Shown here: piece by piece, positions 1 through 64,000 of the stretch | Layout of the letters: each line of letters opens with the position of its first letter | Numbering within the stretch: the first letter of the stretch is position 1 | Source of the DNA: Candidatus Aminicenantes bacterium | Lineage (GTDB): Bacteria; Acidobacteriota; Aminicenantia; Aminicenantales; Aminicenantaceae | Direction: 5' to 3' | DNA length: 64,000 nt | NCBI GenBank assembly: GCA_016927475.1 | Contig: JAFGMO010000012.1 | Span: 21,287 to 85,286 of the forward strand | Translations under genes and position numbers: made by a program | Notes under the pieces: model-generated | What the model was told of the DNA's origin: nothing | Database searches by the model: none | Seen by the model: the letters and a program-made list of their open reading frames with translations, nothing else

Positions 1-135
1 ATTCTTCCTGACAGCCACCACGGTTATAGGGGTGTTGCCGGTGATTATTTCACCCGTAAACGTTGGGATTATTTCGTCGAGCACCTGCACGGACAAAACC
101 CGCCGGCCTTCAGAATCACACCGGAGAAAAAATAG
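1..135 (+). CDS. 3' end of an unidentified ORF (partial, about 44 aa in window, stop TAG 133-135)
   Basis: Open frame from the window edge to TAG at 133-135; no recognisable motifs. Confidence 0.2.
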   Translation: MLPDSHHGYRGVAGDYFTRKRWDYFVEHLHGQNPPAFRITPEKK

Positions 136-169
136 GTTGAGTAAAGAGAAGTGAGAATGGCTTCTTTTC

Positions 170-2530
170 TTATTCCAGCATGGTTTTGCGGCTGCCGAAA
201 AACTTCTGGAACCAGGACTTTATGTGGCCCGTATACTTCTTGGTCAGGATAATGGGAACAGAGGTTTCTTTGGTGATTTTTTCGGGCATGTCACCGAACA
301 CAGCCCGCCTGACCAGACCTTCTTCAGGAGCCCCCATGATGATCAGGTCATGATGTTGTGTCTCCGATAGTATGGCTTTAAGGATATCATTTGTTTTTTT
401 AATCACAATCTGATAACGGGACGGATCGATGTCTTCCTTCCATTTTCTAAGCTCTTCCTTGTAATGACGGCTGATGTTTTCAATGTCGTCCCTTGTTGTG
501 GCGTGAAAAAGAACGATCGGAGTTTTATTTTCAGGAAGCAGGGCCTCAGCCATTCTAAGAGACAGGATGGCGTATTTTATGGTGCTGACCGGAATCAGGA
601 TGCGTGATATATCCTGGTCCTGGTCAGGGGCACGGCAGACCAGGGCGATGTCGCAGACAGTGTTGAGGATGATTTCATCAGTAATGGTGCCGAAAACCCT
701 GTTGTGGGCTGGCCGTTCTCCCTCCCAGCCGAGGATCATCAGATCTATTTTCCGTTCTTCACAGGTTTCGATGATGGCTTTGGGAATGTTGTGGGTCAGC
801 TTGACCAAAGAAAAAACGGGAACCGATTCTTTTTCAGCGACAGCTATCGCCTTTGTCAGCAGGTTCCGGGAACTGTCAAGATATTTACGTCCTTCGCTTG
901 GAGGAAGTTGGGGGGGGACCTTGATGACATTAAGAGCCGTGATGTCGGCGTTATATACCTTGGCCATTCGCAAGGCAAAAAGCTGAAGCTGTTCGACGGT
1001 TTTTTCATTGGCGACGGGTACAAGGATGTGAAAATCGCAAGGCCGGGTTTCGAAGACGGGCCGCTCATCATGTACGATGGGTTCGGCCTTGGCTGTAAAT
1101 TCCTTTCGTCTGGAGTAGATATAATAAATAAAGACTCCCAGTCCAAGATATCCGATGCAAACCCAAACGCCGAGCGGCCTGTAGAAAAAGAGAAAGATGG
1201 CCAGGAAAAGGTTCAACACGGTGGCGATGATAGGGACAAAGGGGAAAAGGGGGACCTTAAATCCACGGTCGAGGTCAGGCCTGTTTTTCCGGAGATTGAC
1301 GACGGCCAGGTTAACGAAAATGAATAAAAGCAGGAACATGGCATCCGTTGCGCTGGCGATATCTTCGATGGGAAGGACAACAGCCATAAAAATGATCAAC
1401 CCTCCGGAAATGAAAACCGCCATATGGGGAGTTCTTTTTTTTGAGTGGATCCGGGCAAAAAGACCGGGCAGGTTGTGGTCCCGGCCCATGGCGAAGCTCA
1501 CGCGGGAGGAGGAATAAACTGTGGCGTTGAGGGCTGACATGGTGGAAAAAAGACCGCCGATAAGAAAGATAACCCGCCCGAGTTTCCCTAACATGAAATG
1601 TTCGGCGGCTTCGATCATGGCCAGTTCGCCCTTCTCACCCAGGTACTGCCAGGTTTGCTGGTCTCCTTCGGGGGCAACCGCTCCCAAGGCTACAAAGGCG
1701 ACCAGGATATAGATGGGAACGACGATAATGAGCGAAAGAAAGATGGATCGTGGTATGTTTTTTTTGGGATTTTTCACCTCTTCCCCGCATTGGGCGATGA
1801 TCTCGTATCCTTCGAAGGCGATAAAGGTTAATCCCATGGCCATGATAATCCCAAAGGGGCCTTTCTGGAAAAATCCCTTAAAATGCTGGGGCCAGGGTTC
1901 CGGTGTTTTTCCGGAAAAGATAGCAAAACACCCGAATCCGATAAAAAGGGCGATGACAATGATCTTGAGGATGGTAATCAGGCTTTCGGCCTGTCCGGTT
2001 TCCTTGGCGCCCCGGTAATTGATAAAGACAAAAAGGATCGTGATAACTACGGCGATGATTTTTGCGGCCAGATTGTAAGGTTCTGAGGTGGAGAAGCTCG
2101 ACAGAAGTCGCTTGATGTCAACACCTGCCAAATGCAGAAGATCGACGGCGAAAGTTCCGAAGGCGACGGCGTAAAGACTACAGGCCACGGCATGGGCGAA
2201 CCAGCTGATCCAGCCGGAGAGGAATCCGTTGGGCTGGGGAAGGGCCTGCTTAACCCAAAGGTATCCTCCTCCTGCCTCCGGAAAACAGGAGCCCAACTCG
2301 GCATAAGACATGGCCGTCAAAGAGGTGACCAATCCGTTAAGGGCGAAAACCAAAATGAGCGCCGGCCCGGCTACTCCGGCGGCCAAACCTGTTAAGACGA
2401 ATATGCCGGCACCGATCATGGCTCCGACACCGATCATGGTGATATGCATCAGTCCCATGTCGCGTGCCAGTTCCGTGGCTGGTTTTTTCGAGTTGACGTC
2501 AGCTTTTTTTTCGAATGTATCTGCCGGCAA
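170..2530 (-). CDS. APC-superfamily amino-acid permease fused to two C-terminal universal stress protein (UspA) domains
   Basis: N-terminal ~12 TM segments with APC signature (ITMIGVGAMIGAGIFVLTG). The C-terminal ~300 aa carry two Usp-like alpha/beta repeats (HILVPV..., ILIPVST...). TTG start at 2530 is preceded by AAGGAG. Confidence 0.8.
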   Translation of the reverse strand: MPADTFEKKADVNSKKPATELARDMGLMHITMIGVGAMIGAGIFVLTGLAAGVAGPALILVFALNGLVTSLTAMSYAELGSCFPEAGGGYLWVKQALPQPNGFLSGWISWFAHAVACSLYAVAFGTFAVDLLHLAGVDIKRLLSSFSTSEPYNLAAKIIAVVITILFVFINYRGAKETGQAESLITILKIIVIALFIGFGCFAIFSGKTPEPWPQHFKGFFQKGPFGIIMAMGLTFIAFEGYEIIAQCGEEVKNPKKNIPRSIFLSLIIVVPIYILVAFVALGAVAPEGDQQTWQYLGEKGELAMIEAAEHFMLGKLGRVIFLIGGLFSTMSALNATVYSSSRVSFAMGRDHNLPGLFARIHSKKRTPHMAVFISGGLIIFMAVVLPIEDIASATDAMFLLLFIFVNLAVVNLRKNRPDLDRGFKVPLFPFVPIIATVLNLFLAIFLFFYRPLGVWVCIGYLGLGVFIYYIYSRRKEFTAKAEPIVHDERPVFETRPCDFHILVPVANEKTVEQLQLFALRMAKVYNADITALNVIKVPPQLPPSEGRKYLDSSRNLLTKAIAVAEKESVPVFSLVKLTHNIPKAIIETCEERKIDLMILGWEGERPAHNRVFGTITDEIILNTVCDIALVCRAPDQDQDISRILIPVSTIKYAILSLRMAEALLPENKTPIVLFHATTRDDIENISRHYKEELRKWKEDIDPSRYQIVIKKTNDILKAILSETQHHDLIIMGAPEEGLVRRAVFGDMPEKITKETSVPIILTKKYTGHIKSWFQKFFGSRKTMLE

Positions 2531-2692
2531 ATTTGCTCCTTATTTTCAGTTTAACCTGCATTCTTTATCGATTCATGAATCGTATGGATTAAACACATTA
2601 ACCCGGTTGTTCGATAAAAGTCAAGGTAAAGGCGAGCGGGAAAACTTACCCAATATGATCATCTCAAAATTGTATTTTATGCTTCTTGTTTA

Positions 2693-5600
2693 TCATTTGA
2701 TGTTCGGGTCGATCAGGCCGGCAATGTTGTTGTCGGCAAGAAACTTGTTGAATTCCGGAAGGTCGGTCTGTAGAAGTTTTTCAAAACGGGCCATCTGATG
2801 AGCCAGTCGTTCTTTGAGAACAGCATGGACCTCTTGCTGCTGCTTATTGGGAGCAAAATCAACGCTGGTATTGAGATCTCCGGCTAAAACACTGAGCTTG
2901 CCGTAAAGTTTGTTGGGGCGGCGGAAGGATTTGGAATCTCCCTCAGCCAGAATGGGCTGGAAAAGCTCATCTTCAACACTGCAAAGTTTTTCTTCCATCT
3001 TGTCGATGGCCGAAAGGGCTTCCGCAAGGTCCGTTTCCGACGGTAACAGACTTTTGAGTTCGTGAAGCTGTCTGCGCATCCACTCGATGCGGTTGATCAT
3101 ACGTGTTACCGACGTCAGGTCTTCCCGTACTTCCAGCTGCATGGCCACCAGCTTTTGGATGTCGGAGAGAGTGCCTGCCGAGTGCGGGTCTTTTTTGATT
3201 TCCAGATTCTGGGTAAAGGTACGCCCGCCCACGGTCAATCTAACAGTGTAAGTTCCGGGCGCGGCGAGAAAACCCCGGAATCCGCCGTAAGTTCCCCAGC
3301 TGAGAATGGGATACCAACCCTGATTTTCCCAGAGATGGTGAAAGCGTTTTTCTTCGACAACATGGGGATTACCGGGTGGTTTTGTCCGTAACCTTGCCTG
3401 TTCGGCTCCGTCGTATCTGAGATTCCAGGTTATACGGTTGATTCCTTTGTTCCTTGTAACGCGGAGAGTGGTTGCCAGCCGGCCTTCGGGATCATATATT
3501 TCCGCCTGAATCAATCCGCCGGGGATATGTTTGAGATAGTAGTTGATAGTGGCTTCGGGATAGATGCTGGGACCTCCGGCGATGCTGTGCAGCCGGAAAA
3601 CAGGCCGCGGTTTGAAGAAGTGGATATCGGACTGCAGGACCTTTTCGGTCAGCTGCTGAAGCGGTGTGATATCGTCCATAATCCAGAATCCTCGTCCGTA
3701 GGTGCCGACCACCAGGTCGTTAAAATGTTCCTGAACGACCATATGATGGACCGGAGCGTGGGGAAGGTTATTTTGCAGCGAAAGCCATGTTTTTCCGTCA
3801 TTGAAGGAAATCAATAGTGCGTTTTCCGTGCCCAGATAAAGAAGCCCTTTTCGAACAGGATCTTCGTGGATCCAGTGGCAGTAGCTGAAAACGCTTTTGG
3901 GAATGCCCGTGCTCAGAGATTTCCATGTTTGACCGTAGTCCGGAGTTTTGTAGACATAAGGGTTACGGTCGTTCATCTGGTGGAAGTCGACGGTGATGTA
4001 GGCCGTTCCGGCATCGTGACGTGAGGGTTCGATATTGCTCACGGTTCCCCATTCAGGGAGGTTCGGAATATTTTTAGTAACGTTGTTCCATGTTTTGCCC
4101 CCATCCCGTGTGAGGTGAACCAGGCCGTCGTTGCTTCCCGCCCAAATGGTTCCTTCTTCCAATGGGGATTCGGCGATGGCGAAAACCACGCATCCGAATT
4201 CGACGGCCAGGTTGTCGAGAGTCATTCCCCCAGAGGGTCCCAATTTCTCCGGGTCGTTAGTGGTCAAGTCGGGGCTTATAACCTGCCAGCTGCGGCCCCC
4301 GTCGGTGGTCATGTGGACGTGCTGGCTTCCGGCGTAAACCCGGTTGTGGTCATGGGGAGAGATAGTGATGGGGAACGTCCAGTTGAACCGGTATTTGGCG
4401 GCGGCTCCGTGGGAGCCATAGATGGATTCCGGCCAAATATGGACGGTATTGATATGGCCGGTCCGGTAGTCGGCCCGCTCCAGTTGGGCGTTATAACTTC
4501 CTCCCCAGACGATATGATGATCAACAGGGTCGGGGATGATATATCCGCATTCTCCGCCTGCTGTAGCTTCCCAAAGGGTTCGAACGGGAGACCAGCCGCC
4601 TCGTCCGTGACCGACACTCGGGCCCTTGTAAGCCGAACCATCCTGCCGTCCGCCGTATACGTAATAGGGAATCTGGTTGTCTACAGCGACGTGGTACATC
4701 TGAGCGATGGGCAAATTGATACGCTGCCAGGTTTTTCCCCGGTTGAGGGTGATGATGACTCCTCCGTCATCGGAGATCATCATCCGGTCCGGAATTTTGG
4801 GGTCGGCCCACATGTCATGGCAGTCCCCGCTCCAGGGAACGGTTTCCGTGGTATAGCCTCTGTCAAAAGTCCGGCTTTGGCTGTTGGCCGCGAAGTAGAC
4901 CTCGTTTTCATCGGCCGGATTGACCATAATCCGGGAAGCGTAGTGAGGCCTTTCGTTGAGCAAACGGTTGTAGCTCATGAGCTTCCAGGTGGTCCCTCCG
5001 TCGTTCGACCGCCAGAGAACACCCCGGTTGGGATGACCTGTTTCAATCAAAGCGTAAACGACATCGGAATTGCTGGGCGCTACGGCCAGGCCGATCTTTC
5101 CCAGAGGAGGCGAAGGAAGTCCGTCACCCGTGAGTCGCTTCCATGTTTCGCCCCCGTCCGCTGATCGCCATATGCCTCCGTTGGGTCCGCCGCTTTCCCG
5201 GCCCCAGGTGCGGATGATGAGGGGCCACATTCCGGCAAAAAGAATCCGGGGATTGTTGGGATCCATGGCGATCTCGAAGCAGCCGGTGTTCTCATCGACG
5301 AATAGGACCTGTTCCCAAGTCTTTCCACCGTCTTTGGTTCGGAAAATACCGCGTTCCTTTTGGGGGCCGTAGCAGTGTCCCATGGCAGCGACATAGACGA
5401 TGTCGGGATTGCGGGAGTCGATGGCGACGCGTCCGATGCGTCCGGTTTTTTCCAGTCCCATGTGCGTCCAAGTCCGCCCGGCATCTGTCGATTTGTATAC
5501 GCCGTTGCCGATGGAGATATTGCTGCGGACAAAAGCTTCTCCCGTTCCCGCCCAGACGATATTCGGGTCGGACGAAGCGATAGCCAGGGCTCCTATGGAC

Positions 5601-5893
5601 TGGGCCGGCTGGTCGTCGAAAATGGGCTCCCAATGAGTGCCTCCGTCGGAGGACTTCCAAATACCGCCGGATGATGCGCCGATGTAATAGGTGAGCGGGT
5701 CACCGGGGACGCCGCAGACGGCGGCTGTCCGGTTTCCCGGAGGCCCGATATGACGGTAGGTTAGAGCCTTGTATATTTCCGGAGTGATGTCCTGGGCCTC
5801 AACAACGGCACTTGTTGAAATAAGAAAAAAGAAAAGAACGGTCGTGACCAGGAATCCCGGCAGTAAAGAGTTTTTTCTCATAAATAGGGACAT
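2693..5893 (-). CDS. secreted BNR/Asp-box repeat beta-propeller protein (sortilin/VPS10-like) with C-terminal helical/coiled-coil region
   Basis: More than 9 Asp-box motifs (SxDGGxTW: SSDGGTHW, STDAGRTW, TKDGGKTW, SADGGETW, SNDGGTTW, TTDGGRSW, TRDGGKTW...). ATG at 5893 has GGAGGA 7 nt upstream and is followed by a signal peptide (MSLFMRKNSLLPGFLVTTVLFFFLISTSAVVEAQD). The track ORF runs to 6100, but that upstream part lacks RBS support. Confidence 0.8.
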   Translation of the reverse strand: MSLFMRKNSLLPGFLVTTVLFFFLISTSAVVEAQDITPEIYKALTYRHIGPPGNRTAAVCGVPGDPLTYYIGASSGGIWKSSDGGTHWEPIFDDQPAQSIGALAIASSDPNIVWAGTGEAFVRSNISIGNGVYKSTDAGRTWTHMGLEKTGRIGRVAIDSRNPDIVYVAAMGHCYGPQKERGIFRTKDGGKTWEQVLFVDENTGCFEIAMDPNNPRILFAGMWPLIIRTWGRESGGPNGGIWRSADGGETWKRLTGDGLPSPPLGKIGLAVAPSNSDVVYALIETGHPNRGVLWRSNDGGTTWKLMSYNRLLNERPHYASRIMVNPADENEVYFAANSQSRTFDRGYTTETVPWSGDCHDMWADPKIPDRMMISDDGGVIITLNRGKTWQRINLPIAQMYHVAVDNQIPYYVYGGRQDGSAYKGPSVGHGRGGWSPVRTLWEATAGGECGYIIPDPVDHHIVWGGSYNAQLERADYRTGHINTVHIWPESIYGSHGAAAKYRFNWTFPITISPHDHNRVYAGSQHVHMTTDGGRSWQVISPDLTTNDPEKLGPSGGMTLDNLAVEFGCVVFAIAESPLEEGTIWAGSNDGLVHLTRDGGKTWNNVTKNIPNLPEWGTVSNIEPSRHDAGTAYITVDFHQMNDRNPYVYKTPDYGQTWKSLSTGIPKSVFSYCHWIHEDPVRKGLLYLGTENALLISFNDGKTWLSLQNNLPHAPVHHMVVQEHFNDLVVGTYGRGFWIMDDITPLQQLTEKVLQSDIHFFKPRPVFRLHSIAGGPSIYPEATINYYLKHIPGGLIQAEIYDPEGRLATTLRVTRNKGINRITWNLRYDGAEQARLRTKPPGNPHVVEEKRFHHLWENQGWYPILSWGTYGGFRGFLAAPGTYTVRLTVGGRTFTQNLEIKKDPHSAGTLSDIQKLVAMQLEVREDLTSVTRMINRIEWMRRQLHELKSLLPSETDLAEALSAIDKMEEKLCSVEDELFQPILAEGDSKSFRRPNKLYGKLSVLAGDLNTSVDFAPNKQQQEVHAVLKERLAHQMARFEKLLQTDLPEFNKFLADNNIAGLIDPNIK

Positions 5894-6059
5894 GATTTCC
5901 TCCTTTGGCCTGATACAGGCCGGCCTCGATGGTAAAAATAGTAACAGAAAAAAGGTGTTCTTGTTGCCGATAAGAAAGAGTGAAAAACAATCGGCATGAA
6001 ACCATTTTATCCTTTTGCCTTGACTTGTCAAAGTTTTATTCCATGAGTTGACAATATCG

Positions 6060-7478
6060 ATGGGATTCTTGTACTCTAACCGGTTCATGAAAACATACAA
6101 TCAGACCTCCGACAGTCCCGATCTCCCCGCGACAAAGGGAGTGGAGACTCTTCTCGGAAACCCCAAAAAGGCCATCATCAAGCTTTCCCTTCCGATGATC
6201 GTAGCCATGTCCGCCCAGACCCTCTATAATTTTGTTGATGCCCTTTGGGTTTCGGGTCTGGGACCGGATGCCCTTTCCGCCGTCGGCTTCTTTTTTCCAT
6301 TTATGTTCATGATCATGGCCCTGTCGGTCGGCCTCGGGGTTGGCGGAAGTTCAGCCGTTTCCCGGCGAATAGGAGCCGGAGATAAACCCGGAGTTGACAG
6401 TGTCGCTTCACATACCATCGTTTTGATGTTTGTATTAGCGGTGTTGGTTGGGATTCCCTTTTTTCTGGCAGCCCCCCGGATATTCGTTTCCATGGGTGCG
6501 GGGCCGATCGCTCCGGCGGCTACGGCCTACGGCCGGATTCTTTTTGCCGGGACTTTGGTTATATTTTTTGGGAATATAGGAAGCGCTCTTCTTCGGGGGG
6601 AAGGGGATGTCAAGAGAGCGATGTTGGCTATGATGCTTGGGGCGGGTTTGAATATCGGCCTCGATCCCGTTTTTATTTTTGTCTTGGATTTGGGTGTTGC
6701 GGGAGCTGCCTGGGCGACACTTATATCACTTTTTATATCTTCCGGGATTCTTTTTTTCTGGATCTGTGTCCGGCATGATACATACCTGTCTATCAATCTG
6801 CGCGGATTTCGCTTTCGAAAAGAGATTGTCAAAGATATTTTCAGGGTAGGTATTCCGTCATCCGTCCAGCAATTATCCATGGCTTTTTCTGTCTTCCTTA
6901 TCAACATTATTGCGGTTAAGGTTGCCGGTACGGACGGGGTTGCCGTTTTTACCACCGGATGGCGGATGGTCACTTTTGCCACTCTGCCCCTTATTGGGAT
7001 GGCCACAGCCGTGACATCAACCACAGGTGCCGCTTACGGAAGCCGGGACATTCATAAGCTAAATACGGCTTACATGTATGCCATCAGAATCGGGCTTTTT
7101 ATCGAGCTGGGTGTCGCCGCCCTGACATATTTTTTGGCGCCCTATATCGCGGCCCTTTTTACCATGGTCGAAGAAGGGCTCCGCATCAGGGCCGACATCA
7201 CCGTGTTTTTGCGGACGATGTGCTTTTTTTATCCGTTTACAGCTTTTGGCATGCTTACTTCGTCCATGTTCCAGGGAACGGGGAAAGGTCTGTATTCATT
7301 AACGGTAACCTTAATCAGGACGATTTTCCTGACCGTTCCCATCGCCTATCTAATGGCTGTTGTTTTTAAATATGACCTTTCCGGATTGTGGTGGGGAATT
7401 GTTTCCGGAAACATATTGGGGTCGGCGGTGGCCTTTGCCTGGGGCCGCCGTCTCATTTTTGACCTAAAGCGTAAATAG
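6060..7478 (+). CDS. MATE family multidrug/oligosaccharidyl-lipid efflux transporter
   Basis: 12-TM protein with MATE N-terminal motif (LSLPMIVAMSAQTLYNFVDALWVSGLGPDALSAVG) and an internal repeat. The start is ambiguous: TTG 6048, ATG 6060 or ATG 6087. Confidence 0.8.
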   Translation: MGFLYSNRFMKTYNQTSDSPDLPATKGVETLLGNPKKAIIKLSLPMIVAMSAQTLYNFVDALWVSGLGPDALSAVGFFFPFMFMIMALSVGLGVGGSSAVSRRIGAGDKPGVDSVASHTIVLMFVLAVLVGIPFFLAAPRIFVSMGAGPIAPAATAYGRILFAGTLVIFFGNIGSALLRGEGDVKRAMLAMMLGAGLNIGLDPVFIFVLDLGVAGAAWATLISLFISSGILFFWICVRHDTYLSINLRGFRFRKEIVKDIFRVGIPSSVQQLSMAFSVFLINIIAVKVAGTDGVAVFTTGWRMVTFATLPLIGMATAVTSTTGAAYGSRDIHKLNTAYMYAIRIGLFIELGVAALTYFLAPYIAALFTMVEEGLRIRADITVFLRTMCFFYPFTAFGMLTSSMFQGTGKGLYSLTVTLIRTIFLTVPIAYLMAVVFKYDLSGLWWGIVSGNILGSAVAFAWGRRLIFDLKRK

Positions 7479-7500
7479 TTCAGCCAAGCCTGAACTATTT
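7477..7500 (+). terminator. possible intrinsic terminator hairpin after the MATE gene
   Basis: AGTTCAG-ccaagc-CTGAACT perfect 7-bp stem directly after the stop, followed by ATTT. The U-tract is weak. Confidence 0.3.
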
Positions 7501-7537
7501 ACACAATCGGCATTTTTTATGAATAGTGAAGTTGTAT

Positions 7538-7782
7538 TTTTGCTGTTCACGAGCCAAGCTTGCTGTTGGTCAAATTTTTAAATAACACAGTTGAACCTGT
7601 GTTATTCACGAGTCGAGGTTGCCGAAGATGGGAGGCGTCGATGGACGAAGCTGTGCTTGTTCACCGCGAGTCCATCGCAACGAAGCAGATGCGAAAAGAT
7701 CGGCTCGCCTGGAAGGTAAATTTGGTCGGTTTTAAAATAAAAAAAATAATAAGTTCCCGGCCAAATTTATGAATAACACGGG
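7538..7782 (-). mobile_element. MITE-like repeat, copy B (minus orientation) plus an adjacent TIR fragment and TIR-TIR junction hairpin
   Basis: 7596-7782 aligns almost base-for-base in reverse complement with the 3' half of copy A (40400-40527), including terminal CCTGTGTTATTCACGAG. 7538-7562 is a second TIR fragment. 7581-7606 is AAATAACACAG-ttgaa-CCTGTGTTATT. The element abuts the stop of the 7783 gene. Confidence 0.7.
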
Positions 7783-8928
7783 TCAGATGATCTCAAGCAT
7801 ATCCCTCCCCGGCAGTTTCGGAAAAGGGGCGTGGGGTTCCTGCTGGTACCAGATAGCTACGGAAGACAGATCGTCTTGAAGAGGTAAATATCTTCCGCCC
7901 GACCTCCAGCCCAAAGCCTGAATTGTTACTTTTAGTTCTTTTTCGAAACGGACCGGGTCCATAATATGCCACCGGTAAAGCCCGAAGCGTTGTTGGGACT
8001 GCCACATTCCGTCAGGTTTGATAACCTGTGGCATGCCGGCATAGGGAGTGGTAAATTCACTATATTCCCCGCCCGAGGTAAAACAGTATGAGCCGCAGAA
8101 ATAGTCTTCTGTTCCGGTTCCGCAGATGGTCGGAAAATCTGTATCACCGTCGATGAAAAATTTGATCTCACCTTCTCCCCACCAGCCGGTATTATTTGAG
8201 CCCCAGCACATATAGGTGCCGACGTAATGGCCCCAACCTCGAATGCCGTCGACGATTGTATACACCGACTTATAGGGAAGCGGATTTGCCCGGCGGAATT
8301 GGGCATGGAAATATGCGGCATCCTTTGGAATTTCGGTCAGGGTGTAATTGATTTGGTAATAGAGGGTCAAATTTTTGTCATTCAGGTTTTCCATGGTGAT
8401 CCGGCAGGATTTGCGAAAGGGCATGACCCAGTAGCAGTTGAGGCCGCTTCCGGGATTAACGCAGACAGCCAGGGATGAGACCTGAGCGTATTTGCCCCAG
8501 CCGCAGGCGAAAAAGTCTCCGACGGGAACTTCGACCGAAGGCTCCTCTTCACCGTCCCAGTAGAAGCGGAGGATGGAAAAACGCCAGTTTCCGGAGGGAG
8601 TCATCCAGATCTGTTGGATAGCTCCCGGTCCTTCAATCTCGGCCAGAGTGGTCGTCTTTCCGGATTCGATGTGGATATAAGGGGATACCTTCCAGCCTTG
8701 GCCCAAGTCACGGGCGGCTTCTTGGGCGAGTCCGTCGACGGACTTACCGCCTTTTCCTTTTTTACCTGAAAAGTTTTCCGGGCTGATCGAGCGGGATTTG
8801 GCGTGTGAGAGCTTGTAAAGATTTCCCAGGTTGAGATACAAACCGTTGAATGGTTCTTCCTCTTCCGCGAAAATAAAAAGAGACACTAAACATAAAGAAA
8901 GAAAAATCGCCGTTCGCTTTTTTTTCAT
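7783..8928 (-). CDS. secreted DUF2961 / GH172-like protein
   Basis: Signal peptide MKKKRTAIFLSLCLVSLFIFA and the DUF2961 hallmark TGTEDYFCGS with surrounding conserved Trp/Gly blocks. RBS AAGGAG. Confidence 0.75.
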   Translation of the reverse strand: MKKKRTAIFLSLCLVSLFIFAEEEEPFNGLYLNLGNLYKLSHAKSRSISPENFSGKKGKGGKSVDGLAQEAARDLGQGWKVSPYIHIESGKTTTLAEIEGPGAIQQIWMTPSGNWRFSILRFYWDGEEEPSVEVPVGDFFACGWGKYAQVSSLAVCVNPGSGLNCYWVMPFRKSCRITMENLNDKNLTLYYQINYTLTEIPKDAAYFHAQFRRANPLPYKSVYTIVDGIRGWGHYVGTYMCWGSNNTGWWGEGEIKFFIDGDTDFPTICGTGTEDYFCGSYCFTSGGEYSEFTTPYAGMPQVIKPDGMWQSQQRFGLYRWHIMDPVRFEKELKVTIQALGWRSGGRYLPLQDDLSSVAIWYQQEPHAPFPKLPGRDMLEII

Positions 8929-9243
8929 GTTTTTCTCCTTAGAGGGAATACATGCGGGCTTCCCTATATTATGTTGAATTATAGTCCCCCAAAGGGGGTT
9001 GTCAATGTTTAATGTTTCTAAGAAATCTTTAAAAATTTGGGGAATTTCAATGGCATTTTTGTTTTACGATTATTCAATGAATATGCTATGATATTTAAGC
9101 TAGCTGCGTTAGTGTTCTTTTACGGCGAATAAATGCCATAAGAAAAAACCACCTGCCAAAAAGGATTTTTATCCGTTAGGGAGTTTTTTTAGTCTTGAAT
9201 TGTTTCGTTTTTTTGGAATGAATAATAGAATGTCGCTGGTCGA

Positions 9244-12200
9244 ATGAGAAAATCCGGTCCCTTTTTTCTCCATTTTTGCCTTCCTTTTTTCCTATATGCC
9301 ATTTTGCTTTTTACGCCTGCCAAAGCAGAGGCGCAGTTCAAACGGCTTTCCTTGCGCGAAGGTTTATCGCAAAGCCAGGTTTTTTGTGTTGTTCAGGATA
9401 TGGGCGGTTTTTTATGGTTTGGTACCCTGGATGGATTGAACAAGTATGACGGGACGAAATTCACTATTTTCCGGAGGATGATCAATGATCCTCATTCGCT
9501 TTCCGATAACAATATCCTATCACTCTGTGTTGATAAATCAGGAACTTTATGGATCGGAACAGAAGGAGGAGGGCTCAACAGATTAAATCCCGACATGGAG
9601 ACTTTTGCTCATTTTGAACATGATCCCGCTGTTTCTACGAGTTTAGGGAACAACTTCGTTAATGTGATTTTACAGAGCGGAAAGGGCTTTCTCTTGATCG
9701 GTACAGATGGTGGAGGATTATACACATTTGATCAAAAAAGTGAAGAGTTCCGACTCGTGGATTTTTCTCCTTATGATGCACAAATTCATGTGAATGCTGT
9801 TGTCGAAGAAAGTCAGGGAACCTTATGGATGGGAACAACGGCCGGGCTGTTCAAAAAAGATGCAAAAAACGGTAAAGTGGACAAGTTTGTTCATGATCCG
9901 GCCATCGCCGGCAGCCTTTCCCATGACGAAGTCGGAGCGCTTATGCTGGATAAAGAAGGAAATCTATGGGTCGGAACATCGGACGGTCTTGACAGGTTAA
10001 ACAGAGGGAGCGGGGAGTTTGAACATTTTAAACACCAGTCGGACAAACCGAACAGCCTTTCGGATAATAATATCAAATCTCTTTTTCAGGATTCGAAGGG
10101 AAGCATATGGGTTGGAACGGAGAGAGGGGGTCTCAATCGGTGGGACAGCAAGAATAGGATTTTTACGCGGTATGTGAATGATCCTGTGGATCCTGAGAGC
10201 ATCAGTGACAACAGTATTAACGACATTTTTGAGGACCGTTCCGGAGTTTTATGGATTGCAACCAACAATAACGGACTGTCTAAGTTGAGCTTGGTGAGGA
10301 AAAATTTTCATGTTTTTCGAAAACGTCCTTACGATGATAACAGCCTTAGCAATAATGTTGTTTGGGCCGTTCACCAGGATAAAAAAGGAATCTTTTGGGT
10401 GGGAACTGAAAATGGTTTGAACCGGATTGACAGAAAGAGAGGGAAGATTACGAGATTTTATGCGCAGGAGGATTCGTTGCGTTCCATCAGCCATAATTTG
10501 ATCAGGGCTATCTGTGAGGATAGCCAGGGAAATCTGTGGGTGGGGACGGATGGAGGAGGTGTCGACAAGCGGGATTCAAAAACAGGAAAATGGGAGAATT
10601 TTAGCCATGATTCCTCCATTCCCATGGGCCTAAGCAGCAATTACATACGTGTCATTTTTGAGGATCATTCCGGCTTGATCTGGATCGGAACACTAGGAGG
10701 TGGTTTGAACTGCTTGGATCCTCAAAAGAATAAATGTGTTGTCTACAGGAATGAGCCAGGCAATTCCGCAAGCCTTAATAATGATAACGTATATTCCTTG
10801 ATGGAAGACAGCAGGGGAGATCTCTGGGTAGGGACCCTGGGTGGCTTGAATGTGTTTAACAGGGCAAAAAAAACCTTCCATAACTATACGTATAATCCTG
10901 ATGATCCCGCTTCTATAAGTGACAACGGAATCGGAGTTATTTATGAAGATACAAAGGGAAATTTTTGGGTAGGAACGGACAGCGGTCTCAACAAGTTCGA
11001 TAGGACAAGGAATATTTTTATCCGATACACGGTCAAGGACGGTCTGCCCAATGATTTTATCTATGGAATGCTGGAAGACGACAGCGGGCATCTTTGGATC
11101 AGTACCAACCGGGGTTTATCCCGTTTTCATATCGGGACAGAGTTCTTCCGCAACTATGATATCGCCGACGGAATCCAGAGCAATGAATTTAACGCCGGGT
11201 CATTCTTCAAAAATGACAGCGGAGAAATGTTTTTTGGGGGGATCAACGGATTGACTTTTTTCTATCCGGATGAAATAAAAGATAACCTCTATATTCCTCC
11301 AGTTGTATTGACTGAATTCAAGAAATTCGACAGGGCCGTCAGGTTTGACCGTCCGCTGAACCATATCTCATCCATTCGTTTGCACCACAAGGATGATTTC
11401 ATTTCTTTCAGGTTTGCAGCCCTGGATTTCAATGCGCCGGAGAACAACCAGTATTTGTACAAAATGGAAGGTTTTGAAGCAAGCTGGCATGCCTGTGAAG
11501 CGGAACCCCGGGCTACCTATACCAATCTCAATCCGGGGGATTATATCTTCCGGGTAATAGGATCGAATAATGACGGAGTTTGGAATCGTAAGGGACTTTC
11601 AATCCATGTTGAAATTTTGCCGCCTTTTTGGAGCACAGCCTGGTTCAGGATATTAGCGGTTTTATTGTTGGGGGCGATGGTTTTTTTGGTGATCCAGTTC
11701 CGGACGCGACAGGTTTATGCTCAAAGAAAAAAATTGCAGGAACTTGTCCGGTTGAAGACGGAACAGCTCCAGAAAGCCAATAAGGAATTAGAGAAACTGG
11801 CCGGCGAAGATGCTTTAACAAAAATCGCTAATAGAAGAACATTTCAGAAATATATGGACCTGGAATGGAAAAAAGCTCAAAGAGAGAAAGATCCTCTTTC
11901 TTTGATCATGATCGATGTGGACCTTTTCAAATTATTTAATGATACCTATGGGCATCAGGCGGGTGATGATTGTTTGGTCCAGTTAGCCTGTGTTTTGAAA
12001 GAAACCGTAAAACGGCCGGGAGATTTTATCGCCCGTTACGGTGGGGAGGAATTTGCCGTTATTCTTCTCAATACAAATAAAGAAGGGGCTGTTCATGTTG
12101 CCCAAGAGATCAAGGAAAACATGATCAAGCGGCATATTCCCTTTAGAAATTCGCCTGTAAAAAATGTGGTGACGGTCAGCTTGGGGGTTTCCACGCTCGT

Positions 12201-12309
12201 CCCGTCATCTGAGAATAATCCTACGCAGCTTATCCTGTATGCAGACCGTGCCCTTTACGAGGCGAAAAAGTGCGGGAGGAATTGGATTATATCGTACACA
12301 CCGGTATAA
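9244..12309 (+). CDS. sensor diguanylate cyclase: periplasmic two-component-regulator propeller repeats + Y_Y_Y domain + TM + coiled coil + GGDEF
   Basis: Signal peptide, about 14 repeats of the NxIxxIxxDxxGxLWIGTxxGLNxxD type and a Y_Y_Y-like region. One TM helix (WFRILAVLLLGAMVFLVI) and a GGDEF domain with RYGGEEF active-site motif. Confidence 0.85.
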   Translation: MRKSGPFFLHFCLPFFLYAILLFTPAKAEAQFKRLSLREGLSQSQVFCVVQDMGGFLWFGTLDGLNKYDGTKFTIFRRMINDPHSLSDNNILSLCVDKSGTLWIGTEGGGLNRLNPDMETFAHFEHDPAVSTSLGNNFVNVILQSGKGFLLIGTDGGGLYTFDQKSEEFRLVDFSPYDAQIHVNAVVEESQGTLWMGTTAGLFKKDAKNGKVDKFVHDPAIAGSLSHDEVGALMLDKEGNLWVGTSDGLDRLNRGSGEFEHFKHQSDKPNSLSDNNIKSLFQDSKGSIWVGTERGGLNRWDSKNRIFTRYVNDPVDPESISDNSINDIFEDRSGVLWIATNNNGLSKLSLVRKNFHVFRKRPYDDNSLSNNVVWAVHQDKKGIFWVGTENGLNRIDRKRGKITRFYAQEDSLRSISHNLIRAICEDSQGNLWVGTDGGGVDKRDSKTGKWENFSHDSSIPMGLSSNYIRVIFEDHSGLIWIGTLGGGLNCLDPQKNKCVVYRNEPGNSASLNNDNVYSLMEDSRGDLWVGTLGGLNVFNRAKKTFHNYTYNPDDPASISDNGIGVIYEDTKGNFWVGTDSGLNKFDRTRNIFIRYTVKDGLPNDFIYGMLEDDSGHLWISTNRGLSRFHIGTEFFRNYDIADGIQSNEFNAGSFFKNDSGEMFFGGINGLTFFYPDEIKDNLYIPPVVLTEFKKFDRAVRFDRPLNHISSIRLHHKDDFISFRFAALDFNAPENNQYLYKMEGFEASWHACEAEPRATYTNLNPGDYIFRVIGSNNDGVWNRKGLSIHVEILPPFWSTAWFRILAVLLLGAMVFLVIQFRTRQVYAQRKKLQELVRLKTEQLQKANKELEKLAGEDALTKIANRRTFQKYMDLEWKKAQREKDPLSLIMIDVDLFKLFNDTYGHQAGDDCLVQLACVLKETVKRPGDFIARYGGEEFAVILLNTNKEGAVHVAQEIKENMIKRHIPFRNSPVKNVVTVSLGVSTLVPSSENNPTQLILYADRALYEAKKCGRNWIISYTPV

Positions 12310-12329
12310 TCCATCAACGCCATGCATCT

Positions 12330-12385
12330 TCGCTAAACTCTACTCGCCTGAAAGGTAAATATGTCCGGTTTTTTCTTTTTTCTTC
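12330..12385 (-). repeat. fragment of the MITE-like family (internal CTCGCCTGAAAGGTAAAT...CCGG segment)
   Basis: Matches the internal segment of copies B and C (ctcgcctggaaggtaaatttggtcgg). Confidence 0.5.
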
Positions 12386-12521
12386 TCACTCCCGGGCAGA
12401 TTTATGGACAACAAAAGTTTGCTTTAGCTGTTAACATTAAAAATATTCTATTGAATAAACAAAAATACTTTTTCGTATAAAATATAGTGAACATAATATC
12501 GAGCAAAGGAGATGTGCTAGC

Positions 12522-14984
12522 ATGAGACACAAAGCCGTCATCGTTTTTATGCTTTTATTTTTATTATTCATCTTTGTTATTGGTGAGGAAAAGGAGATAA
12601 AACCCTTTCCCCTCAGCGGATTTGCTGAGAAAGGTCATTTTTTCATTTACGTCCAGGGAAGCGCTATCGGGGAGATCGACTATACGCTGACTGATGAGGG
12701 AAATTATTCCCGCATATTTACCTTGTCCATGGCCGGCCAGAAGGCTGAAAATGTGTTGGAGATCACTTCGGGACCCGGAGGAATCTGGGAAAAGATGACC
12801 ATCAAGGTGCCTACAGAAACGGTTTCCATAACGCGTCTAGAGGGGAAGGCGGAGTACCATCTCGAAAAAAAGGACGAGACCTACAGCACCGTTCTTAAGG
12901 ATGGACATATTCTTTACGATAGCTATGGTCCGGTTTTCGAGGGATTCATGATTCGGGCTTATGATATGGATAAAGGCGGTGTTCAGAAGATACCAAGATT
13001 CCTTATCCCGGCCCGTACTGAGGAAGCGGAACTTGAGTTCAAGGGAAAGGAAGTCCGCACTCTGAATGGCAAGGATACGACCTTCAGTCTTTTTAACGTT
13101 AAGGTAGTGGGGATCGAACTTACGATCTGGGCCGATGCAAGCAACCGAATCATGATGATGAATGTACCCGTGCAGCATGCCGTGTACATAAGGGAAGGAG
13201 CCGAGGAATTGATGGTGGCTGGTGAGGAAGATCCCCTTCTCTCCAAACCGCAGTATGATGTTCGAAAGGAAACGGTTTTGATTCCCATGCGGGATTCCGT
13301 GGAGCTCTCCACGGACCTTTATTTCCCGGAAATCATGGACCGGAAATTACCCGTTATTCTCATCCGGACACCCTATATGAAAGAAATGAACGAACTGACG
13401 GGAAAATATTTCGGCAGACGCGGATTTGTCGTTGCCGTACAGGACTGCAGGGGACGGTTCGCTTCGAAAGGGACATGGGAACCTTTTGTCCATGAGTCAA
13501 GGGATGGTTACGATACCGTAGAATGGCTGGGTACCCGGGATTGGTCCAACGGAAAAGTGGGAATGATCGGTGGCTCTTATGTGGGTTGGGTCCAACTCTG
13601 GGCGGCGGTGGCCCAACCGCCCCACCTGACAACGATAATTCCCAACGTGGCACCGCCGGACCCGTTCTATAACATTCCTTATGAGTACGGTTCCTTTTTT
13701 ATCCTGGGGGCTATCTGGTGGGCCGAGATCCTTGAAACGGAAGCCACCGGTGACCTGACCGGGAAGACTATGGCCCAGATTAATGAACACAAATATGAAA
13801 AAGTTCTTAAATCCCTGCCTGTTATCGATCTGGATAAAAAGATCCTGGGAAAGGAAAATATTTATTGGCGCAAATGGATCCATCACAACATAAACGATGA
13901 GTACTGGGAGCAGGCGAATTTTATGGAGAAGCTCAAAGATCTGGACCTTCCGGTTTTTCTTCAATCCGGCTGGTTCGACGGCGACGGTATTGGAAGCAAG
14001 CTCAACTACATGGCTTTAAAGCAATCCCGGAACCACAACATAAAGCTCATTATCGGACCGTGGGGCCATACGGACCAGTCATCCTCTACGATAGGTGACT
14101 TTGATTTCGGTCGCCAGGCCGCTCCGGACCTACAGAAGCTTTACCTGCGCTGGTTCGACTACTGGCTTAAAGGCGTCGACAACAATATTTTAGAAGAACC
14201 ATTGGTGCAATACTTTGTCATGTTTTCCAATGTATGGCTGGAAGGAGATACCTACCCCTTACCGGAGACTCGTTTCACTGAGTTTTATCTGAATTCCGTA
14301 AAAGGAGCCAACACCTCGTGCGGCGACGGGACACTGGCTGTTCAGCTTCCCCGTTCGGGCAAAGACTTCGACAGGTATATTTATGATCCGGGAGATCCGA
14401 CGCCCTGGCCCGAATATTATTACAAAAGCGAGGAAGAGACCGAACAGGAAAAAAGCAAGACAGTCAATATCGAGGAGGTTAAAAAACAGGTTGAGGCGTT
14501 CCATAACAAGGTCACCAATGAACGGGAAGATATCCTGGTTTTCCGGACCCGGCCGTTGGAAGAGCCTGTTTCCATCGCCGGGCCTGTTTCCGCCGTTTTG
14601 TATGCAGCCTCTTCGGCGCCTGATACCGACTGGTTTGTCACCCTGATGGATGAAGATGAAGACGGAAAAATTTTCCATCTTGTCCGGGGAACCGTACGAG
14701 CCCGGTTCCGCGAATCCCTCAAGAAGCCGCGGCTGCTGGAAAAAAACAAGGTTTATTCCTATAACATTAATATGTGGCAGACGGGAATAACCTTTCAAAA
14801 GGGACACCGAATCCGTGTGGAAATATCATCGGCCTTGTTCCCCATGTTTTCCCGCAATCTTAATACGGGTGGCCATAATGAAATAGAGACTGCCTTTCAA
14901 AAGGCCGAGCAGCGTATTTATCACTCCGAAGAATATCCTTCCTATGTGTTGCTGCCTATTGTGGAAGTCAAAAATCAGCAATGA
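12522..14984 (+). CDS. CocE/NonD family hydrolase (S15 X-Pro dipeptidyl-peptidase-like alpha/beta hydrolase) with N-terminal extra domain and C-terminal beta-sandwich
   Basis: IGGSYVGW nucleophile elbow and overall length and order typical of CocE/NonD. Signal-peptide-like N-terminus; RBS AAGGAG. Confidence 0.7.
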   Translation: MRHKAVIVFMLLFLLFIFVIGEEKEIKPFPLSGFAEKGHFFIYVQGSAIGEIDYTLTDEGNYSRIFTLSMAGQKAENVLEITSGPGGIWEKMTIKVPTETVSITRLEGKAEYHLEKKDETYSTVLKDGHILYDSYGPVFEGFMIRAYDMDKGGVQKIPRFLIPARTEEAELEFKGKEVRTLNGKDTTFSLFNVKVVGIELTIWADASNRIMMMNVPVQHAVYIREGAEELMVAGEEDPLLSKPQYDVRKETVLIPMRDSVELSTDLYFPEIMDRKLPVILIRTPYMKEMNELTGKYFGRRGFVVAVQDCRGRFASKGTWEPFVHESRDGYDTVEWLGTRDWSNGKVGMIGGSYVGWVQLWAAVAQPPHLTTIIPNVAPPDPFYNIPYEYGSFFILGAIWWAEILETEATGDLTGKTMAQINEHKYEKVLKSLPVIDLDKKILGKENIYWRKWIHHNINDEYWEQANFMEKLKDLDLPVFLQSGWFDGDGIGSKLNYMALKQSRNHNIKLIIGPWGHTDQSSSTIGDFDFGRQAAPDLQKLYLRWFDYWLKGVDNNILEEPLVQYFVMFSNVWLEGDTYPLPETRFTEFYLNSVKGANTSCGDGTLAVQLPRSGKDFDRYIYDPGDPTPWPEYYYKSEEETEQEKSKTVNIEEVKKQVEAFHNKVTNEREDILVFRTRPLEEPVSIAGPVSAVLYAASSAPDTDWFVTLMDEDEDGKIFHLVRGTVRARFRESLKKPRLLEKNKVYSYNINMWQTGITFQKGHRIRVEISSALFPMFSRNLNTGGHNEIETAFQKAEQRIYHSEEYPSYVLLPIVEVKNQQ

Positions 14985-14995
14985 TAAAGGGTTCA

Positions 14996-15150
14996 ACCTG
15001 AATAAAGCAGCTGCCCTTGCATTATTCATAAATTTGGCCGACAGCAACTCATAATTTCAATATTGAGTAGCATTTAATGCTGGTTTTCGGCAAAAATGAT
15101 ACTGGAACATTTTCCATGACCATTTTAAGAAGCTGCTGACATTGCTTTTA
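14996..15150 (+). mobile_element. MITE-like repeat, copy D (5' half, degenerate 3' end) preceded by an inverted TIR
   Basis: CCTTGCATTATTCATAAATTTGGCCGACAGC...GGAACATTTTCCATGACCATTTT matches the 5' half of copy A. It is preceded by CCTGAATAAAGCAG, a TIR in opposite orientation, forming a hairpin junction. Confidence 0.6.
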
Positions 15151-15297
15151 TACCGGAAGACGTGAAAAATTGTAGATGTTTTACATTTGCCATATTTTTT
15201 GAAAAAGTTTATCTTAAAATATAGAAAAAAGCGTTATTTACCCGGTTGTGATGGAAATAAAGAGGTCAAAGGGCCGGGATTTGAAAAGCGGAGAGAC

Positions 15298-16782
15298 ATG
15301 AGAATTAAAAAGCGAAATAAGAGGCGGCAATTTTTCATTTTTCTAGGTTTTTTTCTGCTGATGATGTTCTTATGGAGTTGTGAGACGGAGCAGTCCTTGG
15401 CCCGCTCCCGGCAGAAGGCCGCGGAGAAGGGGCTGCTTAAGGCTGTTGTTTTTAAGGGAATGCAGCCTGAAAAAATGAATCTTATGGAAAGAATGCAGTA
15501 CTACCGGGTTCCGGGAGTCAGTCTGGCTGTTATCGATAAGCTTCGCGTGGAATGGACCATGGGTTACGGTTTTCGAAGGGCTGGTGAGAATAATTCTATT
15601 ACTCCTGAAACCGTTTTCCAGGCAGCATCCCTCAGCCAACCGGTTGCGGGACAAACGGCGCTTCATTATGTCCGAACGGGAAAATTCCAGTTGAATACCG
15701 GTGTGAACAGGCTGTTGAGATCCTGGAAACTGTGGGAAGGCGATAACATCAACCAAAGGGAGGTGACATTATTTGACCTGTTAACCCATACTGCTGGACT
15801 GGTGGAGTGGACCTTCAACGGTTATTCTCCGGATGAGGAGATCCCTTCTTCGGAACAAATCCTTGAAGGACTAAAACCTGCCAATTCCCCTTGCTTGAGG
15901 ATCGTTTATTCCCCAGGTTCCGAGGTTCGTATTTCCGAACTTGGTTTTTTTCTCCTTCAAAGATTGCTGGAGGATGTCCTTGATAAACCGTTTGCCGATG
16001 CGGCCTCTGAATCTGTTTTGAAGCCCTTGGCCATGAAAAGAAGCGCCTTCAGTGCTGTCCTTCCCGAAGCATTGGCTGGAAATGCGGCTGTGGGGCATCT
16101 TCGCGACGGAGAACCTGTTAAAGGGGGGTACAACCGTTATCCGGAATTGGCGGCTGCCGGGCTATGGTCGACACCAAATGATATGGCTGTGTTTGTCATC
16201 GACATTATGAAGACGGCTCTGGGAGAATCCGACCATGTCATTTCTCCCGAGGCGGCTCGGGCCATGCTAACTCCTCATGTGGGCAACAGAGGTTTGGCTT
16301 TCAAGGTAGAGGATGAAGGGGACGATCTTTATTTCACCATCCGCGGGCGAAACCATGGTTTTGAATGTGTTTTGGTGGCTTATCCCGTCCGGAGGCAGGG
16401 AGTTGTTATTATGACCAACAGCGATAATGGCTCTTATCTTATTGATGAAATCTTGCGTGGGGTGTCCGCCGTTTATGAATGGCCCCATTTTCAGCAGGAG
16501 GTCAAGACACTCTACCGGCTTGATCCGTCCATATATAAGCAGTATGTCGGGCGTTACGAGATCAATCCTGAATACATCCTGGATGTAAAGTTTGAAGATT
16601 ATTATCTTGTTATCCAGCCTACGGGACAGGCTCCGACCAAGTTTTATGTTGAAAATCCGAGCATGTTTTTTTCCACCGATCCCCTCATTCGTATTCGATT
16701 CACCCGTGATGAAACCGGCCGTGTGAATGGACTGATGCTCTATCAGCGAGATTTTAGTATGAAGGGGCGGAAAATCAACTAA
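15298..16782 (+). CDS. serine hydrolase of the beta-lactamase/transpeptidase fold (class C beta-lactamase-like), lipoprotein
   Basis: Lipobox (FLWSC) after a basic N-region. Candidate S-x-x-K motif (FQAASLSQ) and a beta-lactamase-like length. ATG 15298 is chosen over the track start because of the signal peptide. Confidence 0.65.
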   Translation: MRIKKRNKRRQFFIFLGFFLLMMFLWSCETEQSLARSRQKAAEKGLLKAVVFKGMQPEKMNLMERMQYYRVPGVSLAVIDKLRVEWTMGYGFRRAGENNSITPETVFQAASLSQPVAGQTALHYVRTGKFQLNTGVNRLLRSWKLWEGDNINQREVTLFDLLTHTAGLVEWTFNGYSPDEEIPSSEQILEGLKPANSPCLRIVYSPGSEVRISELGFFLLQRLLEDVLDKPFADAASESVLKPLAMKRSAFSAVLPEALAGNAAVGHLRDGEPVKGGYNRYPELAAAGLWSTPNDMAVFVIDIMKTALGESDHVISPEAARAMLTPHVGNRGLAFKVEDEGDDLYFTIRGRNHGFECVLVAYPVRRQGVVIMTNSDNGSYLIDEILRGVSAVYEWPHFQQEVKTLYRLDPSIYKQYVGRYEINPEYILDVKFEDYYLVIQPTGQAPTKFYVENPSMFFSTDPLIRIRFTRDETGRVNGLMLYQRDFSMKGRKIN

Positions 16783-16824
16783 CGCTTCATTTGTTTTATT
16801 CCTTTAATTTTTAGGAAAATCTTG

Positions 16825-16853
16825 TTGACAAACGCATCAATATTCCTTAAAAT
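16825..16853 (+). promoter_or_regulatory. sigma70-like promoter TTGACA-N17-TAAAAT for the PadR-permease operon, overlapped by AGGAA/TTCCT repeats
   Basis: TTGACA at 16825-30, 17-nt spacer, TAAAAT at 16848-53. ATATTCCTTAA-type motifs flank it. Confidence 0.4.
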
Positions 16854-16878
16854 TAAAGGAAAACTATAAGGATTAAAA

Positions 16879-17199
16879 ATGAAGCTTTTAACACGAGCGG
16901 AAGAAATGATCCTTCTGTCCATTCTTAGGCTCAAAGACAACGCCTACTGTGTGCCCATTTTTGACGAGATCCAGCGGATCACACAAAAAAAATGGACCAT
17001 GGGAGGGATTTACATTCCGCTTTACAGGCTTGAAAAGAATGGGTATGTGGGATCCCATCTTGGTCAACCCACTGCAGAGCGGGGGGGGAAAAGTAAAAGA
17101 TTTTACTGGCTGACCCCTAAGGGTTTGAAATCCCTCGAGGCGATCAAAAAGATCGAAAAAGCTATGTGGGAAGGACTTACCCAAGTCGGCACTGATTGA
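16879..17199 (+). CDS. PadR family transcriptional regulator
   Basis: Winged-helix PadR signature (LSILRLKDNAYCVPI...GGIYIPLYRLEKNGYV...). Confidence 0.9.
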   Translation: MKLLTRAEEMILLSILRLKDNAYCVPIFDEIQRITQKKWTMGGIYIPLYRLEKNGYVGSHLGQPTAERGGKSKRFYWLTPKGLKSLEAIKKIEKAMWEGLTQVGTD

Positions 17200-19841
17200 A
17201 TACGATGACATCAAAGAAAAACAGTCCTCCCAGACTCGGCCAGTGGCTGCTGAAGAATGCGTTGCCGGATTATGTCAGCAAGGTGGGAACGGGAGACTAT
17301 GAAGAAATCTATAAGAGGATTGTCGAGCTTGAAGGCCGGAGCAAGGCGCGAAGATGGTACTGGTCTCAGGTCATAAAGGCTTTGCCTCTGTTTTTATGGG
17401 ATTATCTTTATTGGAGTATGGAAATGTTTAAAAATTATCTAAAAATCGCCTTTAGAAACTTGAAAAGACAAAAAGGATTTTCTCTCATCAATATTTCCGG
17501 ACTGGCCATCGGCATGGCCTGTTGTCTTTTAATCCTGCTGTACGTGTCAGATGAGTTAAGCTTTGACCGGTTCCACAAAAACGGAGATAGAATTTACAGG
17601 ATCCTGTCATACAGCACCATTGGGGGAACCACCCGAAATTTTGCCATATCACCCTCAGCCCTAGCTCCGGCCGCAGCCGAATCCATCCCCGAGATCGAAC
17701 TCTATTGCAGGCTTTATGAGTTCGGAAATATGAGGCTTCAGCATGGTGAAAACATTCATGAATTTCCGACATGGCATAGTGCGGACGAGGACTTTTTTTC
17801 CATCTTTTCCCATGACTTCATAGAGGGAAATCCCGATACCGCCCTTCGGCAGCCCTACTCTTTGGTCTTGCCCAAAAGCACAGCCATAAGGATTTTTGGA
17901 CGAACGGATGTACTCGGTGAAACACTGCACACACCGAACGAAAATCCCCTTGAGGTGAAAATAACAGGCGTGATAGAAGACATCCCGAAAAATTCACACT
18001 ATCATTTTGATATGCTCCTGTCCACACTCACTTTTAGGGCTAGGCAAAACGAGCAGCAGCAGGACCGGCAGCGGAGGCAATCCTTCTTGGATGAACCCTA
18101 TTATTTTCAAGCCTATTCCTACCTTTTTCTCCAGGAAAATGCCGACCCTGAAGACGTGCAGGCCAAAATAATGGCCGTTGTCGAAGCACGGTGGGGAGAT
18201 CTTTTACGACAGAGAGGAGTCACCCGAGAGTACCCACTCCAGACCCTTAAAGACATACATCTGCGGTCCAACTATGAAGCTGAACTAGGTCATCCGGGAA
18301 ACATTAACTATGTCTATCTCTTTTCCGCTGTCGCCCTTCTTGTACTGATCATCGCCTGTTTCAATTTCATCAATCTTTCGACAGCCAAATCCGCTAAACG
18401 GGCCAAAGAAGTCGGACTGCGAAAGGTATTCGGCGCCTATAAAAAGCAGCTTATCAAACAATTTATGGGAGAATCTATCCTTCTTTCCATGTTCGGTCTC
18501 GTTTTGGGTTTGATCCTTGTTCTGCTTGCTCTTCCCATTTTCAACAATCTTACCAATAAACAGTTCAACACTTACCAGCTTTTAAGTTTGACAGTAATAT
18601 TAGGCTTGTTCACTATCATCATGGTTACAGGATTTATAGCCGGAAGCTTTCCCGCTTTTGTTTTATCCTCTTTCCACCCCGTGGAGACGGTTCAAGGAAA
18701 ATTTGCTTCCGGGAAAAAAAGCAGTTTGCTGCGCCGTTTTCTGGTAGTGATCCAGTTTGCCATTTCCATCTTCATGATCATCGGAATTTTGGTCATCCTT
18801 AAACAGCTCGATTTTATGAAAAATAAAGATTTCGGCTTCAATAAAAATCATATGGTCGTTATTATAAACAGAGGCCGTGTCACCGATGCCTTCAAAAACC
18901 AGCTCCTGCAGAATCCTGAAGTTGTATCCGTCTCCTTCTCTCACTCTGTCCCTGGTCAATACTTGGGGGATGACACCTTTCTTCCCGAAGGCAGAAGCTC
19001 AGAGGAAACCGTTAGGGCGTCGGCCTTTTTTATCGGATATGACTTCATCGAGACCTACGAAATGGAGATCGTCTGGGGAAGAGATTTCTCCAAAAAATTT
19101 CCCTCAGATACCCGGGAGGGAATCATCATCAATCAAAAAATGGCTGCGGACATAGGCTGGGGAGAGAGCGATATCGGAAAAGAACTGGTGAATGTATCCA
19201 GCAATAATGCCCGGAAAAAAGTCATCGGGATTGTAAAAAATTTCCACCATAAAAGCCTTAAAATGGAGATCAATCCTACGGTGTTAAACCTTATTCCCCA
19301 AGGCGGCAGATACACTACAGTGCGGATCAAGCCCGAGGATGTCGCTTCCACCTTGGGTTTTCTCGAGGGCCTCTATCAAAAGACCTTTCCCGGACAGGAA
19401 TTCGAATATTATTTTATCGACGATGATTTCAGGAGCAAGTATCCCGAAGAAGAAAAAGTCCAAAAAATCTACTTTTACTTCGGCTTTTTGGCCATTTTTG
19501 TTGCCTTTCTCGGTCTTTATGCACTGGCCTCATATACCATCGAACAGAAAACAAAGGAAGTCGGGATCCGGAAGGTCCTGGGCGCCAAAACACAGGGGCT
19601 TGTCTTTTCACTCTCGAAGGAATTTCTCAAATGGGTGCTTTTAGCCAACATTCTGGCCTGGCCTACGGCTTTTATCATCATGAATAATTGGCTCAAGAAT
19701 TTCGCCTATAGAATAGATATCGCCTGGTGGATGTTTATCGCCTCCGGAATCCTTACAATGACCATTGCCGTTATGACAATAAGTTATCAGGCTTTCAAAT
19801 CGGCCATCTCTGATCCAGTCGAGGCTTTGAGATACGAATAA
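17196..19841 (+). CDS. two-domain FtsX/MacB-like ABC transporter permease with N-terminal permease-prefix domain
   Basis: Prefix motif (...WYWSQVIKALPLFLWDY...MFKNYLKIAFRNLKRQKGFS) followed by two FtsX repeats (TM, about 200-aa periplasmic domain, 3 TM each). It overlaps the PadR stop (TTG 17196 or ATG 17205), consistent with translational coupling. Confidence 0.85.
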   Translation: MNTMTSKKNSPPRLGQWLLKNALPDYVSKVGTGDYEEIYKRIVELEGRSKARRWYWSQVIKALPLFLWDYLYWSMEMFKNYLKIAFRNLKRQKGFSLINISGLAIGMACCLLILLYVSDELSFDRFHKNGDRIYRILSYSTIGGTTRNFAISPSALAPAAAESIPEIELYCRLYEFGNMRLQHGENIHEFPTWHSADEDFFSIFSHDFIEGNPDTALRQPYSLVLPKSTAIRIFGRTDVLGETLHTPNENPLEVKITGVIEDIPKNSHYHFDMLLSTLTFRARQNEQQQDRQRRQSFLDEPYYFQAYSYLFLQENADPEDVQAKIMAVVEARWGDLLRQRGVTREYPLQTLKDIHLRSNYEAELGHPGNINYVYLFSAVALLVLIIACFNFINLSTAKSAKRAKEVGLRKVFGAYKKQLIKQFMGESILLSMFGLVLGLILVLLALPIFNNLTNKQFNTYQLLSLTVILGLFTIIMVTGFIAGSFPAFVLSSFHPVETVQGKFASGKKSSLLRRFLVVIQFAISIFMIIGILVILKQLDFMKNKDFGFNKNHMVVIINRGRVTDAFKNQLLQNPEVVSVSFSHSVPGQYLGDDTFLPEGRSSEETVRASAFFIGYDFIETYEMEIVWGRDFSKKFPSDTREGIIINQKMAADIGWGESDIGKELVNVSSNNARKKVIGIVKNFHHKSLKMEINPTVLNLIPQGGRYTTVRIKPEDVASTLGFLEGLYQKTFPGQEFEYYFIDDDFRSKYPEEEKVQKIYFYFGFLAIFVAFLGLYALASYTIEQKTKEVGIRKVLGAKTQGLVFSLSKEFLKWVLLANILAWPTAFIIMNNWLKNFAYRIDIAWWMFIASGILTMTIAVMTISYQAFKSAISDPVEALRYE

Positions 19842-19844
19842 ACG

Positions 19845-19900
19845 AAGAAATTACGCTGATACATCGAGAGTAACTCGCCTGGAAGGATAACGATAAAAAA
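19845..19900 (+). repeat. fragment of the MITE-like family (CTCGCCTGGAAGG core)
   Basis: Shares the internal core with copies B, C and E. Confidence 0.4.
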
Positions 19901-19973
19901 TAGAAGTTGAGGTTGGTTGCGGACAGCGGTAACCATTGTTTTTCAAGAGGGAAAAACGTAAAATCCTTGTCAA

Positions 19974-20675
19974 ATGACGATGTGGATCATCCTGTCAGGA
20001 ATTATTGCTCCCGCCCTTTTCTGGATGGGTTATTTTTACTATAAAGACCGGTTCCGGCCGGAACCCCTGATCAAAATCGGAACTTGCTATGTGATGGGAA
20101 TTTTGAGCGGATTCCTGTGCCTTAAGTTTTTTCATTTTTTAAATATGTTCGGCCTGCCGGATGACCTCAGTATCTACATGGAAACCAACCGATGGCGGTA
20201 CCTGCTTTATAATGTGTTGCTGGTGGGGGGAGTGGAGGAGCTTTTTAAATTTTTTCCTTTCTTAGCGGCTTTAAGATTCAAAGCATTTGATGAAAAAGTC
20301 GATGGATTCGTTTATGCCTCAATGATTGCATTGGGTTTTGCCAGCTATGAAAACAGCCTGTATCTTGTCTATATGTCCGGACCGGAAATGTTGGGACGGG
20401 CTTTTGCTTCCCCCCTTTCTCATACGATCTTCGCTTCTATTTGGGGGTATGCCGTCGGGGCCGCAAAAATTCAAAAAAAATCACTGTGGAGAGCAGTGGC
20501 CGTCAGCCTTCCCGCTGCCGCCATTTTTCATGGTGTCTTCAATTTTCTAACAACGTCACCTCTGCTGCGGATCGGGTCGGCGCTGCTCATTCTCGGAGGA
20601 TGGATCTGGCGTATCCGCATTCAGGATAAAAGCTTAAAAGCGGACAAAAAATTATCTTCAGGGAAAAAATTCTAA
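19974..20675 (+). CDS. PrsW-family intramembrane glutamic-type protease
   Basis: Polytopic membrane protein with E-E-x-x-K (GGVEELFKFFPF), FxxxH and HxxxN (IFHGVFN) motifs. Confidence 0.65.
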   Translation: MTMWIILSGIIAPALFWMGYFYYKDRFRPEPLIKIGTCYVMGILSGFLCLKFFHFLNMFGLPDDLSIYMETNRWRYLLYNVLLVGGVEELFKFFPFLAALRFKAFDEKVDGFVYASMIALGFASYENSLYLVYMSGPEMLGRAFASPLSHTIFASIWGYAVGAAKIQKKSLWRAVAVSLPAAAIFHGVFNFLTTSPLLRIGSALLILGGWIWRIRIQDKSLKADKKLSSGKKF

Positions 20676-20747
20676 AAACAATTTTTTTTTATTTTTTTTG
20701 TAACGATTTGTCCTAGAAAACCGTAATAATATATAGAGGAATTTTTG

Positions 20748-21065
20748 ATGAAAGAATTGACCTTATCCCAACTGACCATCCTTCTGGCCATTTTGCGTTT
20801 GAAGGACAATGCCTACGGTGTGACTATCCGGCGGCAGATCCATGAGGTAACGGGAAAAGCCTTTCCTTACGGAACCTTGTACAGCTTTCTGGAGCTTCTC
20901 CATAAAAAAGGTTATGTCGAGAAATTTATCGGGGGGCCGACAAAAAAAAGGGGAGGACGGCGGAAAATTCTTTACAAACCTACCAAAAAAGGTTTGGAAG
21001 CGCTGCAGGCGGCCCAAAAACTTCAGAAAGCCCTGTGGCGGGATATTCCGGAAAAGGTTGTGTGA
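20748..21065 (+). CDS. PadR family transcriptional regulator
   Basis: Paralog of the 16879 gene. ATG 20748 has RBS AGAGGA. Its stop TGA overlaps the ATG of the downstream permease (TGATG). Confidence 0.9.
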   Translation: MKELTLSQLTILLAILRLKDNAYGVTIRRQIHEVTGKAFPYGTLYSFLELLHKKGYVEKFIGGPTKKRGGRRKILYKPTKKGLEALQAAQKLQKALWRDIPEKVV

Positions 21066-23689
21066 TGCGTCCTCCGAAATATGCTGAAAAAATATGTAAT
21101 CGTTTGTCCAGACGCGGGGAAGAATTTTCCCTGGTCGGAGATCTGCAGGAGGAGTTTTGCGATTTGTGCTCTCAGAAGGGCGTCCTTTCCGCAAAAGTGT
21201 GGTACTGGAAGCAGGTTTTTTTATCCCTTCCCGGGTTTGTTTTTAATTCAATATTTTGGAGTTTCATCATGTTTAAAAACTACCTAAAGATTGTCTTGCG
21301 CAATCTCAAAAAAAACAAAATTTATACCGTCATCAACCTGGCCGGATTAGCTGTCGGTATGACCGCTTTTATCCTGATTTTTTTCCATATCCGCTATGAG
21401 CTCAGCTATGACGGCTTTCATGAAAAAGGGGAACGCGTCTACCGGATTATTCGGCAGTATTCACGAAATGTCATAAAAAACACACCGGAAGAGCTTTATA
21501 TCGGGGGAACTCCGGCTCCTCTGGCTCCTTACCTTGTTCAAACATATCCTGAGGTCTTGGCCGGAACACGGGTTGGAGAGGTGAACGGCATTCTTCGTCT
21601 GGAAGATTCAAAATTCAGCCAGAACGGGATTTTTGCCGACTCCAACTTTTTTGATATATTCAGCTTCAAGCTCCTGCAAGGCGACGCTGAAAGGGCTCTC
21701 CAAACCCCCTTTTCCATCATTTTGACCCGGGAACTGGCAAAAAAATGTTTCGGCCGGGAAGATCCCTTGGGTAAAATGATTCATTTTTATAAACAAAAAA
21801 ATGAAAGCCGTTCAGGCCAAAAGAACGAGGATTATGATGTGCAGGTCACGGGAATTCTTGAAGATGTGCCTTCAAACTCCCACCTCCGGTTCGATTACAT
21901 CCTTTCCTTTGCCACCATCACAGCGACACCGGGAAACGCGCAGCTTCTTGAGACGTGGCAAAGGAGCGATTATTACAATTATATCGAGCTCGACCCTCAA
22001 ACCGGGCCCGATGTTTTTAATGAGAAAATCGCCGCTTTGGCCGATCAGCGCAGAGGACAGAAGATCGAAACATATGTCCTTCAATCCCTGAGGGATATTC
22101 ATTTCAAACTCGGTATCTTAGATGAAATGCCTGGGAATATGGTCGGAGACATCAAACAAGTCACTTTTTTTTCTCTTATCGCTTTCGTTATTTTACTTGT
22201 GGCCTGTATCAACTACATGAATCTGGCCACGGCCAGGTTCACCCGGCGCCTCAAGGAAATCGGCGTCAGGAAGGTGATCGGGGCTCACAAATCCCAGCTC
22301 GTGCGCCAGTTTTTGACGGAATCGACCCTGCTCTCCGTTTTTGCGGTTTTTCTAGCTCTTGGAATGGTCGGGCTTCTTCTGCCCGTCTTTTCACGCTTTG
22401 TCGGCCGGGAGATTTCCTTGTCTCTTTTCAACGATCCTCTGATTTTAAGTGTTCTTTTTGGTGTGGTCGTTTTTACGGGACTTATCTCCGGAAGCTATCC
22501 CGCCCTTTTTCTATCTTCCATTCGACCCATATCCATTTTCAGAGGAGGATCCAACCTGCGCCTCAGCGGGGGACGAATGCGAAATATGATGGTTTGTCTC
22601 CAGTTTGCCGTGACCATCCTCCTTATCACCTGCACGGTCGTCATTTCCAGTCAGATACGTCATGTTTTGCATAAAGATGTGGGGTATGACCGTGAGCATG
22701 TGGTCGTTATGCCGCTTCGGGACGAAGAGGCCAGGAACCAAGGATCGATCATTCTGAAAGAACTGCGACGACTTCCGAATGTGCAATATGCAACAAGTTC
22801 GGAATATATCCCCTTGGCCGTCAACAATATTCCGGGCTTTTGGTATGAGGATGAAAGCGGTGATCGGCAGAACATCAACGCGCTTGAGAGCGGCATCAAT
22901 TATGACTTTTTTAAGGTTTTCAAACTCAAACTTTTGGCCGGACGGACGTTTTCTCCCGAATACCAGGATGATGAGAAAGGAACCGTCATTCTCAATGAGA
23001 CCGCAGCCCGAAAAACCGGATGGAAAGAACCCGTCGGAAAAATGGTCCACTGTATGGGTTATCGGCGGATCATAGGCGTTGTCAAAGATTTTCATCATGC
23101 TTCCCTTCATGAGGGTATTCAGCCCATGGTTCTCCACCTGCGGCCCCAGGGATTCGCTTATGTTTGTGTCCGAATCAATCCGGACAACATTCCTCGAACC
23201 ATTTCCCTGCTGAAAAAAAACGTAGAAAAATTCAGCCCGCATTTTGCGTTTGAATATTATTTTCAAGATGATTATTTCAATATGAAATATAGTGCGGACC
23301 AGCGCTTCCGCATCCTTTTCGGTTCTTTTTCTCTTCTGGCTGTTTTCATCGCCTGTATCGGTCTCTTCGGTTTGTCCTCGTTTGTGATGGAACAAAGAAC
23401 AAAAGAAATCGGAATCCGCAAAGTTTTGGGAGCATCTCTTCCCGGACTTATAAGGCTTTTATCCTGGAAATATATCATATTGGTGGTAGCGGCCAATGCC
23501 GTGGCCTGGCCGCTGGCTTATATTATCATGAGCCGCTGGCTGCAAAATTTCGCCTTCAGAATAGATCTTGAAGCCTGGATGTTTCTTTTGGCTTCATTAA
23601 TAACCCTGCTTATCGTAATGTTGACGGTGAGTATCCAATCGTTCAGGGCGGCCCGGACCGATCCCGTTCGTTCCTTACGCTTCGAATGA
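21065..23689 (+). CDS. two-domain FtsX/MacB-like ABC transporter permease with prefix domain
   Basis: Same architecture as 17196; MFKNYLKIVLRNLKKNK motif. Confidence 0.85.
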   Translation: MRPPKYAEKICNRLSRRGEEFSLVGDLQEEFCDLCSQKGVLSAKVWYWKQVFLSLPGFVFNSIFWSFIMFKNYLKIVLRNLKKNKIYTVINLAGLAVGMTAFILIFFHIRYELSYDGFHEKGERVYRIIRQYSRNVIKNTPEELYIGGTPAPLAPYLVQTYPEVLAGTRVGEVNGILRLEDSKFSQNGIFADSNFFDIFSFKLLQGDAERALQTPFSIILTRELAKKCFGREDPLGKMIHFYKQKNESRSGQKNEDYDVQVTGILEDVPSNSHLRFDYILSFATITATPGNAQLLETWQRSDYYNYIELDPQTGPDVFNEKIAALADQRRGQKIETYVLQSLRDIHFKLGILDEMPGNMVGDIKQVTFFSLIAFVILLVACINYMNLATARFTRRLKEIGVRKVIGAHKSQLVRQFLTESTLLSVFAVFLALGMVGLLLPVFSRFVGREISLSLFNDPLILSVLFGVVVFTGLISGSYPALFLSSIRPISIFRGGSNLRLSGGRMRNMMVCLQFAVTILLITCTVVISSQIRHVLHKDVGYDREHVVVMPLRDEEARNQGSIILKELRRLPNVQYATSSEYIPLAVNNIPGFWYEDESGDRQNINALESGINYDFFKVFKLKLLAGRTFSPEYQDDEKGTVILNETAARKTGWKEPVGKMVHCMGYRRIIGVVKDFHHASLHEGIQPMVLHLRPQGFAYVCVRINPDNIPRTISLLKKNVEKFSPHFAFEYYFQDDYFNMKYSADQRFRILFGSFSLLAVFIACIGLFGLSSFVMEQRTKEIGIRKVLGASLPGLIRLLSWKYIILVVAANAVAWPLAYIIMSRWLQNFAFRIDLEAWMFLLASLITLLIVMLTVSIQSFRAARTDPVRSLRFE

Positions 23690-23747
23690 AGGGGTCGAAC
23701 AAAAACGTGATCCGTTCACGCTGATTTAAGATAAAAAGGGCTTTTAA

Positions 23748-23954
23748 CCTGCTTTATTCACGAGCCAACAAAGCAGATGCGGTAAGATCGGCGGATTAGG
23801 TTGGGTCGGCGCCTGAAAGGTAAATTTGGCCGGCATTTTCTTAAAAACGGTCGTGGAAAATGTTTCATTATCACTTTTACCGAAAATCACTCTCAAATGA
23901 CACAAAATATTGAAATTATCTGTTGGTGTCGGCCAAACTTATGAATAATGCAGG
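23748..23954 (-). mobile_element. MITE-like repeat, copy C (complete, about 207 bp)
   Basis: Runs from CCTGCTTTATTCACGAGCC to GGCCAAACTTATGAATAATGCAGG. TIRs and internal segments align with copies A and B. Confidence 0.7.
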
Positions 23955-23974
23955 TTAAATAGAAGGCGAAAAAA

Positions 23975-26557
23975 TCACTCATACCGGAGCGAGTCAACAG
24001 GATTAGATGTGGCTTCCCTTAGGAATTGAAATATAACTGCAGAAATGGCGACGGCGAAAGCTAAAAATGATGAAAAAACAAAAATCTCCAGCCGCATTCC
24101 AATTTTATAAGCAAAATTCCTCAGCCAACCGGACATCACAAAATATGCAAGGGGCCAAGCGATAACATTGGCTATAAGAACCCACAACATAAACTCTTTC
24201 CCCAAAATCAAAATCATATTTCCAGGCGAAGCCCCAAGAACCTTCCGGATACAGATTTCTTTTTTCCTCTGCTCAATGGCAAAAGAAGTCAATCCTATGA
24301 GTCCTAAACAGGCAATAAAAACAGCGAGGCCGGCAAAAACATTGATGAGTTTTCCCATGCGCATTTCCGGCTTATAGTGTCTTTCATACTGTTCTTCCAT
24401 AAAACGGAAGGCGAACGGAATATGAGGAAAGATATTTTTCCATATTTTATTTATATCTGTGAGAGTCATGGGAATGCTATCCTGATGAATTTTTATCAGC
24501 ACATGATTCCAATAATCTTCAGAGCCGATGCCCATAGCCAAAGGGCCGATACCCGAATGGAGCGAATGAAAATGAAAATCCTTCATCACTCCGATGACCC
24601 GGCCTTCCCGTCCGAAAAATGAAAACTTTGCTCCGACAGGAGACTCGGCTTCCATCATTCCGGCCAATGTTTCATTGATCAGAAATGCCTGCGTGGCATC
24701 GGTAGAATATTTTTTTGAAAACGGCCTTCCCTCTGCCAATTCGATATTTAAGGTGTCAAGAAAGTCATAATCCACCAGGTTTCCGGTAACATGAACAATC
24801 TCTTCCGGGTTCTTTCCCTCCCAATTCACGCTAGATGAACTGGTTTCGAAACTGGTCGGATCGGAGTAAGCAGCCGTAACATTCAAAATCCGGGGGTGTT
24901 TCAAGAGTTCGGTTCTCAGAATATCGTATGATTTTTTCATTTCTTTGCTTAGAGAAATCCCTATGAGATTTTCTCTTTCCCAGCCTATTTTTCTGTTGCG
25001 GACATAATCGAGTTGGCTGTAAACAACAATGGCTCCAATAATCAGAATGACCGATATGGAAAACTGAAGAATAACAAGAATCCGTCTGAATCCTGATTTT
25101 TTCTTCCCTTTTTGTAAAACATTCTTAAAAACATGAACGGGACGAAAAGACGAAAGAAATAGAGCTGGATAACTGCCGGCAACACATGCCGCAAATAAAT
25201 TGATTCCAACCAATCCAATAATGGCCTGCCAGTTGAAAAGAGAACGAATAGTTATCTGCTTTCCTGTAAATTTATTGAATTCGGGCAGAATGAGACAAAT
25301 GATTACCAAGGCCAGACCGAGCGCCAAGAAAGTCACAAACATAGACTCTCCGAGAAATTGAACGATCATATGTCTGCGCGTTGCCCCGAGAGTTTTCCGC
25401 ATCCCGATTTCCTTGGCCCTGTTGAACGATATGGCAGTCGTCAGGTTCATAAAATTGAAACATGCAATCAGCAGAATGAACACTGCAACAATGGAAAAGA
25501 TATAAACATAATCGATGCCTCTTAATCCTGGTGACAGCCGGTAATGCGATCGGAGATGAATATCAGAAATGGGTTCCAACAGAATTTCAGTTTTCGCGCC
25601 AGGCGAATATTGCTGGATGATTTTCTTTATTTTCTGATTGACCTCAAAAAATGAGGCTTTCTCTCCGAGTAAGACGTATGTTCGATAGCTGTTCATCCCC
25701 CAGCTATTGGGTTCATACCAATTCATGTGATTCAAATGGGACCACGGCAAAACGAAATCAAACTGGCGAATATGTGTATTATAAGGAATGTCTTGGAAAA
25801 CTCCCCTGACAGTATATTCGAACCGGCTATCAACCTGGATTATTTTTCCGATAGGATCTTCGTTTCCAAAAAAACTTTCAGCCCGTCTCTCACTGATGAG
25901 AGCAGAGTTCGGCGTATTCAGGGATGCTGCCCCTTCCCCTTTGATAAAGGGAAATGTGAAAAGATCAAAAAAAGAGGGCTCTACCACGATCATATTGGTC
26001 TCATTGAACGATTTATTTCCAGAGCGGAGAGGTACACTTCCCCAATAGCTGAGCCTTGTTGTCTCTACGATCTCAGGAAAATCATTTTTCAGTACCTGTC
26101 CCAGCGGAGGAGGTGTGGCTACAATTTTCCGTATTCCCCTTGATGACGGCAAATTCACAACCACTCTATACAAACGATCACGATTCTCATGAAAACGGTC
26201 ATAGCTATGCTCATCCAAAATCCAGAGCGTTATAAGAAGACAGCAGATCAATCCGACAGCTAATCCTGTGATGTTGATAAAAGAATAAGTTTTGTGCCTT
26301 CTCATGTTTCTCCAGGTGATCAAGGCATAGTTCTTAAACATCACCAGCTTGAATCGAATGGCATCCGCAACAAAAGGAGGGACGGATTTAAGTATATTGA
26401 GTGCTAACCAAAAATTCGCGAAAGGTCTTCCCCGGTTAGCGGCGATCTGCGCATATTCCTCTTCGAAATCACCGATGTTTGTATCATCGGCATATCCGGG
26501 TAAAACCCGGCGAAGCATCCAAACCAGGAATTTGGCAGGTTTATTTTTACGACTCAT
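23975..26557 (-). CDS. two-domain FtsX/MacB-like ABC transporter permease with prefix domain
   Basis: MFKNYALITWRNMRRHKTYS motif and duplicated FtsX domains. ATG 26557 overlaps the PadR 3' end by 11 nt. Confidence 0.85.
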   Translation of the reverse strand: MSRKNKPAKFLVWMLRRVLPGYADDTNIGDFEEEYAQIAANRGRPFANFWLALNILKSVPPFVADAIRFKLVMFKNYALITWRNMRRHKTYSFINITGLAVGLICCLLITLWILDEHSYDRFHENRDRLYRVVVNLPSSRGIRKIVATPPPLGQVLKNDFPEIVETTRLSYWGSVPLRSGNKSFNETNMIVVEPSFFDLFTFPFIKGEGAASLNTPNSALISERRAESFFGNEDPIGKIIQVDSRFEYTVRGVFQDIPYNTHIRQFDFVLPWSHLNHMNWYEPNSWGMNSYRTYVLLGEKASFFEVNQKIKKIIQQYSPGAKTEILLEPISDIHLRSHYRLSPGLRGIDYVYIFSIVAVFILLIACFNFMNLTTAISFNRAKEIGMRKTLGATRRHMIVQFLGESMFVTFLALGLALVIICLILPEFNKFTGKQITIRSLFNWQAIIGLVGINLFAACVAGSYPALFLSSFRPVHVFKNVLQKGKKKSGFRRILVILQFSISVILIIGAIVVYSQLDYVRNRKIGWERENLIGISLSKEMKKSYDILRTELLKHPRILNVTAAYSDPTSFETSSSSVNWEGKNPEEIVHVTGNLVDYDFLDTLNIELAEGRPFSKKYSTDATQAFLINETLAGMMEAESPVGAKFSFFGREGRVIGVMKDFHFHSLHSGIGPLAMGIGSEDYWNHVLIKIHQDSIPMTLTDINKIWKNIFPHIPFAFRFMEEQYERHYKPEMRMGKLINVFAGLAVFIACLGLIGLTSFAIEQRKKEICIRKVLGASPGNMILILGKEFMLWVLIANVIAWPLAYFVMSGWLRNFAYKIGMRLEIFVFSSFLAFAVAISAVIFQFLREATSNPVDSLRYE

Positions 26558-26888
26558 TTGAAGCCTTCTTTTCTGAGGAAAATTCGGGAACTCCTGTCCA
26601 CATAGAATCATGAAGCTTTCTGACTTCGTCCAAGGCTTTTAATCCGGGAGGCGTCATTTTGTATATTCGCCTGCTTTTTCCTCCCCGCACGGGAATGGGA
26701 TCAACCAAATAAGATTTGACCAATCCTTTCTTTTCCAGCCGATGCAGGGGCACATAAATGGCACCGAATGACCATGTCTTGCCGGTAAGCTTGGAGACAT
26801 GTTTTCTGATCGAGACACAATAGGCATCTTCTTGCAGCTCCCAGACAGCATGCAGCAAAAGCTCTTCAGGCCGCGATAGAAATTTCAT
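26547..26888 (-). CDS. PadR family transcriptional regulator
   Basis: PadR signature (LHAVWELQEDAYCVSI...GAIYVPLHRLEKKGLV). Confidence 0.9.
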   Translation of the reverse strand: MKFLSRPEELLLHAVWELQEDAYCVSIRKHVSKLTGKTWSFGAIYVPLHRLEKKGLVKSYLVDPIPVRGGKSRRIYKMTPPGLKALDEVRKLHDSMWTGVPEFSSEKKASNES

Positions 26889-26918
26889 GTACGTTCCTTT
26901 CTTTGTTATATTTCTTAC

Positions 26919-26947
26919 AATATAATTAATATATATCGTTTTGTCAA
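26919..26947 (-). promoter_or_regulatory. sigma70-like promoter TTGACA-N17-TATATT for the minus-strand PadR-permease operon, with three flanking GTAAGGAATAT repeats
   Basis: Minus-strand TTGACA (26947-42), 17-nt spacer, TATATT (26924-19) and RBS AAGGAA before ATG 26888. The motif GTAAGGAATAT or its complement occurs at ~26911, ~26945 and ~26965. Confidence 0.45.
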
Positions 26948-27292
26948 GGAATATTTTTTAATTTGTAAGGAATATAAAGTGCTTTTTGTGCGCCTTCCAA
27001 AGGCTGGGCTGGGATAATCCGCAAATTGCATGAGGCATGCCGGCTGCTTTGTGCCGATTCGAGGGTGGAATCTATCTTAATATTTCAGGTTTGAGCATCT
27101 TGGTGACTTTGTTTGGTTTTTTGAGTCGTTGGCCTTGTCGCTCTGGACGTGAAAGTCTTATTCCAGGATGTTTGTGGTTGGATATTGAGAAAAATTTTAG
27201 GAGATTTTATGATAGGCCGAAAAGGAACCTATAGTTATGAAAATCGGGGATGCCCTATCGTCTGAACACCTATATATCTTTGTTTAATCGGT

Positions 27293-28891
27293 CTAATTTT
27301 TTTTCTTCATCCCCGGCTGGGTGATTTGGAAATTTTCTTTGGCTTTGGCCTGGCTGACTATATTGCGGACATCGGCCAGAAGCTGTTTCGCATCATAAAC
27401 GATTCCGTCTTTGATGGTATATGAAACTCCGCCCACTCGAACGGCCTGGTTTTGCTCATTCAATTTAATAGCGCCGGTGCCGTAGAGGACCTTGAAGTTA
27501 GGCAGAGGATTTTCTCCCACAACGACCAGATCGGCCAGTTTGCCGGCCTCGATCGTGCCCAATTCGTCCTCGGCTCCTAAGGCCTCGGCTCCTTTCAAGG
27601 TCGCGGCCCGAATGATCTCCAGGGGATGAAACCCGGCCTCACGGAGTAGTTCAAACTCGCGGATAAAACCGAATCCCCAGAGTTTATAAATAAACCCGGA
27701 ATCGGCACCCATGGCCACCCGGCCGCCTCGATTCTTATATTCATTGATAAAAGTCATCCACAATTTGTAGTTGTTTTTCCAGGCCACCTCGTCTTCCGTC
27801 GTCCAGTAATACCAGTAGGCCCCGTGGGAGGTCCGGCTGGGCGTATAAAATCTCCATAACACCGGCAGGGTATACTCTTCATGCCATTCGGCCCGGCGGG
27901 CCCGCATTAGATCCCGGCTGGCCTCGTAAATGGTCAGGGTCGGAACCAAGGTGAAATCGAGCTCGATCAGCTCATTCATGACCTTGTTCCATTTTTCGCT
28001 GTATGGCGGGGCGGCCTGGGACCAGAGCCTTCCGGCATTACCGAAGCGGTCTTGCTCGTTGCCGTAAACCGCGTCCAAGGGCCAATCCTGAATGGTGGAG
28101 TGATCGAGGAAGGATTCGGGCAGTCCGTACCAATGTTCCATGGTGGTGAGGCCCATCCTTGCCAGGTCGAGCATATTGGTCCGGCCCACCGCGTTCTGGG
28201 CCAGATGACAGGCCGATCGCAGGCCCAGCTTTTTCGCTTCATCAAGAACCGCCGCATAGGCTTTGGGCGGCATAGCAAAAAGCTTAACCCCGTCAACCCC
28301 GGCTTCGGCATTGTGCCGCACCTGTTCCCGCGCCTTATCGGGATCCGATGTTCTGACGACGTGGTATGCATAGATTCGCGGGGCGGTTATTTCGTTGCGG
28401 GCGCTCTGCTGTTTCTGCTCGATCAGCCACTTGAGGCTGTTGCGGGTTCCCACTTCGCGAATGGTGGTCACTCCGTGTCCCATCAGCAGCTTATAGACAT
28501 ACTCGGAAGGAATCCCGCTGGTAGAGCCGATATGTTCGTGCATATCGACAAAACCGGGAAGAATATACATTCCCCTTAAGTCCATAACTTTTTGACCGGG
28601 TTTTGCTTCGGGAGCGGGACGAACCGGCATTCCCGGAACTCCGACTCCCCGGATGGAAACGATCCGGTTCTGTCTGATGACGATCGTGACCGGGCCTGCA
28701 GGAATAGCCCCAGTTCCATCGATTATGGTGGCCCCGTGGAGAATCAAAGTATCGAATGGTCCCTCCCCTTGGGAGCGGGGTGGAGGCGAGGCCACGGCCT
28801 GGCGCTGGGATTCCGCGATCACGGCGTCGGAACCGATAACACTAAGTAATAAAACAAAAAAAACAAGCACATTTAATCGCCGGTATTTCAT
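27293..28891 (-). CDS. secreted amidohydrolase-family metal-dependent hydrolase
   Basis: Signal peptide and the N-terminal HxH metal motif (LPGFVDMHEHIG) of the amidohydrolase superfamily. RBS AAGGAG. Confidence 0.8.
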   Translation of the reverse strand: MKYRRLNVLVFFVLLLSVIGSDAVIAESQRQAVASPPPRSQGEGPFDTLILHGATIIDGTGAIPAGPVTIVIRQNRIVSIRGVGVPGMPVRPAPEAKPGQKVMDLRGMYILPGFVDMHEHIGSTSGIPSEYVYKLLMGHGVTTIREVGTRNSLKWLIEQKQQSARNEITAPRIYAYHVVRTSDPDKAREQVRHNAEAGVDGVKLFAMPPKAYAAVLDEAKKLGLRSACHLAQNAVGRTNMLDLARMGLTTMEHWYGLPESFLDHSTIQDWPLDAVYGNEQDRFGNAGRLWSQAAPPYSEKWNKVMNELIELDFTLVPTLTIYEASRDLMRARRAEWHEEYTLPVLWRFYTPSRTSHGAYWYYWTTEDEVAWKNNYKLWMTFINEYKNRGGRVAMGADSGFIYKLWGFGFIREFELLREAGFHPLEIIRAATLKGAEALGAEDELGTIEAGKLADLVVVGENPLPNFKVLYGTGAIKLNEQNQAVRVGGVSYTIKDGIVYDAKQLLADVRNIVSQAKAKENFQITQPGMKKKN

Positions 28892-29144
28892 GCCTATCTC
28901 CTTTTGATCGGATATAATTTCCTGAATTAACCAGATATTTATCCCTGAAAGAATAACAGTATCAGATTCAGATCACCCTCGTCAATCTAGAGTCATAATA
29001 TACCTTTTTTTAGAGAATTTTTTGAATGACGATGCTGTGGTTGTATAATTTGAAATGTTTCTTATATAATTTAGGAAAGCATATGAAAATAGATGGTTCG
29101 TTGTAATTTAATAAATAGCCATTAAAGATAATAGAGGAAGTAGG

Positions 29145-31394
29145 ATGAAAAAGTATAAAATCGCCTTTATCGGAAATTATATTCCACGTCAATGCGGTAT
29201 CGCAACATTTACCAGAGACCTCACTGAGTCTTTAATCAAAATCAATAGAGAAAAGAATATAAAAGCAGAGGCCTTTGTGGTAGCGATGAATGATCAGAAT
29301 CAGACATATGCCTATCCGGAAATAGTCAAGTTTACTGTCAGACAGGAATATCAGAGAGACTATTTAGAAGCTGCAAAATTTATTAATTATAGTAATGCTG
29401 AAATCTGCATTTTACAGCACGAATTTGGCATTTTTGGGGGTGAAAACGGGATATATATTCTTCCTTTGATTCACGAATTGCAAATTCCTCTTATTGTTAC
29501 ATTTCATACGGTATTAAAAAATCCATCTGAAAAAGAGATGATGATTGTTAGAGAAATCGGGAAAAAAGCAGAGAAAATTGTTGTTATGAGCAAATTGGCT
29601 GTAGATTTTTTAATCAATATTTATAATTTACAGAAGCAGAAAATAAAGCTTATCGAACATGGAGTTCCAGATTTTGATTTTATTCAAAGGAAAACTTATA
29701 AAAAGAAACTCAATCTTGAAAACAAGAAATCACTGCTGACATTTGGACTATTGAGTCGAGACAAGGGGCTTGAAACTGTTATCCAGGCTCTGCCTCGCGT
29801 AGTGAAGAAACATCCTGAAATCGTTTATGTCATACTGGGGAAAACTCACCCAAATGTAGTAAGGTCGTCCGGGGAAGAATACAGAAATTATCTTAAACTT
29901 CTTGTAGAAAGGAATAATTTAAGAAAGCATGTCTATTTTTATGATAAATACGTATCCAACGAGGAGTTGTTTGGCTATCTTTCAGCCATTGATATATATA
30001 TCACACCATATCTCAATGAGGCGCAAATAACGAGCGGTACATTATCCTATGCCATAGGAGCGGGAGCTGCTGTTGTTTCAACCCCATACTGGCATGCCAA
30101 GGAATTATTGTCGGATGGAAGGGGAATGTTGTTTGATTTTAAGGATTCTGATGCACTTGCCGATTTACTGATAAATTTGTTTAATAACCCAGAAAAGCTG
30201 AGCAGAATAAGGAAAAAAGCTTATCAATATGGAAGGAAAACTGTCTGGCCTGAGATTGGGGCTCGCTATCTTCAGCTTGTTGCCGACGTCTTGAAAAAAG
30301 GTCCTGAAGTAAGAATTAAAGAGGAACCTGTAGTTAATCCTTTGATTCTTCCAGAATTTTGTTTAGATCATGTGCAAAGATTAACTGATGATACGGGAAT
30401 TCTCCAACATGCAAAATATATAATCCCTAACTTTAAAGAAGGCTATAGTCTGGATGACAATGCTCGCGCTCTTTTAATGTTTCTTATGGTCTTCAGGCAA
30501 AGAAAAAATAAAGAAGCACTGAAGTTTATTACTACCTGCTTGAGTTTCATCAATTTAATGCAGAATGATGATGGGACCTTTAAAAATTATTTGAGCTTTA
30601 ATAGGAATTTCATTGATCAAGTCGGTTCAGAAGATTCATTTGGTAGAACTGTGTGGGCACTTGGATATCTGGTTAAGTATCCACCAAATGACCTCTTTTT
30701 TGAAATTGCTGAAGAGATTTTAATAAAATCTTTCTCTAACTTGATGCATTTAAAATCTATTCGTGGTATGACAAACTCAATCATAGGGCTCTGCCATTTT
30801 CTCAAAATTTTCCCCGATAATAAGCAGATAAAAATAATCCTTAAAGAGATGACTTACAAAATAGTGAAAAGCTATAAAAATTATAAGACAGATGATTGGC
30901 GTTGGTTCGAACCAATTTTGACTTATGATAATGGCATTCTTCCCCTCTCGCTTTTGCATGCTTCTGAAGAGATTGAAGATGAGAACATTTTAAAGATTGC
31001 CTACGAATCAATAGAATTTTTGGAAAAAGCAACTTTGGTGAAAGGACATCTGTCTTTGGTGGGAAGTGATAACTGGTTTAAAAAAGGAGGAGATCGTTCG
31101 CAGTTTGCTCAGCAGCCATTAGATACTACGGCCATGGTTTTGATGTTTTATCAGGCTTATCTAGTCAGTAGAAATAAAACTTTTTTAAAAAAAATGCTCA
31201 AATCTTATATGTGGTTTCTGGGAGAAAATGATATAAATAAGCCTTTGTATGATTTCAAAACTTGCGGCTGTTCTGATGGAATAGAAAGCTACGGCACAAA
31301 CAGAAATCAAGGAGCAGAAAGCATTATCATGTATATGATTGCCCACATGGCCGTTCTTTTGGCTTATGAACAAGAAGTGGATCAGATCAAATGA
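29145..31394 (+). CDS. GT4-family glycosyltransferase fused to a C-terminal (alpha/alpha)6-barrel-like domain
   Basis: N-terminal ~390 aa are GT-B/GT4 (KIAFIGNYIPRQCGIATFT...). The C-terminal ~350 aa have alpha-toroid-like blocks (YSLDDNARALLMFL, NDDGTF, FGRTVWALGYL). Low GC (~35%). Confidence 0.65.
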   Translation: MKKYKIAFIGNYIPRQCGIATFTRDLTESLIKINREKNIKAEAFVVAMNDQNQTYAYPEIVKFTVRQEYQRDYLEAAKFINYSNAEICILQHEFGIFGGENGIYILPLIHELQIPLIVTFHTVLKNPSEKEMMIVREIGKKAEKIVVMSKLAVDFLINIYNLQKQKIKLIEHGVPDFDFIQRKTYKKKLNLENKKSLLTFGLLSRDKGLETVIQALPRVVKKHPEIVYVILGKTHPNVVRSSGEEYRNYLKLLVERNNLRKHVYFYDKYVSNEELFGYLSAIDIYITPYLNEAQITSGTLSYAIGAGAAVVSTPYWHAKELLSDGRGMLFDFKDSDALADLLINLFNNPEKLSRIRKKAYQYGRKTVWPEIGARYLQLVADVLKKGPEVRIKEEPVVNPLILPEFCLDHVQRLTDDTGILQHAKYIIPNFKEGYSLDDNARALLMFLMVFRQRKNKEALKFITTCLSFINLMQNDDGTFKNYLSFNRNFIDQVGSEDSFGRTVWALGYLVKYPPNDLFFEIAEEILIKSFSNLMHLKSIRGMTNSIIGLCHFLKIFPDNKQIKIILKEMTYKIVKSYKNYKTDDWRWFEPILTYDNGILPLSLLHASEEIEDENILKIAYESIEFLEKATLVKGHLSLVGSDNWFKKGGDRSQFAQQPLDTTAMVLMFYQAYLVSRNKTFLKKMLKSYMWFLGENDINKPLYDFKTCGCSDGIESYGTNRNQGAESIIMYMIAHMAVLLAYEQEVDQIK

Positions 31395-31401
31395 AAATCC
31401 A

Positions 31402-32868
31402 TCAATGATTCGTCAATTTCTCAAAGAGCTCATCAAGGGGAATGCCGGCAAATCCTGAGGAATAATCAGACATACCATAGGCAATGACTAATTCATTGTT
31501 ATGAATGATGGAACCGCAGGAATACACCACATTGGGAACATAACCTTCACGTTCCTCTTCGTTGGGAACAAGAAGTGGTTCTGCCAGGCGGCCGATAACT
31601 TTTGTAGGGTCATCTTTGTCAAGAAGTAGAGCACCTAGACTGTAGCTTCTCATCGGACCGACTCCATGGGTAATGAGAAGCCATCCTTTTTCGGTTTCAA
31701 GAGGGGATCCTGAATTACCGATTTTAATGAGTTCCCATGTTTGAAGGGGTTCCTGGATTTTCTTTGCACTTCTCCAGTAATTTATATTTTCTGAATACAT
31801 GATATAGTTGTTAATGCCATCCGATCGTGCAGTCATAACGTATTTTCCATTTATCTTTCGCGGGAAGAGAGACATCCCTTTATTCTGAGCATATTCTCCA
31901 TTCATCGGCATCACTTCAAAATGATAGAAATCATATGTTTTCATCAGTTTTGGCAGAATGGTATAACCATCATAGGCCGTATAGGTCGCGTAATAAGTGA
32001 CCTTTCCATTATCATCAGTAAATTTTACAAATCTGGCGTCCTCAATACCGTTCACTTCTGTGTATGAGACAGGAAAAAGAACTCTTTCTGAAATTGCAGT
32101 ATCCAGTGAAAATTTAACCTCATAATGAGACTTGGCCAGCCACATAATCGATTCTATGACCTTTGTTTTACTGGGAGTGACTCTAACCTGTTTTAAAGTT
32201 TCCTCTATACTTTGTTTCAATTCGCCGTAAAGAAATGTTTTTCCTAGTTTATCCATCACTATATTCACGACATCTTTTTCAATATGCATTTCAGAAAGCT
32301 TTTTCAGAAACGTTATTTTCTTGTATACATGACGCTTGATGATTTCTGGTACATCTACTAATCTTCCCTCAGTCTGAAATTTCAGGCTGTTATCTTTATC
32401 AACGATTCCCTGGCGGAAAACAATAGAAGAAATATGATGCTCGCCTGTAGCGCGGAAACTGACGATGATTCTTTTCTGGCCTTCTTCCAAATTGCTTTGA
32501 TCAGGTGCTTCAACAATAGATGGATTAAAAAACGCAGTTGATTCAATGGAGTATTCTGTTGTGAAATAAGATCCAATCAGTAATTTTTTTTTCAAACTAA
32601 GTGGCTTATTATCATTATTTATATTACCCAATATTTCTTGTAGAGAATTAAAACTATTCTCAAATATTTTTGAAATGTTTCGATGTCTTTTGGAAAAATT
32701 GCTCAATATTTGGTTGAGTATATGACTTACTTCCTCTTCAGAACGTTTTAAAATGCTTGTAATAATGACTCTTGCTCTATCCTCTTTTATTGGCATATAG
32801 AATTTCGCAATAACTCTTTTTGGGTTAGGGTAAAAACGAGTTTCTTTTCTATTCACGGTTATAGCCAT
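31402..32868 (-). CDS. GH130-family glycoside hydrolase/phosphorylase-like protein (beta-mannoside phosphorylase family)
   Basis: GIEDARFVKF (GH130 EDPR-like block), GALLLDKDDPTKV and VVYSCGSIIHNNELVIAYGMSDYSSGFA C-terminal blocks typical of GH130, plus an N-terminal ~190-aa extension. Low GC. Confidence 0.65.
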   Translation of the reverse strand: MAITVNRKETRFYPNPKRVIAKFYMPIKEDRARVIITSILKRSEEEVSHILNQILSNFSKRHRNISKIFENSFNSLQEILGNINNDNKPLSLKKKLLIGSYFTTEYSIESTAFFNPSIVEAPDQSNLEEGQKRIIVSFRATGEHHISSIVFRQGIVDKDNSLKFQTEGRLVDVPEIIKRHVYKKITFLKKLSEMHIEKDVVNIVMDKLGKTFLYGELKQSIEETLKQVRVTPSKTKVIESIMWLAKSHYEVKFSLDTAISERVLFPVSYTEVNGIEDARFVKFTDDNGKVTYYATYTAYDGYTILPKLMKTYDFYHFEVMPMNGEYAQNKGMSLFPRKINGKYVMTARSDGINNYIMYSENINYWRSAKKIQEPLQTWELIKIGNSGSPLETEKGWLLITHGVGPMRSYSLGALLLDKDDPTKVIGRLAEPLLVPNEEEREGYVPNVVYSCGSIIHNNELVIAYGMSDYSSGFAGIPLDELFEKLTNH

Positions 32869-33097
32869 TTTGTGCTTTCCTTCTTCTTCTTCAAAGCCTC
32901 AATCTAGTGAAAAGACTCTTAAATTAAAATTGTTTTTAATTAAGAGATTATTAAAGAAAAAACAAAGTTTTGTCAATACTCAAAGAAAGGCATGATTTGG
33001 GGTGGGGGATCACGGCCATCAAGATAGATTTTGCTGGGATGTATTTATTGTTTTTTTCCCGGCGAAGGCTTTTCAAGCGAGGTGCGCAGGACTGTAA

Positions 33098-34267
33098 TCA
33101 CCTGTTCTTTTTATCGAAGTATAAGATTTGACCTTTCTCTACACACTTGGCCGCATACAAATACATGGCGGCTGACCATGTCTGCCAGTCTTGCCCTTGG
33201 GGGGTGCCGTCTTTGGCGCGTATCCATTCATTGAAACCGAAGGAAAGCTTGTTTCCTCGAGCAGGCCTGACCAGCTCTGTAAGCGCCACTAATTTTTTTT
33301 CAGCCAGCTTGGGCATCCCTGCAGCGAGAACCGCGGCCACATAAAAACCGCAAATAAATGGCCAAACACCCCCGTTGTGATATTCACCGGGTTTATTGTA
33401 TGTTTCATAGCGGGGTCTCCAATCGGGATCCTCCGGTCTAATATAAGGAAATAAGTTCGGTGGCAAATCTACAGCTAGCTCTCTATGTTCCCTTAGATTT
33501 TTACATTCGGATTCGATCCAGGATATCAGCTGTTTCGATCGAGTATGACTAGCAATGCCGGTAAGAATGGCTAGGGAATTTCCCAGAAGGTCGAATCGTT
33601 CATTCCTGTAGATTTTGTAAGACCAGAGGGAATAATATGGCTTATGGGGAACAACCAATCCCTCGTGAACATGCCTTGACTGTTTCTCTCCCAGAATTAT
33701 GAAGTGCCGGATCATGTCACGGAGCTGTTCGGCCTGATCATTGCGCCCGAAAAGACAAAGATATGCGAAGACAATGGTATTAACATATAGCCCATAACCG
33801 AGAACCCATTGCTCGTCACGCCAGTCTGAGGTAGGAAGTTGAGCCACCATGACGCGGTCACTGGGGCTCTGGTACTCCATCCAAGTGAGCGCTTTATTTG
33901 CGGCCTCCTCTAAAAAATCCTTGTTGCCGGTTACCCTTCGGAAGATGGCAAGGGACATGAGAAATAGGGGAGTCGTATCACTGGCCCCCCGGTCTTCTGG
34001 ATCGTGCACCAATGAAGGGATGTGTCCATGAAAGGTTTGGTTCTGAGCTAGTGTTTCCAGTACTTTCTTTAGGCAATTTATAAGCTGTTCGTTCTCCGAA
34101 GCGAGTATCCCCAAAGCTGATACCATCAAATCCCTTGTATAAGGTTCAGGATACCCCCAGCCTGCTGTTCTGGGCAGTCCCTGATAGGGGCCTCGGGAAT
34201 TATGGATGAGAATCTCCAGAGCTGCCTTCTTGGCTTCCTCAACAGGATTGTAAAAAGGCTTTTTCAT
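33098..34267 (-). CDS. GH100/GDE_C-like (alpha/alpha)6-barrel glycoside hydrolase (neutral-invertase/amylo-alpha-1,6-glucosidase superfamily)
   Basis: PYTRDLMVSALGIL (compare VFIRDFVPSALAFL of alkaline/neutral invertases), GASDTTPLF and YHNGGVWPF motifs. Start is 1 nt after the upstream GT4 stop. Confidence 0.6.
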   Translation of the reverse strand: MKKPFYNPVEEAKKAALEILIHNSRGPYQGLPRTAGWGYPEPYTRDLMVSALGILASENEQLINCLKKVLETLAQNQTFHGHIPSLVHDPEDRGASDTTPLFLMSLAIFRRVTGNKDFLEEAANKALTWMEYQSPSDRVMVAQLPTSDWRDEQWVLGYGLYVNTIVFAYLCLFGRNDQAEQLRDMIRHFIILGEKQSRHVHEGLVVPHKPYYSLWSYKIYRNERFDLLGNSLAILTGIASHTRSKQLISWIESECKNLREHRELAVDLPPNLFPYIRPEDPDWRPRYETYNKPGEYHNGGVWPFICGFYVAAVLAAGMPKLAEKKLVALTELVRPARGNKLSFGFNEWIRAKDGTPQGQDWQTWSAAMYLYAAKCVEKGQILYFDKKNR

Positions 34268-34268
34268 T

Positions 34269-35414
34269 TCAGGAAATACTCAACCTTCGGGACATGATCT
34301 CGATAAATTTGCGGGCAACTCTGCGGTAATCAAAGAGTTCTACGACGCGTTTCCTTCCCGCCATACCCATTGTTTTACGGAGATCGGAATCAGTCATCAA
34401 TTTAAACAAATAATCAGCGATGTCATAGATGCTGGCACGGTAGTCGGCAGTGTGCGGCCTTGGAAAGACGATGCGGTGCCCATTCTCAAAACCGGACTCT
34501 TCTCCCAGAATCGCTTCTCTTAGCCGAACTTCCTGGGCTACGCGGGCAAGGAAAGCCGTTTCTTTATGAACCAAAGTATCCAGCATGGCCATCGCTTTGA
34601 TACCGATGACCGGTTTTCCACAAGCCCCGGCCTCAACCTGAGGCATACCGAATCCTTCCAATCGAGAGGGAGCCGCATATATATCGCAGGCACCGATCAG
34701 ATAAGGCATGAAATTCCTGGAAATTACATTGGTCGTATACACCACGTTCTTTTCTATACCCAGATCAGTGGCCAATTTCATATCTGCCAGGTTCTGAGCG
34801 ACCGTCCGAGGTTGAGGCCATACTTTACAGACGTACTTCCAATCAGGAATCTTGGTGTCAATCAAGGCGAGCGCTTGCATCACCTCCTGGGAACCTTTAG
34901 ATGCTGCATCACCACCGACAGTCAAGATCATGATCTGATCTTGAGACACTCCCAAGGCCTCGCGTACGGTTACGATCTTTTTGTCGTTCATGTCGGGGGG
35001 ATTGAAGGCATCAGTGTCACACCCAACAGGAAGGACTTCTATAATATCCTGTTTGACGCCGTCCCTGATGTAAGTGTCTTTAACCCAATTAGATGTGACT
35101 AAAATCAAGGGAAGATTGTTCAAGACTTCGATATAATTTGCAATATAACCGTCGGCTACCATCCAAGGGACAGGCAGTACGCCATATCTTTGCGGATGGA
35201 GAATCAAGTGGGGGGTGTGTCCCCAATAACCGACGCCTACCACAACATCTGGTTCGAACCAGCGGTAATACCACTCTTTTTCTTGGGCGGATTCGAAATG
35301 GACAGCATGCGCATCAATACCTATCTCCTTAAGGCCTCTGAAGAGGAGATCGCCCTGAGTAGCGAGGCCTCCAGGAGAAGGGGGATAATCATAGAGGACC
35401 AATATTTTCATCAT
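34269..35414 (-). CDS. GT4-family glycosyltransferase
   Basis: GT-B fold with C-terminal EGFGMPQVEAGACGKPVI motif. ATG 35414 (MMKILVLYDY) is preceded by AAGGAG. The longer track start lacks an RBS. Confidence 0.8.
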   Translation of the reverse strand: MMKILVLYDYPPSPGGLATQGDLLFRGLKEIGIDAHAVHFESAQEKEWYYRWFEPDVVVGVGYWGHTPHLILHPQRYGVLPVPWMVADGYIANYIEVLNNLPLILVTSNWVKDTYIRDGVKQDIIEVLPVGCDTDAFNPPDMNDKKIVTVREALGVSQDQIMILTVGGDAASKGSQEVMQALALIDTKIPDWKYVCKVWPQPRTVAQNLADMKLATDLGIEKNVVYTTNVISRNFMPYLIGACDIYAAPSRLEGFGMPQVEAGACGKPVIGIKAMAMLDTLVHKETAFLARVAQEVRLREAILGEESGFENGHRIVFPRPHTADYRASIYDIADYLFKLMTDSDLRKTMGMAGRKRVVELFDYRRVARKFIEIMSRRLSIS

Positions 35415-36063
35415 CTTTCTCCTTTTTGAGACACCATCCATTATAACTTTTTGGTGAATTGAAACACCAAAAGGCTTCCACATTGGGTGAGGTTCGAGCT
35501 TCCCAGCTTGCCTGAGAAAATCCGTATATCTTGGTTATAATAGAATTCTTTCTCTTCCAAACAGGCAGAGGCAGGGACAGGGTATGATGGGCGTTTTTAT
35601 CAGCGTGGGTGTAATAGGCTCCTTGGCCATCCTCATAGGCAAAAATCCACATTTCCTTTGTTTGGATCTTTTTACTGGTCCAGAGTGCTAATAATGCTTT
35701 GCCGGTTTCTTCATGTCTCCGGTGTCGGGTGTATTCGCCCCAAGGACTGTGGGTAATTAAAAGATCAAACCTGCTTCCTTCGATTAAGTTAATGATTGTT
35801 TTGTGAATCTCGGCCTCTTCCAGTGGCTTTTGATCAGGACCGTCCTCCAGATCCGCCATTTTTCCTTTTGCATGCAGAAATCTTAGTGCTTTGAAAAACT
35901 TGTTGGATCTGTCGCGATCGCTCTGGCGGCACAAAGTATAGATTGAACATTGCCATTCGGGATGCATAATTATTGTTCCTCCTGCCCAAAGTGTCTCATC
36001 ATCAGGGTGGGCAACAATGATCCCGACATTTCGGCATTTGTTATGTGTTTTTTCTTGCCCCAT
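35389..36063 (-). CDS. PIG-L/LmbE-family N-acetylglucosaminyl deacetylase
   Basis: AHPDDE zinc-binding motif (IIVAHPDDETLWAGG) and conserved His/Asp downstream. The 3' end overlaps the GT4 start by about 26 nt. Confidence 0.8.
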   Translation of the reverse strand: MGQEKTHNKCRNVGIIVAHPDDETLWAGGTIIMHPEWQCSIYTLCRQSDRDRSNKFFKALRFLHAKGKMADLEDGPDQKPLEEAEIHKTIINLIEGSRFDLLITHSPWGEYTRHRRHEETGKALLALWTSKKIQTKEMWIFAYEDGQGAYYTHADKNAHHTLSLPLPVWKRKNSIITKIYGFSQASWEARTSPNVEAFWCFNSPKSYNGWCLKKEKDDENIGPL

Positions 36064-36212
36064 GGTTCCTAGGAATAAAAAATTTTTTTTTATTTTTATA
36101 ATTATAATGTAAAGCTCGATGTAATAATACTGGAAAGCGGCCTTAGTCAGCGGATGAATTTTTTTTTAGATGCAAAGTATTCATATTTGAAATCGGTTTA
36201 TAAATATATAAA

Positions 36213-38633
36213 TCATTCTGATATTGTAACAGACTCCAAAAGTGCGGATGTCATCCAGGGAGAATAATCAAATAGATTATGATAGGAAAAACGTAATGTG
36301 AGAATATTCTCTCTTTTTTTTACAAAATCACCCATACAGATGAAATCAATCACATTGGTTCCGTATTTTAATGATTTTTGATATACATGAGTTCCATTAC
36401 AAGCGATTTTTACTTTCTGGATGTAATCTCCATGCCACCTAGGATCGGTAAAGCGGAATTGAGAATAGAGACGAAGCTGAACATGCATTCTTTTGGAGAC
36501 GGATTTGTTGATTCTTATATAAACTTCTCGCATACAGATTCTATGAGTTTTATTCTCCACTTTAACTATGGGACCAAAACCTGATAAAAATTCGATTTTA
36601 GGTCTTTGATTAGAGAGTCTTTCCCTGGGCATCTGATAGGATATTTCTTTTTCTGTATGGGGCATTTCAATGCCCTGATAGTCCAGATAGTATTTTATTG
36701 TGAATAGCTGAGTATTAGGCAGAGGCAGCTGAAAATGAATCAACTCCTTTTGAGAAGAGAATCCTCTCTCTAATGAAATATTTTTTTGGATTTTTATGTG
36801 GATCAGAAAACCTGGATTATTCGATAGTTTTCGATTCCGGAAAGTAATGTACAATTTTCTGTTGGAAGTTTCTATTTGATGGATAACAAGGTCTGGAATA
36901 GTATCTGGAATCCTATGTAGAAGTTCTAATGGAAAAATATGGCCTCGAAGATCAAACACCAAAAGCCCGAAGTTACCAATATCTATTTTTTTTCTATGAA
37001 CATGAAGCCGGTCAAGAAGCTGCAGAAAAAACTCAGAGCGGTCGAAATATTGGATTAAATTTTCTTTTATATTATTTACGCTTTCCTTGTATTTCAATGC
37101 GTACGATCCAGGCTCTTTAAAAAATAAAAAGTTGTTGTTTTCCCCACGGTTCAAGTACTCCAGTCGGTAAGGAATATATTTTACATAAGGTTGAGACCAA
37201 CAGATCAGCTTCTCACCCGAGAGGGCGGTAATAAGAAAGGACTGCCAGAATCCTCCTGTCCAGTACTTCTTGCCGGTTTTTTCCATAATTGTTATGAGTT
37301 GTTTTAAGTTGGCGTCTGCCTCTTTAACCAGGAGGTGGCTTTTAAAAAGCCCGGAAATGTTGCTGGTGAAAAAAATAAGGAGAAATAAACCTGCGATAAG
37401 AAAGTTTTTAATTTTTTTTCTTATCTGGATCATACCATATACTAAGAAGACAGGGAGGGAAACGTAAAGGGGATACAGATACCGGATCAAGAGATCGTTT
37501 GATTCGAATTTTGACAGCATGTAAATGCAAATAATGACAATAGCTAGAATGAGAAATATATTTTCAGGCAGGAATTTTTTTCTTTTTACTGAGTTAAATA
37601 TTAGAGTTGCCACACCAAGAATCAAAAGCCCGGCAAGTATATATACGAATTTGTTTTTTTCCCAAGTTAGTAGGGAAAAAATATTATTCAGGATGGAGGC
37701 CATTTTTTCTGTTGGATTATTGAGAAGGAGAGATTCTGGAAGCAGATACTGAATAGAAACCCCTTTAGAGCTTAATATGTGTAAAATCATGGGGAAACAT
37801 CCCACAAGTCCATAAATGCCCAGCTTGAAGTATTCTTTAATAGAAAACCGGAGCCGCATGACCAGAAATATCATACAGCATGACGCAAAATAGATAGTTA
37901 AAGGATGGGTCCAGAATGACAAACCCAGACATAGTCCGATTATAGGGATGTATTCTTTTCTATTTTTTTTATATAAAAGATAGGAAAGGAAAAGTGATAG
38001 AGTTCCCAAAAAAAGAACTACAGGTGAATAGGTGAGATGAAAGCTTAAAGCAAGGAGATATCCGATAGGCAGACTATAGAACAGACATAATGCTAAAGAT
38101 ATGGATTCTGATGAAAATATTTCCCGGTAAAAAAAATATTGAGTGATCACGAAGGCCGAAAAAAAGAAGAAGATAACGACCAAAGGACCCAAAATGGAAT
38201 AGCCGAATATTTTAAATACGATTGCATAAAGATGGCTGGGAAAGGTTCCTTCATCCAAGCTGTCATATAAATAGATGGGAGGCCATTTTCCTTCCGAGAT
38301 ATGCTTTCCGACTAATAGAGGAACGGAGTCATCGGAGTCTATAAGGCCAAAGCTATATGAATAAAATGGAATTCGAATGATGAGGGCCAGCAGGATGAGT
38401 CCGGTCAGAAACCAAAAACTCCTGGACTTCCAGAATGGAAAGTGTGGTCTGTATTTCTTGGATATTATTATACGAGCAAGGGTGATACCTATGAGTGGAA
38501 TCAATGCCGGAAATGGGGAGGCTTTGAGTTGATGCAATATTGTGAAGTTATTTTTGAACCATAAAATGAGAAAAATCAAATAAAGAATAAGTTGTAGATA
38601 TTTTAGAATAGATTTAGAGGTCTGTTTTGCCAT
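36213..38633 (-). CDS. GT-C-fold membrane glycosyltransferase (ArnT/PMT-like) with large C-terminal extracytoplasmic domain
   Basis: About 12 N-terminal TM helices with an acidic first-loop motif (GLIDSDDSVPLL), in the position of the GT-C catalytic DE/DxD. A ~380-aa soluble C-terminal domain follows. Very low GC (~33%). Confidence 0.5.
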   Translation of the reverse strand: MAKQTSKSILKYLQLILYLIFLILWFKNNFTILHQLKASPFPALIPLIGITLARIIISKKYRPHFPFWKSRSFWFLTGLILLALIIRIPFYSYSFGLIDSDDSVPLLVGKHISEGKWPPIYLYDSLDEGTFPSHLYAIVFKIFGYSILGPLVVIFFFFSAFVITQYFFYREIFSSESISLALCLFYSLPIGYLLALSFHLTYSPVVLFLGTLSLFLSYLLYKKNRKEYIPIIGLCLGLSFWTHPLTIYFASCCMIFLVMRLRFSIKEYFKLGIYGLVGCFPMILHILSSKGVSIQYLLPESLLLNNPTEKMASILNNIFSLLTWEKNKFVYILAGLLILGVATLIFNSVKRKKFLPENIFLILAIVIICIYMLSKFESNDLLIRYLYPLYVSLPVFLVYGMIQIRKKIKNFLIAGLFLLIFFTSNISGLFKSHLLVKEADANLKQLITIMEKTGKKYWTGGFWQSFLITALSGEKLICWSQPYVKYIPYRLEYLNRGENNNFLFFKEPGSYALKYKESVNNIKENLIQYFDRSEFFLQLLDRLHVHRKKIDIGNFGLLVFDLRGHIFPLELLHRIPDTIPDLVIHQIETSNRKLYITFRNRKLSNNPGFLIHIKIQKNISLERGFSSQKELIHFQLPLPNTQLFTIKYYLDYQGIEMPHTEKEISYQMPRERLSNQRPKIEFLSGFGPIVKVENKTHRICMREVYIRINKSVSKRMHVQLRLYSQFRFTDPRWHGDYIQKVKIACNGTHVYQKSLKYGTNVIDFICMGDFVKKRENILTLRFSYHNLFDYSPWMTSALLESVTISE

Positions 38634-38905
38634 TATAAAAACAATGAAGATGAGAAATATTTATCAAGCTAAAATAAAACAGCCTCTTTCCCTTTTCACC
38701 GATCAGTTCTTGCAGAGAAAGGATAGGAACTTCTTTTTTGTCGATGATGATTCATTTTTCCTAAATCCCCACCCAATAAAATCCTGAACTGAGACTAGCA
38801 CACCCAAACAGACAAAGTCAATGTCATTCGGAATGTCATTCGGAATGTTTCAGTAGTCGACAATGACAAATAGTTATTTTTATGTATTATGAATGGTGAG
38901 GTTTT

Positions 38906-40273
38906 ATGGAAAATCAAATTTCTATAAAAAGAGAAGGTTTTGGTACAAAATTCGGAGCTATCGCTGCGGCTGCAGGAGCAGCTGTCGGAATCGGCAACAT
39001 CTGGAATTTCCCTTATCTTACAGGTAAAAATGGTGGTGGAGCTTTCATTGTCATCTACATTTTTTGTGTTCTTTTAATCGGTATTCCGATTATGATTTCC
39101 GAATTTATTTTAGGAAAAAGAGGACAAAAGAACATGGTAGGCTCTTTTAAGACTCTTGCTCCAAACTCAAAATGGCACTGGGTAGGATGGTTCTGTGTTG
39201 TTGCGTGTTTCCTCATACTCGGATTCTACGGTGTTGTTGCAGGATGGAGTTTTGCTCATGTTGCAGAGGCTATTGGCGGCATTTTTAACGGCCTTAATGC
39301 TGAACAGATAGGGGATAAATTTACTAGACACATAACACATCCTATATGGCCTATCTTCTGGCATTTTATTTTTATGGGTGCAACTGCAGGTATCGTTATA
39401 TGCGGCATCAGAAAAGGGATCGAAAAATTCTCAAAGATTTTTATGCCGGTTCTGTTTGTTCTTCTTATGATTCTTGCTATAAGATCGATCACTCTTCAAG
39501 GGGCTTCCGATGGTCTTAAATTTATTTTTAAACCCGATTTTTCTCAGGTTAGTGCTAAAACCATACTTATTGCCTTAGGAGCTGCATTCTTCTCAATTGG
39601 TGTGGGTAACGGTGTTATGGTGACCTTCGGTTCATACCTGAGAAGAGATACAGAACTTGGAAACACAGCGTTTCAGGTTTCCATGACTGATACTATCATT
39701 GCAATTATTGCAGGTGTCGCAATTTTCCCCGCAGTTTTCGCTCTTGGATTTGAACCAACTCAGAGCTCTGGTCTTGCTTTTATTACTGTTCCAGCTGTAT
39801 TTCAGAGTATTCCAGGCGGAGCAGTAGCGCACTACTTTTTTACACTTGTCTTCTTTATCCTGCTTTCAATTGCGGCACTCACATCTTCCGTTGCAACCCT
39901 CGAGGTAGTGGTAGCTTATTTTACAGAAGAGTTTAAGGTAAAGAGAATAGGTGCTGCTTTAGTGATTTCCGGAATAATGTTTCTTATTGGTATCCCCTGT
40001 GCCCTCTCAATAGGTGCTGTACAAATTAACCTTTTTGGAGTTGGATTCTTCGATTTTATCATTTTCCTTGTTGAAGCTATCTTCCTGCCGGTTGGCGGAC
40101 TTATGATAGTTATCTTTGTAGGCTGGCGTCTCAAAAAGAAAGATATTGAAGAAACATTAAGTGCCAATGGAGTAAAAGCTTGGTATCAGGATAGTTGCCT
40201 TTTATTAATAAGATTTATTGTCCCAGTAGTTATTGTTGCAGTTCTTGTTAAAACTTTTATTGATGCTTTCTAA
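38906..40273 (+). CDS. neurotransmitter:sodium symporter (NSS/SNF, SLC6-like) family transporter
   Basis: N-terminal NSS signature (GFGTKFGAIAAAAGAAVGIGNIWNFPYLTGKNGGGAF) and 11-12 TM segments. Confidence 0.85.
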   Translation: MENQISIKREGFGTKFGAIAAAAGAAVGIGNIWNFPYLTGKNGGGAFIVIYIFCVLLIGIPIMISEFILGKRGQKNMVGSFKTLAPNSKWHWVGWFCVVACFLILGFYGVVAGWSFAHVAEAIGGIFNGLNAEQIGDKFTRHITHPIWPIFWHFIFMGATAGIVICGIRKGIEKFSKIFMPVLFVLLMILAIRSITLQGASDGLKFIFKPDFSQVSAKTILIALGAAFFSIGVGNGVMVTFGSYLRRDTELGNTAFQVSMTDTIIAIIAGVAIFPAVFALGFEPTQSSGLAFITVPAVFQSIPGGAVAHYFFTLVFFILLSIAALTSSVATLEVVVAYFTEEFKVKRIGAALVISGIMFLIGIPCALSIGAVQINLFGVGFFDFIIFLVEAIFLPVGGLMIVIFVGWRLKKKDIEETLSANGVKAWYQDSCLLLIRFIVPVVIVAVLVKTFIDAF

Positions 40274-40274
40274 C

Positions 40275-40527
40275 CTGCATTATTCATAAATTTGGCCGAC
40301 ACCGACAGATAATTCCAATATTATGTGTCATTTAATGATGATCTTAGGTAAAATTGATAATGAAACATTTTCCATGACCATTTTCAAGAAAATGTCGGCC
40401 ATATTTACCCTACGGGCGAGCCGCTCTTACCACATCTGCTTCGTTTCGATGGACTCGCGGTGCCAAGCACAACTTCATCCATCGACGCCTTGCATCTGCG
40501 GCAAGCTTGGCTCGTGAATAATACAGG
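40275..40527 (+). mobile_element. MITE-like repeat, copy A (complete, 253 bp)
   Basis: Starts CCTGCATTATTCATAAATTTGGCCGACA 1 nt after the NSS stop and ends CTCGTGAATAATACAGG. TIR consensus CCTG(C/T)ATTATTCA. Confidence 0.75.
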
Positions 40528-40727
40528 CTAAATATTTAGTCTGAAAATAAATAAATCTGAATAGAAAGAATTTTGTAAGAAAATGAAGGGGGTCAAATCT
40601 TTGCTCGACTCATTTACCCATATAATAATGGGAAATGATTTGCAATACGGCAGAAGCAAAATCCAGGAATATGAACATATACCATCAATATAAAAAAATA
40701 GATGAGTCAAGCAAAAACTTGGCCCCT

Positions 40728-43370
40728 TTACAGGGTAAAGCGGTAGTTGATCTTGATGAGAAAAATGTTGTCGCCCGGAGCGCGAAGCATGAGGGAGAGG
40801 TCCCGGTCAAAGTCGAAGCTGCCGGGATGGGAATGATCGGCACGGTCCTGCGTCCATACCGCGTAGATAGTGGATCCGGGACGGTATTCCCAGCGCAGAA
40901 TAACCGTTCCTCGAAGGGATTTTAGGTTAAAATCGGGATCACTAAAGGAAAAAGCCGGGCTGGGTCCTGCTCCGTCGGGATCTACGGTATATATTCCCGC
41001 ATCGCGGTTTATTGTTGAAGTCCCTTGTCCGTAGGAGTCGAAATCGAAGGTGAGGGCCGCCCGGAGCTCCTTGTAATTGAAAAAATCACCGGTTCCTAAA
41101 AATGGCTGCAGGTAAGCCTGAAGGCTGAGCCTGGGAGTGAAAATCCAGTTTAAACGGATTTCCATGGAGGCTGTTTCCTGGATAACATCCGAGAGAACGT
41201 ATCGTACGCCGTACGTTTCGATCTTGAGAGGATCGGAAACCTGTCTAATGTACTGTCCGACGGAATGGCGCCAGGAATATTCCGGTACGATGGAAATGTT
41301 GAAATTGGTGCTCGGCTTCCAGCGGATAGAGGCTCCGAAAGAATAATTGTAAGACCCATACGGATGATCCCGGTAGTGCCCGAAAAGCCCAAAAACCAGG
41401 CGGCGGCGGTTGTCGCTGGTAATGCTGGGCTGGATGGAAGCTCCCCAGGGATAAGCGGCCAATGGGCCTCCCCTTGTTAAATAATGGCTGGTTCTATTGG
41501 GGTCGTAGCTCAAATACAGGTTTCCCGTCCAGTAATTTAAAAGTTGAGCCGTGGCATTAAGGATATAGTTTTCGTCCGTCCGTATCCCACCGAAATCATA
41601 GCTGCGCAAGGCGGCAAAGGTCACCTTCCAGTTGCGGAAAAATCTGCCCGGATGAAAAGACTGGTATCCCAGCTCCACATGGCCGTTTATAACATCTCCT
41701 CTGGTGTGGTAACCCAGGTCTACCGCATGAAACCCAGGGGACATGGCGCCTAGAGCCGCGTTGAAGACAAAAGGTCCTTTTTGTTTGTTGACAAAAAACC
41801 GTCCGGCCCAGCCGTTAAGGGTGGTGGCATTGGGATCATAATCCACATAATCAACATCCGGCCGCTGATAATAATGGAGGGAGGACAACTGCAAATGGGA
41901 GATGGCTTCCTGAGATCCGGAAACCGTTGTTCCCCCGAACCAGCCTGTGAGAACCCAGGTGCGGCCGCGGTCGAGAAAAGTCCATCCGTCGAGACCGAAG
42001 CAGAAGGCGCTTTTGGGTATGAGTCCCTGGAGGGAATCCACCCTGAGGTCACGCCAGGTGCTTGTGGCGATAAATCCCAGGCCCCGGAATCCTCCTCCCA
42101 TTTCTTTAAGCGCTCTCACCACACCGTAGGAAGAAAAGGGCTCTACTTCATGGGAGAAGCGATCCTCCCCGTTATCAATAAGGGCATATTCCCTTTGGGT
42201 GAGGGCGGTCATCACTCCCAGATTCCATCCGTCTCCCATCTTGCTTGTTATTTTGGCCGCTCCCAGGATGGTTGCCCAGTCAGGGGAGGCGGTAAATCCG
42301 GGGAACGGTACGCTGCCTTGGGGTGAACGTCCGATACGCCGGCTGTAGAAAAAACTGGGATCGCTCCAACCCAGGTTCCGCTGCACATTGGCACCTCCGT
42401 TGCCGAAGCGGAAAATATCAGCGCCTTCGACAAAAAACGGCCGTTTTTCCTCATAATAGGTTTCCTGGTCGCTGATGTTGATCACGGCCGGATCAACCTC
42501 CACCTGGCCGAAGTCAGGATTCACACTTAGGTTCAGGGTCAGGTGGCTCTGAAGAGCGGATTTTACGTCGAATCCGAAGTTTCCGGCAAAATCCGATCCC
42601 GTGCGGAACGGATCGCCGGGAACAGCGGGGCTGAATTCAGCGCGTCCCGCTGTGTAGGGCAAAACTTCGACCAGACGGCGGGGTTGGAGACCGCTCAAGC
42701 CTGTCAAATCGGCAAAACGGGAAACATATCCGCTCTCTTCCTTGGGAATCCAGGAGTAGACCGCCTTTTCGTTTTTTCGCTTGATGGTTCTGAAAAAATT
42801 CACACCCCAGATGGTGCTTTCTTTTTTCTGAAAATGAAGCTGGTGGAAGGGGATGCGAATTTCAGCGGTCCATCCTTGATCGTCGATGCGGACGGCAACT
42901 TCCCATATCCCGTCCCAGGTTTTGTCTATTCCTTCGTCATTGAACAGGGTCCCATCCTGAATGGTCCCTGCCGGATTGACGGCAAACTGGAATCCGCTGC
43001 GTCTGTCGTGATAGGGGTCAACGGCAAGAACGAACCAGTCCGACTCCACATCTGCATCGCGACGGCCCAGAAGGCTGATGATTCCCTCAGGCTGGTTGTC
43101 GTACAGGCGGGCCGCCACATAAAGACTGCCTTTGTCGAAGGCTACCCAGACAACGGTTTTTTCCGTCGCAGGAGCACCGTCGTCGGGGTCGGACTGACGG
43201 AATCCGGTGACACCTTCGGATTTCCAAACTTCCTCGTTCAAAACGCCGTCTATACGGACCGGAGACTTCGCCCGCACGGCCCGGACCGGAGAAGGAGCCG
43301 GAACAGAATTTTCGGCAAACAGCAGAGTGGTTCCTATTAGGAATAGAATATAAACCAAACGTTTTAACAT
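40728..43370 (-). CDS. secreted CBM9-like + DUF5916 beta-barrel domain protein
   Basis: Signal peptide, N-terminal carbohydrate-binding-family-9-like region (RIDGVLNEEVWKSEGVTGF...) and a long beta-rich C-terminal region typical of DUF5916 proteins. Confidence 0.6.
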   Translation of the reverse strand: MLKRLVYILFLIGTTLLFAENSVPAPSPVRAVRAKSPVRIDGVLNEEVWKSEGVTGFRQSDPDDGAPATEKTVVWVAFDKGSLYVAARLYDNQPEGIISLLGRRDADVESDWFVLAVDPYHDRRSGFQFAVNPAGTIQDGTLFNDEGIDKTWDGIWEVAVRIDDQGWTAEIRIPFHQLHFQKKESTIWGVNFFRTIKRKNEKAVYSWIPKEESGYVSRFADLTGLSGLQPRRLVEVLPYTAGRAEFSPAVPGDPFRTGSDFAGNFGFDVKSALQSHLTLNLSVNPDFGQVEVDPAVINISDQETYYEEKRPFFVEGADIFRFGNGGANVQRNLGWSDPSFFYSRRIGRSPQGSVPFPGFTASPDWATILGAAKITSKMGDGWNLGVMTALTQREYALIDNGEDRFSHEVEPFSSYGVVRALKEMGGGFRGLGFIATSTWRDLRVDSLQGLIPKSAFCFGLDGWTFLDRGRTWVLTGWFGGTTVSGSQEAISHLQLSSLHYYQRPDVDYVDYDPNATTLNGWAGRFFVNKQKGPFVFNAALGAMSPGFHAVDLGYHTRGDVINGHVELGYQSFHPGRFFRNWKVTFAALRSYDFGGIRTDENYILNATAQLLNYWTGNLYLSYDPNRTSHYLTRGGPLAAYPWGASIQPSITSDNRRRLVFGLFGHYRDHPYGSYNYSFGASIRWKPSTNFNISIVPEYSWRHSVGQYIRQVSDPLKIETYGVRYVLSDVIQETASMEIRLNWIFTPRLSLQAYLQPFLGTGDFFNYKELRAALTFDFDSYGQGTSTINRDAGIYTVDPDGAGPSPAFSFSDPDFNLKSLRGTVILRWEYRPGSTIYAVWTQDRADHSHPGSFDFDRDLSLMLRAPGDNIFLIKINYRFTL

Positions 43371-43420
43371 CAGAACGGAAGATTATAACAAATTCAAGAA
43401 AAAAGGACCTGCACTTTTCT

Positions 43421-43936
43421 GTGCCCGGGAAAGATGGCGGAATCAGCTACGCAACAATGCATATTGCATATTCACATTATGAAATAAAGATTGTTGATCA
43501 AAAATCGCTGAAAACAGTTTTAAGTTTTGGTGCCGAGGAACTAAAAAACGCACTCGATACCCATGGCCATATAGCTGTTTATGGGATTCATTTCCATAGT
43601 GACAGCGATACTCTCCAGGTGGGAGCAGCCAAAATCCTGGAAGAATTTGCCAGGCTCATGATCCTTTGCCCTAATCTCAAAATCGAAATTCAGGGCCATA
43701 CCGATAACACCGGTGCTGCCGCTCATAATCTTGAACTTTCAAACAGGCGGGCCCGGACAGTTCAGAAATTTATTTTGCTCTATGGAATCGATCCGTCGCG
43801 AATGAAGGCCAAAGGATATGGCGTGACCAAACCGGTAGACACCAATGATACTGAGGAGGGCAAAGCCAAAAATCGCCGCGTGGAACTGGTTAAAATCAAG
43901 AAAAAAGAAAGACTGGCAGCGTTGGGAATATTTTAA
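43421..43936 (+). CDS. OmpA/MotB-like peptidoglycan-binding domain protein, no signal peptide; possibly a remnant
   Basis: C-terminal OmpA-like motif (IEIQGHTDNTGAAAHNLELSNRRARTV...GYGVTKPVDTN...NRRVEL). GTG start, no signal peptide or membrane anchor. Confidence 0.5.
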   Translation: MPGKDGGISYATMHIAYSHYEIKIVDQKSLKTVLSFGAEELKNALDTHGHIAVYGIHFHSDSDTLQVGAAKILEEFARLMILCPNLKIEIQGHTDNTGAAAHNLELSNRRARTVQKFILLYGIDPSRMKAKGYGVTKPVDTNDTEEGKAKNRRVELVKIKKKERLAALGIF

Positions 43937-44106
43937 ATCCACACTTCCTGTGCTGTGATTTCTGAAACGAACGGTGACCTGCTCCCCGACATTGCTACAC
44001 ATATAAAGTGAGAGCACCGAGCTCGATAGCCTCTGGAGCTGGTGGGCTGTATCCCAGAGAACTGTGAGGCCGGAACTTATTGTATTCCCTTCTCCAGCTC
44101 TCTGTA

Positions 44107-44184
44107 CACACATAACGTCAAAGCTCACCGGCGGCAATGGAGCGCAGCGGAATTGCCTGTCCGAGTTGATGCGTTTGTTATGTG
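44107..44184 (-). other. attC-like recombination site (attC-L2), minus-strand polarity
   Basis: Minus strand reads ACATAAC-AAACGCATCAACTC...GGCAAT/ATTGCC centre...GAGCTTTGACGTTATGT. R'' ACATAAC pairs with R' GTTATGT, with imperfect L''/L' bulges. It begins 2 nt after the TPR gene stop. Confidence 0.55.
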
Positions 44185-44185
44185 T

Positions 44186-44881
44186 TCACTTCTTTTCCAT
44201 TATTTTCTTTTTCAATTCTAATAAGTTGGCGTTATTTGGCTCCACTTCTAATCCTTCATTGATGAATTCCAAAGCCAAATCATAATTACCCTGCTCAAAA
44301 AATATTTGAGATAATCGCAAAGATTTGGCTATAGAATGCTTCTTAACATCTTCTGGGGAAACGCCACGTAAAGTTGGTTCATAAGTATCTATACTTTCCT
44401 GTGCCAATGATAGATATTTTTCAAATTTCGTCGGAGATGCAGAATACATGAGGTTATGTGTAGTGTTACCTATCATAAAATCAATAAATAATATTTTTGT
44501 GCCTTTGAAAGTAAATGTTCTCTTCACGGCTGGTTTGCCAGCAAACGCGATCTTTTCTATATTAGTATTGGTCCCGATCTTTTTTTCTATTCCTTTAATT
44601 TCTTCTAACATTTCTTCAAAGCTGTTGTAATCAAGTCCTTTTGCTAGGACTCTTAGTTCAACACCATCAGGGGCAATAAAGGCGACCTTTCCACGAGGGT
44701 CTTGCGGATATTGCTGTATCCGCCACCCATCTGGAGGAACAATTTTGAAATAACCATTAGGATCGGAATATCGACTTTTTGCGAGTGTAGCTGTTTTGCT
44801 CTGCGCATTAGCGCTTCCGATTAGCTGAAAAACAAAAAACAATGAAATAATTGTAACACTTGCGAACTTGAATTTTTTCAT
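44186..44881 (-). CDS. TPR-repeat lipoprotein/secreted protein (integron cassette L2)
   Basis: Signal peptide MKKFKFASVTIISLFFVFQLIGSANAQ and C-terminal TPR-like helices. ATG 44881 with AAGGAG lies directly after the R' box of attC-L1. Low GC (~40%). Confidence 0.55.
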   Translation of the reverse strand: MKKFKFASVTIISLFFVFQLIGSANAQSKTATLAKSRYSDPNGYFKIVPPDGWRIQQYPQDPRGKVAFIAPDGVELRVLAKGLDYNSFEEMLEEIKGIEKKIGTNTNIEKIAFAGKPAVKRTFTFKGTKILFIDFMIGNTTHNLMYSASPTKFEKYLSLAQESIDTYEPTLRGVSPEDVKKHSIAKSLRLSQIFFEQGNYDLALEFINEGLEVEPNNANLLELKKKIMEKK

Positions 44882-44895
44882 GTTTATCTCCTTTT

Positions 44896-44981
44896 CACAT
44901 AACACGGGCGTTGAGCTGCGAGGGCCGCGCCTACTCTGAGACGGGGCGCGGACCTCGTCTGCTCCAACGCCTTGTTAGCCG
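44896..44981 (-). other. attC-like recombination site (attC-L1), minus-strand polarity
   Basis: Minus strand reads GGCTAACAAGGCGTTGGAGC...CCGCGCC/GGCGCGG centre...GCTCAACGCCCGTGTTATGT. L'' GGCGTTGGAGC pairs with L' GCTCAACGCC leaving one extrahelical G. The 5' arm resembles the aadA attC (CTAACAA..CGTT..AAGC). R' is GTTATGT. Confidence 0.6.
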
Positions 44982-44990
44982 ACAGCGCAC

Positions 44991-45848
44991 CTACTCGAAG
45001 CCCTGAGGCTCGTACTGCGGGGTCCAGGGCGCAACGCCCTCAACCGCACGTAGAGTGACTCGAAACCGCTGCGGGTAACTGGGATCCCTGCGTGACTTCG
45101 GAATCTCGACGATCGCTACTCCGCGGGACAGCATCGTCTGAAACGTGTAGGCGAGGGTGTTTTCCACGAAGGCTAGCACGTGTCGGCACATGGCAGCCAC
45201 CCACTGGGACACCGGCACGCCATCAACAGGCGGCTCGATCATCGACACTCCCCCCTCAGGCGTAGGCGGGTACTTGACGTCCGGGAGGACCCAGCCCTCA
45301 TGCTCGAGAGCATTGCGACGATCAATGAGACCTTGGGACCAGTCTTGTCGGGCAAGCCGGAAGTACTCGACCAGAGGTTCGTGGCCGGCGGAAGCCAGTA
45401 CAGTCATGCGGCGCTCGAAGTTCGCATCATTAGCGAAGAAGCCCCCTATGTCCAAGCCGAGATGCGCCGTCACCTTTTGCAGCGACTTTGCAGCCCGGAC
45501 CGCGCTATTCAGGAAGCGAGATAGGAGGTCACGGAGGTCATGGTGAATAGCTTCGTGGATCTCGATAGCGTTTCGTTGGCGGCCTACGATCTCGCCTGAT
45601 AGCAGCTTCGCGCGGTGACCCTCTACAAGGGTGTGCAGGGTTTTTGCAGCCTTTCGCATCGCGAACATCTCGTTCAACACAGCCTCGTACAACTCGTCGA
45701 ATGCCAGGCGGCGTGCCTCGCGCTCTCGGTGGGAGATATCGAGAGCGTTGAGGTAATGATCGCGGAGTTCCATCATGCCGCTCATCAAGCGTGCGATGAA
45801 GGGTTTGGCAGTGCCCTCGTCAAGCGCCTTCTGGATCGTCCACTTCAT
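44991..45848 (-). CDS. hypothetical protein (integron cassette L1), high GC
   Basis: 285-aa ORF with no family recognised; there is an Rx5H stretch (RQRNAIEIHEAIHH) reminiscent of HEPN. ATG 45848 lies 5 nt from the GTTAGCC core that terminates the left 140-bp repeat. Confidence 0.4.
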   Translation of the reverse strand: MKWTIQKALDEGTAKPFIARLMSGMMELRDHYLNALDISHREREARRLAFDELYEAVLNEMFAMRKAAKTLHTLVEGHRAKLLSGEIVGRQRNAIEIHEAIHHDLRDLLSRFLNSAVRAAKSLQKVTAHLGLDIGGFFANDANFERRMTVLASAGHEPLVEYFRLARQDWSQGLIDRRNALEHEGWVLPDVKYPPTPEGGVSMIEPPVDGVPVSQWVAAMCRHVLAFVENTLAYTFQTMLSRGVAIVEIPKSRRDPSYPQRFRVTLRAVEGVAPWTPQYEPQGFE

Positions 45849-45855
45849 GCTCGGC

Positions 45856-45996
45856 TAACTATTAATATACAGCATGCTGTATTTGACACAAATTTCCCTC
45901 AATTAACGTCGTATATTATGTGATATCATCGGATATCCCCGCAAAATTGCTGTCTTAGTTTATAATTATCCTGCTTATATTGCAAGTCGTATATTC
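45856..45996. repeat. left copy of a 140-bp inverted repeat pair (candidate attI/Pc module)
   Basis: Reverse-complement of 46643-46782 with about 8 mismatches. Its outer end is GTTA (GTTAGCC on the minus strand). It contains the 18-bp palindrome TATACAGCATGCTGTATA and an outward TATATT. Confidence 0.85.
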
Positions 45997-46028
45997 GATG
46001 GACCTGTTATCCTCTTGAGAGGAATCAA

Positions 46029-46513
46029 TTGAACAATCAACACAAAAATCTTGAGGAGTTTGAAGATTTTATCAAGCGTTTCCATCTTGTTCCCCTAGAG
46101 AAAGCCCGATTTTATGTTTATTGGGTAGAACGATTTATGAAATATTATAAATATAGAACTTCCAAAACGGTGGGAAATATCCTAATGCCAACAAGGAATG
46201 GCCCTGGCAGTGGGTATTTCCCTCGAAAAGCCTTGTGGTGCATCCTAAGAGCGGAAAGCTCTTGCGTCATCATATCCAACCAAGCTTGCTTCAGAGAAAG
46301 ATCAAAAAAGCTGTAAGAAATTCTGATATTTCCAAACCGGCAAGCTGTCATACGCTTCGGCACAGTTTCGCCACTCATCTGCTGGAGGCAGGACATAATA
46401 TCCGAACGATTCAGGAACTCATGGGACATAAAAACGTCAATACCACGATGATATACACTCATGTTGTTCGTAAGAGCTATTCGGATGTTTCCAGCCCTTT
46501 GGACAAACTATAG
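46029..46513 (+). pseudogene. intI: integron integrase (IntI-type tyrosine recombinase) pseudogene with internal deletion
   Basis: The N-terminal segment (EKARFYVYWVERFMKYY) matches the IntI SAM-like N-domain (EQAYVHWVRAFIRFH). A C-terminal segment in another frame ([17 protein letters not shown]...[72 protein letters not shown]...VSSPLDKL) aligns with IntI1 residues ~230-320, including the catalytic Tyr. About 160 central residues, including the catalytic R/K box and the IntI-specific insert, are missing. Confidence 0.7.
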
Positions 46514-46642
46514 AGAAATGATGGCGTGCAGCTAGAGAAAAAAGGCTTCTATCAATTTCTCATCCTAGGATTTTTGTGACAAATTGAAAAGAGTATTTTT
46601 TAGAAATTATTTAGAAAACCTTGAAGGATATTAAAGGAGTTG

Positions 46643-46782
46643 GATATACGACTTGCAATATAAGCAGGATAATTATAAGCTAAGACTGCAATTTTGTGGG
46701 GATATTCGATGATATCACATAATATACGACGTTAATCGAGGGAAATTTGTGTCAAATACGGCATGCTGTATATTAATAGTTA
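46643..46782. repeat. right copy of the 140-bp inverted repeat pair (candidate duplicated attI/Pc module)
   Basis: See the left copy. The outer end is GTTATGT at 46779-46785, where homology with the left copy stops. Confidence 0.85.
46746..46774 (+). promoter_or_regulatory. outward-facing promoter-like element in the right repeat (TTTGTG-N17-TATATT); the mirror copy on the minus strand at 45864-45892 faces cassette L1
   Basis: TATATT at 46769-74 is 34 nt upstream of the DUF4145 ATG, with RBS AGGAATGGAGG. The mirror TATATT at 45869-64 lies 15 nt upstream of ATG 45848. Confidence 0.35.
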
Positions 46783-46808
46783 TGTGAGAGAGGAATGGAG
46801 GCGATACT

Positions 46809-47411
46809 ATGGATATCAATGTGAAGCATTCATGGAAGGCCATCGTAGGCCTATCCTCGCGGGGGTATACGTGCGGATACTGCAATCGCCCCCTCGCGTC
46901 CGAGAAGGGATGGCATTCGAACAATTCCGGTTTCATCTATGTCTGCCATCACTGTACGCGCCCCACCTTCTTCGACTTTCACGGTGAGCAGATCCCGGGT
47001 GTTATGCACGGGAATCCGGTCGGTGACATAACCGACAAGTCAGTTTCCGCCCTTTACGATGAAGCTCGCAGCACAACTCAGGCGAACGCCTACACTGCCA
47101 CGGTTCTCTGCTGCCGGAAGCTCTTGATGCACGTTGCCGTTTCAAAGGGTGCCAAGCTTGGAGAGAGCTTCGCGTTCTACGTCACCTACCTTGCAGAGAA
47201 AAACTTCGTTCCTCCCGACGCAATGGGGTGGATCGATCATATCCGCAAGAAGGGGAACGAAGCGAATCATGAGATCACCATCATGAAAAAGGACGATGCA
47301 GAAGAACTGCTGTCCTTTACGGAGATGCTGCTGAGGATTATCTACGAGTTCCCTGCGATGGTCGCGAAGAAGTACCAGCAAGGACAACAAGGGAAGGGGA
47401 AGACCACATAA
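46809..47411 (+). CDS. zinc-ribbon + DUF4145 domain protein (integron cassette R1)
   Basis: N-terminal CxxC...CxxC (CGYCNRP...CHHCTRP). The C-terminal region matches DUF4145 features (VLCCRKLLMHVA...HIRKKGNEANHE). Confidence 0.55.
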   Translation: MDINVKHSWKAIVGLSSRGYTCGYCNRPLASEKGWHSNNSGFIYVCHHCTRPTFFDFHGEQIPGVMHGNPVGDITDKSVSALYDEARSTTQANAYTATVLCCRKLLMHVAVSKGAKLGESFAFYVTYLAEKNFVPPDAMGWIDHIRKKGNEANHEITIMKKDDAEELLSFTEMLLRIIYEFPAMVAKKYQQGQQGKGKTT

Positions 47412-47427
47412 CAATCGAATCGAACGC

Positions 47428-47496
47428 GACTTAGTGTTAACCGCGCCGCTTCGCTCTGCGGCTAACACTAAGCGGTTCATTCGAGGCGTTATGTCC
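47428..47496 (+). other. candidate short or degenerate attC-like site (attC-R1)
   Basis: Imperfect palindrome CTTAGTGTTAACC-GCGCCGCTTCGCTCTGCG-GCTAACACTAAG (11/12 stem), whose centre GCCGCTTCGC..GCGGCT(T)AAC resembles the aadA attC centre. It is followed by GTTATGT (47489-95), the same R' as attC-L1 and L2. The full fold is unclear. Confidence 0.3.
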
Positions 47497-47531
47497 ATAA
47501 TTGTCATGAATGAATCGAATTATGAGGTTTG

Positions 47532-50500
47532 ATGGAGCAAAAGCGCAAAATAGATAAAGTCAGGGCGTCACGGGACGGCCATGAGTTTCATGAGGCCTGG
47601 ACGGCACGTAAGGCGACTCAGTTGCTATGGCCCGATGCCGAGTTGACTGCTATCGCCGTTGAAGGGCTTTCACCTTCTGATCAGGCTGGGGCGCCCGCGG
47701 CTACGATCGAAGTCGCTGACTTGACGTTCTATTATAAAGGTCCCCCGAATTTCAAGGATTCCGCCCGAACAACAATTGCCCAATTCAAATACTCCATTGC
47801 TGATCATAACAAGGACTTCCGTACCTCTCACGCAAAGAAGACAGTAAAAAAGTTTGGCGTGACCTATCGCTCATATAAACGAAAGTACGGTGCCAAAGCG
47901 GTTGATAATAAACTCGAATTTCAGCTCGTCACGAACCAGCCAATCAGCGAATCATTGCTTCAGGCCATTGAGGCAACGGCAACGGGATCGAGGATTAGCG
48001 GTGATGTTAAGGCGCAGGCAGAGCAGTTAAAGACGGCTTCCGGCTTGTCGGGAAAACCACTGGCTGCATTTGCGAGAAAGATGAAAATTATTGGCCGCTC
48101 TGGGAGCTTGCCGCAAACAAAGGGTGAGCTTGCCAGCATGCTCGTCGACTGGTCTGCCACGAGTGATCCGATTGCTTCCGCCCGGCTCGGGAAGCTTAGA
48201 GAACTTGTACGTGACAAGGCTGGTTATGCCGGTACTAACCGAAATCTGATCAGACGCACTGACGTGCTGGCCGCTCTTAAGATCGGTGACCCGAAAGACT
48301 TACTTCCCTGTGAAGCGGCTCTCGTCGATGTCGGCAAGGTACTGGAGCGGGAGCAGCTCCGCGAGGTCATGAACCGTATCGGAAGTACGTCAACGCCGCT
48401 TCTTATTCATGCGACGGGTGGCGTGGGCAAGACAGTCTTTATGGATTCGCTCGCCTCGAAGATCGCCTCAGACCACGAGATTGTTTTCTTCGATTGTTTT
48501 GGAGGCGGTGCTTACCGCTCTCCAGAAGACGCGCGACACTTACCCAAGAAGGGGCTCATTCATATTGCGAATACACTGGCATTTCGCGGCCTCTGCGATC
48601 CGATGCTCCCGGACAGTCCTGATGTGCACACTTTACTCAGCACGTTCCGCCGCCGCCTTACGCAGTGCCTGAACACCATCTCACGCATGATGCCAGGACG
48701 CAAGCTGGCGATTTTTATTGATGCCATCGACAATGCAGCCTTTGCTGCTGGCCAGGCAAGCGAAGACTGTTTTCCCATTAAGCTGCTGGAGACCCTCGAT
48801 ACGGAACCGATTGATGGCGTAAACCTTATCGTGTCCTGCCGTACAGAACGCAAGCCGAAAACCTATGCCAAGCTCGATGAATTCGAACTGTACCCTTTTA
48901 CCAAGGATGAAACAGCCACGTTTTTGCACGCGCGACTGAAGAGCGTCACAACCATAGAAATAAACGTTGCGCAAGCCCGGTCAGGCGGCAATCCGCGTGT
49001 GCTGGATTACCTGGTCAAGGCAGGTCGCGGCCTTCTTGATCCATCCGAGATCAACAAAGACATCGAGCTGGATGATCTGATTCAACAAAGAATCACGGAT
49101 GCGCTCTCTTTGGCCACAAAGCAGGGTTATAAGGAGAAGGACCTCAGTGCCTTTCTTGCAGGGCTCGCGGTGCTTCCTCCGCCGGTGCCTAAAGATGAGT
49201 ATGCCGCCGCTCATGGTATAGAGCTCGCCGCCATTGAGAGCTTTGCTTCGGACCTTAGCCCTCTACTAGAGCGCACCAATCACGGGCTCATGTTCCGTGA
49301 TGAGCCAACGGAAACACTGATCCACGAGCAATACGCGACATCACGTGATGCGCTTGAGCGTGTCGCATCCAATCTCCTTGCTCGCCAGGATGCGTCGGTA
49401 TATGCAGCCCGTGCGCTTCCGCGTCTGCTACACGAACTCGATGATAATGAGCGGCTGTTCGCACTTGCTTTCGATGATCGTATTCCTGCCTCAATTACCA
49501 GCACAGTTGGCAAGCGCAATATTCAATATGCCCGGCTTAAGGCAGCCACTTTGCACGCGGCTCTCAAGGTTGACTACAACAGCCTTGTACGGCTTCTCGT
49601 CGAGCTATCAACCTTAGCTGAGGTTGATCAGCGTGGAGCCAATTATCTACTGAAACATCCTGATCTTGTTGTTGCTGCCGAAGATGTTGACGCCCGGCGG
49701 CGACTATTTGAAATAAGAACGGCTTGGCCAGGAACACGACATGCGCGTCTTGCTATCGTCAATGTTTTATCGGGTGATCCGACAGAGGCGACCCGTCATG
49801 CACATGCAAATGAAGAGTGGATAAAGCATTACCGGCGCACAGAGCGAAACGATTTTGAGCGTGAACCAATTCCTGATCAGGCCGACATCGCTGCCACAAG
49901 TTTCTTTCTGATCTCGGAAGATCGCACAGAAAATGCGGCCGGCTACCTCACAGGTTGGCGGGACTGGTATGCCTTTGAAGTTTCTCAGCTCGTCCTCGGA
50001 TATGCGCATCTTGCGAGCTTGTTAGGAACTCAGCCCGCTCAACGGACTGAACAATTCATTGATGCGCTCTCCAGTATCGGTCCGATTGCGGCTGCTTTGT
50101 CTTTTCAAGAGCTGGCGAACTCTAAATGCAAGCCGCTTTGCGTCAAACTCGCTGCTCTCTGCAAGAAGGAGACAAAGCTTTACTTGCCGCAAAAAAGTTA
50201 CTCGCGCCCAAAAAACTACGAACTCGAAGACGGTCTAAGGAAGTCGGCCGCCATCGCGCTCTCATTGGGCCTCATCACTGAGGCACAATCTATTTCACTA
50301 AGAGCACGGCATGATCGGCCCGGTATCTGGGCATACCGTGACGCGTTCAACCACACAGAAGTATTCGCTAATATATTCCGAGTTGCCCTGCTTTCTGCTG
50401 CAAAGAAGCGCGCTATTCACGAGAAGGAACTGCTGCCAAAAGAGCTCGTATCGGTCTGCGCGCGCATTCCAAAGACCATTTCTGGAAAAACCTTCCGAGA

Positions 50501-53500
50501 AAAGGCCAAGGAAGAGCTCTCTAAGCTTCCGCGCAAGCCGCGTTACGAAGATGGGCAAACCAAGAACGTGGCGGCTAATGCCATTAGCTATGATGAGCAG
50601 CAGACGGCAGAGCGCTTTCTTGGCATCCGCCTGGAGCCGCTGCTTACTCTCACTGAGGCACTGTCGGCTGCACTCGCAGCATCGGCGCGGACCATTGATA
50701 AGCGCTTTGTCGAGCTTGTGGAAGCCTGGGAGCAGGCGCGAAAAAATCGCGATCACTACCGGGTTGAGGATATCGATCCCTTCTTTCAATTCTTGGGTCT
50801 CGACACTGTTCTCTTCATATTGTGGTCCCGTAGCGAGCTGAAGCCACAATCCATCGAGCGCATGCTGACAGCCGTACATGCCCACATGAGCAATGCCAGT
50901 GATTTGATTCGTATTGTCGCGATTCTATCGCAGCGAACCCCGCTGCACTCGATTGCGGGCGAGCAGGCCGTAAAGGCGCGCGAGATGATTAAGAAAGAGG
51001 ATGAAGTTACCTATCGGGCGTCTCTCTATGGTGCTCTTGGCCGGGCAATCCTTCCTGCCAGCCTTGATGAGGCTGCCTCCTATTTCCGGGATGGTCTGGA
51101 GCAGATGGATGCCATTGGTTCGGGTGATTACCAGTTCACGAATGAACTGCTCTTGTTCGCATCGGAGATGAAAGGTGACGAACTGGAAGAACGTGACTTT
51201 CACACGCTGAGCAATATCTGCGAACTCAATATGGGGGACGAGCCCGAGAAATTTTTCTGGGGTGCGTACGGTCGCGGCATGGCAAAGGCAGCCGGGATGC
51301 GTGGCCTATCCAAGCTCAGTCGCTGGGATGACCGCAACAGGATAGCTCTGGACAACACACTTCTCACCTATCTTACGGGGCTGCTCGAAGCGGGAAAGAT
51401 CGATCCAAAGGGCGCGCTTTGTCTAAACCGCCTCGCCAATCCGGTTGAATATTTCTATGCCGGGACGAAGGAGTTTGCCAAAGCGTTGCGCGCCCAGGCA
51501 GGGCCGGATGCTGAAGTGATTACAGAGCTGATAACACAGTTCGAGGATGACAATCCGACGATAGCGAGTGACGAGACTGTCGAGACACTTTATGCGCTGG
51601 CTGACGAAGCGCTGGGTGCATCGCATGATATAACGAAGCACCTCAAAGCCGCGCGGGACAGATACGAGACCGCAAGGCAAGGACGCAATACTGCGTATGG
51701 TAGTAGCAGCGACTTCGATCCGAAGATGCATAGAGAAGCTGCCAAACGTGACAATGCAAACCGGGAGGCACTCGCACGTATAGCTGAAGCGACGGACCCG
51801 ACCGACGAGGCATCGCTTGTAAAGGCCATCGACGAATTCAATGCACTTGGGAACATGTATGACCTAAAAGGTGGCTTCTTTTCCTCGCTGCGAGCCAAAG
51901 TGCCCTTTGCTGCGCGCGGCCAGTATGTGCGCAATGTTGCCAGTCTGGAGCATCTGTTCTTCTATTGGAAATTCGCAGAACTGAAAGATGCAAAGGAAGC
52001 CTGGGGCGAATCATCCGTAGCGCTTGCTGGTGTTTATAGGAGCCTGGCACAGCCGCTAATTCTTGCCCATGCCGATGATTTGGTCAATGACGGTCGGTTC
52101 TCGGGTTCGAGCATCAAGGAAATATCTGAGTTTACGGGTGTGTCTATGGCCGAACTCGTTCTTGAGGTGATAAAGGTCTTTTCACGTCCTGATAGCACGG
52201 CCGGTGGTTCGGTATGGCTTGCGCTTGCCAATTTCATATGTCCAGCAGCGGATGAAGGGCAGGGGCAACTTGCCCTGAAGCGCCTACTGTCTGGCGACTC
52301 GGCACGGATTGCCGACAACGTAACAGACGGTCCATGGAAAGCAGGCTGCTACCCCGCGGATGTCTTCGCCGAAATTGCTGCTGGGCTAATATGGCGTGTC
52401 CTCGGTTCGCCCCATGCGACTGACAGATGGCGCGCGGCTCACTGCATACGCCGATTTGCAAAGTTCGGGCGCTGGGACATTGTTGACACGGTTGTTGCCG
52501 CCTTTGATACGAAGACTGCTGAACCGTTTCAGGCACCAGAGCTTGTGTTCTATTACCTGCATGCACGGTTATGGCTCCTGATAACCCTGGCGCGGGCCGC
52601 GATCGATCATCCCGATCAGGTGGCGCGTTACAAGGATCTACTCTTGGCTGTCATCATGGAAAAAGATGAGCCGCATGTGCTTAAGCGCCACTTTGCCGCC
52701 AAAGCGCTTCTTGCCTGTATAGAACGCAGCAAACTGGTGCTTGACCCAGCCACGCTCAAGATTGTGCGTAATGCCGACAATTCCCCGAATCCGCGTTTAC
52801 GAAAGAAGATCCGCAACGGCGGCGGCTTCTATCAGGGCCGTCCGAAATCAGTATCCAAGCCTTCCTTTCGTTTTCATCTGGAGTATGACTTTAATAGGCA
52901 TGACGTTGATAACCTCGGCCGTGTCTTCGGCAAGGGCTGCTGGGAAGTTGATGACATGATGTCAAGCATCGTACAAAAGATTGATCCGTCAATGACGCAC
53001 ATGTATGAGGATGGTGACCGCGAGTACCGCGGGCAAAATTCTCATGGAATAACGACTCGCTTTCACGGCTATGGGCAACAGCTCGGCTGGCATGCACTAT
53101 TCATTGCTGCAGGCAAGCTGCTTGCCGCCAATCCTGTAACCAACGACTGGTGGTACGAGGACGACCCGTGGGGAGAGTGGCTTGGCCGCTACGTGCTTAC
53201 GCGAAAGGATGGATTGTGGCTATCCGATGGAACAGACAGGACTCCAGATGACGCATCTGTGAGGCTGCTTGAAACAAAGAAGAAGGGGCTTACGATAACC
53301 GGCGATCAGAAGAAGATTATGGGGCTTGCCGGCATAGATATTGAGAAAGGCATTGGTGAAGAACTGATTGTTCAGGGCAGATGGTATTCATCCGATGGTG
53401 TTGAAATCGGATTATCCTCTGCGCTTGTTCCACCCAAAAAGGCCGAGCAGTTTGCAAGAAAGCTCATTCGCGAAAAGCCGATACTGGCGTGGGTGCCTGC

Positions 53501-54005
53501 TTTCGAGGACGGCGAAGACGATGAAGAATATCTTCATAGTGATAAGAAGGGGTACTCACCTTGGATTGTCTGTCCATCCGGAGAAACACGTTTGGATGAA
53601 CATGATCCATATGGCGTTTCGGTTGCCAATCTTCGGCCGCGCCTTGCGCAAGATTATTCAGAGTTCTGTAAGCTGAAACAGCAAGATGAGTTCGGACGTT
53701 TCTGGAATAACAATCGTGGGACGCTTTCACTTCTAGCCCAAGCCTGGGGGCGCGATGAAACCAATCGAGAAGACGGCCCTCATCCGGGACTGCGGCTTCT
53801 CTGCAAGTCAAGTGTACTTAAGAATTTATTAATGAAGTATGACAGGGAACTGCTATTGCTCTTCAAACTTCAGCGTTATGAGAAAGAAAGTTATCGAAGC
53901 AGCGGACATTTTTTGCATTCTATCGGTGTAGTGAGGATTGATAAGTTGCTCAGTTTGGAGTACGTTAAGGGTCGCGTAAACTACTTACACAAGTCGGAGT
54001 GGTAG
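47532..54005 (+). CDS. giant STAND/NACHT-like P-loop NTPase (2157 aa): N-terminal unknown domain + NTPase + about 1500-aa helical repeat region; candidate defence protein (integron cassette R2)
   Basis: Walker A LLIHATGGVGKTVF (nt ~48409-48450), Walker B LAIFIDAIDNA (nt ~48707-48739), sensor-like LIVSCRTE and GxP-like ARSGGNPRVLDYL. The C-terminus is long and alpha-helical. GC ~57%. ATG 47532 has GAGG upstream. Confidence 0.6.
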   Translation: MEQKRKIDKVRASRDGHEFHEAWTARKATQLLWPDAELTAIAVEGLSPSDQAGAPAATIEVADLTFYYKGPPNFKDSARTTIAQFKYSIADHNKDFRTSHAKKTVKKFGVTYRSYKRKYGAKAVDNKLEFQLVTNQPISESLLQAIEATATGSRISGDVKAQAEQLKTASGLSGKPLAAFARKMKIIGRSGSLPQTKGELASMLVDWSATSDPIASARLGKLRELVRDKAGYAGTNRNLIRRTDVLAALKIGDPKDLLPCEAALVDVGKVLEREQLREVMNRIGSTSTPLLIHATGGVGKTVFMDSLASKIASDHEIVFFDCFGGGAYRSPEDARHLPKKGLIHIANTLAFRGLCDPMLPDSPDVHTLLSTFRRRLTQCLNTISRMMPGRKLAIFIDAIDNAAFAAGQASEDCFPIKLLETLDTEPIDGVNLIVSCRTERKPKTYAKLDEFELYPFTKDETATFLHARLKSVTTIEINVAQARSGGNPRVLDYLVKAGRGLLDPSEINKDIELDDLIQQRITDALSLATKQGYKEKDLSAFLAGLAVLPPPVPKDEYAAAHGIELAAIESFASDLSPLLERTNHGLMFRDEPTETLIHEQYATSRDALERVASNLLARQDASVYAARALPRLLHELDDNERLFALAFDDRIPASITSTVGKRNIQYARLKAATLHAALKVDYNSLVRLLVELSTLAEVDQRGANYLLKHPDLVVAAEDVDARRRLFEIRTAWPGTRHARLAIVNVLSGDPTEATRHAHANEEWIKHYRRTERNDFEREPIPDQADIAATSFFLISEDRTENAAGYLTGWRDWYAFEVSQLVLGYAHLASLLGTQPAQRTEQFIDALSSIGPIAAALSFQELANSKCKPLCVKLAALCKKETKLYLPQKSYSRPKNYELEDGLRKSAAIALSLGLITEAQSISLRARHDRPGIWAYRDAFNHTEVFANIFRVALLSAAKKRAIHEKELLPKELVSVCARIPKTISGKTFREKAKEELSKLPRKPRYEDGQTKNVAANAISYDEQQTAERFLGIRLEPLLTLTEALSAALAASARTIDKRFVELVEAWEQARKNRDHYRVEDIDPFFQFLGLDTVLFILWSRSELKPQSIERMLTAVHAHMSNASDLIRIVAILSQRTPLHSIAGEQAVKAREMIKKEDEVTYRASLYGALGRAILPASLDEAASYFRDGLEQMDAIGSGDYQFTNELLLFASEMKGDELEERDFHTLSNICELNMGDEPEKFFWGAYGRGMAKAAGMRGLSKLSRWDDRNRIALDNTLLTYLTGLLEAGKIDPKGALCLNRLANPVEYFYAGTKEFAKALRAQAGPDAEVITELITQFEDDNPTIASDETVETLYALADEALGASHDITKHLKAARDRYETARQGRNTAYGSSSDFDPKMHREAAKRDNANREALARIAEATDPTDEASLVKAIDEFNALGNMYDLKGGFFSSLRAKVPFAARGQYVRNVASLEHLFFYWKFAELKDAKEAWGESSVALAGVYRSLAQPLILAHADDLVNDGRFSGSSIKEISEFTGVSMAELVLEVIKVFSRPDSTAGGSVWLALANFICPAADEGQGQLALKRLLSGDSARIADNVTDGPWKAGCYPADVFAEIAAGLIWRVLGSPHATDRWRAAHCIRRFAKFGRWDIVDTVVAAFDTKTAEPFQAPELVFYYLHARLWLLITLARAAIDHPDQVARYKDLLLAVIMEKDEPHVLKRHFAAKALLACIERSKLVLDPATLKIVRNADNSPNPRLRKKIRNGGGFYQGRPKSVSKPSFRFHLEYDFNRHDVDNLGRVFGKGCWEVDDMMSSIVQKIDPSMTHMYEDGDREYRGQNSHGITTRFHGYGQQLGWHALFIAAGKLLAANPVTNDWWYEDDPWGEWLGRYVLTRKDGLWLSDGTDRTPDDASVRLLETKKKGLTITGDQKKIMGLAGIDIEKGIGEELIVQGRWYSSDGVEIGLSSALVPPKKAEQFARKLIREKPILAWVPAFEDGEDDEEYLHSDKKGYSPWIVCPSGETRLDEHDPYGVSVANLRPRLAQDYSEFCKLKQQDEFGRFWNNNRGTLSLLAQAWGRDETNREDGPHPGLRLLCKSSVLKNLLMKYDRELLLLFKLQRYEKESYRSSGHFLHSIGVVRIDKLLSLEYVKGRVNYLHKSEW

Positions 54006-54089
54006 GCATCTAAAGTCCACATCTGACCGATAAACTCGCGGAACGAAACGGGAAATTGTTGAAAATCCCAAGCACACGATGCTTGATTA

Positions 54090-54150
54090 GAACATAACCA
54101 ACATTTTGGAGCCGACCGAAAAACCTGGCGGCTCAAAATGAACGTTAGAT
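54090..54150 (+). other. attC-like recombination site (attC-R2), about 60 bp
   Basis: ACATAAC-CAACATTTTGGAGCC-GACCGAAAAACCTGGC-GGCTCAAAATGAAC-GTTAGAT. L'' has an extra G relative to L' (extrahelical), and R' GTTAGAT is identical to the aadA1 R'. It is followed by AAGGAG and ATG 54166. Confidence 0.6.
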
Positions 54151-54165
54151 GAAAGGAGATTTGTC

Positions 54166-54801
54166 ATGAAAAAGGCTTATCTATTATTGGTTCTATCCAG
54201 CAAGAAAGCTATTCTTTACTTTTTCGCTCTCTCCACTATTTCCTTAATAATCAATCCGCTCTATTCCTTGTCAGCCGAAGGTCCTATGGCAGATATTTTA
54301 GATATAGACGGTGCGTCCATATCGGCGGAATTTATCCAGGCTAATTGGGTGGCACCAGGCGACTGGAGGCGTGGTCTCATGCCAGCAGAGGCCCCTTCTA
54401 AATTAACCTCATATTTTGAGATAAAAATAACGGTCAAAGAGGGCAGAGTTATAACCTATGAAACAGTCAATATCCCTTTTAATGATATTAGATCCATTGA
54501 GGTTGATTGGTACAGAATTGACAAAAAAAGAAATACGATAACATTCAATATGCGCAATGGAAAAGCGATCATCTATGTTAAGGAATATGACAATGCAAGC
54601 CATGGAACGTACATAAAGAAAGACCCAAATGGGAATATTTTGTCCAAAGTACCTGCTCCAGATTCACGTCTTACAATCGGAGAATACCAGGGAGTTCCAT
54701 TTGAGTTTGTTGGATTTAAAGGCAGGGCAATAATGAAATCGGGAAAAATCGGTGAATTCTCTATTCCTTACCGGGACGTTAAAAAGTTAGTATTTAAATA
54801 G
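54166..54801 (+). CDS. secreted hypothetical protein (integron cassette R3), low GC
   Basis: Signal peptide; no family recognised. It lies between attC-R2 and attC-R3. Confidence 0.4.
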   Translation: MKKAYLLLVLSSKKAILYFFALSTISLIINPLYSLSAEGPMADILDIDGASISAEFIQANWVAPGDWRRGLMPAEAPSKLTSYFEIKITVKEGRVITYETVNIPFNDIRSIEVDWYRIDKKRNTITFNMRNGKAIIYVKEYDNASHGTYIKKDPNGNILSKVPAPDSRLTIGEYQGVPFEFVGFKGRAIMKSGKIGEFSIPYRDVKKLVFK

Positions 54802-54804
54802 TAT

Positions 54805-54870
54805 TCATCTAACAACGGCATTAAGGCCGACGGTAAAAAAGCCGCCGCGCCTTATGCCGCAGCGTTATGC
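54805..54870 (+). other. attC-like recombination site (attC-R3)
   Basis: ATCTAACAACGGCATTAAGGCCGAC...GCCTTATGCCGCAGCGTTATGC. R'' ATCTAAC is a perfect RYYYAAC and the 5' arm is close to the aadA attC (GTCTAACAATTCGTTCAAGCCGAC). L'' carries an extra A. R' GTTATGC overlaps the ParE stop on the opposite strand. Confidence 0.6.
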
Positions 54871-55161
54871 GGAATCAGACGGCTCAACAATCTCCTGTGC
54901 TCCGTGCCAGACAGCGACAATCCAAATCGTCTTCTTCTCAACGCGATAAAAGAAACGATATGGATTGATCATAATTTCGCGATGCGCCAATTCCGGGAAC
55001 TCAGGAATCACTCGACCAGACTCCGGAAATCTTTCTAGACGTCGGAGAACCCGTTCGGACCTCTCACGAAAACGCTGTGCTGCGGAAGGCTTATCTCTAC
55101 GGATGTATACAAGTGCCTCAAGAAATTGCAGACGAGCCGAGGGCGTGAACCGAACCCTCAC
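54865..55161 (-). CDS. parE: type II toxin, RelE/ParE family (cassette R4)
   Basis: RelE/ParE fold signature (PSARLQFLEALVYIRRD...RFFYRVEKKTIWIVAVWHGAQ). Confidence 0.85.
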   Translation of the reverse strand: MRVRFTPSARLQFLEALVYIRRDKPSAAQRFRERSERVLRRLERFPESGRVIPEFPELAHREIMINPYRFFYRVEKKTIWIVAVWHGAQEIVEPSDSA

Positions 55162-55439
55162 GCCTCACCCTCCCGAAGAAGGGCATCCGCCTCTCGAAGC
55201 ACGCTATCTAGCGAATATCCTTTGCCCTTTGCGATCTCCCTTTCCCCCAACGCGAGCAGGCGCAGTAACTCCCGCTCATGCTGTGAACGTTCGTAGGCTT
55301 CGAGGTTCAACAGAACAGCAGTCGCCCGCCCTCTCTGGGTTATAACAAGGGGTTCCTCGGATTTTTGAAGCTCTTTCAGTACAGACGCTGCGTCCTGCCG
55401 CAGGTCTGTAATAGGAATTATTTTTGGAACTTTCGCCAT
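55158..55439 (-). CDS. phd: type II antitoxin, Phd/YefM family
   Basis: Phd/YefM N-terminal motif (IPITDLRQDAASVLKELQKSEEPLVITQRGRATAVLL). 4-nt overlap with parE. Confidence 0.85.
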   Translation of the reverse strand: MAKVPKIIPITDLRQDAASVLKELQKSEEPLVITQRGRATAVLLNLEAYERSQHERELLRLLALGEREIAKGKGYSLDSVLREADALLREGEA

Positions 55440-55513
55440 ATGACACCTCCAATGGTACGCTTAATAATACCGTATGGCGTATCATAAATCAACGTATTAT
55501 CTCCGCATAACGC

Positions 55514-55590
55514 GTGCATAACCGGTAAAAACGTTTGGCGCGGCCTTTGTACCAAAGGGCGTGACGAGCGGTTTTGTCCGTGGTTATGCG
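55514..55590 (+). other. attC-like recombination site (attC-R4), probable distal end of the right cassette array
   Basis: GCATAAC-CGGTAAAAACGTTTGG-CGCGGCCTTTGTACCAAAGGGCG-...CGGTTTTGTCCGTG-GTTATGC. R''/R' pair as TAAC/GTTA, with a central CCTTTG/CAAAGG stem and bulged arms. Confidence 0.45.
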
Positions 55591-55759
55591 TATTCTTTCT
55601 ATTTCTACAAACGGAATTAATTTATTGAATATAAACCTTCTTCCCGGATTCAGGGTCCAACATAGGGATCAGAGTGTGGGGACATTTAACCTGCTCTTTA
55701 ACGCCCTGTTTTATGGATCAGCTGGAGAGGCAACGACACTGCGATAAATCAGCCCGGTG

Positions 55760-57505
55760 TCAGTCCGATTCACCTGACAGATTGATTTTTGGCAGGGGAG
55801 AGTCGAACTTGCCATTTCCGTCTACATCTACAAAGATAGGATTGGTTAAGGCGTAGGGGAGAGGGCCGCGTTCGTAACCTTCGTTTCTTAATCTTTTTTG
55901 TACTACAGGATATAAAGTTTTGTTGCCGAGGGCCTCAATAGCGACATAAGAATCAGTTTTGAGATTCAGACTGATTCTGTTTTGAAATTTTAAGATTTGT
56001 TCCCTCGGAACTTTTATGGGGAATATAATTTTTCTTTCCCCGTTGATGATAATCCTCACTTCATCCACCGAGATCCAAGGAGCACTCTGGATTTTGATCC
56101 CTACATCGGTTTCCGGATCGAGTTGATAATAAGTAAAATAACCATACCCCCTCCGTCTCGGGTGATTGACCTGGATCAGGGCCCCGGGATCCCTTCTACG
56201 GCTTTCGGCAATAATGGGCGTGTTATCTTCAAAGAATCGGATGTCGATGGCGCCGTTACCCGGCTCGCTTTCTCTCACCTTTAGAGGAAACCGGTTGAAC
56301 TCCGGCATGTATACCTGATTGACATCGAGGGGGGTGACTTCCTGTCCGATGAGGACTGCTATGAATTCACCCAGGCCGATTTTTTTGAGCTCAGACGGAT
56401 AGTCGCTGATGTAATTGTGATCCGCAGAAATGGCCACATCAACTCCTTCGGCGACGGCAGATTTTATCCTTTCAGCGATCGTCATTGAACCGTCTGAATT
56501 CAGCGTATGCATGTGGGGATCGACCGAAATCAGGTTCGTCGTTTCGATGATTTTATCGATCCGGAAAACGACTTCCTGCAGGCTGTCTTTCAGGATTTCT
56601 ACGACTCTTTGATCCAGAGTATATTCAGGCCCCCTTGATGCAGAGATCATATAAGTTCCGACAGGAAGATCGACCTCAAGGCCTTCTTCTTGCGGATAGC
56701 AGGAATTCTTGAAATATTCATGAGCATTATTTGTCTCTAAAGGGTTTTCGGGTCTGAAGTAGGGAGTCCTTGTAGGATCGAGGCCGAAAAATGTCGTTTT
56801 CCCGGGGACGAAGGCTCCGGTTTTGTTTCTGATGGAAATCTTGACCTTTCCTTTGGGCGGGTCTTGGAGGAGAGTCGTGTCGATATTTACTTTCGCTGTC
56901 CTCACGCCGAGTATCTGATAAATTTTTTTTAGGAGGTTTTCGGCCTCAACATCGACAAGAAGAACGTATCGGGCTTCAAAACTTTTTCCAGGATCGAGAT
57001 TCATGGAAATGGATTCCCGGGAAATAGGTTGAGATGAAGATCGGATGGGATTCAGGTCTATCCATCCTAAATAATGTCCTTTCTTTGGGTAAACCCAGAA
57101 AGGAAGCCGGTCAGCGTAATCAAAAGGGCTGAAGGAATAGACTTGACCCGAATTGTTTTTTAGGGAATAGTGAAAATCTTCCAGCCTCACACTTCCCGTA
57201 TTTTTTACCGTGGACGTGATATCAATATTTCCTGACTCGGGATTCAGTTGATACAGTGTTGTCACTTCGGCTTTTTCCCATTTATCCCCTTTGTAATGCG
57301 CAACAGCAAGAAATTGAAGGGATCCGCCTTGGGCTTTCTGAAGAATGGTGCTGAAGGAAGAATAACCCAGGTATTGGCTTTTGTTTTTAATTCTGATATA
57401 TGGTGAGCCGACGACCAGATCACTCTTGAAGTCTTTCCCTTTAGGCACATAGCCCAGGACAGATCCCAGGGTGTGTTCAATAGGGTATTGATAATAGGAC
57501 TTCAA
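55760..57505 (-). CDS. PHP-domain metallohydrolase (CehA/McbA family); the true 5' end probably extends to 57713 but is interrupted
   Basis: PHP motif VDPHMHTLNSDGS. The reading frame stays open upstream of the TTG track start through a signal-peptide-like segment (KKNLFGILILCVPILLQGAEF). ATG at 57713 is in frame but is followed by TAA at codon 4, inside a 10-nt homopolymer (57694-57703). Confidence 0.6.
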   Translation of the reverse strand: MKSYYQYPIEHTLGSVLGYVPKGKDFKSDLVVGSPYIRIKNKSQYLGYSSFSTILQKAQGGSLQFLAVAHYKGDKWEKAEVTTLYQLNPESGNIDITSTVKNTGSVRLEDFHYSLKNNSGQVYSFSPFDYADRLPFWVYPKKGHYLGWIDLNPIRSSSQPISRESISMNLDPGKSFEARYVLLVDVEAENLLKKIYQILGVRTAKVNIDTTLLQDPPKGKVKISIRNKTGAFVPGKTTFFGLDPTRTPYFRPENPLETNNAHEYFKNSCYPQEEGLEVDLPVGTYMISASRGPEYTLDQRVVEILKDSLQEVVFRIDKIIETTNLISVDPHMHTLNSDGSMTIAERIKSAVAEGVDVAISADHNYISDYPSELKKIGLGEFIAVLIGQEVTPLDVNQVYMPEFNRFPLKVRESEPGNGAIDIRFFEDNTPIIAESRRRDPGALIQVNHPRRRGYGYFTYYQLDPETDVGIKIQSAPWISVDEVRIIINGERKIIFPIKVPREQILKFQNRISLNLKTDSYVAIEALGNKTLYPVVQKRLRNEGYERGPLPYALTNPIFVDVDGNGKFDSPLPKINLSGESD

Positions 57506-57906
57506 AACTCTGTCTGTCCCTCCGAAGAGAACCAGATCCTTGCCGTCTGAGACGAGGATATCCCCTACTTTCCATAAGGTGTTGAACGGCTCCGGCAGAT
57601 CCGCCGCACTCTTGATTACCCTTACTTTAAATTCTGCCCCTTGGAGAAGAATAGGAACGCAAAGGATTAGAATTCCGAACAGATTTTTTTTTTATCCTTT
57701 CATTATTGACCTCAAAAAAAGCGAAAATTACTTCAATCATTTGGAGTCCCGTAAGTTGAATCACTCCCATTCACCCGAGGAGAATATCAAACTTGAAGAT
57801 GTGATCGTGTCCAAGAATTTGCAGAATCCGCCCCTTTTTTCTTCACATGATCGCTCCGCCAAAATAACAACGCTTAAAATTCCTGATCAGGAGGATTTTT
57901 ATACTT

Positions 57907-58869
57907 CTAGCTTTTATTCTCACCTATTAAGGCATGGTAAACAGCCTTTGCTATCTGGATGTCCTGAACGGCAACACCTGTCAGATCTGCGATGGTTGTT
58001 TGTTCCTCAGATATTCTCTGAAGATCCGGATTGACAATCACATTTCCCAATTCAACGATCCGTTCTTTTTCCAGGACACCAGCTTTCAGCGCTTGATGAA
58101 TCTCGCCCCGCAAGAGACACTGGCTGATGCTGTCGGCGACAATGATATCTGCTTTTTGAAGAATTCGCGGGTCCAACTCATTCTTTTCCGGAGTATCAGA
58201 TCCCATTGCTGTAATATGTGTTCCTTGACGGATCATGTCGGCAGACAACAGGGGAGATTTTGAGGGAGTAGCCGTGACGATTAGTTTGCAGTGAGCCGCA
58301 ATATCTTCAGCCTTCAAGGTTGTCCGGACATTGTAACCCACGAGTTCCATATCTTCCCTGTAGACATCCAGCTCTTTCTGATTCATTCCCCACACCATAA
58401 CTTCCTTGCAGTCTATGACAGAATCTAAAAACTCAAGCTGCATGCGTCCTTGCGTTCCTGCCCCTACAATACCTATGCAATCGACGTGTTTCGGAGCCAG
58501 GTATTTGGCAACGACAGCTCCAGCGGCCGCAGTTCTCACATTGGTGAGATAGCACTCATCCAACAGAGTGCAAGCCAGCTCTCCCGTCCCCTTTTTGAAA
58601 AGTAAAATGAGTCCGTCACTCGTATAGCGGCTCGATTGAGGACTCTCAAAAAATCCGGATGCAATTTTGATGGCATAATAATCGTCATCCATAATATAGC
58701 CGTACTTGATGTGGACATCACCGGGAGGCTTTTTGAAGAGCATTTCTCCTACGGGAGGAATCTCAGCTTTGCCTTCGGAATAGGCAATAAATCCTTCTTC
58801 GATCTCCTGGACTGGTTGAATATTTTTTAGGACACTTTTGATCTGAGTAAGATTATAAAACTGAGTCAT
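57907..58869 (-). CDS. ornithine cyclodeaminase/mu-crystallin family NAD-dependent enzyme
   Basis: OCD/mu-crystallin length and Rossmann motif GIVGAGTQG, plus conserved N-terminal substrate-binding region. Confidence 0.8.
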   Translation of the reverse strand: MTQFYNLTQIKSVLKNIQPVQEIEEGFIAYSEGKAEIPPVGEMLFKKPPGDVHIKYGYIMDDDYYAIKIASGFFESPQSSRYTSDGLILLFKKGTGELACTLLDECYLTNVRTAAAGAVVAKYLAPKHVDCIGIVGAGTQGRMQLEFLDSVIDCKEVMVWGMNQKELDVYREDMELVGYNVRTTLKAEDIAAHCKLIVTATPSKSPLLSADMIRQGTHITAMGSDTPEKNELDPRILQKADIIVADSISQCLLRGEIHQALKAGVLEKERIVELGNVIVNPDLQRISEEQTTIADLTGVAVQDIQIAKAVYHALIGENKS

Positions 58870-59010
58870 TTTTAGTTTATTTCCTGGTCTTGTTCATTAT
58901 AAAATCAAAATCAGGTGTTTGCAAATTGAGATGTTTCTCTTTTCGATCGTTAATTTGAAACCTAAAGACTCCTCTTAAATAACAATGTGCGTCATGTGGG
59001 GTAACCGCAT

Positions 59011-59753
59011 ATGAGCAACCGAAAAACAAAAGATTCCCCGCAACTCTTGCGGAAAATGAACCTTCTGGATTCGACTTTTTTGGTTATTGGGGCCATCGTT
59101 GGTTCGGGAATTTTTATGACGACCGGTTTTATCGCCGAGTATCTCCCATCACCTCTCATGATCCTGATTGTGTGGCTGCTGGGCGGTTTTTCTGGGTCAT
59201 TGAGTGCGGAGGAGTTGCTGCTCTTGCCGTCGGGTTTGCGGAATACGTTGGATGCTTTGTCCCGGTCCTATCGACTAAGACCTACTTTTTGAAATTAAGT
59301 CTTCTAGGCTTTGATTATTCCTTATCTTTTGGTCAGCTGGTCGCGGTTGCCTCCATATTATTTCTATCCGCCATAAATTATATTGGCATCAAGAGCGGCA
59401 TCGTTGTTCAGAATTTCTTTACATTTTTACGGATTGCAGCTGTGGTTGTTTTGATTGTTCTAGATCTGACGGTAGGATCAAAGGCAGGTGTAGTTTCTTT
59501 TGAGGGATTTTTGACAGGCGACAAATCCATCAGTATCAAACTTTTCGGACTGGCATTTATAGCCGTTCTCTGGACTTATGATGGCTGGTATGGAATAAAC
59601 TGCGCCGCCGAAGAGATAAAAAATCCGGGTAAAAACATTCCCCGGGGTTTGATCCTGGGAACTCTGAGTGTGATGCTAATCTATTTTCTGGTGAATATTG
59701 TCTATGTGTCCGCCCTGCCAGTCGAACGGATGAAAGGAGTCATGGGAGTTTGA
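59011..59753 (+). pseudogene. APC-family amino-acid permease pseudogene (frameshift near 59180-59290 and C-terminal truncation)
   Basis: Frame 1 gives LLDSTFLVIGAIVGSGIFMTTG...WLLGGFSGSLSAEEL. It continues in frame 2 (59172-59753: ...AINYIGIKSG...WTYDGWYGINCAAEEIKNPGKNIPRGLILGT...) and ends after about 6 TM helices. Confidence 0.6.
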
Positions 59754-60000
59754 GTCTTTCTCATTCTTTTTGAACGGTATCCTTTTTCCACCACCAATTG
59801 AGTTGCTCACTCGCCATTCACCTTTGGGTATGTGTTCAGGTGCTCATTGACGTGATGAAACGACCTTTATTTTCGAGGATTCATCATCTCCTAGTGAATT
59901 ATTAAGACCTTTTCTATAAACAATCCAGATCGCTCAAGCGTCATGAGTCCTAAATGTCTCATGGCATAAAAGGAGACCGCATATTTTATGAGGAGCTGAT

Positions 60001-62376
60001 ATGCTGATTCATGATGTTCGAATGACTTTTCGTCAATTCAAGAAATATCCGGGGTATTCTTTCCTTAATATTTTCGGTTTGGCCGTCGGAATGGCCTGTT
60101 TTTTCCTCATATTCCTCTGGGTAAAGAATGAGCTCGACTATGACCGCTTTTTTGACCATGCCGAGCGGATCTACCGGGTGACCTCGGATGTCAGCCTGAG
60201 ATCGGGCCAAAAAAAATTCTACGCCTATTCCACTCCCGCTTTGGCTGAAGCGTTAAAAAAAGAATATCCTGAAGTTATGGCCGCGGCGCGCTTTCGGCCT
60301 GCCGGGAGGGTGCTTCTTCAGAAAGATGATCAGAGCTTTTTTGAATCCGGGTTTATATTCGCCGACTCCGGATTCCTGGAAGTTTTTTCCGCTCCGCTCC
60401 TTCAAGGAAACCGGGAGGAGGTATTGAAGGAACCGCATTCGCTGCTGCTTTCCCAGGAAACGGCTCAAAAATATTTTGGGGATGAAAACCCGGTGGGAAA
60501 AACTTTGCTGGTAGATCATGAACATGAATACAGGGTGACCGGAGTTTTGGGAACTCTCCCGGCCAATACTCATTTCCGGCTGGATTTTCTCGCTTATCCC
60601 GGAGAGGACGACTTGTTCCATCCACCTAACTGGATGTCGCTATCGGTGTTTGTTTATGTCCTTCTCGACCAAAATGTTCCTGTTTTGGAGTTTGAAGCTA
60701 AAATCCAGGATCTAGCGGTAAAATATATCGGTCCAAGAGGAAAAGAGATCTTTACCTACAGGCTCCAGTCCTTGACTTCCATCCATCTTCACTCCGACCT
60801 TGAGGGGGAGTTTGCCCCGGTTATGAACGTTTTGCAGGTTTATCTTTTTATGGCTGTCGCAGTTTTGATTTTATGTGTCGCCTGTATCAATTTTGTCAAT
60901 CTTTCCACGGCCAGGGCCGGAAAAAGATCCCGTGAAGTCGGAGTACGCAAAGTTTTAGGCGCGCACCGGCTCCTGTTGGGACGGCAATTTTTCAGCGAGT
61001 CGATGTTTTCCGCTTTGGCGGCCTTTATTCTAAGTCTCGGTTTGGTGCATCTTTTGCTGCCCTTGTTCAACTCGCTCAGCGAGGGGCGGCTTAAAATGGT
61101 TTATGGTGAATATTTTGTTCTATGTGCCGGCATCGTTCTTCTGGTCGGAATATTGTCCGGCAGCTACCCGGCGGTTTTGCTTTCTTCCTTTAAGCCTTCT
61201 TCCGCGCTGAGGGAAGAAGCGCATAAAGGAAAGTCCGGGCTGCTTGTCCGCAGGGCTTTGATTGTTTTTCAATTTGCGGTGACCGTGTTTCTGCTTTTTT
61301 CCACAGGAGTCGTTTATAAACAAATGAAGTTCATGCGCAGCCGGAACCTCGGCTTCGACCAGGAACACATTGTTTCCGTCCGTATGAGAGGTGAAAATGT
61401 AGTGGGGGATTATGAAACGGTTAAAAATGAACTGCTGCGCCATCCCGATATTTTAAAAGCCTCGGCAGCGTGGTCTGTTCCGGGATTTTCCATTGCCCAG
61501 AGGGCATATGTGCCTGAAGGTTTTGAGGATAGAGCCATGATGGTTTTGACCCTCTATGTCGATCATGATTTTGTTTCGACCCTGGGATTGTCTTTAAAGG
61601 AAGGGCGTGACTTTTCCCGTAATATCGCCTCCGACACCCTGACGGCTTATATCATCAATGAAGCCGCTCAGAAAAAGTTTGGCTGGCAGGAACCGATCGG
61701 TAAAAAATTAACCTGCCGTGGTCGTGATGAAGATGAAAAAACAGCCTTCGGAAAGGTTATAGGTGTGGTTAAAGATTTCCATTTTCGTTCCCTGCACCAG
61801 TCGATCGAGCCGGTATTGCTGCGGATCAGGCCTGACCGTTTTTTGCTTATGAATATGAAACTGAGAGGCGAAAATGTATCACGGACAATGCGATTTATCG
61901 AAGAGACTTTTTCCCGCCTGCAGCCGGAATATCCCTTTGAATACTGGTTTCTGGATGAGCGCCTCGATAATCTTTACCGGAATGAAGAACGGCTGGCCGG
62001 CATCTTCTCCGCTTTTTCCTTGATTGCCGTTTTTATAGCCTGTCTGGGATTATTCGGTTTGGCCGCTTATCTTGCCGAACAAAAGACCAAAGAAATAGGC
62101 ATTCGAAAAGTCTTAGGAGCGGGAACCGGCGGTCTGGTCTGGCTGATCAGCCGGGATTTTGTCAAATGGGTCGGAATTTCCAGTTTGTTCGCCTGGCCTT
62201 TCGCCTTCATGGCTATGCGAAAATGGCTCCAGCATTTTTCTTACCGAACGGAAATAGGGATTTTGGTCGCGGCCTTATCCGGATTAACGGCCGTGCTGAT
62301 CGCTTTTTTCACCGTGAGCTTTCAGGCAGTCAAAGCGGCCAGGACGAATGTGGTTAGGTCAATTCGCCGTGAATAA
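60001..62376 (+). CDS. two-domain FtsX/MacB-like ABC transporter permease (no prefix domain, no PadR partner)
   Basis: Starts directly at TM1 (YSFLNIFGLAVGMACFFLIFLWV), with duplicated FtsX domains. Confidence 0.85.
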   Translation: MLIHDVRMTFRQFKKYPGYSFLNIFGLAVGMACFFLIFLWVKNELDYDRFFDHAERIYRVTSDVSLRSGQKKFYAYSTPALAEALKKEYPEVMAAARFRPAGRVLLQKDDQSFFESGFIFADSGFLEVFSAPLLQGNREEVLKEPHSLLLSQETAQKYFGDENPVGKTLLVDHEHEYRVTGVLGTLPANTHFRLDFLAYPGEDDLFHPPNWMSLSVFVYVLLDQNVPVLEFEAKIQDLAVKYIGPRGKEIFTYRLQSLTSIHLHSDLEGEFAPVMNVLQVYLFMAVAVLILCVACINFVNLSTARAGKRSREVGVRKVLGAHRLLLGRQFFSESMFSALAAFILSLGLVHLLLPLFNSLSEGRLKMVYGEYFVLCAGIVLLVGILSGSYPAVLLSSFKPSSALREEAHKGKSGLLVRRALIVFQFAVTVFLLFSTGVVYKQMKFMRSRNLGFDQEHIVSVRMRGENVVGDYETVKNELLRHPDILKASAAWSVPGFSIAQRAYVPEGFEDRAMMVLTLYVDHDFVSTLGLSLKEGRDFSRNIASDTLTAYIINEAAQKKFGWQEPIGKKLTCRGRDEDEKTAFGKVIGVVKDFHFRSLHQSIEPVLLRIRPDRFLLMNMKLRGENVSRTMRFIEETFSRLQPEYPFEYWFLDERLDNLYRNEERLAGIFSAFSLIAVFIACLGLFGLAAYLAEQKTKEIGIRKVLGAGTGGLVWLISRDFVKWVGISSLFAWPFAFMAMRKWLQHFSYRTEIGILVAALSGLTAVLIAFFTVSFQAVKAARTNVVRSIRRE

Positions 62377-62446
62377 CACCAGTCATCACCTGGTCCATCC
62401 GGGGTGATTCAGGTAGATTAAATAAATAGTCTTGATCTTATAGCTT

Positions 62447-63529
62447 TTATTTGATAGCACAGCTTGTGCCGCAGGTTCTGTTTATTTTTTTTCCGTAGGT
62501 TTTTTCGATGTACTGCTGGTGGTATTCTTCGGCACGGTAAAAGGCCGAAGCGGCGACGACCTGGGTGACGACGGGTTTTTTGGTACGGCCGGATTTTTCA
62601 AGCTCGGCGATTTTCTTTTCCGCGGCCTGTTTTTGCTCTTCGTTATGGTAAAAAATGGCGGAGCGGTACTGGTCGCCCACATCCGGTCCCTGCCGGTTGA
62701 GCTGGGTGGGGTCGTGGAGGTTGAAAAAAACATCCAGAAGCTCTTCATAGCTGATTTGTGAAGCATCATAATTGAGCCGGATCGCCTCGGCATGTCCCGT
62801 GTTTTTTGTGCATACCTGCCTGTAGGTCGGGTTTTTTGTTTTTCCGCCGGTATATCCCACTTCCGTGGCCAGCACGCCTTCGACTTGGCGCAGCTTGTGT
62901 TCGACGCCCCAAAAACAGCCCGCGGCGAAAACGGCCGTTTTGACGTCCGGTTTTTTATTCTCAGCTTGAATCTTTTTGTTTTGCGAAGTGATGACTTCCT
63001 TTTCATCGTTTTCGAACGGTTTGAAATCGAGGCTGACCGAGTTGATGCAGTAATGTTTGAATGTCGGGGCGGGGCCGTCGTCAAAAACATGTCCCAAATG
63101 GCCTCCGCAGACGGCACAGCGGACTTCGATCCGTTTCATGCCCAGCTTATAATCATCAGAATATTCGAGATATTCTTCCTTTACGGGGGCCGTAAAGCTT
63201 GGCCATCCTGTGCCGTGGTCGTATTTTGTTTCGGAGCTGAAGAGGGAGGTGCCGCAGCCGGCGCATTGATAAACTCCTTCTTCATAGTGGTCATTGTATT
63301 TACCGGTAAAAGCCCTCTCCGTTCCGCTCTTACGCAGCACCCGGTATTGTTCGGGGGTAAGGATTTTTTTCCATTCTTTATCCGTTTTGTTCACTTTTTG
63401 AACCATGGATTTCTCTCCTTTCTGTTCGTTCTCTAAGTTCAGCAGGGAAAGTTTGGAGGTGGCGTTAAGAACAATATATCCCGTAACCAAAAAAACCACA
63501 ATTATTATCAAAAGAGGCAAATTCCTCAT
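62447..63529 (-). CDS. msrBA: membrane-anchored bifunctional methionine sulfoxide reductase MsrB-MsrA
   Basis: N-terminal signal anchor, an MsrB domain (CxxC pairs [20 protein letters not shown]...RYCINS) and then an MsrA domain (GCFWG motif [13 protein letters not shown]). RBS AGGAGA. Confidence 0.85.
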
Positions 63530-63749
63530 AGCTTCTCCTTTAATTTATAATTCCTATATATATTATAGTGATTATAACCGGAAAAGTAAAGCTTGTGTTA
63601 CAAAATGGTACACTTTCTGTTTCAAAATGAACAGTTCCTTCACAAAAGGCGGCACCACTTTTTTATAACATCTGGAATAATATTGGCATACAATTTGCTG
63701 TTGTAATATGTATATTCTTATTCATATATGGATTTATGAGGAAAAAGCT

Positions 63750-64000
63750 ATGCTGAAAAATGTTCTTCTTCTGTTTTTTCGAAACATCAAAAAACACAAG
63801 GGATATTCCTTTATCAACATCTTCGGTTTTGCGGTTGGTATCGCCTGCTGTATGTTTTTGGTTCTTTATATCAAATCCGAGCTCAGTTTTGACCGCTATC
63901 ATGAAAACGCCGACCGTATCTTTCGAATGGGCGTTAGAGGAGGATCGGGTGATACACAGTTTGAGTGGGGAGAGTCCAACGCCGTAATCGCCCGGGTGCT
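63750..64000 (+). CDS. FtsX/MacB-like ABC transporter permease, 5' partial (runs off the window)
   Basis: MLKNVLLLFFRNIKKHKGYSFINIFGFAVGIACCMFLVLYIKSELSFDRYHENADRIFRM matches the N-terminus of the 60001 paralog. RBS GAGGA upstream of ATG 63750. Confidence 0.7.
   Translation, partial: MLKNVLLLFFRNIKKHKGYSFINIFGFAVGIACCMFLVLYIKSELSFDRYHENADRIFRMGVRGGSGDTQFEWGESNAVIARV

Follow-up and report, generated by a model that had tools for sequence, protein, structure and literature searches.

A family of short inverted-repeat elements with YTAR target duplications, probably MITEs, in an Aminicenantes bacterium

The window, by which we mean the whole stretch of 64,000 nucleotides of Candidatus Aminicenantes bacterium DNA analyzed here, carries a family of short repeats close to the ends of genes. 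These genes encode an SNF transporter (38906-40273), a pair of convergent MacB/FtsX permeases with a copy between them, convergent MatE and GH172/DUF2961 proteins separated by a spacer of ~300 nt, an S15 peptidase, and a GGDEF protein (9244-12309). Three two-ended elements (A, B and C), one 5' half (D), one decayed copy (F) and two mini copies of ~45 nt were found, together with a solo fragment of a terminal inverted repeat (TIR):

40274-40527, plus strand: copy A, a complete 254-bp element in the long-module form (nhmmer E 5e-76)
23748-23954, minus strand: copy B, a 207-bp element with both TIRs, between the convergent permease genes
7596-7782, minus strand: copy C, a 187-bp element with both TIRs (nhmmer E 9e-51)
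7543-7590, minus strand: mini copy 1, 48 nt with both ends, aligned with the joined ends of A and with the mini copy at locus L004
7489-7531, minus strand: mini copy 2, degenerate, ~43 nt, CTTCACTATTCATAAAAAATGCCGA...TAAATAGTTCAGG; a weak assignment, made by eye and alignment only
15016-15131, plus strand: copy D, 5' half only, with TIR, stem and long first module (nhmmer E 1.5e-17)
14998-15011, plus strand: solo 3'-TIR-like fragment, CTGAATAAAGCAGC, 4 nt upstream of copy D
12299-12418 (approximate), minus strand: copy F, decayed, short-module form (nhmmer E 7e-7)

The existence of the family, already proposed in an initial annotation, was borne out by sensitive BLASTN, nhmmer, a repeat search and shuffle-tested end motifs. 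With copy A as query against the window, sensitive BLASTN matched B at 23791-23962 (83% over 174 nt, E 2e-42), C at 7591-7728 (83% over 138 nt, E 5e-33), D at 15018-15131 (84% over 115 nt, E 2e-27) and the decayed copy F at 12310-12377 (E 1e-4), and the repeat search of the window returned the same copy pairs. Moreover, the 25-nt 5' end occurred four times with at most three mismatches and was absent from 100 shuffles, while the 17-nt 3' end pattern gave five matches against 0.42 expected; three of the five mark the genuine 3' ends of A, B and C, and the remaining pair come from reading the 5' TIRs of A and B on the opposite strand. Five significant and two mini copies are dispersed over 33 kb of the window.

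Inspection of the individual units led to several corrections. Copies A and B are indeed complete, as annotated, although A, with TIRs CCTGCATTATTCA and TGAATAATACAGG, begins at 40274 rather than at 40275; B is devoid of the second internal hairpin (~65 nt) and carries an extra segment of 16 nt. Copy C was rightly taken for a family member, but it is not truncated, as the label near-complete would suggest: both termini (CCCGTGTTATTCA and TGAATAACACAGG) are present, the first module is short and A/T-rich, and the copy is a subfamily variant, its 5' end abutting the TGA stop of the GH172/DUF2961 gene. Likewise, the sequence at 7538-7562 belongs to the family, not as a mere fragment but as part of mini copy 1, an internal-deletion derivative made of ~28 nt of the 5' end and ~20 nt of the 3' end. 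Mini copy 1 lies 5 nt from C, and C and both mini copies fill most of the spacer between the MatE and GH172 genes. The half copy placed at ~15015 corresponds to D, whose similarity to the family ends after ~116 nt, and the piece at 12330-12385 falls within F, in which the core TTTACCTTTCAGGCGAG is intact, the TIRs are degenerate, and the 3' part extends over the final codons of the GGDEF gene. Two hairpins formed by abutting TIRs had been described as perfect; this holds at 7581-7606, where the 3' TIR of C and the 5' TIR of mini copy 1 give a perfect 10-bp stem, but not at 15001-15030, where the solo fragment and the 5' TIR of D pair imperfectly. Units are clustered at 7489-7782 and 14998-15131, a pattern that the initial annotation attributed to hot spots for nested insertion. 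The supposed fragment at 19845-19900 had to be dropped, being a 15/17 match to the core motif, of which 1.15 are expected by chance, with an nhmmer E of 5.

Overall, the family unit is non-coding DNA of ~190-255 bp, accompanied by deletion derivatives of ~45 nt; the observed sizes (254, 207 and 187 bp, plus 44-48 nt for the derivatives) compare with a MITE range of ~50-800 bp. The copies share TIRs of 13 bp, CCTGnnTTATTCA / TGAATAAnnCAGG, which are present in A, B, C and the outside copy L014 and exceed the ~10 bp minimum for a MITE. GC content is 0.42-0.47, against 0.46 for the genome, so the elements are not markedly AT-rich. Alignment and inspection revealed no conserved reading frame, as 1-nt indels between copies break all frames, and substitutions between copies showed no third-codon-position bias. 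On both of these grounds, we discarded the idea that the 3' half is a relic of a transposase C-terminus. A reading of TAAATTTG, just inside the 5' TIR, as a -7 promoter box of the Bacteroidetes type was also set aside, since the host belongs to Aminicenantes and no suitably spaced upstream box was seen. Copies within the genome are only ~83-86% identical by BLASTN with copy A, so nothing points to a recent burst. Between genomes, the ends and core are 81-89% identical and the interior of the first module 43-55%; conservation of the ends and core fits a need for the ends in transposition. In addition, the Logan contigs built from short reads of the same sample break off within A and C, as is to be expected when a repeat is present in multiple copies.

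We then turned to the flanks of the elements, where the check for direct repeats suggested by the initial annotation proved informative. Perfect 4-bp direct repeats bound all three copies that have well-preserved termini and both flanks available, namely A (CTAA, at 40270-40273 and 40528-40531), B (TTAA, at 23955-23958 and 23744-23747) and L014 (TTAG), and all three are of the form YTAR. The SNF transporter gene ends in the left CTAA of A, which supplies its TAA stop. The repeats at A and L014 show direct orientation, and are not an extension of the TIRs. Identical flanking 4-mers have a chance of 0.0047 per element, and identical 4-mers of the YTAR form one of 1.85e-5. Among copies that are cut, L002 and L003 have CTAA and CTAG, respectively, on their left flanks. 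No recognizable duplication is found at C, F, D or the copy in L028; the C, F and L028 copies are older and have lost theirs. Copy C is flanked by CTGA on the left and TTCA on the right, and the ortholog, in L027, of the gene beside it ends in CTAA, which is a YTAR site at a stop codon.

Further copies occupy unrelated sites in three or more other Aminicenantes-like assemblies: L002 and L003 (MAG CBFDBS01) and L014 (Ga0255055), besides a 44-nt mini copy at L004. When the 19-nt 5' motif was scanned against genome, metagenome and viral collections, most matches were chance seeds and only L002-L004 and L014 were true relatives. One more outside copy lies in L028:

L028 16176-16366: outside copy

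Viral collection scans with the core motif and with the 3' motif gave nothing real, BLASTN against phage and plasmid collections gave no match, and the sequence following the TIR in L022 had no match among the loci compared. Exact window proteins were found only on contigs of the same sample, or not at all. The related Aminicenantes contig L028 also carries an ortholog of the MacB gene (83% nucleotide identity) and provides an orthologous empty site for copy B: it reads ...TTTTTTCGCCTTCTAT-TCAA-AGGTCCCTTTCATCTTGAATC..., the flanks being joined across a single TCAA, whereas the filled site in the window reads ...TTTTTTCGCCTTCTAT-TTAA-[B]-TTAA-AAGCCCTTTTTATCTTAAATC.... The right flanks of L028 and the window are collinear from the junction onwards, with a local score of 16, whereas 5000 shuffles never gave more than 15.

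These observations bear on how the repeats arose. Because the genes flanking the copies are unrelated to each other, a duplicated gene 3' UTR, which the initial annotation had named as the explanation that would refute mobility, is excluded. There is, however, a broader reading, according to which the host keeps the repeats for their function, as structured non-coding RNAs or 3'-UTR elements (small RNAs, terminators or mRNA stabilizers) that spread by duplication, with the inverted ends acting as the closing stem of the RNA. In its favor are the predicted folds, which are stable for A (-80.6 kcal/mol, z -5.7), C (z -3.6) and B (z -2.3), the conserved internal core, the few compensatory changes in stems (4 of 43 pairs), and the orientation of four window copies, whose 5' ends point at the stop codons of genes running in the same direction. 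The TIRs and internal palindromes account for the long self-complementary fold. As to position, the claim that copies lie just past stop codons is correct within the window, where the distance from stop codon to element is 0 nt for A, 20 nt for B, 0 nt for C and 31 nt for D (behind the S15 peptidase gene), and F overlaps the stop. It does not extend to copies elsewhere, as those in L002 and L014 precede gene starts by 9 and 51 nt, and orientation is inconsistent, with F and the L028 copy facing the other way. Whole modules are dispensable too, B being without hairpin 2 and C without the long module. A search at the elements for a terminator-like stem followed by a T-run found none, a T-tract is absent, and the Rfam covariance-model search of the window gave no match at the gathering score and, at a permissive threshold, a single match at E <= 1, a chance snoRNA match. 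Target duplications together with an orthologous empty site show insertion and not local duplication, and a host-kept RNA element is unlikely.

The type of mobility was also considered. The central TA in every duplication (CTAA, TTAA, TTAG) would suit a MITE of the IS630/Tc1-mariner type that duplicates TA only, the outer bases of the 4-bp repeat then being part of the element; IS630 targets NTAN sites. Yet the bases beside TA match at 6 of 6 positions in A, B and L014, in direct orientation, though they vary between copies, and a single 4-mer, TCAA, occupies the empty site in L028, compared with the two TTAA copies of the window, so that we regard this variant as very improbable. Least probable of all is a derivation from REP/BIME-like elements or from IS200/IS605 (PATEs), moving as single strands through a Y1 HUH transposase (RAYT or TnpA), which is called to mind by the hairpin-rich, intergenic units and by their arrays with abutting inverted units. 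REP/BIME and PATE families are not known to have TIRs in the DDE sense or to duplicate their target, and they insert with a fixed tetra- or pentanucleotide at just one of their sides, in disagreement with the 13-bp TIRs and the 4-bp direct duplications on both sides seen here; moreover, no Y1 transposase or TnpB gene is present in the window. A composite transposon, with pairs of elements bounding the two window-only islands, was rejected on the finding that the island borders have no copies.

Altogether, the target duplications, the filled and empty sites, the dispersed copies, the TIRs, the deletion derivatives and the lack of a conserved frame support the repeats being a MITE family of this Aminicenantes bacterium that inserts at YTAR with a 4-bp duplication, to which we assign a probability of nearly nine in ten. 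The initial proposal of non-autonomous TIR elements mobilized in trans is likewise supported by the duplications, the empty site, the outside copies and the unrelated flanking genes. It also called for a search for a transposase with matching TIRs. No transposase domain was detected in any large ORF of the window, and no pair of TIRs at the spacing of an insertion sequence occurs in the window or in loci L001-L029. Since these sequences yielded no autonomous partner sharing the TIRs, mobilization in trans and the type of enzyme are what we infer. A DDE-type transposase encoded elsewhere would recognize the TIRs and the conserved subterminal sequence, make a staggered 4-bp cut at YTAR and insert the element there, and repair of the staggered cut would then duplicate YTAR. 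The location at gene 3' ends in the window may be explained by YTAR containing the stop codons TAA and TAG and being frequent in spacers rich in A/T; in addition, an insertion that falls between convergent genes is presumably the least harmful and would persist.

The Aminicenantes (OP8) are, to our knowledge, a candidate lineage known only from metagenomes, and our literature search for a MITE in this lineage found no report; the analysis records an apparently undescribed mobile-element family there. Understanding of bacterial MITEs in general is unchanged by it. In practical terms, the family explains where short-read contigs of the sample break, its filled and empty sites are usable as strain markers, and the 13-bp TIR together with the YTAR target gives a handle for locating the responsible transposase. 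More speculatively, the family might be mobilized by an undescribed Aminicenantes transposase group with IS5-like YTAR targeting and CC-type ends, and some copies might also be exapted, a combination that we consider rather doubtful. A copy exapted at a stop codon could influence mRNA 3' ends through its conserved core and closing hairpins; in one that precedes a start codon by 9-50 nt, like those in L002 and L014, the outward-facing TIR TGAATAAT...CAGG could give promoter or ribosome-binding signals.

Among insertion sequences, a 4-bp YTAR target duplication is the hallmark of IS5 (PMC10359306). The duplications and flanks seen here (CTAA, TTAA, TTAG, CTAG) are of the same kind. However, IS5-group ends begin with GG or GA, whereas the present ones begin with CCTG, and no IS5-family transposase was found nearby, so the family is no more than a candidate member of the group. 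In the IS701 family, the target duplication is highly conserved at exactly 4 bp, and the ends follow a signature, ---YACT-Y--YR, which according to its authors does not represent the whole family (PMC2266710). Our family is similar in its 4-bp direct repeat and differs in its ends, as CCTGCATTATTCA, compared by hand, matches three of the seven conserved signature positions. We know of no YTAR preference in the IS1380 family. Its members make 4-5-bp duplications and have ends beginning with CC. The BOX, RUP and SPRITE elements of pneumococcus are modular, with optional internal modules, and insert in adjacent clusters in intergenic spacers (PMC10969869); they resemble our family in this modular build and clustering, are unrelated in sequence, and, in the case of BOX, have no clear TIRs or target duplications, unlike the elements described here. 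A text search of the termini, Rfam, and the phage and plasmid collections revealed no similarity to described MITE families. Nevertheless, the published definition of a MITE matches the properties of the family, and the known prokaryotic examples (Correia/NEMIS of Neisseria, ERIC, RUP, Chunjie, Nezha, MITEAba12 and QMITE2 of Coxiella) are alike in being shorter than 500 bp, with TIRs of 10-30 bp and no transposase, in having duplications on younger copies, strongly folding transcripts, size variation by internal deletion and decayed partial copies, and in their intergenic or 3'-UTR positions (PMC10969869), QMITE2 likewise residing for the most part in 3' UTRs.

With copy A as the query and the whole window as the target, a sensitive BLASTN search recovered the further copies of the element listed here, with their match to copy A and their position relative to genes:

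40274-40527 (+), copy A; 0 nt after a stop codon, the TAA of which lies within the target duplication
23748-23954 (-), copy B; match at 23791-23962, 83% over 174 nt, E 2e-42; between convergent genes, whose stops are 20 and 58 nt away
7596-7782 (-), copy C; match at 7591-7728, 83% over 138 nt, E 5e-33; occupies, with two mini copies, most of a ~300-nt spacer between convergent genes
15016-15131 (+), half copy D; match at 15018-15131, 84% over 115 nt, E 2e-27; 31 nt past a stop
12299-12418 (-), decayed copy F; match at 12310-12377, 68% over 68 nt, E 1e-4; overlaps a stop

The same pairs of copies were recovered by an independent repeat finder, and a profile built from five copies detected those in the window with E values from 5e-76 to 7e-7. 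Moreover, there are four occurrences of the 25-nt 5' end at ≤3 mismatches (none in 100 shuffles), and the 3'-end pattern has five matches against 0.42 expected: the genuine 3' ends of the three copies A, B and C, and two opposite-strand 5' TIRs, those of A and B. The sequences that the initial annotation had reported as MITE-like elements are present as described, with two exceptions. The fragment claimed at 19845-19900 lacks support, as it is a 15/17 match to a core motif, of which 1.15 are expected by chance, with a profile E of 5. At 7538-7562 the sequence is there, but it is not a fragment, as it belongs to a 48-nt mini element with both ends (7543-7590), next to which lies a second, more degenerate one (7489-7531).

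Alignment of the copies revealed a modular build: a 13-bp TIR, CCTGnnTTATTCA; a 12-bp stem, AAATTTGGCCG...CGGCCAAATTT, around a first module; a conserved core, TTTACCYTYCRGGCGAGCCGATCTYAC..CATCTGC; a second hairpin, (C/T)GATGGA...TCCATC(G/A), absent from copy B; and the 3' TIR, TGAATAAnnCAGG. The first module is long (~90 nt) in A, B, D and the copies at loci L002 and L014 of other assemblies, and short and A/T-rich in C, F and the copy at locus L028. Ends and core are 81-89% identical between genomes, and the first-module interior 43-55%. Since 1-nt indels separate the copies and substitutions show no third-position bias, the copies are non-coding. As RNA or single-stranded DNA, the elements are predicted to fold strongly, copy A at -80.6 kcal/mol (z -5.7), with z-scores of -3.6 for copy C and -2.3 for copy B; compensatory pairs are few in the consensus fold (4/43).

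Outside the TIRs, direct 4-bp repeats were found at three copies, as expected of the mobile elements initially proposed:

copy A: CTAA on the left, CTAA on the right
copy B: TTAA on the left, TTAA on the right
L014 copy (Ga0255055_10068120, 274-530): TTAG on the left, TTAG on the right

Of two copies truncated at a contig end, the one in L002 has CTAA as its left flank and the one in L003 CTAG, so that every flanking 4-mer of these five fits YTAR. Given the 4-mer composition of the window, the chance of two identical 4-mers is 0.0047, and of two that are identical and fit YTAR 1.85e-5; that the repeat is direct, rather than a continuation of the TIR, is seen from copies A and L014. In addition, the MacB-type permease gene beside copy B has an ortholog in L028 (ENA ERZ23498365, scaffold_113; 83% nucleotide identity), with a BLASTN alignment that ends exactly at the copy B border. 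L028 reads ...TTTTTTCGCCTTCTAT TCAA AGGTCCCTTTCATCTTGAATC..., and the window ...TTTTTTCGCCTTCTAT TTAA [copy B] TTAA AAGCCCTTTTTATCTTAAATC...; without copy B and one TTAA, the window is collinear with L028 across the junction, the right flank aligning at the same offset with a local score of 16 (maximum of 15 in 5000 shuffles). The pair represents an empty and a filled site. As for copy C, a GH172 ortholog in locus L027 ends ...ATCATCTAA, and the window reads ...ATCATCTGA, followed across the junction by CCCGTG...; judging from this ortholog's end, copy C likely inserted into a CTAA that held the stop codon.

The direct 4-bp duplications and the empty site also decide between alternative origins. 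A family of structured host RNAs that spread through duplication fails to account for them, and they argue against an IS630-type MITE, which duplicates TA, and against REP or IS200/IS605-type palindromic elements.

At the copy A site itself, locus L022, from a different sample, carries an SNF gene 95.6% identical at the nucleotide level to that of the window. Its stop codon lies in CTAA and is followed by a TIR-like CCCGGATTATTCATG, exactly at the copy A site (L022 1878-1931), and then by 36 nt that match neither the element nor the downstream flank in the window, nor any other sequence compared, before the contig ends. This arrangement could reflect a different, possibly autonomous, family member, another insertion into that YTAR site, or a rearrangement.

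Beyond the window, several assemblies contain related copies, all of them at unrelated sites: in the MAG CBFDBS01 (L002, L003 and a 44-nt mini copy in L004), in L014, and in L028 (16176-16366, a decayed short-module form). Elsewhere in the collections scanned the family is scarce, and it had no match in phage and plasmid collections or in Rfam, nor was anything found in the searchable literature. Short-read Logan contigs of the window's own sample (SRR13394437) break inside copies A and C, the behaviour expected of a multi-copy repeat. The DUF5916 protein at 40728-43370 shares 100% identity with a protein encoded by a 'Candidatus Aminicenantes bacterium' MAG, and its closest homologs are labelled likewise.

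The location at gene 3' ends noted initially applies to every copy in the window, but it is not a rule for the family. The copy in L002 (246-260) has its 5' end 9 nt before the ATG of a divergent polyprenyl-synthase-like gene, with the terminal CAGG of the TIR at the spacing expected for a ribosome-binding site, and in L014 (222-273) the 5' end lies 51 nt upstream of the start of a divergently transcribed gene. To judge from these arrangements, the element may supply expression signals there. Copy F and the L028 copy are reversed relative to the neighbouring stop codon. As YTAR includes TAA and TAG and abounds in A/T-rich spacers, insertions would tend to fall near gene 3' ends, and those between convergent genes may persist because they are least harmful. 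No terminator-type hairpin with a T-run was found in or adjoining copy A, so a terminator or stabiliser role for the elements remains speculation.

Other features of the window were also recorded. Locus L029 is collinear with it (84-92% nucleotide identity) but lacks two segments: 16784-27287 (10.5 kb), with three PadR-MacB/FtsX pairs, a PrsW protease and copy B, and ~29010-40700 (11.7 kb, low GC of 0.35-0.41), with a glycosyltransferase/GH130/PMT cluster, the SNF transporter and copy A. No element copies lie at the borders of either island. Four large MacB_PCD/FtsX permease paralogs (791-884 aa; 17196-19841, 21035-23689, 23975-26611 and 60001-62376) explain as coding similarity the repeat families D1, D4, D14 and D15, which were rejected as mobile repeats; the first two are each preceded by a 106-aa ORF (16879-17199, 20745-21065), where the L028 and L029 orthologs have a PadR gene. 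Family D2 (9550-10721, five 41-nt copies) is unrelated to the MITE family, being coding repetition in a GGDEF sensor gene that corresponds to its nine Reg_prop beta-propeller repeats. A truncated tyrosine-recombinase gene lies in the 649 bp enclosed by the arms (45839-45994 and 46644-46799) of a 156-nt, 91% complementary inverted repeat. The gene retains its C-terminal catalytic part alone (46160-46513; Pfam Phage_integrase, E 1.6e-22), with a motif that looks integron-integrase-like. The arms sit immediately upstream of a pair of divergent genes, 44991-45848 (-) and 46809-47411 (+, DUF4145), and the structure may be a promoter duplicated in inverted orientation or a segment capable of inversion. 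The adjoining 46809-54005, of raised GC (0.51-0.54), is probably a defence island: the DUF4145 protein, which weakly matches PD-T7-4, precedes a 2158-aa STAND NTPase that matches PADLOC Avs3a (E 1e-202 over the first 812 residues).

Regarding an autonomous partner, no transposase domain was found in any large ORF of the window, nor any TIR pair at IS-like spacing in loci L001-L029. In a lineage that has received little study, the element constitutes a new family of a familiar kind. Though not conceptually new, it helps with annotation and assembly and offers a lead to an Aminicenantes transposase. IS1380 elements make 4-5-bp duplications and have CC ends, both of which would fit the present family. 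The ends of the IS5 group start with G, unlike those described here, which start with CCTG. The 4-bp YTAR duplication, in contrast, is shared with IS5, of which it is a signature (PMC10359306). The autonomous partner aside, the element has all the testable defining features of prokaryotic MITEs (PMC10969869; PMC11602168).

Follow-up and report, generated by a model that had tools for sequence, protein, structure and literature searches.

Duplicated permeases and their neighbours

The window, as we call the whole 64,000-nt stretch of an Aminicenantes MAG analysed here, contains five permease genes of the FtsX/MacB type, three of them coupled to PadR-family genes, and a gene for a PrsW-family intramembrane protease (Table 1). 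An earlier note, made from the bare sequence, had read all five as paralogous two-domain permeases, and Pfam bears this out with two MacB_PCD and two FtsX domains in each of the four complete copies. Permease 5 matches MacB_PCD weakly (E 7e-4; 20.3 bits, under the 27-bit cutoff) and aligns with the N-termini of the other copies, the 83-aa fragment being 46% identical to permease 1 over the aligned stretch. The three other complete copies are 35-37% identical to permease 1 over their full length. A homology search of the whole 64 kb found no permease homologue among the ORFs beyond these five. Two starts are available to permease 1: TTG 17196, with a 4-nt overlap at the PadR1 stop (TGA 17197-17199), and ATG 17205, which leaves a 5-nt gap and is the start used by an 878-aa database protein identical to permease 1. 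The gene upstream of permease 4 encodes a fragmentary amino-acid permease.

Table 1. Positions of the genes, motifs and candidate regulatory elements in the window
Feature	Position	Strand	Description
Cassette 1 promoter region	16799..16861	+	TTGACA 16825-16830, 17-nt spacer, TAAAAT 16848-16853; scan score 11/12
Palindrome TTCCTTTAATTTTTAGGAA	16799-16817	+	flanks/overlaps cassette 1 promoter; candidate PadR operator
Palindrome TTCCTTAAAATTAAAGGAA	16843-16861	+	flanks/overlaps cassette 1 promoter; candidate PadR operator
PadR1	16879..17199	+	106 aa; PF03551 30.8 bits
Permease 1	17205..19841	+	878 aa; Pfam MacB_PCD x2, FtsX x2; prefix aa 1-75 (about 17205-17429)
Major coupling-helix motif, permease 1 half 1	18408..18437	+	EVGLRKVFGA
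Major coupling-helix motif, permease 1 half 2	19557-19586	+	EVGIRKVLGA
Terminator-like hairpin and T-run	19914..19935	+	between permease 1 and PrsW gene; consensus scan only
PrsW-family intramembrane protease	19974..20675	+	PF13367 97.4 bits
PadR2	20745..21065	+	106 aa; PF03551 37.1 bits
Permease 2	21065..23689	+	874 aa, with prefix; Pfam
Permease 3	23975..26557	-	860 aa, with prefix; Pfam
PadR3	26547..26888	-	113 aa; PF03551 39.6 bits
PadR3 promoter-like element	26947-26919	-	TTGACA-17-TATATT; promoter scan 11/12
Permease 4	60001..62376	+	791 aa, without prefix or PadR; Pfam
Permease 5	63750..64000	+	partial at window end, without prefix

All four complete permeases match TIGR03434, the 'acidobacterial duplicated orphan permease' (ADOP) model, with E values of 5.6e-80, 1.1e-93, 4.9e-82 and 8.1e-92 for permeases 1 to 4, respectively, the permease 4 match covering profile positions 1-803. 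Their scores (269.5, 314.8, 276.3 and 308.6 bits) are under the curated cutoff of 622.3 bits, which places them outside the curated ADOP family even though they are full-length homologues. An AlphaFold (AF2) model of permease 1 (pLDDT 83.2) has eight transmembrane (TM) helices and two periplasmic domains, and its halves are joined by a short cytoplasmic linker (residues 489-503). By definition, Type VII (MacB-type) transporters have TM1 and TM2 separated by a periplasmic domain, and TM2 and TM3 by a coupling helix (PMC5985334). The topology of the model fits, with a 4-TM unit and the periplasmic domain after TM1. When Foldseek was queried with this model, the best solved match was YbbAP of E. 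coli (9ge6_A, E 9.5e-18); MacB, LolCDE, BceAB and HrtBA came next. The window genes are ADOP-like single-chain Type VII (MacB/FtsX-type) ABC permeases, comprising two 4-TM units that each have a periplasmic core domain.

The motif R..E[IV]GxRKxxGA, at the position of the major coupling helix, where the nucleotide-binding domain docks, is retained twice, once per half, in each of the four complete permeases. In a regular-expression census of related loci and the window, two copies were present in 112 of 128 permeases without the prefix described below, 49 of 64 with it, and 7 of 16 adjacent to an ATPase. Such retention might instead be structural.

The PrsW-like protease that the earlier note placed between two of the operons is confirmed by its match to PF13367. 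No homologue of it was found in any of the 79 related loci, it is absent beside the orthologous cassettes, and the terminator-like hairpin upstream of it suggests a separate transcription unit. On these grounds we reject PrsW as a component of the system and as a conserved partner; its adjacency is incidental.

PadR cassettes and the N-terminal prefix

All three PadR genes encode winged-helix proteins above the PF03551 cutoff (gathering score) of 27 bits, and none reaches the 101.8-bit cutoff of padR_acidobact (TIGR03433), against which PadR1, PadR2 and PadR3 score 34.3, 25.2 and 25.7 bits. The overlaps described in the earlier note are present in the sequence: the PadR2 stop (TGA 21063-21065) shares a base with the permease 2 start (ATG 21065-21067), and PadR3 overlaps permease 3 by 11 nt at 26547-26557. 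In related loci, the distance from the PadR stop to the start of the prefix mostly lies between -17 and +12 nt. In orthologous cassettes (82-83% identity), the PadR-permease pair is all that is conserved, the neighbourhoods being otherwise unrelated.

The two palindromes at the cassette 1 promoter are candidate PadR operators. The pattern TTCCTT-N5-9-AAGGAA occurs once in the 64 kb, versus 0.1 expected, and both palindromes are kept in the orthologous promoters of two related loci (L084 and L082), where the flanking bases diverge. Upstream of PadR2 and PadR3, no convincing operator motif was found, only AT-rich low-complexity palindromes.

Permeases 1-3, each preceded by a translationally coupled PadR gene, carry an N-terminal prefix of about 75 aa. 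The conserved motif on which the earlier note had based this prefix aligns in the three window copies and is present in 69 ORFs of related loci. The prefix of permease 1 matches perm_prefix_2 (NF038404) with 37.0 bits when searched alone and 32.3 bits within the whole protein, against a cutoff of 35 bits; the prefixes of permeases 2 and 3 score below that cutoff (24.7 and 16.8 bits, respectively). A jackhmmer search seeded with permease 1 recovers all three prefixes, that of permease 2 at E 8.5e-23 and that of permease 3 at E 2e-17. As modelled by AF2, the prefix consists of three consecutive alpha-helices N-terminal to the multi-TM domain, spanning residues 10-19, 22-43 (29-43 in a prefix-only model) and 45-88, the last of which continues into TM1. 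Helix 3 is rendered continuous and contains a proline (P61) that is invariant in the alignment and preceded by (S/A)(L/I) rather than Gx. The prefix has no detectable sequence similarity to HAAS/DUF1700, DUF1129, DUF1048 or perm_prefix_1, and none in fold to HAAS/DUF1700 or perm_prefix_1.

For comparison, we used 79 related loci plus the window, the best locus in the species-representative search being 44% identical; the census of this set holds 208 duplicated permeases. The coupling to PadR noticed earlier in the window proved systematic across these loci: 47 permeases have both perm_prefix_2 and PadR, 14 have perm_prefix_2 without PadR, 3 have PadR without perm_prefix_2 and 132 have neither (Fisher p 6e-29). 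PadR is thus directly upstream of 47 of the 61 permeases with perm_prefix_2, and some of the other 14 are downstream genes in tandem runs (for example in L047, L008, L017 and L038). The three PadR-preceded permeases that lack perm_prefix_2 have another N-terminal extension, which in two cases is perm_prefix_1 above its cutoff. Consequently, all 50 PadR-preceded permeases possess an N-terminal extension, and PadR precedes none of the approximately 130 permeases that have no extension. Apparent natural fusions of PadR to a permease in locus L047 were rejected, as the long N-terminal extensions of the ORFs are spurious frame run-ons in GC-rich DNA.

ATPases, adaptors and distribution among relatives

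The earlier note reported neither an ATPase nor an adaptor in the window, and three kinds of search agree with it. Pfam, run on all large window ORFs, found no ABC ATPase and no HlyD-type adaptor. With a MacB/LolD-type consensus, phmmer matched none of the window ORFs of at least 50 aa, versus 22 matches in the related loci, which served as a positive control. When the window was searched in all six frames by tblastn with real ATPases and adaptors of the family, the lowest E value was 2.2.

Of the 208 duplicated permeases, 17, mostly in tandem arrays, have an ABC_tran (MacB-type) ATPase of about 220-260 aa no more than 1 kb away on the same strand, so the relatives of the window permeases are not strictly orphan. 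The usual layout is two to six tandem permeases with a single terminal ATPase (L073, L032, L051, L062 and L035), and HlyD-family adaptors adjoin several of the array-linked ATPases. Only 1 of the 64 prefix-bearing permeases has an ATPase adjacent to it (L079). Four further adaptor-ATPase loci from Aminicenantes were found. One contig has two duplicated permeases beside the adaptor-ATPase pair (L087), another has one single-unit FtsX (L090), and the remaining two have no permease within 10 kb (L088 and L089). Among the matches listed, the Aminicenantes ATPase (relatives of that in L051) shows 79-100% identity over more than 120 clusters; in a comparable search, non-orthologous permease matches are 48-60% identical to permease 1, versus 35-37% for the window copies. 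In a complete Aminicenantes genome, no ATPase occurs within 10 kb of two permease loci, an arrangement that is compatible with a shared ATPase and equally with ATP-independent function. The suggestion in the earlier note that the ATPase is encoded elsewhere or shared is the reading that comparative data from relatives back best: tandem arrays have one ATPase, with or without a HlyD adaptor, and some adaptor-ATPase pairs on Aminicenantes contigs have no permease.

Other statements of that note have to be amended. It generalises too far in making a MacA-like adaptor a requirement of MacB-type permeases. LolCDE, FtsEX and BceAB function without one. All three appear as family members in the topology figure of the MacB review, which treats HrtAB and YbbP as homologues independent of a tripartite efflux pump (TEP) (PMC5985334). 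Nor is the family lineage-specific. Relatives were found in Aminicenantes/Acidobacteriota, KSB1, Latescibacterota, Calditrichia, Ignavibacteriales, Neomarinimicrobiota and many Bacteroidota, and a search with the prefix alone returned 700 clusters at 50% identity. NCBIfam already has models for the permease, as ADOP, and for the prefix, as perm_prefix_2, and the arrangement of PadR with an N-terminal helical domain and FtsX/MacB-PCD has been published (PMC11237479). Few paralogous families in Acidobacteriota and many Bacteroidota are larger than the ADOP-like permeases; Dyadobacter genomes are reported to have 28-33 copies, and expression is high in at least one species. Literature on ADOP, the permease prefix domain and PadR with FtsX in Acidobacteria yielded genome descriptions only, and no experimental study of ADOP-like proteins was found. 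The pattern in the window is genuine, typical of its lineage and already catalogued, and what we add is chiefly clarification. That the window permeases act in envelope stress or on antimicrobial peptides is a guess, with faint hints at most.

Proposed mechanism and comparison with known systems

Most likely, the window permeases form the membrane portion of efflux or extraction pumps that run on ATP. Many permease paralogues would share a nucleotide-binding subunit, and probably a HlyD-type adaptor too, encoded elsewhere in the source genome. Three of the five permeases belong to self-contained two-gene cassettes, each of which joins a small PadR repressor, by translational coupling, to a permease whose N-terminal prefix (perm_prefix_2) is cytoplasmic and has three helices. 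PadR probably acts on the palindromes that overlap its own promoter to repress it, and the prefix probably signals to PadR what the permease is doing (substrate present, or transport under way). With such a relay, each cassette would turn itself on upon the appearance of its substrate. We consider it probable, on the whole, that these are substrate-specific permease cassettes powered in trans by a shared adaptor-ATPase, with PadR and the prefix providing each cassette with its own autoregulation. If the permeases do plug into a shared adaptor-ATPase, this would explain the long-standing annotation puzzle of permeases 'without' ATPases.

More tentatively, and with some doubt, we suggest a hub-and-spoke arrangement of Type VII ABC systems, in which one highly conserved adaptor-ATPase engine, sometimes without a permease of its own, powers dozens of scattered, interchangeable, substrate-specific double permeases, a subset of which have a private one-component switch, made of PadR and prefix, that reports on transporter activity. 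We know of no Type VII ABC system for which a shared ATPase has been reported. If the arrangement exists, it would be the first case of MacB-type transporters built around a shared engine, and would offer a transporter-coupled alternative to two-component sensing.

Three other readings compete with cassettes energised in trans and controlled through the prefix. PadR could sense the inducer directly, as the ligand-binding regulator LmrR does, leaving the prefix with an unrelated role, for example in membrane insertion, oligomerisation or ATPase recruitment. Small-molecule-binding PadR repressors of efflux genes are well known, and the contact between PadR and prefix is one that we infer. However, the extension goes with PadR in 50 of 50 cases and PadR with none of the roughly 130 extension-less permeases, and PadR is found with no fewer than two prefix types that are unrelated to each other (prefix_1 and prefix_2). 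Strict co-occurrence with two unrelated prefix types is hard to explain unless the extension serves PadR, and direct sensing appears unlikely. The permeases might also be ATP-independent, acting for example as ion-gradient-driven or passive extractors or as scaffolds for periplasmic enzymes, so that the orphan state is the functional one. The absence of an ATPase within the 64-kb window, and within 10 kb of the two loci in the complete Aminicenantes genome, agrees with this, and the family name itself records the missing partners. All structural matches above E 1e-5 to complete transporters, however, are to ATP-driven ones, arrays of relatives do have ATPase and adaptor, coupling-helix motifs are conserved, and permease-less adaptor-ATPase modules occur. 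Taken with these observations, ATP independence is highly improbable.

The prefix-bearing permeases could, finally, be pure membrane sensors that act as PadR anti-repressors, transporting nothing and needing no ATPase. This fits the scarcity of nearby ATPases (1 of 64 prefix-bearing permeases), and the HAAS-PadR dyad has been proposed as an alternative to two-component signalling (PMC11237479). On the other hand, both coupling-helix motifs are kept in 49 of the 64 prefix forms, and the permease 1 model has both periplasmic domains and all eight TM helices intact. The conserved unit is PadR and permease alone, so a pure sensor would control only itself, barring distant PadR targets. A purely sensory role is quite unlikely in our view.

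The cassettes that we favour as transporters energised in trans resemble several known systems in part. Like ADOP, which has been reported from Acidobacteria and Bacteroidota, the window permeases are single chains with two MacB_PCD and two FtsX domains that match the profile end to end, and they occur in local paralogue clusters (five copies in 64 kb), usually with no adjacent ATPase; they differ in scoring 270-315 bits against a cutoff of 622. The dyad of HAAS with a PadR-like winged helix-turn-helix protein described by Ravi et al. (mSystems 2024; PMC11237479) likewise places a standalone PadR gene beside a multi-TM protein with a small, cytoplasmic three-helix N-terminal domain, and FtsX-like TM domains with MacB/PCD domains are explicitly one of its fusion classes. 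The perm_prefix_2 of the window differs from HAAS in having no detectable similarity to DUF1700, DUF1129 or DUF1048, and a helix 3 proline without a GxP motif. E. coli YbbAP shares the double permease in one chain and the ATPase as a separate protein, aligning over 905 columns, but its identity to permease 1 is just 13-14% and the TM-score 0.42-0.45. Moreover, YbbP has two extra TM helices linking its halves, for a total of 10 (PMC5985334), whereas the permease 1 model has eight and no extra linking pair, and ybbA is co-located with ybbP, whereas the window permeases have no nearby ATPase.

With MacAB-TolC, the window permeases share a 4-TM unit, a periplasmic core domain and the position of the coupling helix, and relatives of the window permeases occur in adaptor-ATPase-permease clusters. 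MacB, however, is a homodimeric permease with a fused ATPase, whereas the window proteins have fused permease halves and a separate ATPase, and the window has neither adaptor nor ATPase. DarB (NF038008) ranks second among the NCBIfam matches, aligned over profile positions 2-771 of 777, and has the same duplicated architecture. It exports a peptide, darobactin, together with a membrane-fusion protein and an ATPase that is a separate protein. The window permeases score 119.5-157.4 bits, far under the 700-bit cutoff, and are therefore not DarB orthologues; the window also has no peptide biosynthesis genes. The proposed PadR-prefix switch and shared ATPase can be compared, in how they would work, with BceAB-BceRS, the ECF group II transporters and MsiK/MsmK. 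In BceAB-BceRS flux-sensing modules, BceAB is a MacB-type transporter with fused permease halves that doubles as the sensor of its own induction, although its signal passes to a histidine kinase, not to PadR, and it has a single extracellular domain and 10 TM helices. In ECF group II and MsiK/MsmK systems, a single ATPase module serves many substrate-specific membrane components.

Permeases, cassettes and promoters in the window

The earlier note's five paralogous two-domain permeases, numbered here 5' to 3', are borne out by ORF listing and Pfam, with two MacB periplasmic core domains and two FtsX domains in each of the four complete copies. Permeases 2, 3 and 4 share 35-37% full-length identity with permease 1; region by region, pairs of complete copies average 44-48% identity in their membrane portions and 30-31% in their periplasmic domains. 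Pfam assigns the three short genes 5' of permeases 1-3 to the PadR family of regulators (PadR1-3, forming cassettes 1-3), and the overlaps reported for them are exact: TGATG at 21063-21067 joins the PadR2 stop to the permease 2 start, and PadR3 and permease 3 overlap by 11 nt (26547-26557). The PadR1 stop is the TGA at 17197-17199, with permease 1 starting at TTG 17196 or ATG 17205, the latter being used by an identical 878-aa database protein. The PrsW-family protease noted between two operons is present by Pfam between cassettes 1 and 2, and is incidental to the permease system. No ABC ATPase or HlyD-type adaptor was found by Pfam in any large ORF of the 64-kb window. Searches by phmmer with a MacB/LolD-type consensus returned no ATPases in the window versus 22 in related loci, and tblastn of genuine family ATPases and adaptors against the six window frames gave a best E-value of 2.2. 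The three methods concur with the absence originally reported, and this observation, with the permeases, PadR overlaps and PrsW all verified, is confirmed.

Features of the window
Feature	Position	Strand	Basis or remark
Reg_prop/GGDEF protein	9244-12309	+	1021 aa
Beta-lactamase-family serine hydrolase	15187-16782	+	directly upstream of cassette 1
Palindrome TTCCTT-N7-AAGGAA	16799-16817		19 bp; flanks or overlaps cassette 1 promoter
Cassette 1 promoter	16825-16853	+	promoter scan; near-consensus TTGACA-17-TAAAAT
Palindrome TTCCTT-N7-AAGGAA	16843-16861		19 bp; flanks or overlaps cassette 1 promoter
Permease 1	17196/17205-19841	+	ORF listing, Pfam
Permease 2	21065-23689	+	ORF listing, Pfam
Permease 3	23975-26557	-	ORF listing, Pfam
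Cassette 3 promoter	26947-26919	-	promoter scan; similar to that of cassette 1
Low-GC cluster	~29000-40000		GC 0.35-0.41 vs 0.44-0.56 elsewhere in the window
DUF4145 protein	46809-47411		200 aa
STAND NTPase	47529-54005	+	2158 aa
PhdYeFM antitoxin gene	55158-55439	-
Amino-acid permease-like ORF	59172-59753	+	193 aa; directly upstream of permease 4
Permease 4	60001-62376	+	ORF listing, Pfam
Permease 5	from 63750	+	5' fragment; ORF listing, Pfam

With 0.1 occurrences expected in the window, the palindrome pattern was found once, and both palindromes are kept in orthologous promoters, the flanks of which have diverged. They are plausible candidate PadR operators, which would imply autorepression. 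Nothing convincing was found as an operator for cassettes 2 and 3.

Among the remaining genes, the STAND NTPase matches the PADLOC antiviral protein Avs3a (E 1e-202) and, weakly, Pfam NACHT and AAA_16; the DUF4145 protein upstream of it has a weak PD-T7-4 match. Together with the PhdYeFM gene, they look like a small defence island within the span of the permeases. The ORF preceding permease 4 matches only positions 85-252 of a 427-position amino-acid permease profile and is likely a gene remnant. The low-GC cluster, encoding glycosyltransferases, GH130, a PIG-L deacetylase and a PMT_2-like membrane protein, may have been horizontally acquired. The 1021-aa protein combines Reg_prop beta-propeller repeats, a Y_Y_Y domain and a C-terminal GGDEF diguanylate cyclase domain. 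A beta-lactamase-family serine hydrolase also lies directly upstream of the adaptor-ATPase pair at the Aminicenantes locus L089 (7060-8544); because none adjoins the orthologous cassettes at L082 and L084, this neighbour may be a coincidence.

Family membership and association with PadR

All four complete permeases match nearly the whole of NCBIfam TIGR03434, 'ADOP family duplicated permease' (ADOP, acidobacterial duplicated orphan permease), with E-values of 1e-80 to 1e-93 and scores of 270-315 bits, under the curated cutoff of 622. The second-best NCBIfam model, the darobactin export permease DarB, aligns over its full length, far under cutoff. The ~75-aa N-terminal prefix of permeases 1-3 is most likely NF038404, 'permease prefix domain 2' (perm_prefix_2): scanned alone, permease 1's copy passes the 35-bit cutoff at 37.0 bits, and those of permeases 2 and 3 reach 24.7 and 16.8 bits. 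Large paralogous sets are on record: Psychroflexus torquis has ten ADOP paralogues in a highly translated 42-kb cluster (PMC3914696), and genomes of Dyadobacter carry 28-33 (PMC11573002).

A scan of species-representative genomes gave 592 confirmed relatives, and 79 loci were kept. Many are from Bacteroidota (e.g. Larkinella, Dyadobacter, Chitinophaga, Parapedobacter and Flavobacteriaceae), others from Aminicenantes/Acidobacteriota, KSB1, Latescibacterota, Calditrichia, Ignavibacteriales, Neomarinimicrobiota, Krumholzibacteriota and Rhodothermales. The earlier note would have counted absence of the prefix from other genomes against a conserved family, and it is present there: the 75-aa query alone retrieved 700 representatives of 50%-identity clusters. 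With few exceptions among the 150 matches listed, it lies no more than about 30 residues from the N-terminus, and full-length proteins have 850-903 aa. With relatives in many phyla and this number of prefix-bearing clusters, the family is conserved and widespread, and its description as lineage-specific was wrong. The finding in the window is real and correctly described, yet typical and already catalogued in these phyla. Aminicenantota has candidate-phylum status in NCBI taxonomy; GTDB places it within Acidobacteriota.

ORFs were called in all loci and searched by jackhmmer for permease, prefix, PadR and ATPase, yielding 208 complete duplicated permeases, 196 with enough upstream DNA for a PadR call. 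Prefix and PadR directly upstream coincide in 47; the prefix occurs without detected PadR in 14, PadR without perm_prefix_2 in 3, and neither in 132 (Fisher's exact p = 6e-29). The three exceptions all carry another N-terminal extension of ~85 aa, in two of them perm_prefix_1 above cutoff, so that every PadR-preceded permease is extended; no PadR precedes an extension-less permease among the 196. Of the 14 permeases with the prefix only, some stand second or third in a tandem run (e.g. L047, L008, L017, L038). From PadR stop to prefix start, the interval mostly falls between -17 and +12 nt. At 82-83% identity, orthologues of permease 1 retain just the PadR-permease pair amid otherwise unrelated neighbours, with no PrsW, second cassette or ATPase within 10 kb, which makes the two-gene cassette the unit of inheritance. 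The database protein P0010 (L082, 9743-12418) is annotated at 805 aa through a start-codon miscall, the prefix being encoded in frame upstream; annotated lengths thus under-report prefix-bearing permeases.

Structure, probable trans-acting ATPases and proposed mechanism

An AlphaFold2 model of permease 1 (36 sequences in the alignment, mean pLDDT 83.2, pTM 0.71) has N-terminal helices at 10-19, 22-43 and 45-88, the last running into the elbow helix, with eight TM helices and two periplasmic alpha/beta domains. The top PDB match by Foldseek is E. coli YbbAP (9ge6_A, E 9.5e-18, 905 aligned columns, 14% identity), followed by MacB, the S. pneumoniae MacB-like transporter, LolCDE, BceAB and HrtBA, all ATP-driven members of the Type VII ABC superfamily. 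YbbP is described with two extra linking helices, whereas the model is a direct tandem of 4-TM units. In this superfamily the ATPase is the docking partner of the major coupling helix, which lies between TM2 and TM3 (PMC5985334; PMC12646458). At this position each half of the four complete window permeases has R..E[IV]GxRKxxGA, and two copies are present in 112 of 128 non-prefix, 49 of 64 prefix and 7 of 16 ATPase-adjacent relatives.

Relatives are not strictly orphan: 17 of the 208 permeases lie within 1 kb of a same-strand ABC_tran ATPase of ~220-260 aa, 16 of the 17 being prefix-less. The usual layout is two to six tandem prefix-less permeases with one ATPase at the array end (L032, L051, L062, L035 and L073, the last with five permeases followed by the ATPase), several arrays being adjoined by HlyD-family adaptors. 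The sole prefix-bearing cassette with a same-strand ABC ATPase directly downstream (L079, 12830-16698), ordered PadR, prefix-permease and 244-aa ABC_tran protein, is possibly an intermediate form. The Aminicenantes array L051 has an ATPase from a very conserved group, with more than 120 clusters at 79-100% identity; in contrast, non-orthologous permeases in a similar search are 48-60% identical to permease 1. Four genomic contexts of this ATPase type were inspected. L087 has a sigma-54 two-component pair, adaptor, ATPase and two duplicated permeases; L088 has such a pair, adaptor and ATPase; L089 has a sensor kinase, sigma-54 regulator, beta-lactamase-family gene, adaptor and ATPase; and L090 has adaptor, ATPase and one single-unit FtsX permease. 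A histidine kinase and sigma-54-dependent response regulator adjoin the adaptor-ATPase genes at L088 (5581-10690), L087 (2740-10690) and L089 (2621-10690), and two of these three modules (L088, L089) have no permease within 10 kb. In a complete 4.43-Mb Aminicenantes genome, no ATPase lies within 10 kb of two permease loci. By these contexts, Aminicenantes have permeases that stand without an engine as well as engines that stand without a permease, and the earlier guess of a shared ATPase gains support from the adaptor-ATPase contexts of relatives.

We propose, with moderate confidence in the scheme as a whole, that each permease would be the membrane half of a Type VII ABC pump, energized in trans by a conserved ATPase that is encoded elsewhere, common to many paralogues and probably joined by an HlyD-type adaptor. 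Substrate specificity would be set by the divergent periplasmic domains. In the cassettes, PadR would repress its own operon and the prefix would couple permease state to PadR, such that each cassette is induced by its own substrate. ATP-independent function, a reading of the permeases that stand without an ATPase, is less well supported, the named Foldseek matches being ATP-driven. The same holds for prefix-bearing permeases as pure sensors, set beside their coupling-helix motifs, and for direct ligand sensing by PadR, set beside its constant pairing with extended permeases.

Flanking the L087 cluster are a 66-aa peptide (1327-1527) with a weak lanthipeptide-leader match, a LanC-like protein, an Rce1-like protease and an S8 peptidase (15626-17002, 19961-20690), which hints at export of, or resistance to, modified peptides by some arrays. 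DarB, as nearest named relative, and these lanthipeptide-type neighbours are weak pointers to substrate for the pumps proposed here.

Comparison with the HAAS-PadR dyad

In the account of Ravi et al. (PMC11237479), a PadR-like wHTH is invariably accompanied by a three-helix 'HAAS' domain, and FtsX-like TM domains with MacB/PCD domains form one of the fusion classes named. No match was found between perm_prefix_2 and DUF1700, DUF1129 or DUF1048, PDB sequences returned noise only, and hhalign gave a probability of 0.2% against perm_prefix_1. Since similarity to HAAS-related families is not detectable, perm_prefix_2 is, as judged by sequence, a HAAS analogue or a very divergent relative rather than a demonstrated member. 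The dyad, proposed by the same authors as an alternative to two-component signalling (PMC11237479), and the window cassettes agree in gene order, position and helix count.

Follow-up and report, generated by a model that had tools for sequence, protein, structure and literature searches.

We know of no natural substrate for the bacterial beta-1,2-mannoside phosphorylases. A cluster of Thermoanaerobacter sp. X-514 (Teth514_1785-1796) encodes GH130 1,2-beta-oligomannan and beta-1,2-mannobiose phosphorylases together with a GT4 glycosyltransferase, and was interpreted as a system of GDP-mannose salvage (PMC4264767). It also carries an ABC transporter, a GH5 enzyme and a mannose-1-phosphate guanylyltransferase. 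The mannogen of Leishmania is a cytoplasmic beta-1,2-mannoside whose GT108 enzymes are GH130-like and work with mannose 1-phosphate and phosphate (PMC12814180, PMC10913872).

GT4 enzymes are also known in two other partnerships. GT4 synthases of cyanobacterial sucrose and sucroglucan metabolism (SPS, TeGSS) are paired with a single-domain (alpha/alpha)6 hydrolase, the GH100 invertase, and the mycobacterial methylmannose-polysaccharide (MMP) genes likewise combine a GT4 (ManT) and a toroid hydrolase (MmpH) for cytoplasmic oligosaccharides. On the other hand, MshA/MshB, BshA/BshB and PIG-A/PIG-L couple a retaining GT4 to a metal-dependent deacetylase of the PIG-L/LmbE type, and the first steps of these thiol and GPI pathways are the transfer of GlcNAc and its de-N-acetylation.

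Here, we describe a locus in a metagenome-assembled genome (MAG) of Candidatus Aminicenantes that resembles each of these systems in part. It lies in a window of 64,000 nucleotides, by which we mean the whole stretch of DNA analysed. The preliminary description had claimed six adjacent carbohydrate-active genes, and all six open reading frames are present at the following coordinates:

29145..31394, plus strand: GT4–(alpha/alpha)6 fusion, 749 aa (Glycos_transf_1, 74 bits)
29145-30314, plus strand: GT4 domain of the fusion, N-terminal part (aa 1-~390)
30315-31391, plus strand: (alpha/alpha)6 toroid of the fusion, C-terminal part (aa ~391-749)
31402..32868, minus strand: 'long' GH130, 488 aa (Glyco_hydro_130, PF04041, 123 bits, aa 258-483 only)
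32869..33097, minus strand: AT-rich spacer separating GH130 from the trio operon, 229 bp, GC 36%
33098..34267, minus strand: single-domain clan GH-G (alpha/alpha)6 glycosidase (GH100/GDE_C/MGH1-like), 389 aa, trio gene 3
34269..35411, minus strand: GT4b glycosyltransferase, 380 aa (Glycos_transf_1, 65 bits), trio gene 2
35389..36063, minus strand: PIG-L/LmbE-family deacetylase, 224 aa, trio gene 1
36213..38633, minus strand: GT-C-like polytopic membrane protein, 806 aa (PMT_2 below cut-off)

Five of these six genes form one module. They are grouped together because their linkage recurs across phyla and because two other loci carry them as single-strand operons.

Gene organisation and base composition

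In the window, the genes of the fusion and of the long GH130 converge. The longest open reading frame of GT4b spans 34269-35483, and its true start is M25 (35411), which is backed by orthologues that begin with MK[IV]LVLYDYPPSPGG and by the 380-aa NCBI protein MBN1271118.1. Counted from M25, the PIG-L and GT4b genes overlap by 23 nt, and 1 nt separates the GT4b stop from the start of the GH100-like gene, so that the stop/start coupling claimed for this core holds. The spacer at 32869-33097 contains the best sigma-70-like site of the region (-35/-10 at 32976-32947, 11/12 matches), which is weak evidence for a promoter, as promoter-like sites do not exceed those of shuffled sequence. Since promoters and terminators in a scan of the region were no more numerous than in shuffled sequence, operon boundaries are drawn from spacing only. 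An Rfam search of the window returned no RNA element.

The preliminary description had reported GC contents of about 35%, 48% and 33% and read them as a sign of horizontal transfer. We measured 36.0% (29145-32868), 47.3% (33098-36063) and 36.2% (36213-38633). The pattern of a core between two low-GC blocks is thus real, but the value of 33% is not. The reading as horizontal transfer has to be turned around. That the 47% core is a foreign island is unlikely from its composition, which is typical of the genome and equals the window mean (46.2%), and the low-GC pair of fusion and GH130 is the part that relatives have in common. In related Aminicenantes this pair likewise has a GC content of 33-35%, and neither the trio nor the GT-C gene is present at that site. 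The adjacency at this site is therefore lineage-specific. Individual genes range from 35% to 60% GC, which makes the mosaicism a property of the entire window. An assembly chimera was considered as its cause and rejected: a second assembly (Logan, SRR13394437) shows 100% identity along 10.8 kb spanning both GC junctions, and the gene order is therefore no assembly artefact.

The long GH130 and the GT4–toroid fusion

The long GH130 is predicted to be a five-bladed propeller, and it is of the beta-mannoside phosphorylase type that had been proposed. Its propeller scores 123 bits against a PF04041 cut-off of 26, and both the GH130 domain and the fold are present. Residues E276/D277, K330, R348 and N353 align with E136/D137/K184/R202/N211 of Uhgb_MS, and H401 and Y443 align with the corresponding His and Tyr of Teth514_1788; all of these are invariant or nearly so among 18 homologues. 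With residue roles assigned from PMC12814180, the protein retains the catalytic Asp, an E/K pair for beta-1,2/1,3 specificity and the Arg, Asn, His and Tyr that bind phosphate. Across 276 residues aligned by structure, the propeller shares 33% identity with Teth514_1788, with the same catalytic and phosphate residues, and the X-514 cluster likewise places a cytoplasmic GH130 of the beta-1,2 type beside a GT4.

However, the long GH130 is longer than its X-514 counterparts by about 200 residues, which are absent from characterised members and form two helical parts specific to this family, an extension at the N-terminus (aa 1-~105) and an insertion (aa ~170-250). No Pfam match was found in the N-terminal region, and the predicted model is of moderate confidence (pLDDT 66). 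The NCBIfam equivalogs of characterised beta-1,2-mannobiose phosphorylases are not reached (154 vs 450 bits and 153 vs 550 bits). Some long GH130 homologues end in a C-terminal response-regulator receiver domain.

The GT4 partner likewise differs from that of the X-514 cluster, as it carries an (alpha/alpha)6 toroid in the same polypeptide. The GT4 domain of this fusion lies above the Pfam Glycos_transf_1 cut-off. In an alignment by eye, the second Glu of its EX7E motif is replaced by an invariant Leu (L300), so that this atypical GT4 may not be a standard NDP-sugar transferase. No Pfam match was found in the toroid region. In fold, the toroid resembles YPO2471, GH76 and AGE more closely than MmpH, and the module also differs from the MMP genes in having no methyltransferases.

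We also considered whether the fusion and the pair of GT4b and GH-G are duplicates. BLASTP gave E 0.05 between the toroids and E 9e-6 between the GT4s over 115 aa only, and these comparisons provide no evidence of a recent common origin of the two GT4-plus-toroid units.

The PIG-L–GT4b–GH-G trio

The deacetylase scores 39.9 bits with PF02585 (cut-off 28.2) and has an invariant AHPDDE metal motif and an invariant H105...H114-x-R-H117-E-E. It is very divergent from solved LmbE enzymes; a profile search against the PDB gave no significant match to any of them, with MshB at E ~0.9. GT4b exceeds the Glycos_transf_1 cut-off and carries a canonical EX7E motif (E252-x7-E260), and it matches glycogen-synthase-like, MshA and other GT4 models about equally poorly.

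The third protein matches Pfam families in its C-terminal third (aa 224-377): GH100 (PF12899) with 48 bits against 23.6, GDE_C with 37 and MGH1-like with 27. The match to PF12899 covers profile positions 289-433 of 435 only, and GDE_C and MGH1-like match the same stretch. Within clan GH-G, family GH100 comprises inverting alpha-glucosidases (bioRxiv 10.64898/2026.07.01.735942). The only matches in a profile search against the PDB were alkaline/neutral invertases of cyanobacteria and plants (E 1e-8), a point of likeness to the cyanobacterial sucrose system, which differs in that the module has GH100 similarity in this third of the protein only and has no sucrose-phosphate phosphatase. The Glu of the GH100 invertase motif FPEY corresponds in the alignment to Glu347, an invariant residue (FNEW), and the alignments stop short of the region of the acid Asp. 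At NCBI, the gene is named 'amylo-alpha-1,6-glucosidase'.

Conservation of the module

The fusion adjoins the long GH130 in 63 of 82 genome loci from many phyla, and in 39 of the 46 that have full flanks. For the trio, copies of GT4b that are 74-80% identical were found in 80 metagenome loci, where PIG-L stands directly upstream of GT4b in 76 and GH-G follows it in 74; the order PIG-L–GT4b–GH-G is complete in all 16 fully flanked loci. The claim of a GT4 and PIG-L pair that makes GlcN is thereby upheld as far as a conserved, translationally coupled unit goes, but not as a pathway of the MshA, BshA or PIG-A type. Because of this conservation and coupling, a step from GlcNAc to GlcN, like that of the thiol and GPI systems, is a reasonable inference.

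The two parts of the module meet in both sets of loci. A GT4–toroid fusion lies at most 10 kb from the trio in 9-10 of the 16 fully flanked trio loci, and the trio is found near the fusion/GH130 pair in just 3 of 46 pair loci. As most carriers of the pair have no trio nearby, GlcN may be an accessory decoration only. In two loci (L106 and L123), GH130, fusion, PIG-L, GT4b and GH-G are encoded on a single strand with overlapping stops and starts, and paralogous fusions in these operons retain the same motifs.

Two further genes appear in fuller forms of the cluster: a 336-aa GT4 with homology to the cyanobacterial glucosylsucrose synthase TeGSS (E 2e-69; PMC9909042), and a short GH130 that resembles beta-1,2-mannobiose phosphorylase; a long and a short GH130 are paired in many related loci. 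The window itself has no TeGSS-like gene. Among the neighbours of the module, no genes for transporters, flippases, lipid carriers, solute-binding proteins, secreted glycosidases or nucleotide-sugar enzymes recur. Neither the 64-kb window nor the recurrent neighbours include a cysteine ligase (MshC/BshC-like), a polyprenyl-P-sugar synthase or a flippase.

The fusion and the long GH130 have at least 8000 homologues each, and, among the matches listed, the best ones named for other phyla share 57-70% identity. Public databases name the pair only 'glycosyltransferase family 4' and 'glycoside hydrolase family 130'. Literature searches on GH130 with LmbE or GT4, on GH100 with PIG-L and on YPO2471/7TEM turned up no paper that describes the module. 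The five-gene module is widespread and is not known to have been characterised.

The GT-C-like neighbour

The GT-C-like gene lies 149 bp upstream of the trio on the same strand and had been proposed as an extracytoplasmic member of the pathway. A hydropathy scan shows about 11 hydrophobic segments in aa 1-430, followed by a soluble C-terminal domain of about 380 aa in which Pfam finds no match. These segments agree with a polytopic N-terminus, and a DSDD motif, which follows the third of them, would be the acidic motif of the first outer loop. PMT_2 (PF13231) scores 23.5 bits with the whole protein and 24.9 bits with its N-terminal half, below the gathering score of 26.1, and only 5 of 56 homologues have a precomputed PF13231 match; the NCBI name is 'GT39 family'. 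The nearest of these 56 is 46% identical, and the few whose source is named come from Candidatus Aminicenantes.

The gene was found in none of 162 module-related loci (0/162), and its homologues elsewhere stand in unrelated envelope-glycan clusters with GT2, DUF2304, DegT and epimerase genes. We therefore rejected it as a pathway member: it is an envelope-glycosylation gene unrelated to the module, a lineage-specific neighbour. With GT-C outside the module, an extracytoplasmic or GPI-like reading loses its footing. The SNF-family transporter beside GT-C is likewise absent from all 162 loci.

A proposed cytoplasmic sugar cycle and its alternatives

With slightly less than even confidence, we favour a reading in which the five genes form a cytoplasmic module that would build and recycle a soluble glycoside or oligosaccharide containing GlcN and mannose, as an osmolyte or carbon reserve. 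No membrane-spanning segments are predicted in the five conserved proteins; the hydropathy scan gave no hydrophobic segments in four of them and two in GH-G, inside the toroid domain. The steps that we propose follow from the chemistry of each family. As a retaining GT4, GT4b would transfer an alpha-linked GlcNAc or related hexose onto a cytoplasmic acceptor, and PIG-L would then deacetylate this sugar, yielding an alpha-GlcN glycoside. The clan GH-G enzyme, of the inverting alpha-glucosidase type, could cleave the alpha-gluco bond of this product for turnover. The long GH130 would reversibly add or remove beta-1,2- (or beta-1,3-) linked mannose via alpha-mannose 1-phosphate and phosphate. In the fusion, the GT4 domain might add an alpha-linked sugar, and the toroid, similar to GH76 and epimerases, might trim or remodel the chain. 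Alternatively, the acceptor may be a lipid or protein on the inner side of the membrane. The receiver domains and the fuller clusters hint at a regulated cycle of a small molecule. The likeness to the Leishmania mannogen cycle is conceptual, a reserve that is both built and degraded. Leishmania differs in being eukaryotic, GT108 is a separate family, and the GT4–toroid fusion, the deacetylase and the GH-G partner have no counterpart there.

A surface conjugate of the GPI-like or glycolipid type would place GT4b at the inner leaflet, where GlcNAc-lipid is made and PIG-L deacetylates it before mannose is added and GT-C finishes the product outside. The combination of GT4 and PIG-L is indeed the chemistry of PIG-A and PIG-L in GPI synthesis, GT-C is close by on the same strand, and peripheral membrane association of GT4 enzymes is invisible in sequence. 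GT4b also matches N-acetylglucosaminyl-phosphatidylglycerol synthase, but with 43 bits against a cut-off of 480. Pfam matches of both GT4s (E<=0.01) are of generic GT4 type, with no PIG-A-specific family. The distribution of the small GT-C family, the lack of a polyprenyl-P-sugar synthase or flippase in the window or as a recurrent neighbour, and the need of GH130 phosphorylases for cytoplasmic phosphate further argue against this reading, which we regard as improbable. The same chemistry, conserved and coupled as in MshA/MshB and BshA/BshB, would also fit a thiol of the mycothiol or bacillithiol type, made from GlcNAc-X via GlcN-X and cysteine ligation, and both GT4s match MshA and BshA weakly. 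Scores are, however, 5-10 times below the NCBIfam equivalog cut-offs: 55.3 bits (GT4b) and 43.0 bits (fusion) vs 462.5 for MshA (TIGR03449), 33.3 bits (GT4b) vs 273.7 for BshA (TIGR03999) and 24.1 bits (PIG-L) vs 195 for BshB2 (TIGR04000), with no match to the MshB model. The module is thus not orthologous to the thiol and GPI systems. Membership in a thiol pathway failed both in these scores and in the PDB profile search with PIG-L. The order of the trio also differs, with the deacetylase first and the next gene a conserved glycosidase rather than a cysteine ligase or mannosyltransferase, and no ligase occurs in the window or among recurrent neighbours. We consider a thiol product very improbable indeed.

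Salvage of imported beta-mannosides or GlcNAc oligosaccharides, in which GH130, PIG-L and the two toroids degrade and the GT4s re-use the sugars, likewise seems unlikely. The nearest characterised GH130s, Teth514_1788 and Teth514_1789, are clustered with a GT4 and a mannose-1-phosphate guanylyltransferase, and a PIG-L enzyme ahead of a glycosidase is reminiscent of the archaeal route of diacetylchitobiose deacetylase and glucosaminidase. Unlike in Thermoanaerobacter, whose ABC transporter, GH5 and guanylyltransferase have no counterpart in the module, transporters, solute-binding proteins and secreted glycosidases do not recur nearby, and the SNF-family transporter is not conserved with the module. 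The cluster is dominated by two to three biosynthetic GT4s, and the attached PIG-L/GT4/GH-G operon is a further difference from X-514. The original proposal of a GlcN- and mannose-containing glycoconjugate pathway thus survives in its five genes, its GlcN step and its GH130 of beta-mannoside type, and loses its thiol, GPI and GT-C parts.

Implications

Beyond the favoured reading of a cytoplasmic cycle, a bolder proposal is possible, though rather doubtful. The GT4–toroid fusion and its GH130 partner, with the trio as an option, might make and mobilise an unrecognised bacterial cytoplasmic carbohydrate, for example a 'bacterial mannogen-like' beta-1,2-mannoside reserve or osmolyte on an alpha-glycoside primer, optionally with free glucosamine; in some lineages, two-component phosphorylation might control turnover by GH130. 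If this is true, the range of such a carbohydrate would include Bacteroidota, Aminicenantes, Ignavibacteria, Spirochaetota, Desulfobacterota and many uncultured phyla. The core pair also occurs in cultured bacteria (Dyadobacter, for example D. crusticola DSM 16708, Pedobacter, Mucilaginibacter, Algoriphagus, for example Algoriphagus sp. A40, and Pontibacter), which make a direct test of the module possible. If the module makes a new intracellular sugar compound, the bacterial beta-1,2-mannoside phosphorylases would gain a physiological role, and the enzymes could serve for making beta-mannosides and amino-sugar glycosides. Such a compound would also mean a carbon-reserve or stress-protectant pathway for many abundant, mostly uncultured environmental lineages.

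Gene organization of the cluster

All six open reading frames of the preliminary description were recovered by ORF calling, and Pfam searches gave the families proposed there. Their products correspond to NCBI entries MBN1271115-MBN1271120, located on a 185-kb contig of a Candidatus Aminicenantes MAG.

Genes of the cluster (window positions)
29145-31394 (+): fusion of GT4 domain (Pfam) and (alpha/alpha)6 toroid, 749 aa
31402-32868 (-): long GH130, 488 aa; Pfam GH130 domain restricted to aa 258-483
33098-34267 (-): GH100-like (clan GH-G), 389 aa; Pfam GH100, GDE_C and MGH1-like on the C-terminal third
34269-35483 (-): GT4b, longest ORF; Pfam GT4
35389-36063 (-): PIG-L deacetylase; Pfam PIG-L
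36213-38633 (-): GT-C membrane protein, 806 aa; Pfam PMT_2 match slightly below threshold

GT4b starts at M25 (position 35411), the same start as in its orthologues and in NCBI's call. The PIG-L stop overlaps this start by 23 nt, and 1 nt separates the GT4b stop from the start of the GH100-like gene. Both GC junctions fall in a 10.8-kb stretch over which a second assembly of this organism shows 100% identity, and the gene arrangement is therefore real.

Conservation of gene neighbourhood

Related loci were fetched in two scans and searched by tblastn with the window's proteins as queries. The fusion-family scan covered species-representative genomes (80 loci plus 2 others, n = 82; 46 fully flanked, with at least 8 kb on either side), and the GT4b scan covered metagenome contigs (n = 80). 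The long GH130 adjoins the fusion in 63 of the 82 loci and in 39 of the 46 fully flanked ones. Cultured Bacteroidota that carry this pair include Dyadobacter, Pedobacter, Mucilaginibacter, Algoriphagus and Pontibacter. In GT4b-anchored loci, PIG-L lies directly upstream (76/80) and the GH100-like gene directly downstream (74/80), all misses being contig ends; this trio was complete in each of the 16 fully flanked loci. A GT4-toroid fusion (the orthologue, or a paralogue of ~35% identity keeping the same motifs) was found within 10 kb of the trio in 9-10 of these 16, and the long GH130 within the same distance in 7. At two loci (L123 and L106), GH130, fusion, PIG-L, GT4b and GH-G genes all share a strand and have overlapping stop and start codons. 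The trio was present in only 3 of the 46 fusion-anchored loci. Thus, the pair forms the core, which is widespread, and the trio is an accessory with a strong preference for sitting next to it. Together, the five genes, two of them with unusual architectures, make up a conserved and as yet uncharacterised module, and our literature search found no paper describing it.

Clustering of all neighbouring ORFs revealed two more recurrent partners, neither present in the window. One is a 336-aa GT4 directly downstream of the fusion (48/82 loci) that matches the glucosylsucrose synthase TeGSS (PMC9909042) with an E value of 2e-69; the other is a short GH130 resembling beta-1,2-mannobiose phosphorylase. 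No transporter, flippase, lipid-carrier, nucleotide-sugar or ligase gene was recurrent in this clustering. On a Draconibacterium MAG chromosome (L013), a GT4b orthologue cut to 56 aa (12547-12666) follows an intact PIG-L; this trio looks like a decaying copy.

The GT-C gene and the GC profile

Inclusion of the GT-C gene as a sixth cluster member was not borne out: none of the 162 related loci has it, and its homologues sit in envelope-glycan clusters, often as tandem paralogues, with GT2, DUF2304, DegT aminotransferases, epimerases and other PMT_2 proteins. It was therefore rejected as a pathway member, and we conclude that it is a neighbour. Only 56 homologues were found, 46% identical at best, and those few that bear a source name are from Candidatus Aminicenantes. 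Relatives of the other five genes reach 79-90% identity. In the GT-C protein, a soluble domain of ~380 aa comes after about 11 hydrophobic segments. NCBI annotates it from an internal Met (681 aa), and this start probably leaves out membrane segments 1-3 together with the DSDD loop; the Logan gene call gives 806 aa, a length that homologue alignments cover in full.

GC content is 36.0% in the fusion/GH130 block, 47.3% in the core formed by the trio and 36.2% in the GT-C gene (window mean 46.2%; gene by gene, 35% to 60%). The core is genome-typical, and the outliers are the fusion (35.4%), GH130 (36.8%), GT-C (36.2%) and the adjacent SNF transporter (39.5%). Two related Aminicenantes contigs have fusions 78% and 88% identical to the window's; in both, the pair has 33-35% GC against mostly 42-50% in the flanks, and neither the trio nor GT-C follows GH130. 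The low-GC pair is therefore the lineage-shared part; the trio and GT-C beside it are an arrangement specific to the window's organism. With a genome-typical core and a low-GC pair common to relatives, the earlier argument for horizontal transfer fails as stated; the trio itself may have moved within the genome or may have come from elsewhere.

In one of the related contigs (L169), a 122-aa phage-integrase fragment (13944-14312) immediately follows the long GH130, in the position held by the trio operon in the window, a possible mark of a recombination hot spot. The GC of the pair is also roughly 3 to 12 points lower than in the majority of flanking genes in four genomes that are unrelated or only distantly related (L001, L002, L168, L169); the cause would be either a composition bias of the family or transfer, more than once, from AT-rich donors.

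Features of the fusion and the long GH130

The toroid part of the fusion (aa 391-749) was modelled by AlphaFold as an (alpha/alpha)6 toroid (pLDDT 80, pTM 0.86), and many acidic residues are invariant in the homologue alignment. Both domains are strongly conserved, with 57-65% identity to matches named for other phyla. EX7E is canonical in GT4b, unlike in the fusion's GT4 domain, where alignment by eye showed an invariant Leu at the second Glu.

The N-terminal 110 residues of the long GH130 were found in 456 representative protein clusters. The 150 listed have them N-terminal or nearly so, in proteins of up to about 620 aa, and these residues therefore mark a 'long GH130' family. E276, the catalytic D277 beside it, K330, R348 and N353 are invariant or nearly so and align with E136, D137, K184, R202 and N211 of Uhgb_MS; additionally, H401 and Y443 correspond to the conserved His and Tyr of Teth514_1788. 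In Uhgb_MS, E136/K184 is the beta-1,2/1,3 specificity pair and N211 is among the nucleotide- and phosphate-binding residues, and all GH130 phosphorylases share a phosphate-binding Arg (PMC12814180), taken here to be R202. Since catalytic, specificity and phosphate-binding positions are kept, the protein is very probably a mannoside phosphorylase or Man-1-P-dependent synthase. A response-regulator receiver domain is found at the C-terminus of P0167, P0170 and about 25 further homologues (~618 aa), a hint that in some lineages phosphorylation controls the enzyme.

Other genes in the window

A 2158-aa ORF (47529-54005, +) matches the PADLOC Avs3a antiviral STAND model (E 1e-202, 674 bits), with sub-threshold Pfam NACHT/AAA_16 matches only. 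Upstream lies a DUF4145 protein with a weak PD-T7-4 match (46809-47411, +). By these matches, 46809-54005 is probably an anti-phage defence locus. The 64 kb also hold four ~790-880-aa MacB_PCD/FtsX-type permease paralogues (17196-19841, 21035-23689, 23975-26611, 60001-62376), one beside a PadR-family regulator (26547-26888).

Proposed function of the module

The preliminary description considered thiol and GPI-like pathways. Scores for MshA, BshA and BshB2 were 5-10 times under the NCBIfam cut-offs, the PIG-L profile gave no significant sequence match to solved LmbE enzymes, and both GT4s matched generic GT4-type Pfam families only. Neither a Cys ligase nor a polyprenyl-P-sugar synthase was found within the 64-kb window. 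Membership was rejected on these grounds, and the likeness is a chemical resemblance for one step.

The most economical reading is a cytoplasmic cycle of synthesis and turnover for a soluble glycoside or oligosaccharide. Four points favour it. In a hydropathy scan, only one of the five conserved proteins, GH-G, showed hydrophobic segments, and its two segments fall inside the toroid domain. The phosphate that GH130 phosphorylases use is cytoplasmic. Enzymes of synthesis (two to three GT4s) stand together in the cluster with enzymes that are reversible or degradative (GH130s and two toroid domains), and no export or carrier genes are present with the module. Such a cycle would be analogous to those of sucrose/sucroglucan, glucosyl- and mannosylglycerate, methylmannose polysaccharide and Leishmania mannogen. 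Judging from their coupling, GT4b and PIG-L could plausibly carry out an alpha-GlcNAc to alpha-GlcN step. The clan GH-G enzyme would then most likely hydrolyse an alpha-gluco-configured bond; GH100 'invertases' are inverting alpha-glucosidases of this clan (bioRxiv 10.64898/2026.07.01.735942). On present evidence the module represents no new kind of biology; it is widespread and experimentally tractable.

Follow-up and report, generated by a model that had tools for sequence, protein, structure and literature searches.

The region between positions 44110 and 55589 of the window (the whole 64-kb stretch of DNA that was analysed, from an Aminicenantes MAG) is, with high confidence, a now inactive sedentary chromosomal integron with two arms, a type not described before. 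A dead intI between inverted modules forms the centre, from which two cassettes extend leftward (minus strand) and four rightward (plus strand). Tested criterion by criterion, an IntI-type recombinase, attC sites and attI sites with a G|TT crossover were all found, whereas the canonical layout, in which a single attI and a single array lie to one side of intI, is replaced, in the window as in ~25 relatives, by two inverted attI modules with two outward arrays. This architecture is apparently undescribed; no account of it was found in the searchable literature, in agreement with an earlier examination of the DNA letters alone (the sequence-only reading). The core of that reading (dead intI, two inverted attI modules, outward arrays) is now backed by structure, a covariance model and chiefly by relatives, all of the compared sequences being metagenome assemblies (contigs and MAGs). 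The features of the region are as follows (z, DNA-fold z-score):

44110-44183, minus strand: attC-L2, outer end of the left array (R'' ACATAAC ... R' GTTATGT; PWM 44.1 minus versus 3.7 plus; strict R-box scan; weak hairpin, z -1.7)
44186-44905, minus strand: gene of cassette L2 (cassette 44116-44902, GC 37.5%), 239 aa, C-terminal TPR
44897-44980, minus strand: attC-L1 (R'' GGCTAAC; -30.4 kcal/mol, z -6.8; PWM 31.3 minus versus 8.6 plus; hairpin scan)
44991-45848, minus strand: gene of cassette L1 (cassette 44903-45858, GC 60.6%), 285 aa
45853-45994, minus strand: upstream (U) attI module, reading outward; putative crossover G|TT between 45859 and 45858
46029-46513, plus strand: intI pseudogene, N-terminal fragment joined out of frame to C-terminal fragment
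46644-46785, plus strand: downstream (D) attI module, inverted copy, reading outward; putative crossover G|TT between 46779 and 46780, junction GTTATGT
46809-47411, plus strand: gene of cassette R1 (cassette 46780-47488), 200-aa DUF4145 protein (Pfam DUF4145 5.8e-10)
47406-47494, plus strand: attC-R1 (R'' ACATAAC; -27.4 kcal/mol, z -6.6; PWM 25.8 plus versus 9.1 minus; R-box and hairpin scans)
47529-54005, plus strand: gene of cassette R2 (cassette 47489-54144, 6.66 kb), 2158-aa Avs3-type STAND NTPase
54092-54150, plus strand: attC-R2 (covariance model 28.7 bits, E 2e-4 plus versus 9.4 bits minus; z -5.1)
54166-54801, plus strand: gene of cassette R3 (cassette 54145-54864), 211 aa
54807-54870, plus strand: attC-R3 (covariance model 23.9 bits, E 0.003, plus only; z -3.2; PWM 27.2 versus 5.4)
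54865-55439, minus strand: genes of cassette R4 (cassette 54865-55583), ParE toxin (54865-55161) and Phd/YefM antitoxin (55158-55439)
55516-55589, plus strand: attC-R4, terminal and atypical (z -1.9; PWM 6.4 versus 0.8; orientation not settled by structure)

attC sites and cassettes of the window

The attC evidence combines a hairpin scan of the whole window, a strict R-box scan, DNA-fold z-scores, a covariance model and PWM orientation scores. The hairpin scan returned five sites, all of them where they had been placed from the letters alone, compared with 0, 0 and 1 in three shuffled windows, and the attC hairpins of the window are confined to cassette boundaries. The covariance model, trained solely on attC sites of other (environmental) loci with those of the window excluded, finds the textbook aadA1 attC of plasmid R100 on the correct strand (47.1 bits); in the window, it places both R2 and R3 on the plus strand. 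Since this small model misses long-looped attC sites, the support for R1, L1 and L2 comes from folding, PWM and a 7-mer rule, according to which the R'' of each cassette is the reverse complement of the opening 7-mer of the same cassette. The rule holds for six of six cassettes, both attI junctions included: R'' of attC-L1 is the reverse complement of the left junction GTTAGCC, and R'' of attC-R1, a site with an extrahelical C in L'', that of the right junction GTTATGT. The layout of attC-L1 is canonical, with a 5-nt spacer and 3 bp followed by the bulge.

PWM scores assign L1 and L2 to the minus strand and R1-R3 to the plus strand, so that orientation is outward in five of the six sites; R4 is ambiguous and weak. 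Good, outward-oriented attC hairpins thus mark five of the six cassette boundaries. The proposed outward sites L1, L2, R2 and R3 stand, whereas R4 is a poor attC, its R'' and R' 7-mers still obeying the cassette rule. The described near-identity of two arms to the aadA attC was an overstatement, as the attC consensus is common to them and the sequence is not.

Cassette GC ranges from 37.5 to 60.6%, close to the 36-60% given before, and the cargo that had been recognised, a toxin-antitoxin pair and a giant NTPase, is confirmed by profiles. The R4 genes, reversed inside their cassette, match Pfam ParE_toxin (7.8e-16) and PhdYeFM_antitox (1.3e-18), and the R2 protein matches PADLOC Avs3a over residues 10-812 (674 bits, 1.1e-202), with weak Pfam AAA_16 and NACHT matches. 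The R1 protein is weakly PD-T7-4-like (PADLOC PD-T7-4, 7e-7). Anti-phage genes predominate in the cargo of this integron. The L2 protein has a lipoprotein-like N-terminus, as judged from the translation, and its TPR matches in Pfam are all under the Pfam cut-offs; neither Pfam nor PADLOC gave a family match for the L1 and R3 proteins. An identical 1.8-kb Logan contig covers cassette L1 and stops within the module.

The integrase remnant and the attI modules

The interpretation of two ORFs as the remains of an IntI-type integrase proved correct: the remnant matches Pfam Phage_integrase (8e-21) and positions 204-315 of TIGR02249 with 179 bits, which is under the whole-protein cut-off because of the truncation. 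Its N-terminal fragment aligns over 46029-46184 (residues 1-52, of which approximately 1-46 are conserved) and its C-terminal fragment, 46175-46513, corresponds to residues 322-433. As the intact relative has 433 aa, the loss amounts to ~275 residues, catalytic R146 and K171 among them, and not to the ~160 central residues estimated originally. Intact IntI ORFs of this clade occur in at least four relatives (loci L019, L023/L024, L027 and L028) and consist of the usual IntI core preceded by an N-terminal extension of ~119 aa. The six catalytic residues (R, K, H, R, H, Y) are invariant in the four aligned intact proteins, and L019, the sole intact relative scanned, scores 443.6 bits against TIGR02249 (cut-off 265). 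The bacteria that carry the two-armed layout are sediment bacteria.

The remnant is enclosed by inverted repeat arms of 156 nt (45839-45994 and 46644-46799) that are 91% complementary. The true module comprises ~139 nt with 95.7% identity between the two arms, in good agreement with the ~140 bp and ~94% reported at first, and the homology ends at ...TATTAATAG|TT in both arms, where the junctions GTTAGCC (minus strand, 45853-45859) and GTTATGT (plus strand, 46779-46785) are found precisely as claimed. The U module bears conserved GTCGTATATT repeats and a promoter-like outward site (TTGCAA, 17 nt, TAAACT; family consensus TAAGAT), and a U-type module is located 5' of intI in all clade relatives; the inner flank of the D module matches those of other D arms. 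A generic promoter scan detected no promoter in the two modules of the window. Of 66 distinct arms, 57 have TTGCAA in outward orientation, followed in 42 of these 57 by TAAGAT at 17-nt spacing, which makes this a candidate promoter element; a further candidate site, TTTGCA-17-TATATT, lies in the upstream arm of L024.

Inverted repeats around a recombinase gene resemble a mobile element, and the modules might be taken for terminal inverted repeats belonging to a recombinase-bearing transposon, insertion sequence or MITE, the cassettes then being ordinary neighbours. Such an identity was rejected and is extremely improbable: the module occurs just twice in the 64 kb, both times at intI (chance expectation 0), in ~60 public loci it always adjoins the intI of one clade, and the sequence outside it always begins with GTT and leads into attC-bounded cassettes. 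No target-site duplication was seen at the repeats, viral contigs gave no match to the module region, and plasmid matches were limited to the conserved integrase-catalytic stretch (query 476-612, within the intI remnant).

Relatives and the age of the second arm

In ~25 distinct relatives from public metagenomes and MAGs, intI is flanked by the inverted pair, upstream (+) and downstream (-), which is absent from all ~22 outgroup loci with more distant IntI. The downstream module of the clade lies 79-141 nt past the intI stop codon, and in 76 aligned arms the homology stops exactly at GTT. Covariance-model hits to attC sites mirror the two arms, with 46 minus and 4 plus left of intI, and 36 plus and 2 minus right of it. 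Whole cassettes have been gained or replaced precisely at G|TT on both arms: L034 and L024 are distinguished by a 772-bp cassette whose insertion point in the upstream arm is exactly G|TT, and on the downstream arm L034 and L023 have different first cassettes, followed by one that they share. In 22 of 28 arms, the 7-mer at the junction and the R'' of the nearest attC are reverse complements (permutation mean 2.0; 0 of 2000 permutations reach 22). Precise insertion on both arms together with this junction rule indicates, at the level of sequence, that both modules are genuine attI sites.

The two-armed platform did not originate in the genome of the window; it is the norm throughout an IntI clade. 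The sequence-only reading had proposed an inversion-duplication followed by deletion of intI; the deletion stands, whereas the making of the platform in this genome is at variance with a layout that is clade-wide and accompanied by intact IntI. A private, recent inversion-duplication shortly before the loss of intI would account for the 95.7% identity of the window's arms, as opposed to 74-88% between the arms of most relatives, and for the presence of an upstream arm alone in the closest relative, L002. It is nevertheless very unlikely. The inverted pair is spread through the clade, its arms being 63-91% identical to those of the window, and the right arm of the window shares the inner-flank signature ..CTCCyTTAATATCC.. 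with the downstream arms of L023, L024 and L037, the arm alignment arguing against a nesting of this whole arm among upstream arms. Upstream arms group with upstream and downstream with downstream arms in an L004-like subclade, which points to an old duplication, and gene conversion between arms does occur, as seen from the homogenised outer half in L026 and the near-identical arms of L068. The high arm identity in the window reflects later homogenisation and is no indication of a recent duplication. Four clade lineages are one-armed, having only the upstream arm (L025, L047-50 and L002/L079/L080) or only the downstream arm (L083), so the second arm is either dispensable or easily lost.

Short-read contigs often break within the module (L001, L012, L019 and L020), as might be expected if the arrays of two strains had been joined into a chimera through the attI repeat. 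Such an assembly artefact has a negligible probability, as assemblies from JGI, ENA and NCBI, produced with differing pipelines, yielded the layout in more than 25 contigs. Furthermore, the downstream arms have a conserved sequence type and inner flank of their own and the fixed distance of 79-141 nt from the intI stop codon, features that a chimera through one attI could not yield.

Cassette capture at two sites and comparison with known integrons

Two inverted attI copies around a single integrase gene could serve cassette capture in the following manner: in the intact form, IntI would recombine the attC of a circular cassette with either of the two attI sites (attI x attC) and so insert the cassette at G|TT. 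Insertion would thereby build one array divergent from intI, as in canonical integrons, and a second one co-directional with it past its 3' end; both may be expressed, given the outward promoter-like element conserved in each module. In the window, a deletion of ~0.8 kb and a frameshift destroyed intI, and the two arms were probably homogenised later via gene conversion. Unless another integrase acts in trans, the two left and four right cassettes are frozen, and the copy present in the window is a fossil.

Tentatively, the presence of two attI sites may go beyond a duplication that is simply tolerated and represent a functional design. If so, one IntI would service two arrays, necessarily on opposite replication templates, and attI x attI inversion by IntI could swap the array that adjoins the intI promoter region. 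The pair might even be mainly an inversion switch, with IntI flipping the intI segment and capture at the second arm being secondary, since DNA invertases are arranged in this way, with inverted sites around the tyrosine recombinase that acts on them. The downstream array of L036 contains, with 97.7% identity, two cassettes in the order in which they make up the initial 1.8 kb of the upstream array of L004; a flip of the central segment would give this pattern, which is compatible with a switch without being decisive, as excision and re-insertion of a two-cassette circle would also explain it. However, no isomer pair of one element was seen among the assembled contigs, and the insertion polymorphism on both arms makes capture a real activity of each, so a role mainly as a switch is unlikely, albeit less so than the other alternatives.

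With canonical sedentary chromosomal integrons (Vibrio and Xanthomonas types), the region has in common an integrase of the IntI family containing the IntI-specific insertion, an attI that adjoins intI at its 5' end and has a G|TT crossover, and attC-bounded, mostly promoterless cassettes including a toxin-antitoxin cassette; the frequent decay of intI and the defence-gene cargo fit as well. It differs in the ~119-aa extension of the clade's IntI and in the second, inverted attI 79-141 nt past the intI stop, which feeds an array on the other strand. In inverted-integrase integrons (Treponema and others), a single array at one attI is co-directional with intI (Cury et al. 2016, PMC4889954). The downstream array of the window shares this direction, but divergent and co-directional arrays coexist here around one intI, and an assignment to that group was rejected because of the divergent left array. 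Each arm of the window also resembles a CALIN (cluster of attC sites lacking an integrase) in being an attC cluster without a working integrase, in contrast to which an integrase remnant and both attI sites are retained. The complex class 1 integron In104 of Salmonella genomic island 1 has two attI1 sites, each with its own cassette, through a recent partial duplication of the 5'-conserved segment in direct orientation, inside a clinical mobile element. More than one attI in one element, with its own cassette at each, is thus common to both, whereas the pair of the two-armed clade is inverted, conserved and encloses one intI.

By definition, an integron comprises a single integrase with a single attI and a single array. 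This definition would change if both attI sites of a conserved clade are functional, as its sequences suggest. The survey tool IntegronFinder clusters attC sites by strand, so that a second, opposite-strand array will probably be scored as a separate integrase-less cluster; if so, cassette arrays of uncultured phyla may be mis-scored. The excision of cassettes is controlled by the orientation of the array relative to replication (Loot et al. 2017, PMC5371416), and the two-armed clade may provide a natural experiment, in which two arrays of opposite orientation are served by the same integrase in the same cell. The GC skew of the window is +0.04 on the plus strand; if this is the leading strand, the longer right array would be the stable one and the left array, which is short, the excision-prone one (one case). 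Large defence genes, here in the form of a 6.7-kb Avs3 cassette, join the known cargo of integrons.

Setting and core of the element

The window is chromosomal in look, with transporters, peptidases, glycosyl transferases and four paralogous MacB_PCD/FtsX permease genes (~790-885 aa each, 17196-26611 and 60001-62376). Two low-GC stretches (33-39% versus 46% overall) lie at 29000-33000, where glycosyl transferase and GH130 genes are found, and at 36000-39000, which corresponds to an 806-aa ORF (36213-38633, minus strand) with no Pfam match. Within 44110-55589 the gene layout shifts: two minus-strand genes on the left are separated by a 0.9-kb AT-rich core from four cassettes on the right, three with plus-strand genes and the fourth with a reversed toxin-antitoxin pair. 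The core holds an inverted repeat (45839-45994 versus 46644-46799, 156 nt, 91%), the true repeat unit of which is a module of ~139 nt with an arm-to-arm identity of 95.7%. The homology of the arms stops precisely at ...TATTAATAG|TT, and beyond it the junctions read outward as follows:

45859-45853, minus strand: left-arm junction, GTTAGCC
46779-46785, plus strand (by outward reading): right-arm junction, GTTATGT

A MITE or transposon reading of these repeats was rejected, since the 64 kb contain no module copy beyond the two arms; among relatives, the module is carried at intI. A 12-14-bp palindrome (left-arm sequence TACAGCATGCTGTA; 45872-45885 and 46753-46766) is situated 9 nt inside the attI crossover; it is partially conserved across arms and might be a candidate regulator-binding site.

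Between the arms lies an integron-integrase pseudogene, in which an N-terminal fragment is fused out of frame to the last 113 residues; the latter match positions 204-315 of TIGR02249 ('integron integrase'). Aligned with an intact relative of 433 aa, the remnant covers residues 1-52 (~1-46 conserved) and 322-433, so that ~275 residues are lost, the catalytic R146 and K171 (IntI1 numbering) among them; the sequence-only reading had put the loss at ~160 residues because it assumed an ordinary IntI of 320 aa. The integrase is dead and the 64 kb hold no other intI; the arrays are therefore fossil, barring the action of an integrase encoded at some other place in the genome. The 92-aa integrase ORF of the window (P0013) has no entry in the contig index, and a protein search with the integrase returned only short integrase fragments among the best 120 matches. 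A length of 195 aa recurs, and its interpretation as a mini-integrase was rejected, because these ORFs are called from a conserved internal Met.

attC sites and cassette cargo

The cassette boundaries of the window are attC sites pointing outward, with the orientation of R4 being ambiguous. A scan of the whole window for single YAAC...GTTR hairpins yielded five sites, all at positions where the sequence-only reading had placed attC, compared with 0, 0 and 1 in three shuffled windows. In its strict form, the scan demanded complementarity of R'' and R' within one site and thus overlooked those in which R' is part of the following cassette, for which reason it was relaxed. Folding of the presumed bottom strands agreed with this placement at R1, R2, R3 and L1 (z -3.2 to -6.8) and less clearly at L2 and R4.

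attC sites and cargo of the cassettes in the window (z, DNA fold z-score; PWM, score of a position weight matrix)
L2, left array: z -1.7; PWM 44.1 minus versus 3.7 plus; lipoprotein-like TPR protein (lipoprotein-like by N-terminal sequence, TPR matches sub-threshold)
L1, left array: z -6.8; PWM 31.3 minus versus 8.6 plus; protein with no family match
R1, right array, cassette 46780-47488: z -6.6; PWM 25.8 plus versus 9.1 minus; DUF4145 protein with a weak PD-T7-4-like match
R2, right array, cassette 47489-54144: z -5.1; 2158-aa Avs3-type antiviral STAND NTPase (PADLOC, 674 bits)
R3, right array: z -3.2; PWM 27.2 plus versus 5.4 minus; protein with no family match
R4, right array, site 55516-55589: z -1.9; PWM 6.4 versus 0.8, ambiguous; reversed ParE/Phd pair

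At gathering thresholds, Rfam gave no match in the window. As MAFFT did not align the full-length attC sites by structure, a covariance model was built from a 53-column mini-attC alignment of 12 trimmed sites, all from loci other than the window. In line with the proposed sites, matches were obtained on the plus strand at R2 (28.7 bits, E 2e-4; 9.4 bits on the reverse strand) and R3 (23.9 bits, E 0.003). Plasmid R100 served as a positive control: its textbook aadA1 attC was recovered by this model on the aadA1 strand (47.1 bits). There was no further full-length match in the 64 kb, other entries at E up to 10 being fragments inside attC-R1; the mini model cannot span loops longer than ~25 nt, and L1, L2 and R4 gave nothing and R1 fragments only. 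The orientation of the long-loop sites was assessed by a position weight matrix derived from 20 sites (trimmed arms) of other loci. R1, R3 and L1 follow the canonical order: R'' is separated by 5 nt from a stem of 3 bp, after which come a bulged base and a GAC whose A is unpaired. The arm bearing these features is the one predicted if the cassettes point outward. Insertion of a circular cassette at G|TT is bound to leave a match between its R'' and its opening 7-mer, and all six cassettes show this: each R'' 7-mer is the reverse complement of the 7-mer made of G and the cassette's own first six bases (variable triplets GCC, TGT, TGT, TGT, GAT and TGC), at both module junctions too. The terminal site R4 also obeys this rule; it is without the canonical L-box bulge and folds better on the plus than on the minus strand, and could represent either an array end in decay or a site that has been inverted.

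With 6.66 kb, the R2 cassette is far above the usual cassette size. The first cassette protein of the left array (L1, 285 aa) could be traced only to a 1.8-kb contig. Cassettes of relatives encode HEPN_AbiV, SLFN/AlbA_2, Mrr and HNH proteins.

The two-armed layout among related loci

Relatives of the integrase fragment were traced to contigs, followed by a module motif scan of genome contigs; metagenome contigs were scanned with the intact IntI of L019 (L-numbers denote related public metagenome or MAG loci), and one pipeline was run over all loci found. Where IntI is at least ~67% identical and both flanks are on the contig, a plus-oriented module lies 5-90 nt before intI (upstream arm) and a minus-oriented one 79-141 nt past its stop codon (downstream arm). 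About 25 distinct elements have this two-module layout:

L004, L005, L010, L013, L015, L018, L019, L023/24, L026, L027, L028, L030
L032, L034, L039, L044, L045, L067, L068, L085, L087, L095, L098, L100, L101

Three lineages carry the upstream arm only (L025, L047-50 and L002, the last also recovered as L079/L080) and one, L083, the downstream arm only. In about 22 loci whose integron integrases are more distant (36-55% identity), no upstream/downstream inverted repeat is present. Judged from these comparisons, the two-armed layout is a family trait, conserved across the clade including members with an intact integrase; an assembly artefact was rejected as its explanation.

Intact integrase ORFs are present on four platforms (module, intI and inverted module with outward arrays): L019 (433 aa, 98-1399), L023/L024 (430 aa; L024 8292-9584), L028 (431 aa, 89-1384) and L027 (412 aa, counted from the first listed start). 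All four aligned sequences keep R146, K171, H277, R280, H303 and Y312, and L019, the one scanned, scores 443.6 bits on TIGR02249 (cut-off 265). These integrases of ~430 aa consist of a normal IntI core and an N-terminal extension of ~119 aa, which holds a second, weaker SAM-like stretch; the extension is also spanned by the distant IntIs of L041 and L053 (41-46% identity), where inverted modules are absent. Integrase decay is recurrent and independent: different intI deletions are found in the window, L002, L005 and L010, and L029/L004, with 99% identity to the intact L028, are set apart from it by one frameshift plus two stop codons. In L028 1-1700, L029 9900-11700 and L004 7050-8800, the flanking arrays are 100% identical and 16-17 differences fall inside intI; the substitutions all fall within the initial ~810 bp of the 1.7 kb compared (mostly the 5' half of intI), a hint that variants have recombined.

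Both modules are attI sites, and each bears the marks of past attI x attC insertion: (i) The similarity among 76 aligned arms stops at the same GTT in all. (ii) In the main tally of covariance-model attC sites (31 loci), 46 are minus- and 4 plus-oriented to the left of intI, compared with 36 plus and 2 minus to its right, the exceptions being far out or in rearranged loci; a separate eight-locus run agrees. The polarities of the arrays are thus opposite, with a single integrase gene between them. (iii) Both arms show turnover. In the upstream arm, a 772-bp cassette of L034, absent from L024, is placed exactly between G and TT and closes with a canonical attC (...G|TTAGCGG); in the downstream arm, the first cassettes of L023 (768 nt) and L034 (1433 nt) are unlike, and behind them both share one cassette starting with TTATAAGCAATTC. 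(iv) Of 28 arms, 22 (upstream 15/17, downstream 7/11) have a junction 7-mer that exactly matches the reverse complement of R'' in the nearest outward attC; the permutation mean was 2.0, and 22 was reached in 0 of 2000 permutations. (v) Upstream and downstream arrays of different elements have cassettes in common, which face outward in both. The 1.8 kb that open the L004 upstream array recur at positions 755-2554 of the L036 downstream array (97.7% identity); either the central segment might have flipped, or a circle of two cassettes might have been re-inserted.

Several loci carry extra attI module copies a few kb from the platform (L024 5368-5509, with no integrase match nearby; L085 6282-6429; L099 3998-4240, which starts a second platform; L098 4977-5105; L083 10292-10435), a pattern suggesting that tandem multiplication of platforms or attI sites can occur. 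The two-armed integron of L004 has on its right side a second, unrelated integron (13997-16391) with an intact 329-aa IntI (TIGR02249, 464 bits), whose minus-oriented attC (13997-14098) and HNH cassette converge on the array of the right arm. In L010, the region 4442-7223, left of the minus-oriented cassettes of the left arm, is a further array of opposite polarity, with plus-strand genes and plus attC sites (5145-5223 and 6687-6748). L005 has a full tRNA-synthetase gene (class Ic, C2 domain; 3492-5189) to the left and a 154-aa fragment with the same C2 domain (12761-13225) to the right of the integron, suggesting that the whole two-armed element sits in or beside a duplicated gene end.

Origin, possible working and place among integrons

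The upstream and downstream arms are alike beyond the 139-nt core. In L098, their similarity extends over 199 nt and takes in the opening codons of intI, which gives the downstream arm the look of an old inverted duplicate of attI together with the 5' end of intI. Upstream arms cluster together in the L004-like subclade, downstream arms likewise, and the two arms of one element are ~85-88% identical. The arms are nearly the same in the window and L068, and in L026 in the outer half only, which indicates gene conversion between arms. The right arm of the window retains a downstream-type inner flank, like L023, L024 and L037; it is thus an old downstream arm with a homogenised core, and a private duplication in this genome was rejected on this ground. 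The closest relative, the one-armed L002, is best read as having lost its downstream arm.

A sigma-70 scan found no promoter in the modules of the window. Among 66 distinct arms, 57 carry an outward TTGCAA, in 42 of them with TAAGAT at 17-nt spacing; the L024 upstream arm has a second element, TTTGCA-17-TATATT, directly adjoining the core, a position at which the arm consensus is similar in sequence. The conservation of TTGCAA/TAAGAT suggests that each arm may have its own outward promoter. Repeated GTCGTATATT motifs would serve as putative accessory integrase-binding sites, and the 119-aa N-terminal extension may add DNA contacts. Arrays on opposite strands necessarily put their attC bottom strands on opposite replication templates, and as template position governs cassette excision (PMC5371416), the arms should differ in stability. 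The plus strand of the window is G-rich (skew +0.04); if it is the leading strand, the four-cassette right array lies on the stable side, a lead from a single case.

Two attI1 sites occur in complex class 1 integrons such as In104, where they are direct, recent duplications in a clinical element. The inverted-integrase integrons of Cury et al. resemble the co-directional arm described here and differ in having a single array (PMC4889954). In the literature searched, with incomplete coverage, no integron that combines inverted attI sites with two arrays is described, and nothing relevant was obtained on two-armed, bidirectional or two-attI integrons; Cury et al. 2016 and the IntegronFinder 2.0 paper, searched for orientation and two-sided arrays, likewise gave no such description. 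The two-armed degenerate integron of the sequence-only reading is confirmed as an observation, and its interpretation is supported with corrections, among them the private duplication and the deletion size. Integrase, attC and attI, the components that define an integron, are all present, and only the architecture of a single attI and a single array is departed from. The element is an architectural variant of the integron, conserved in a clade with intact members, of which the window copy is an inactive example.
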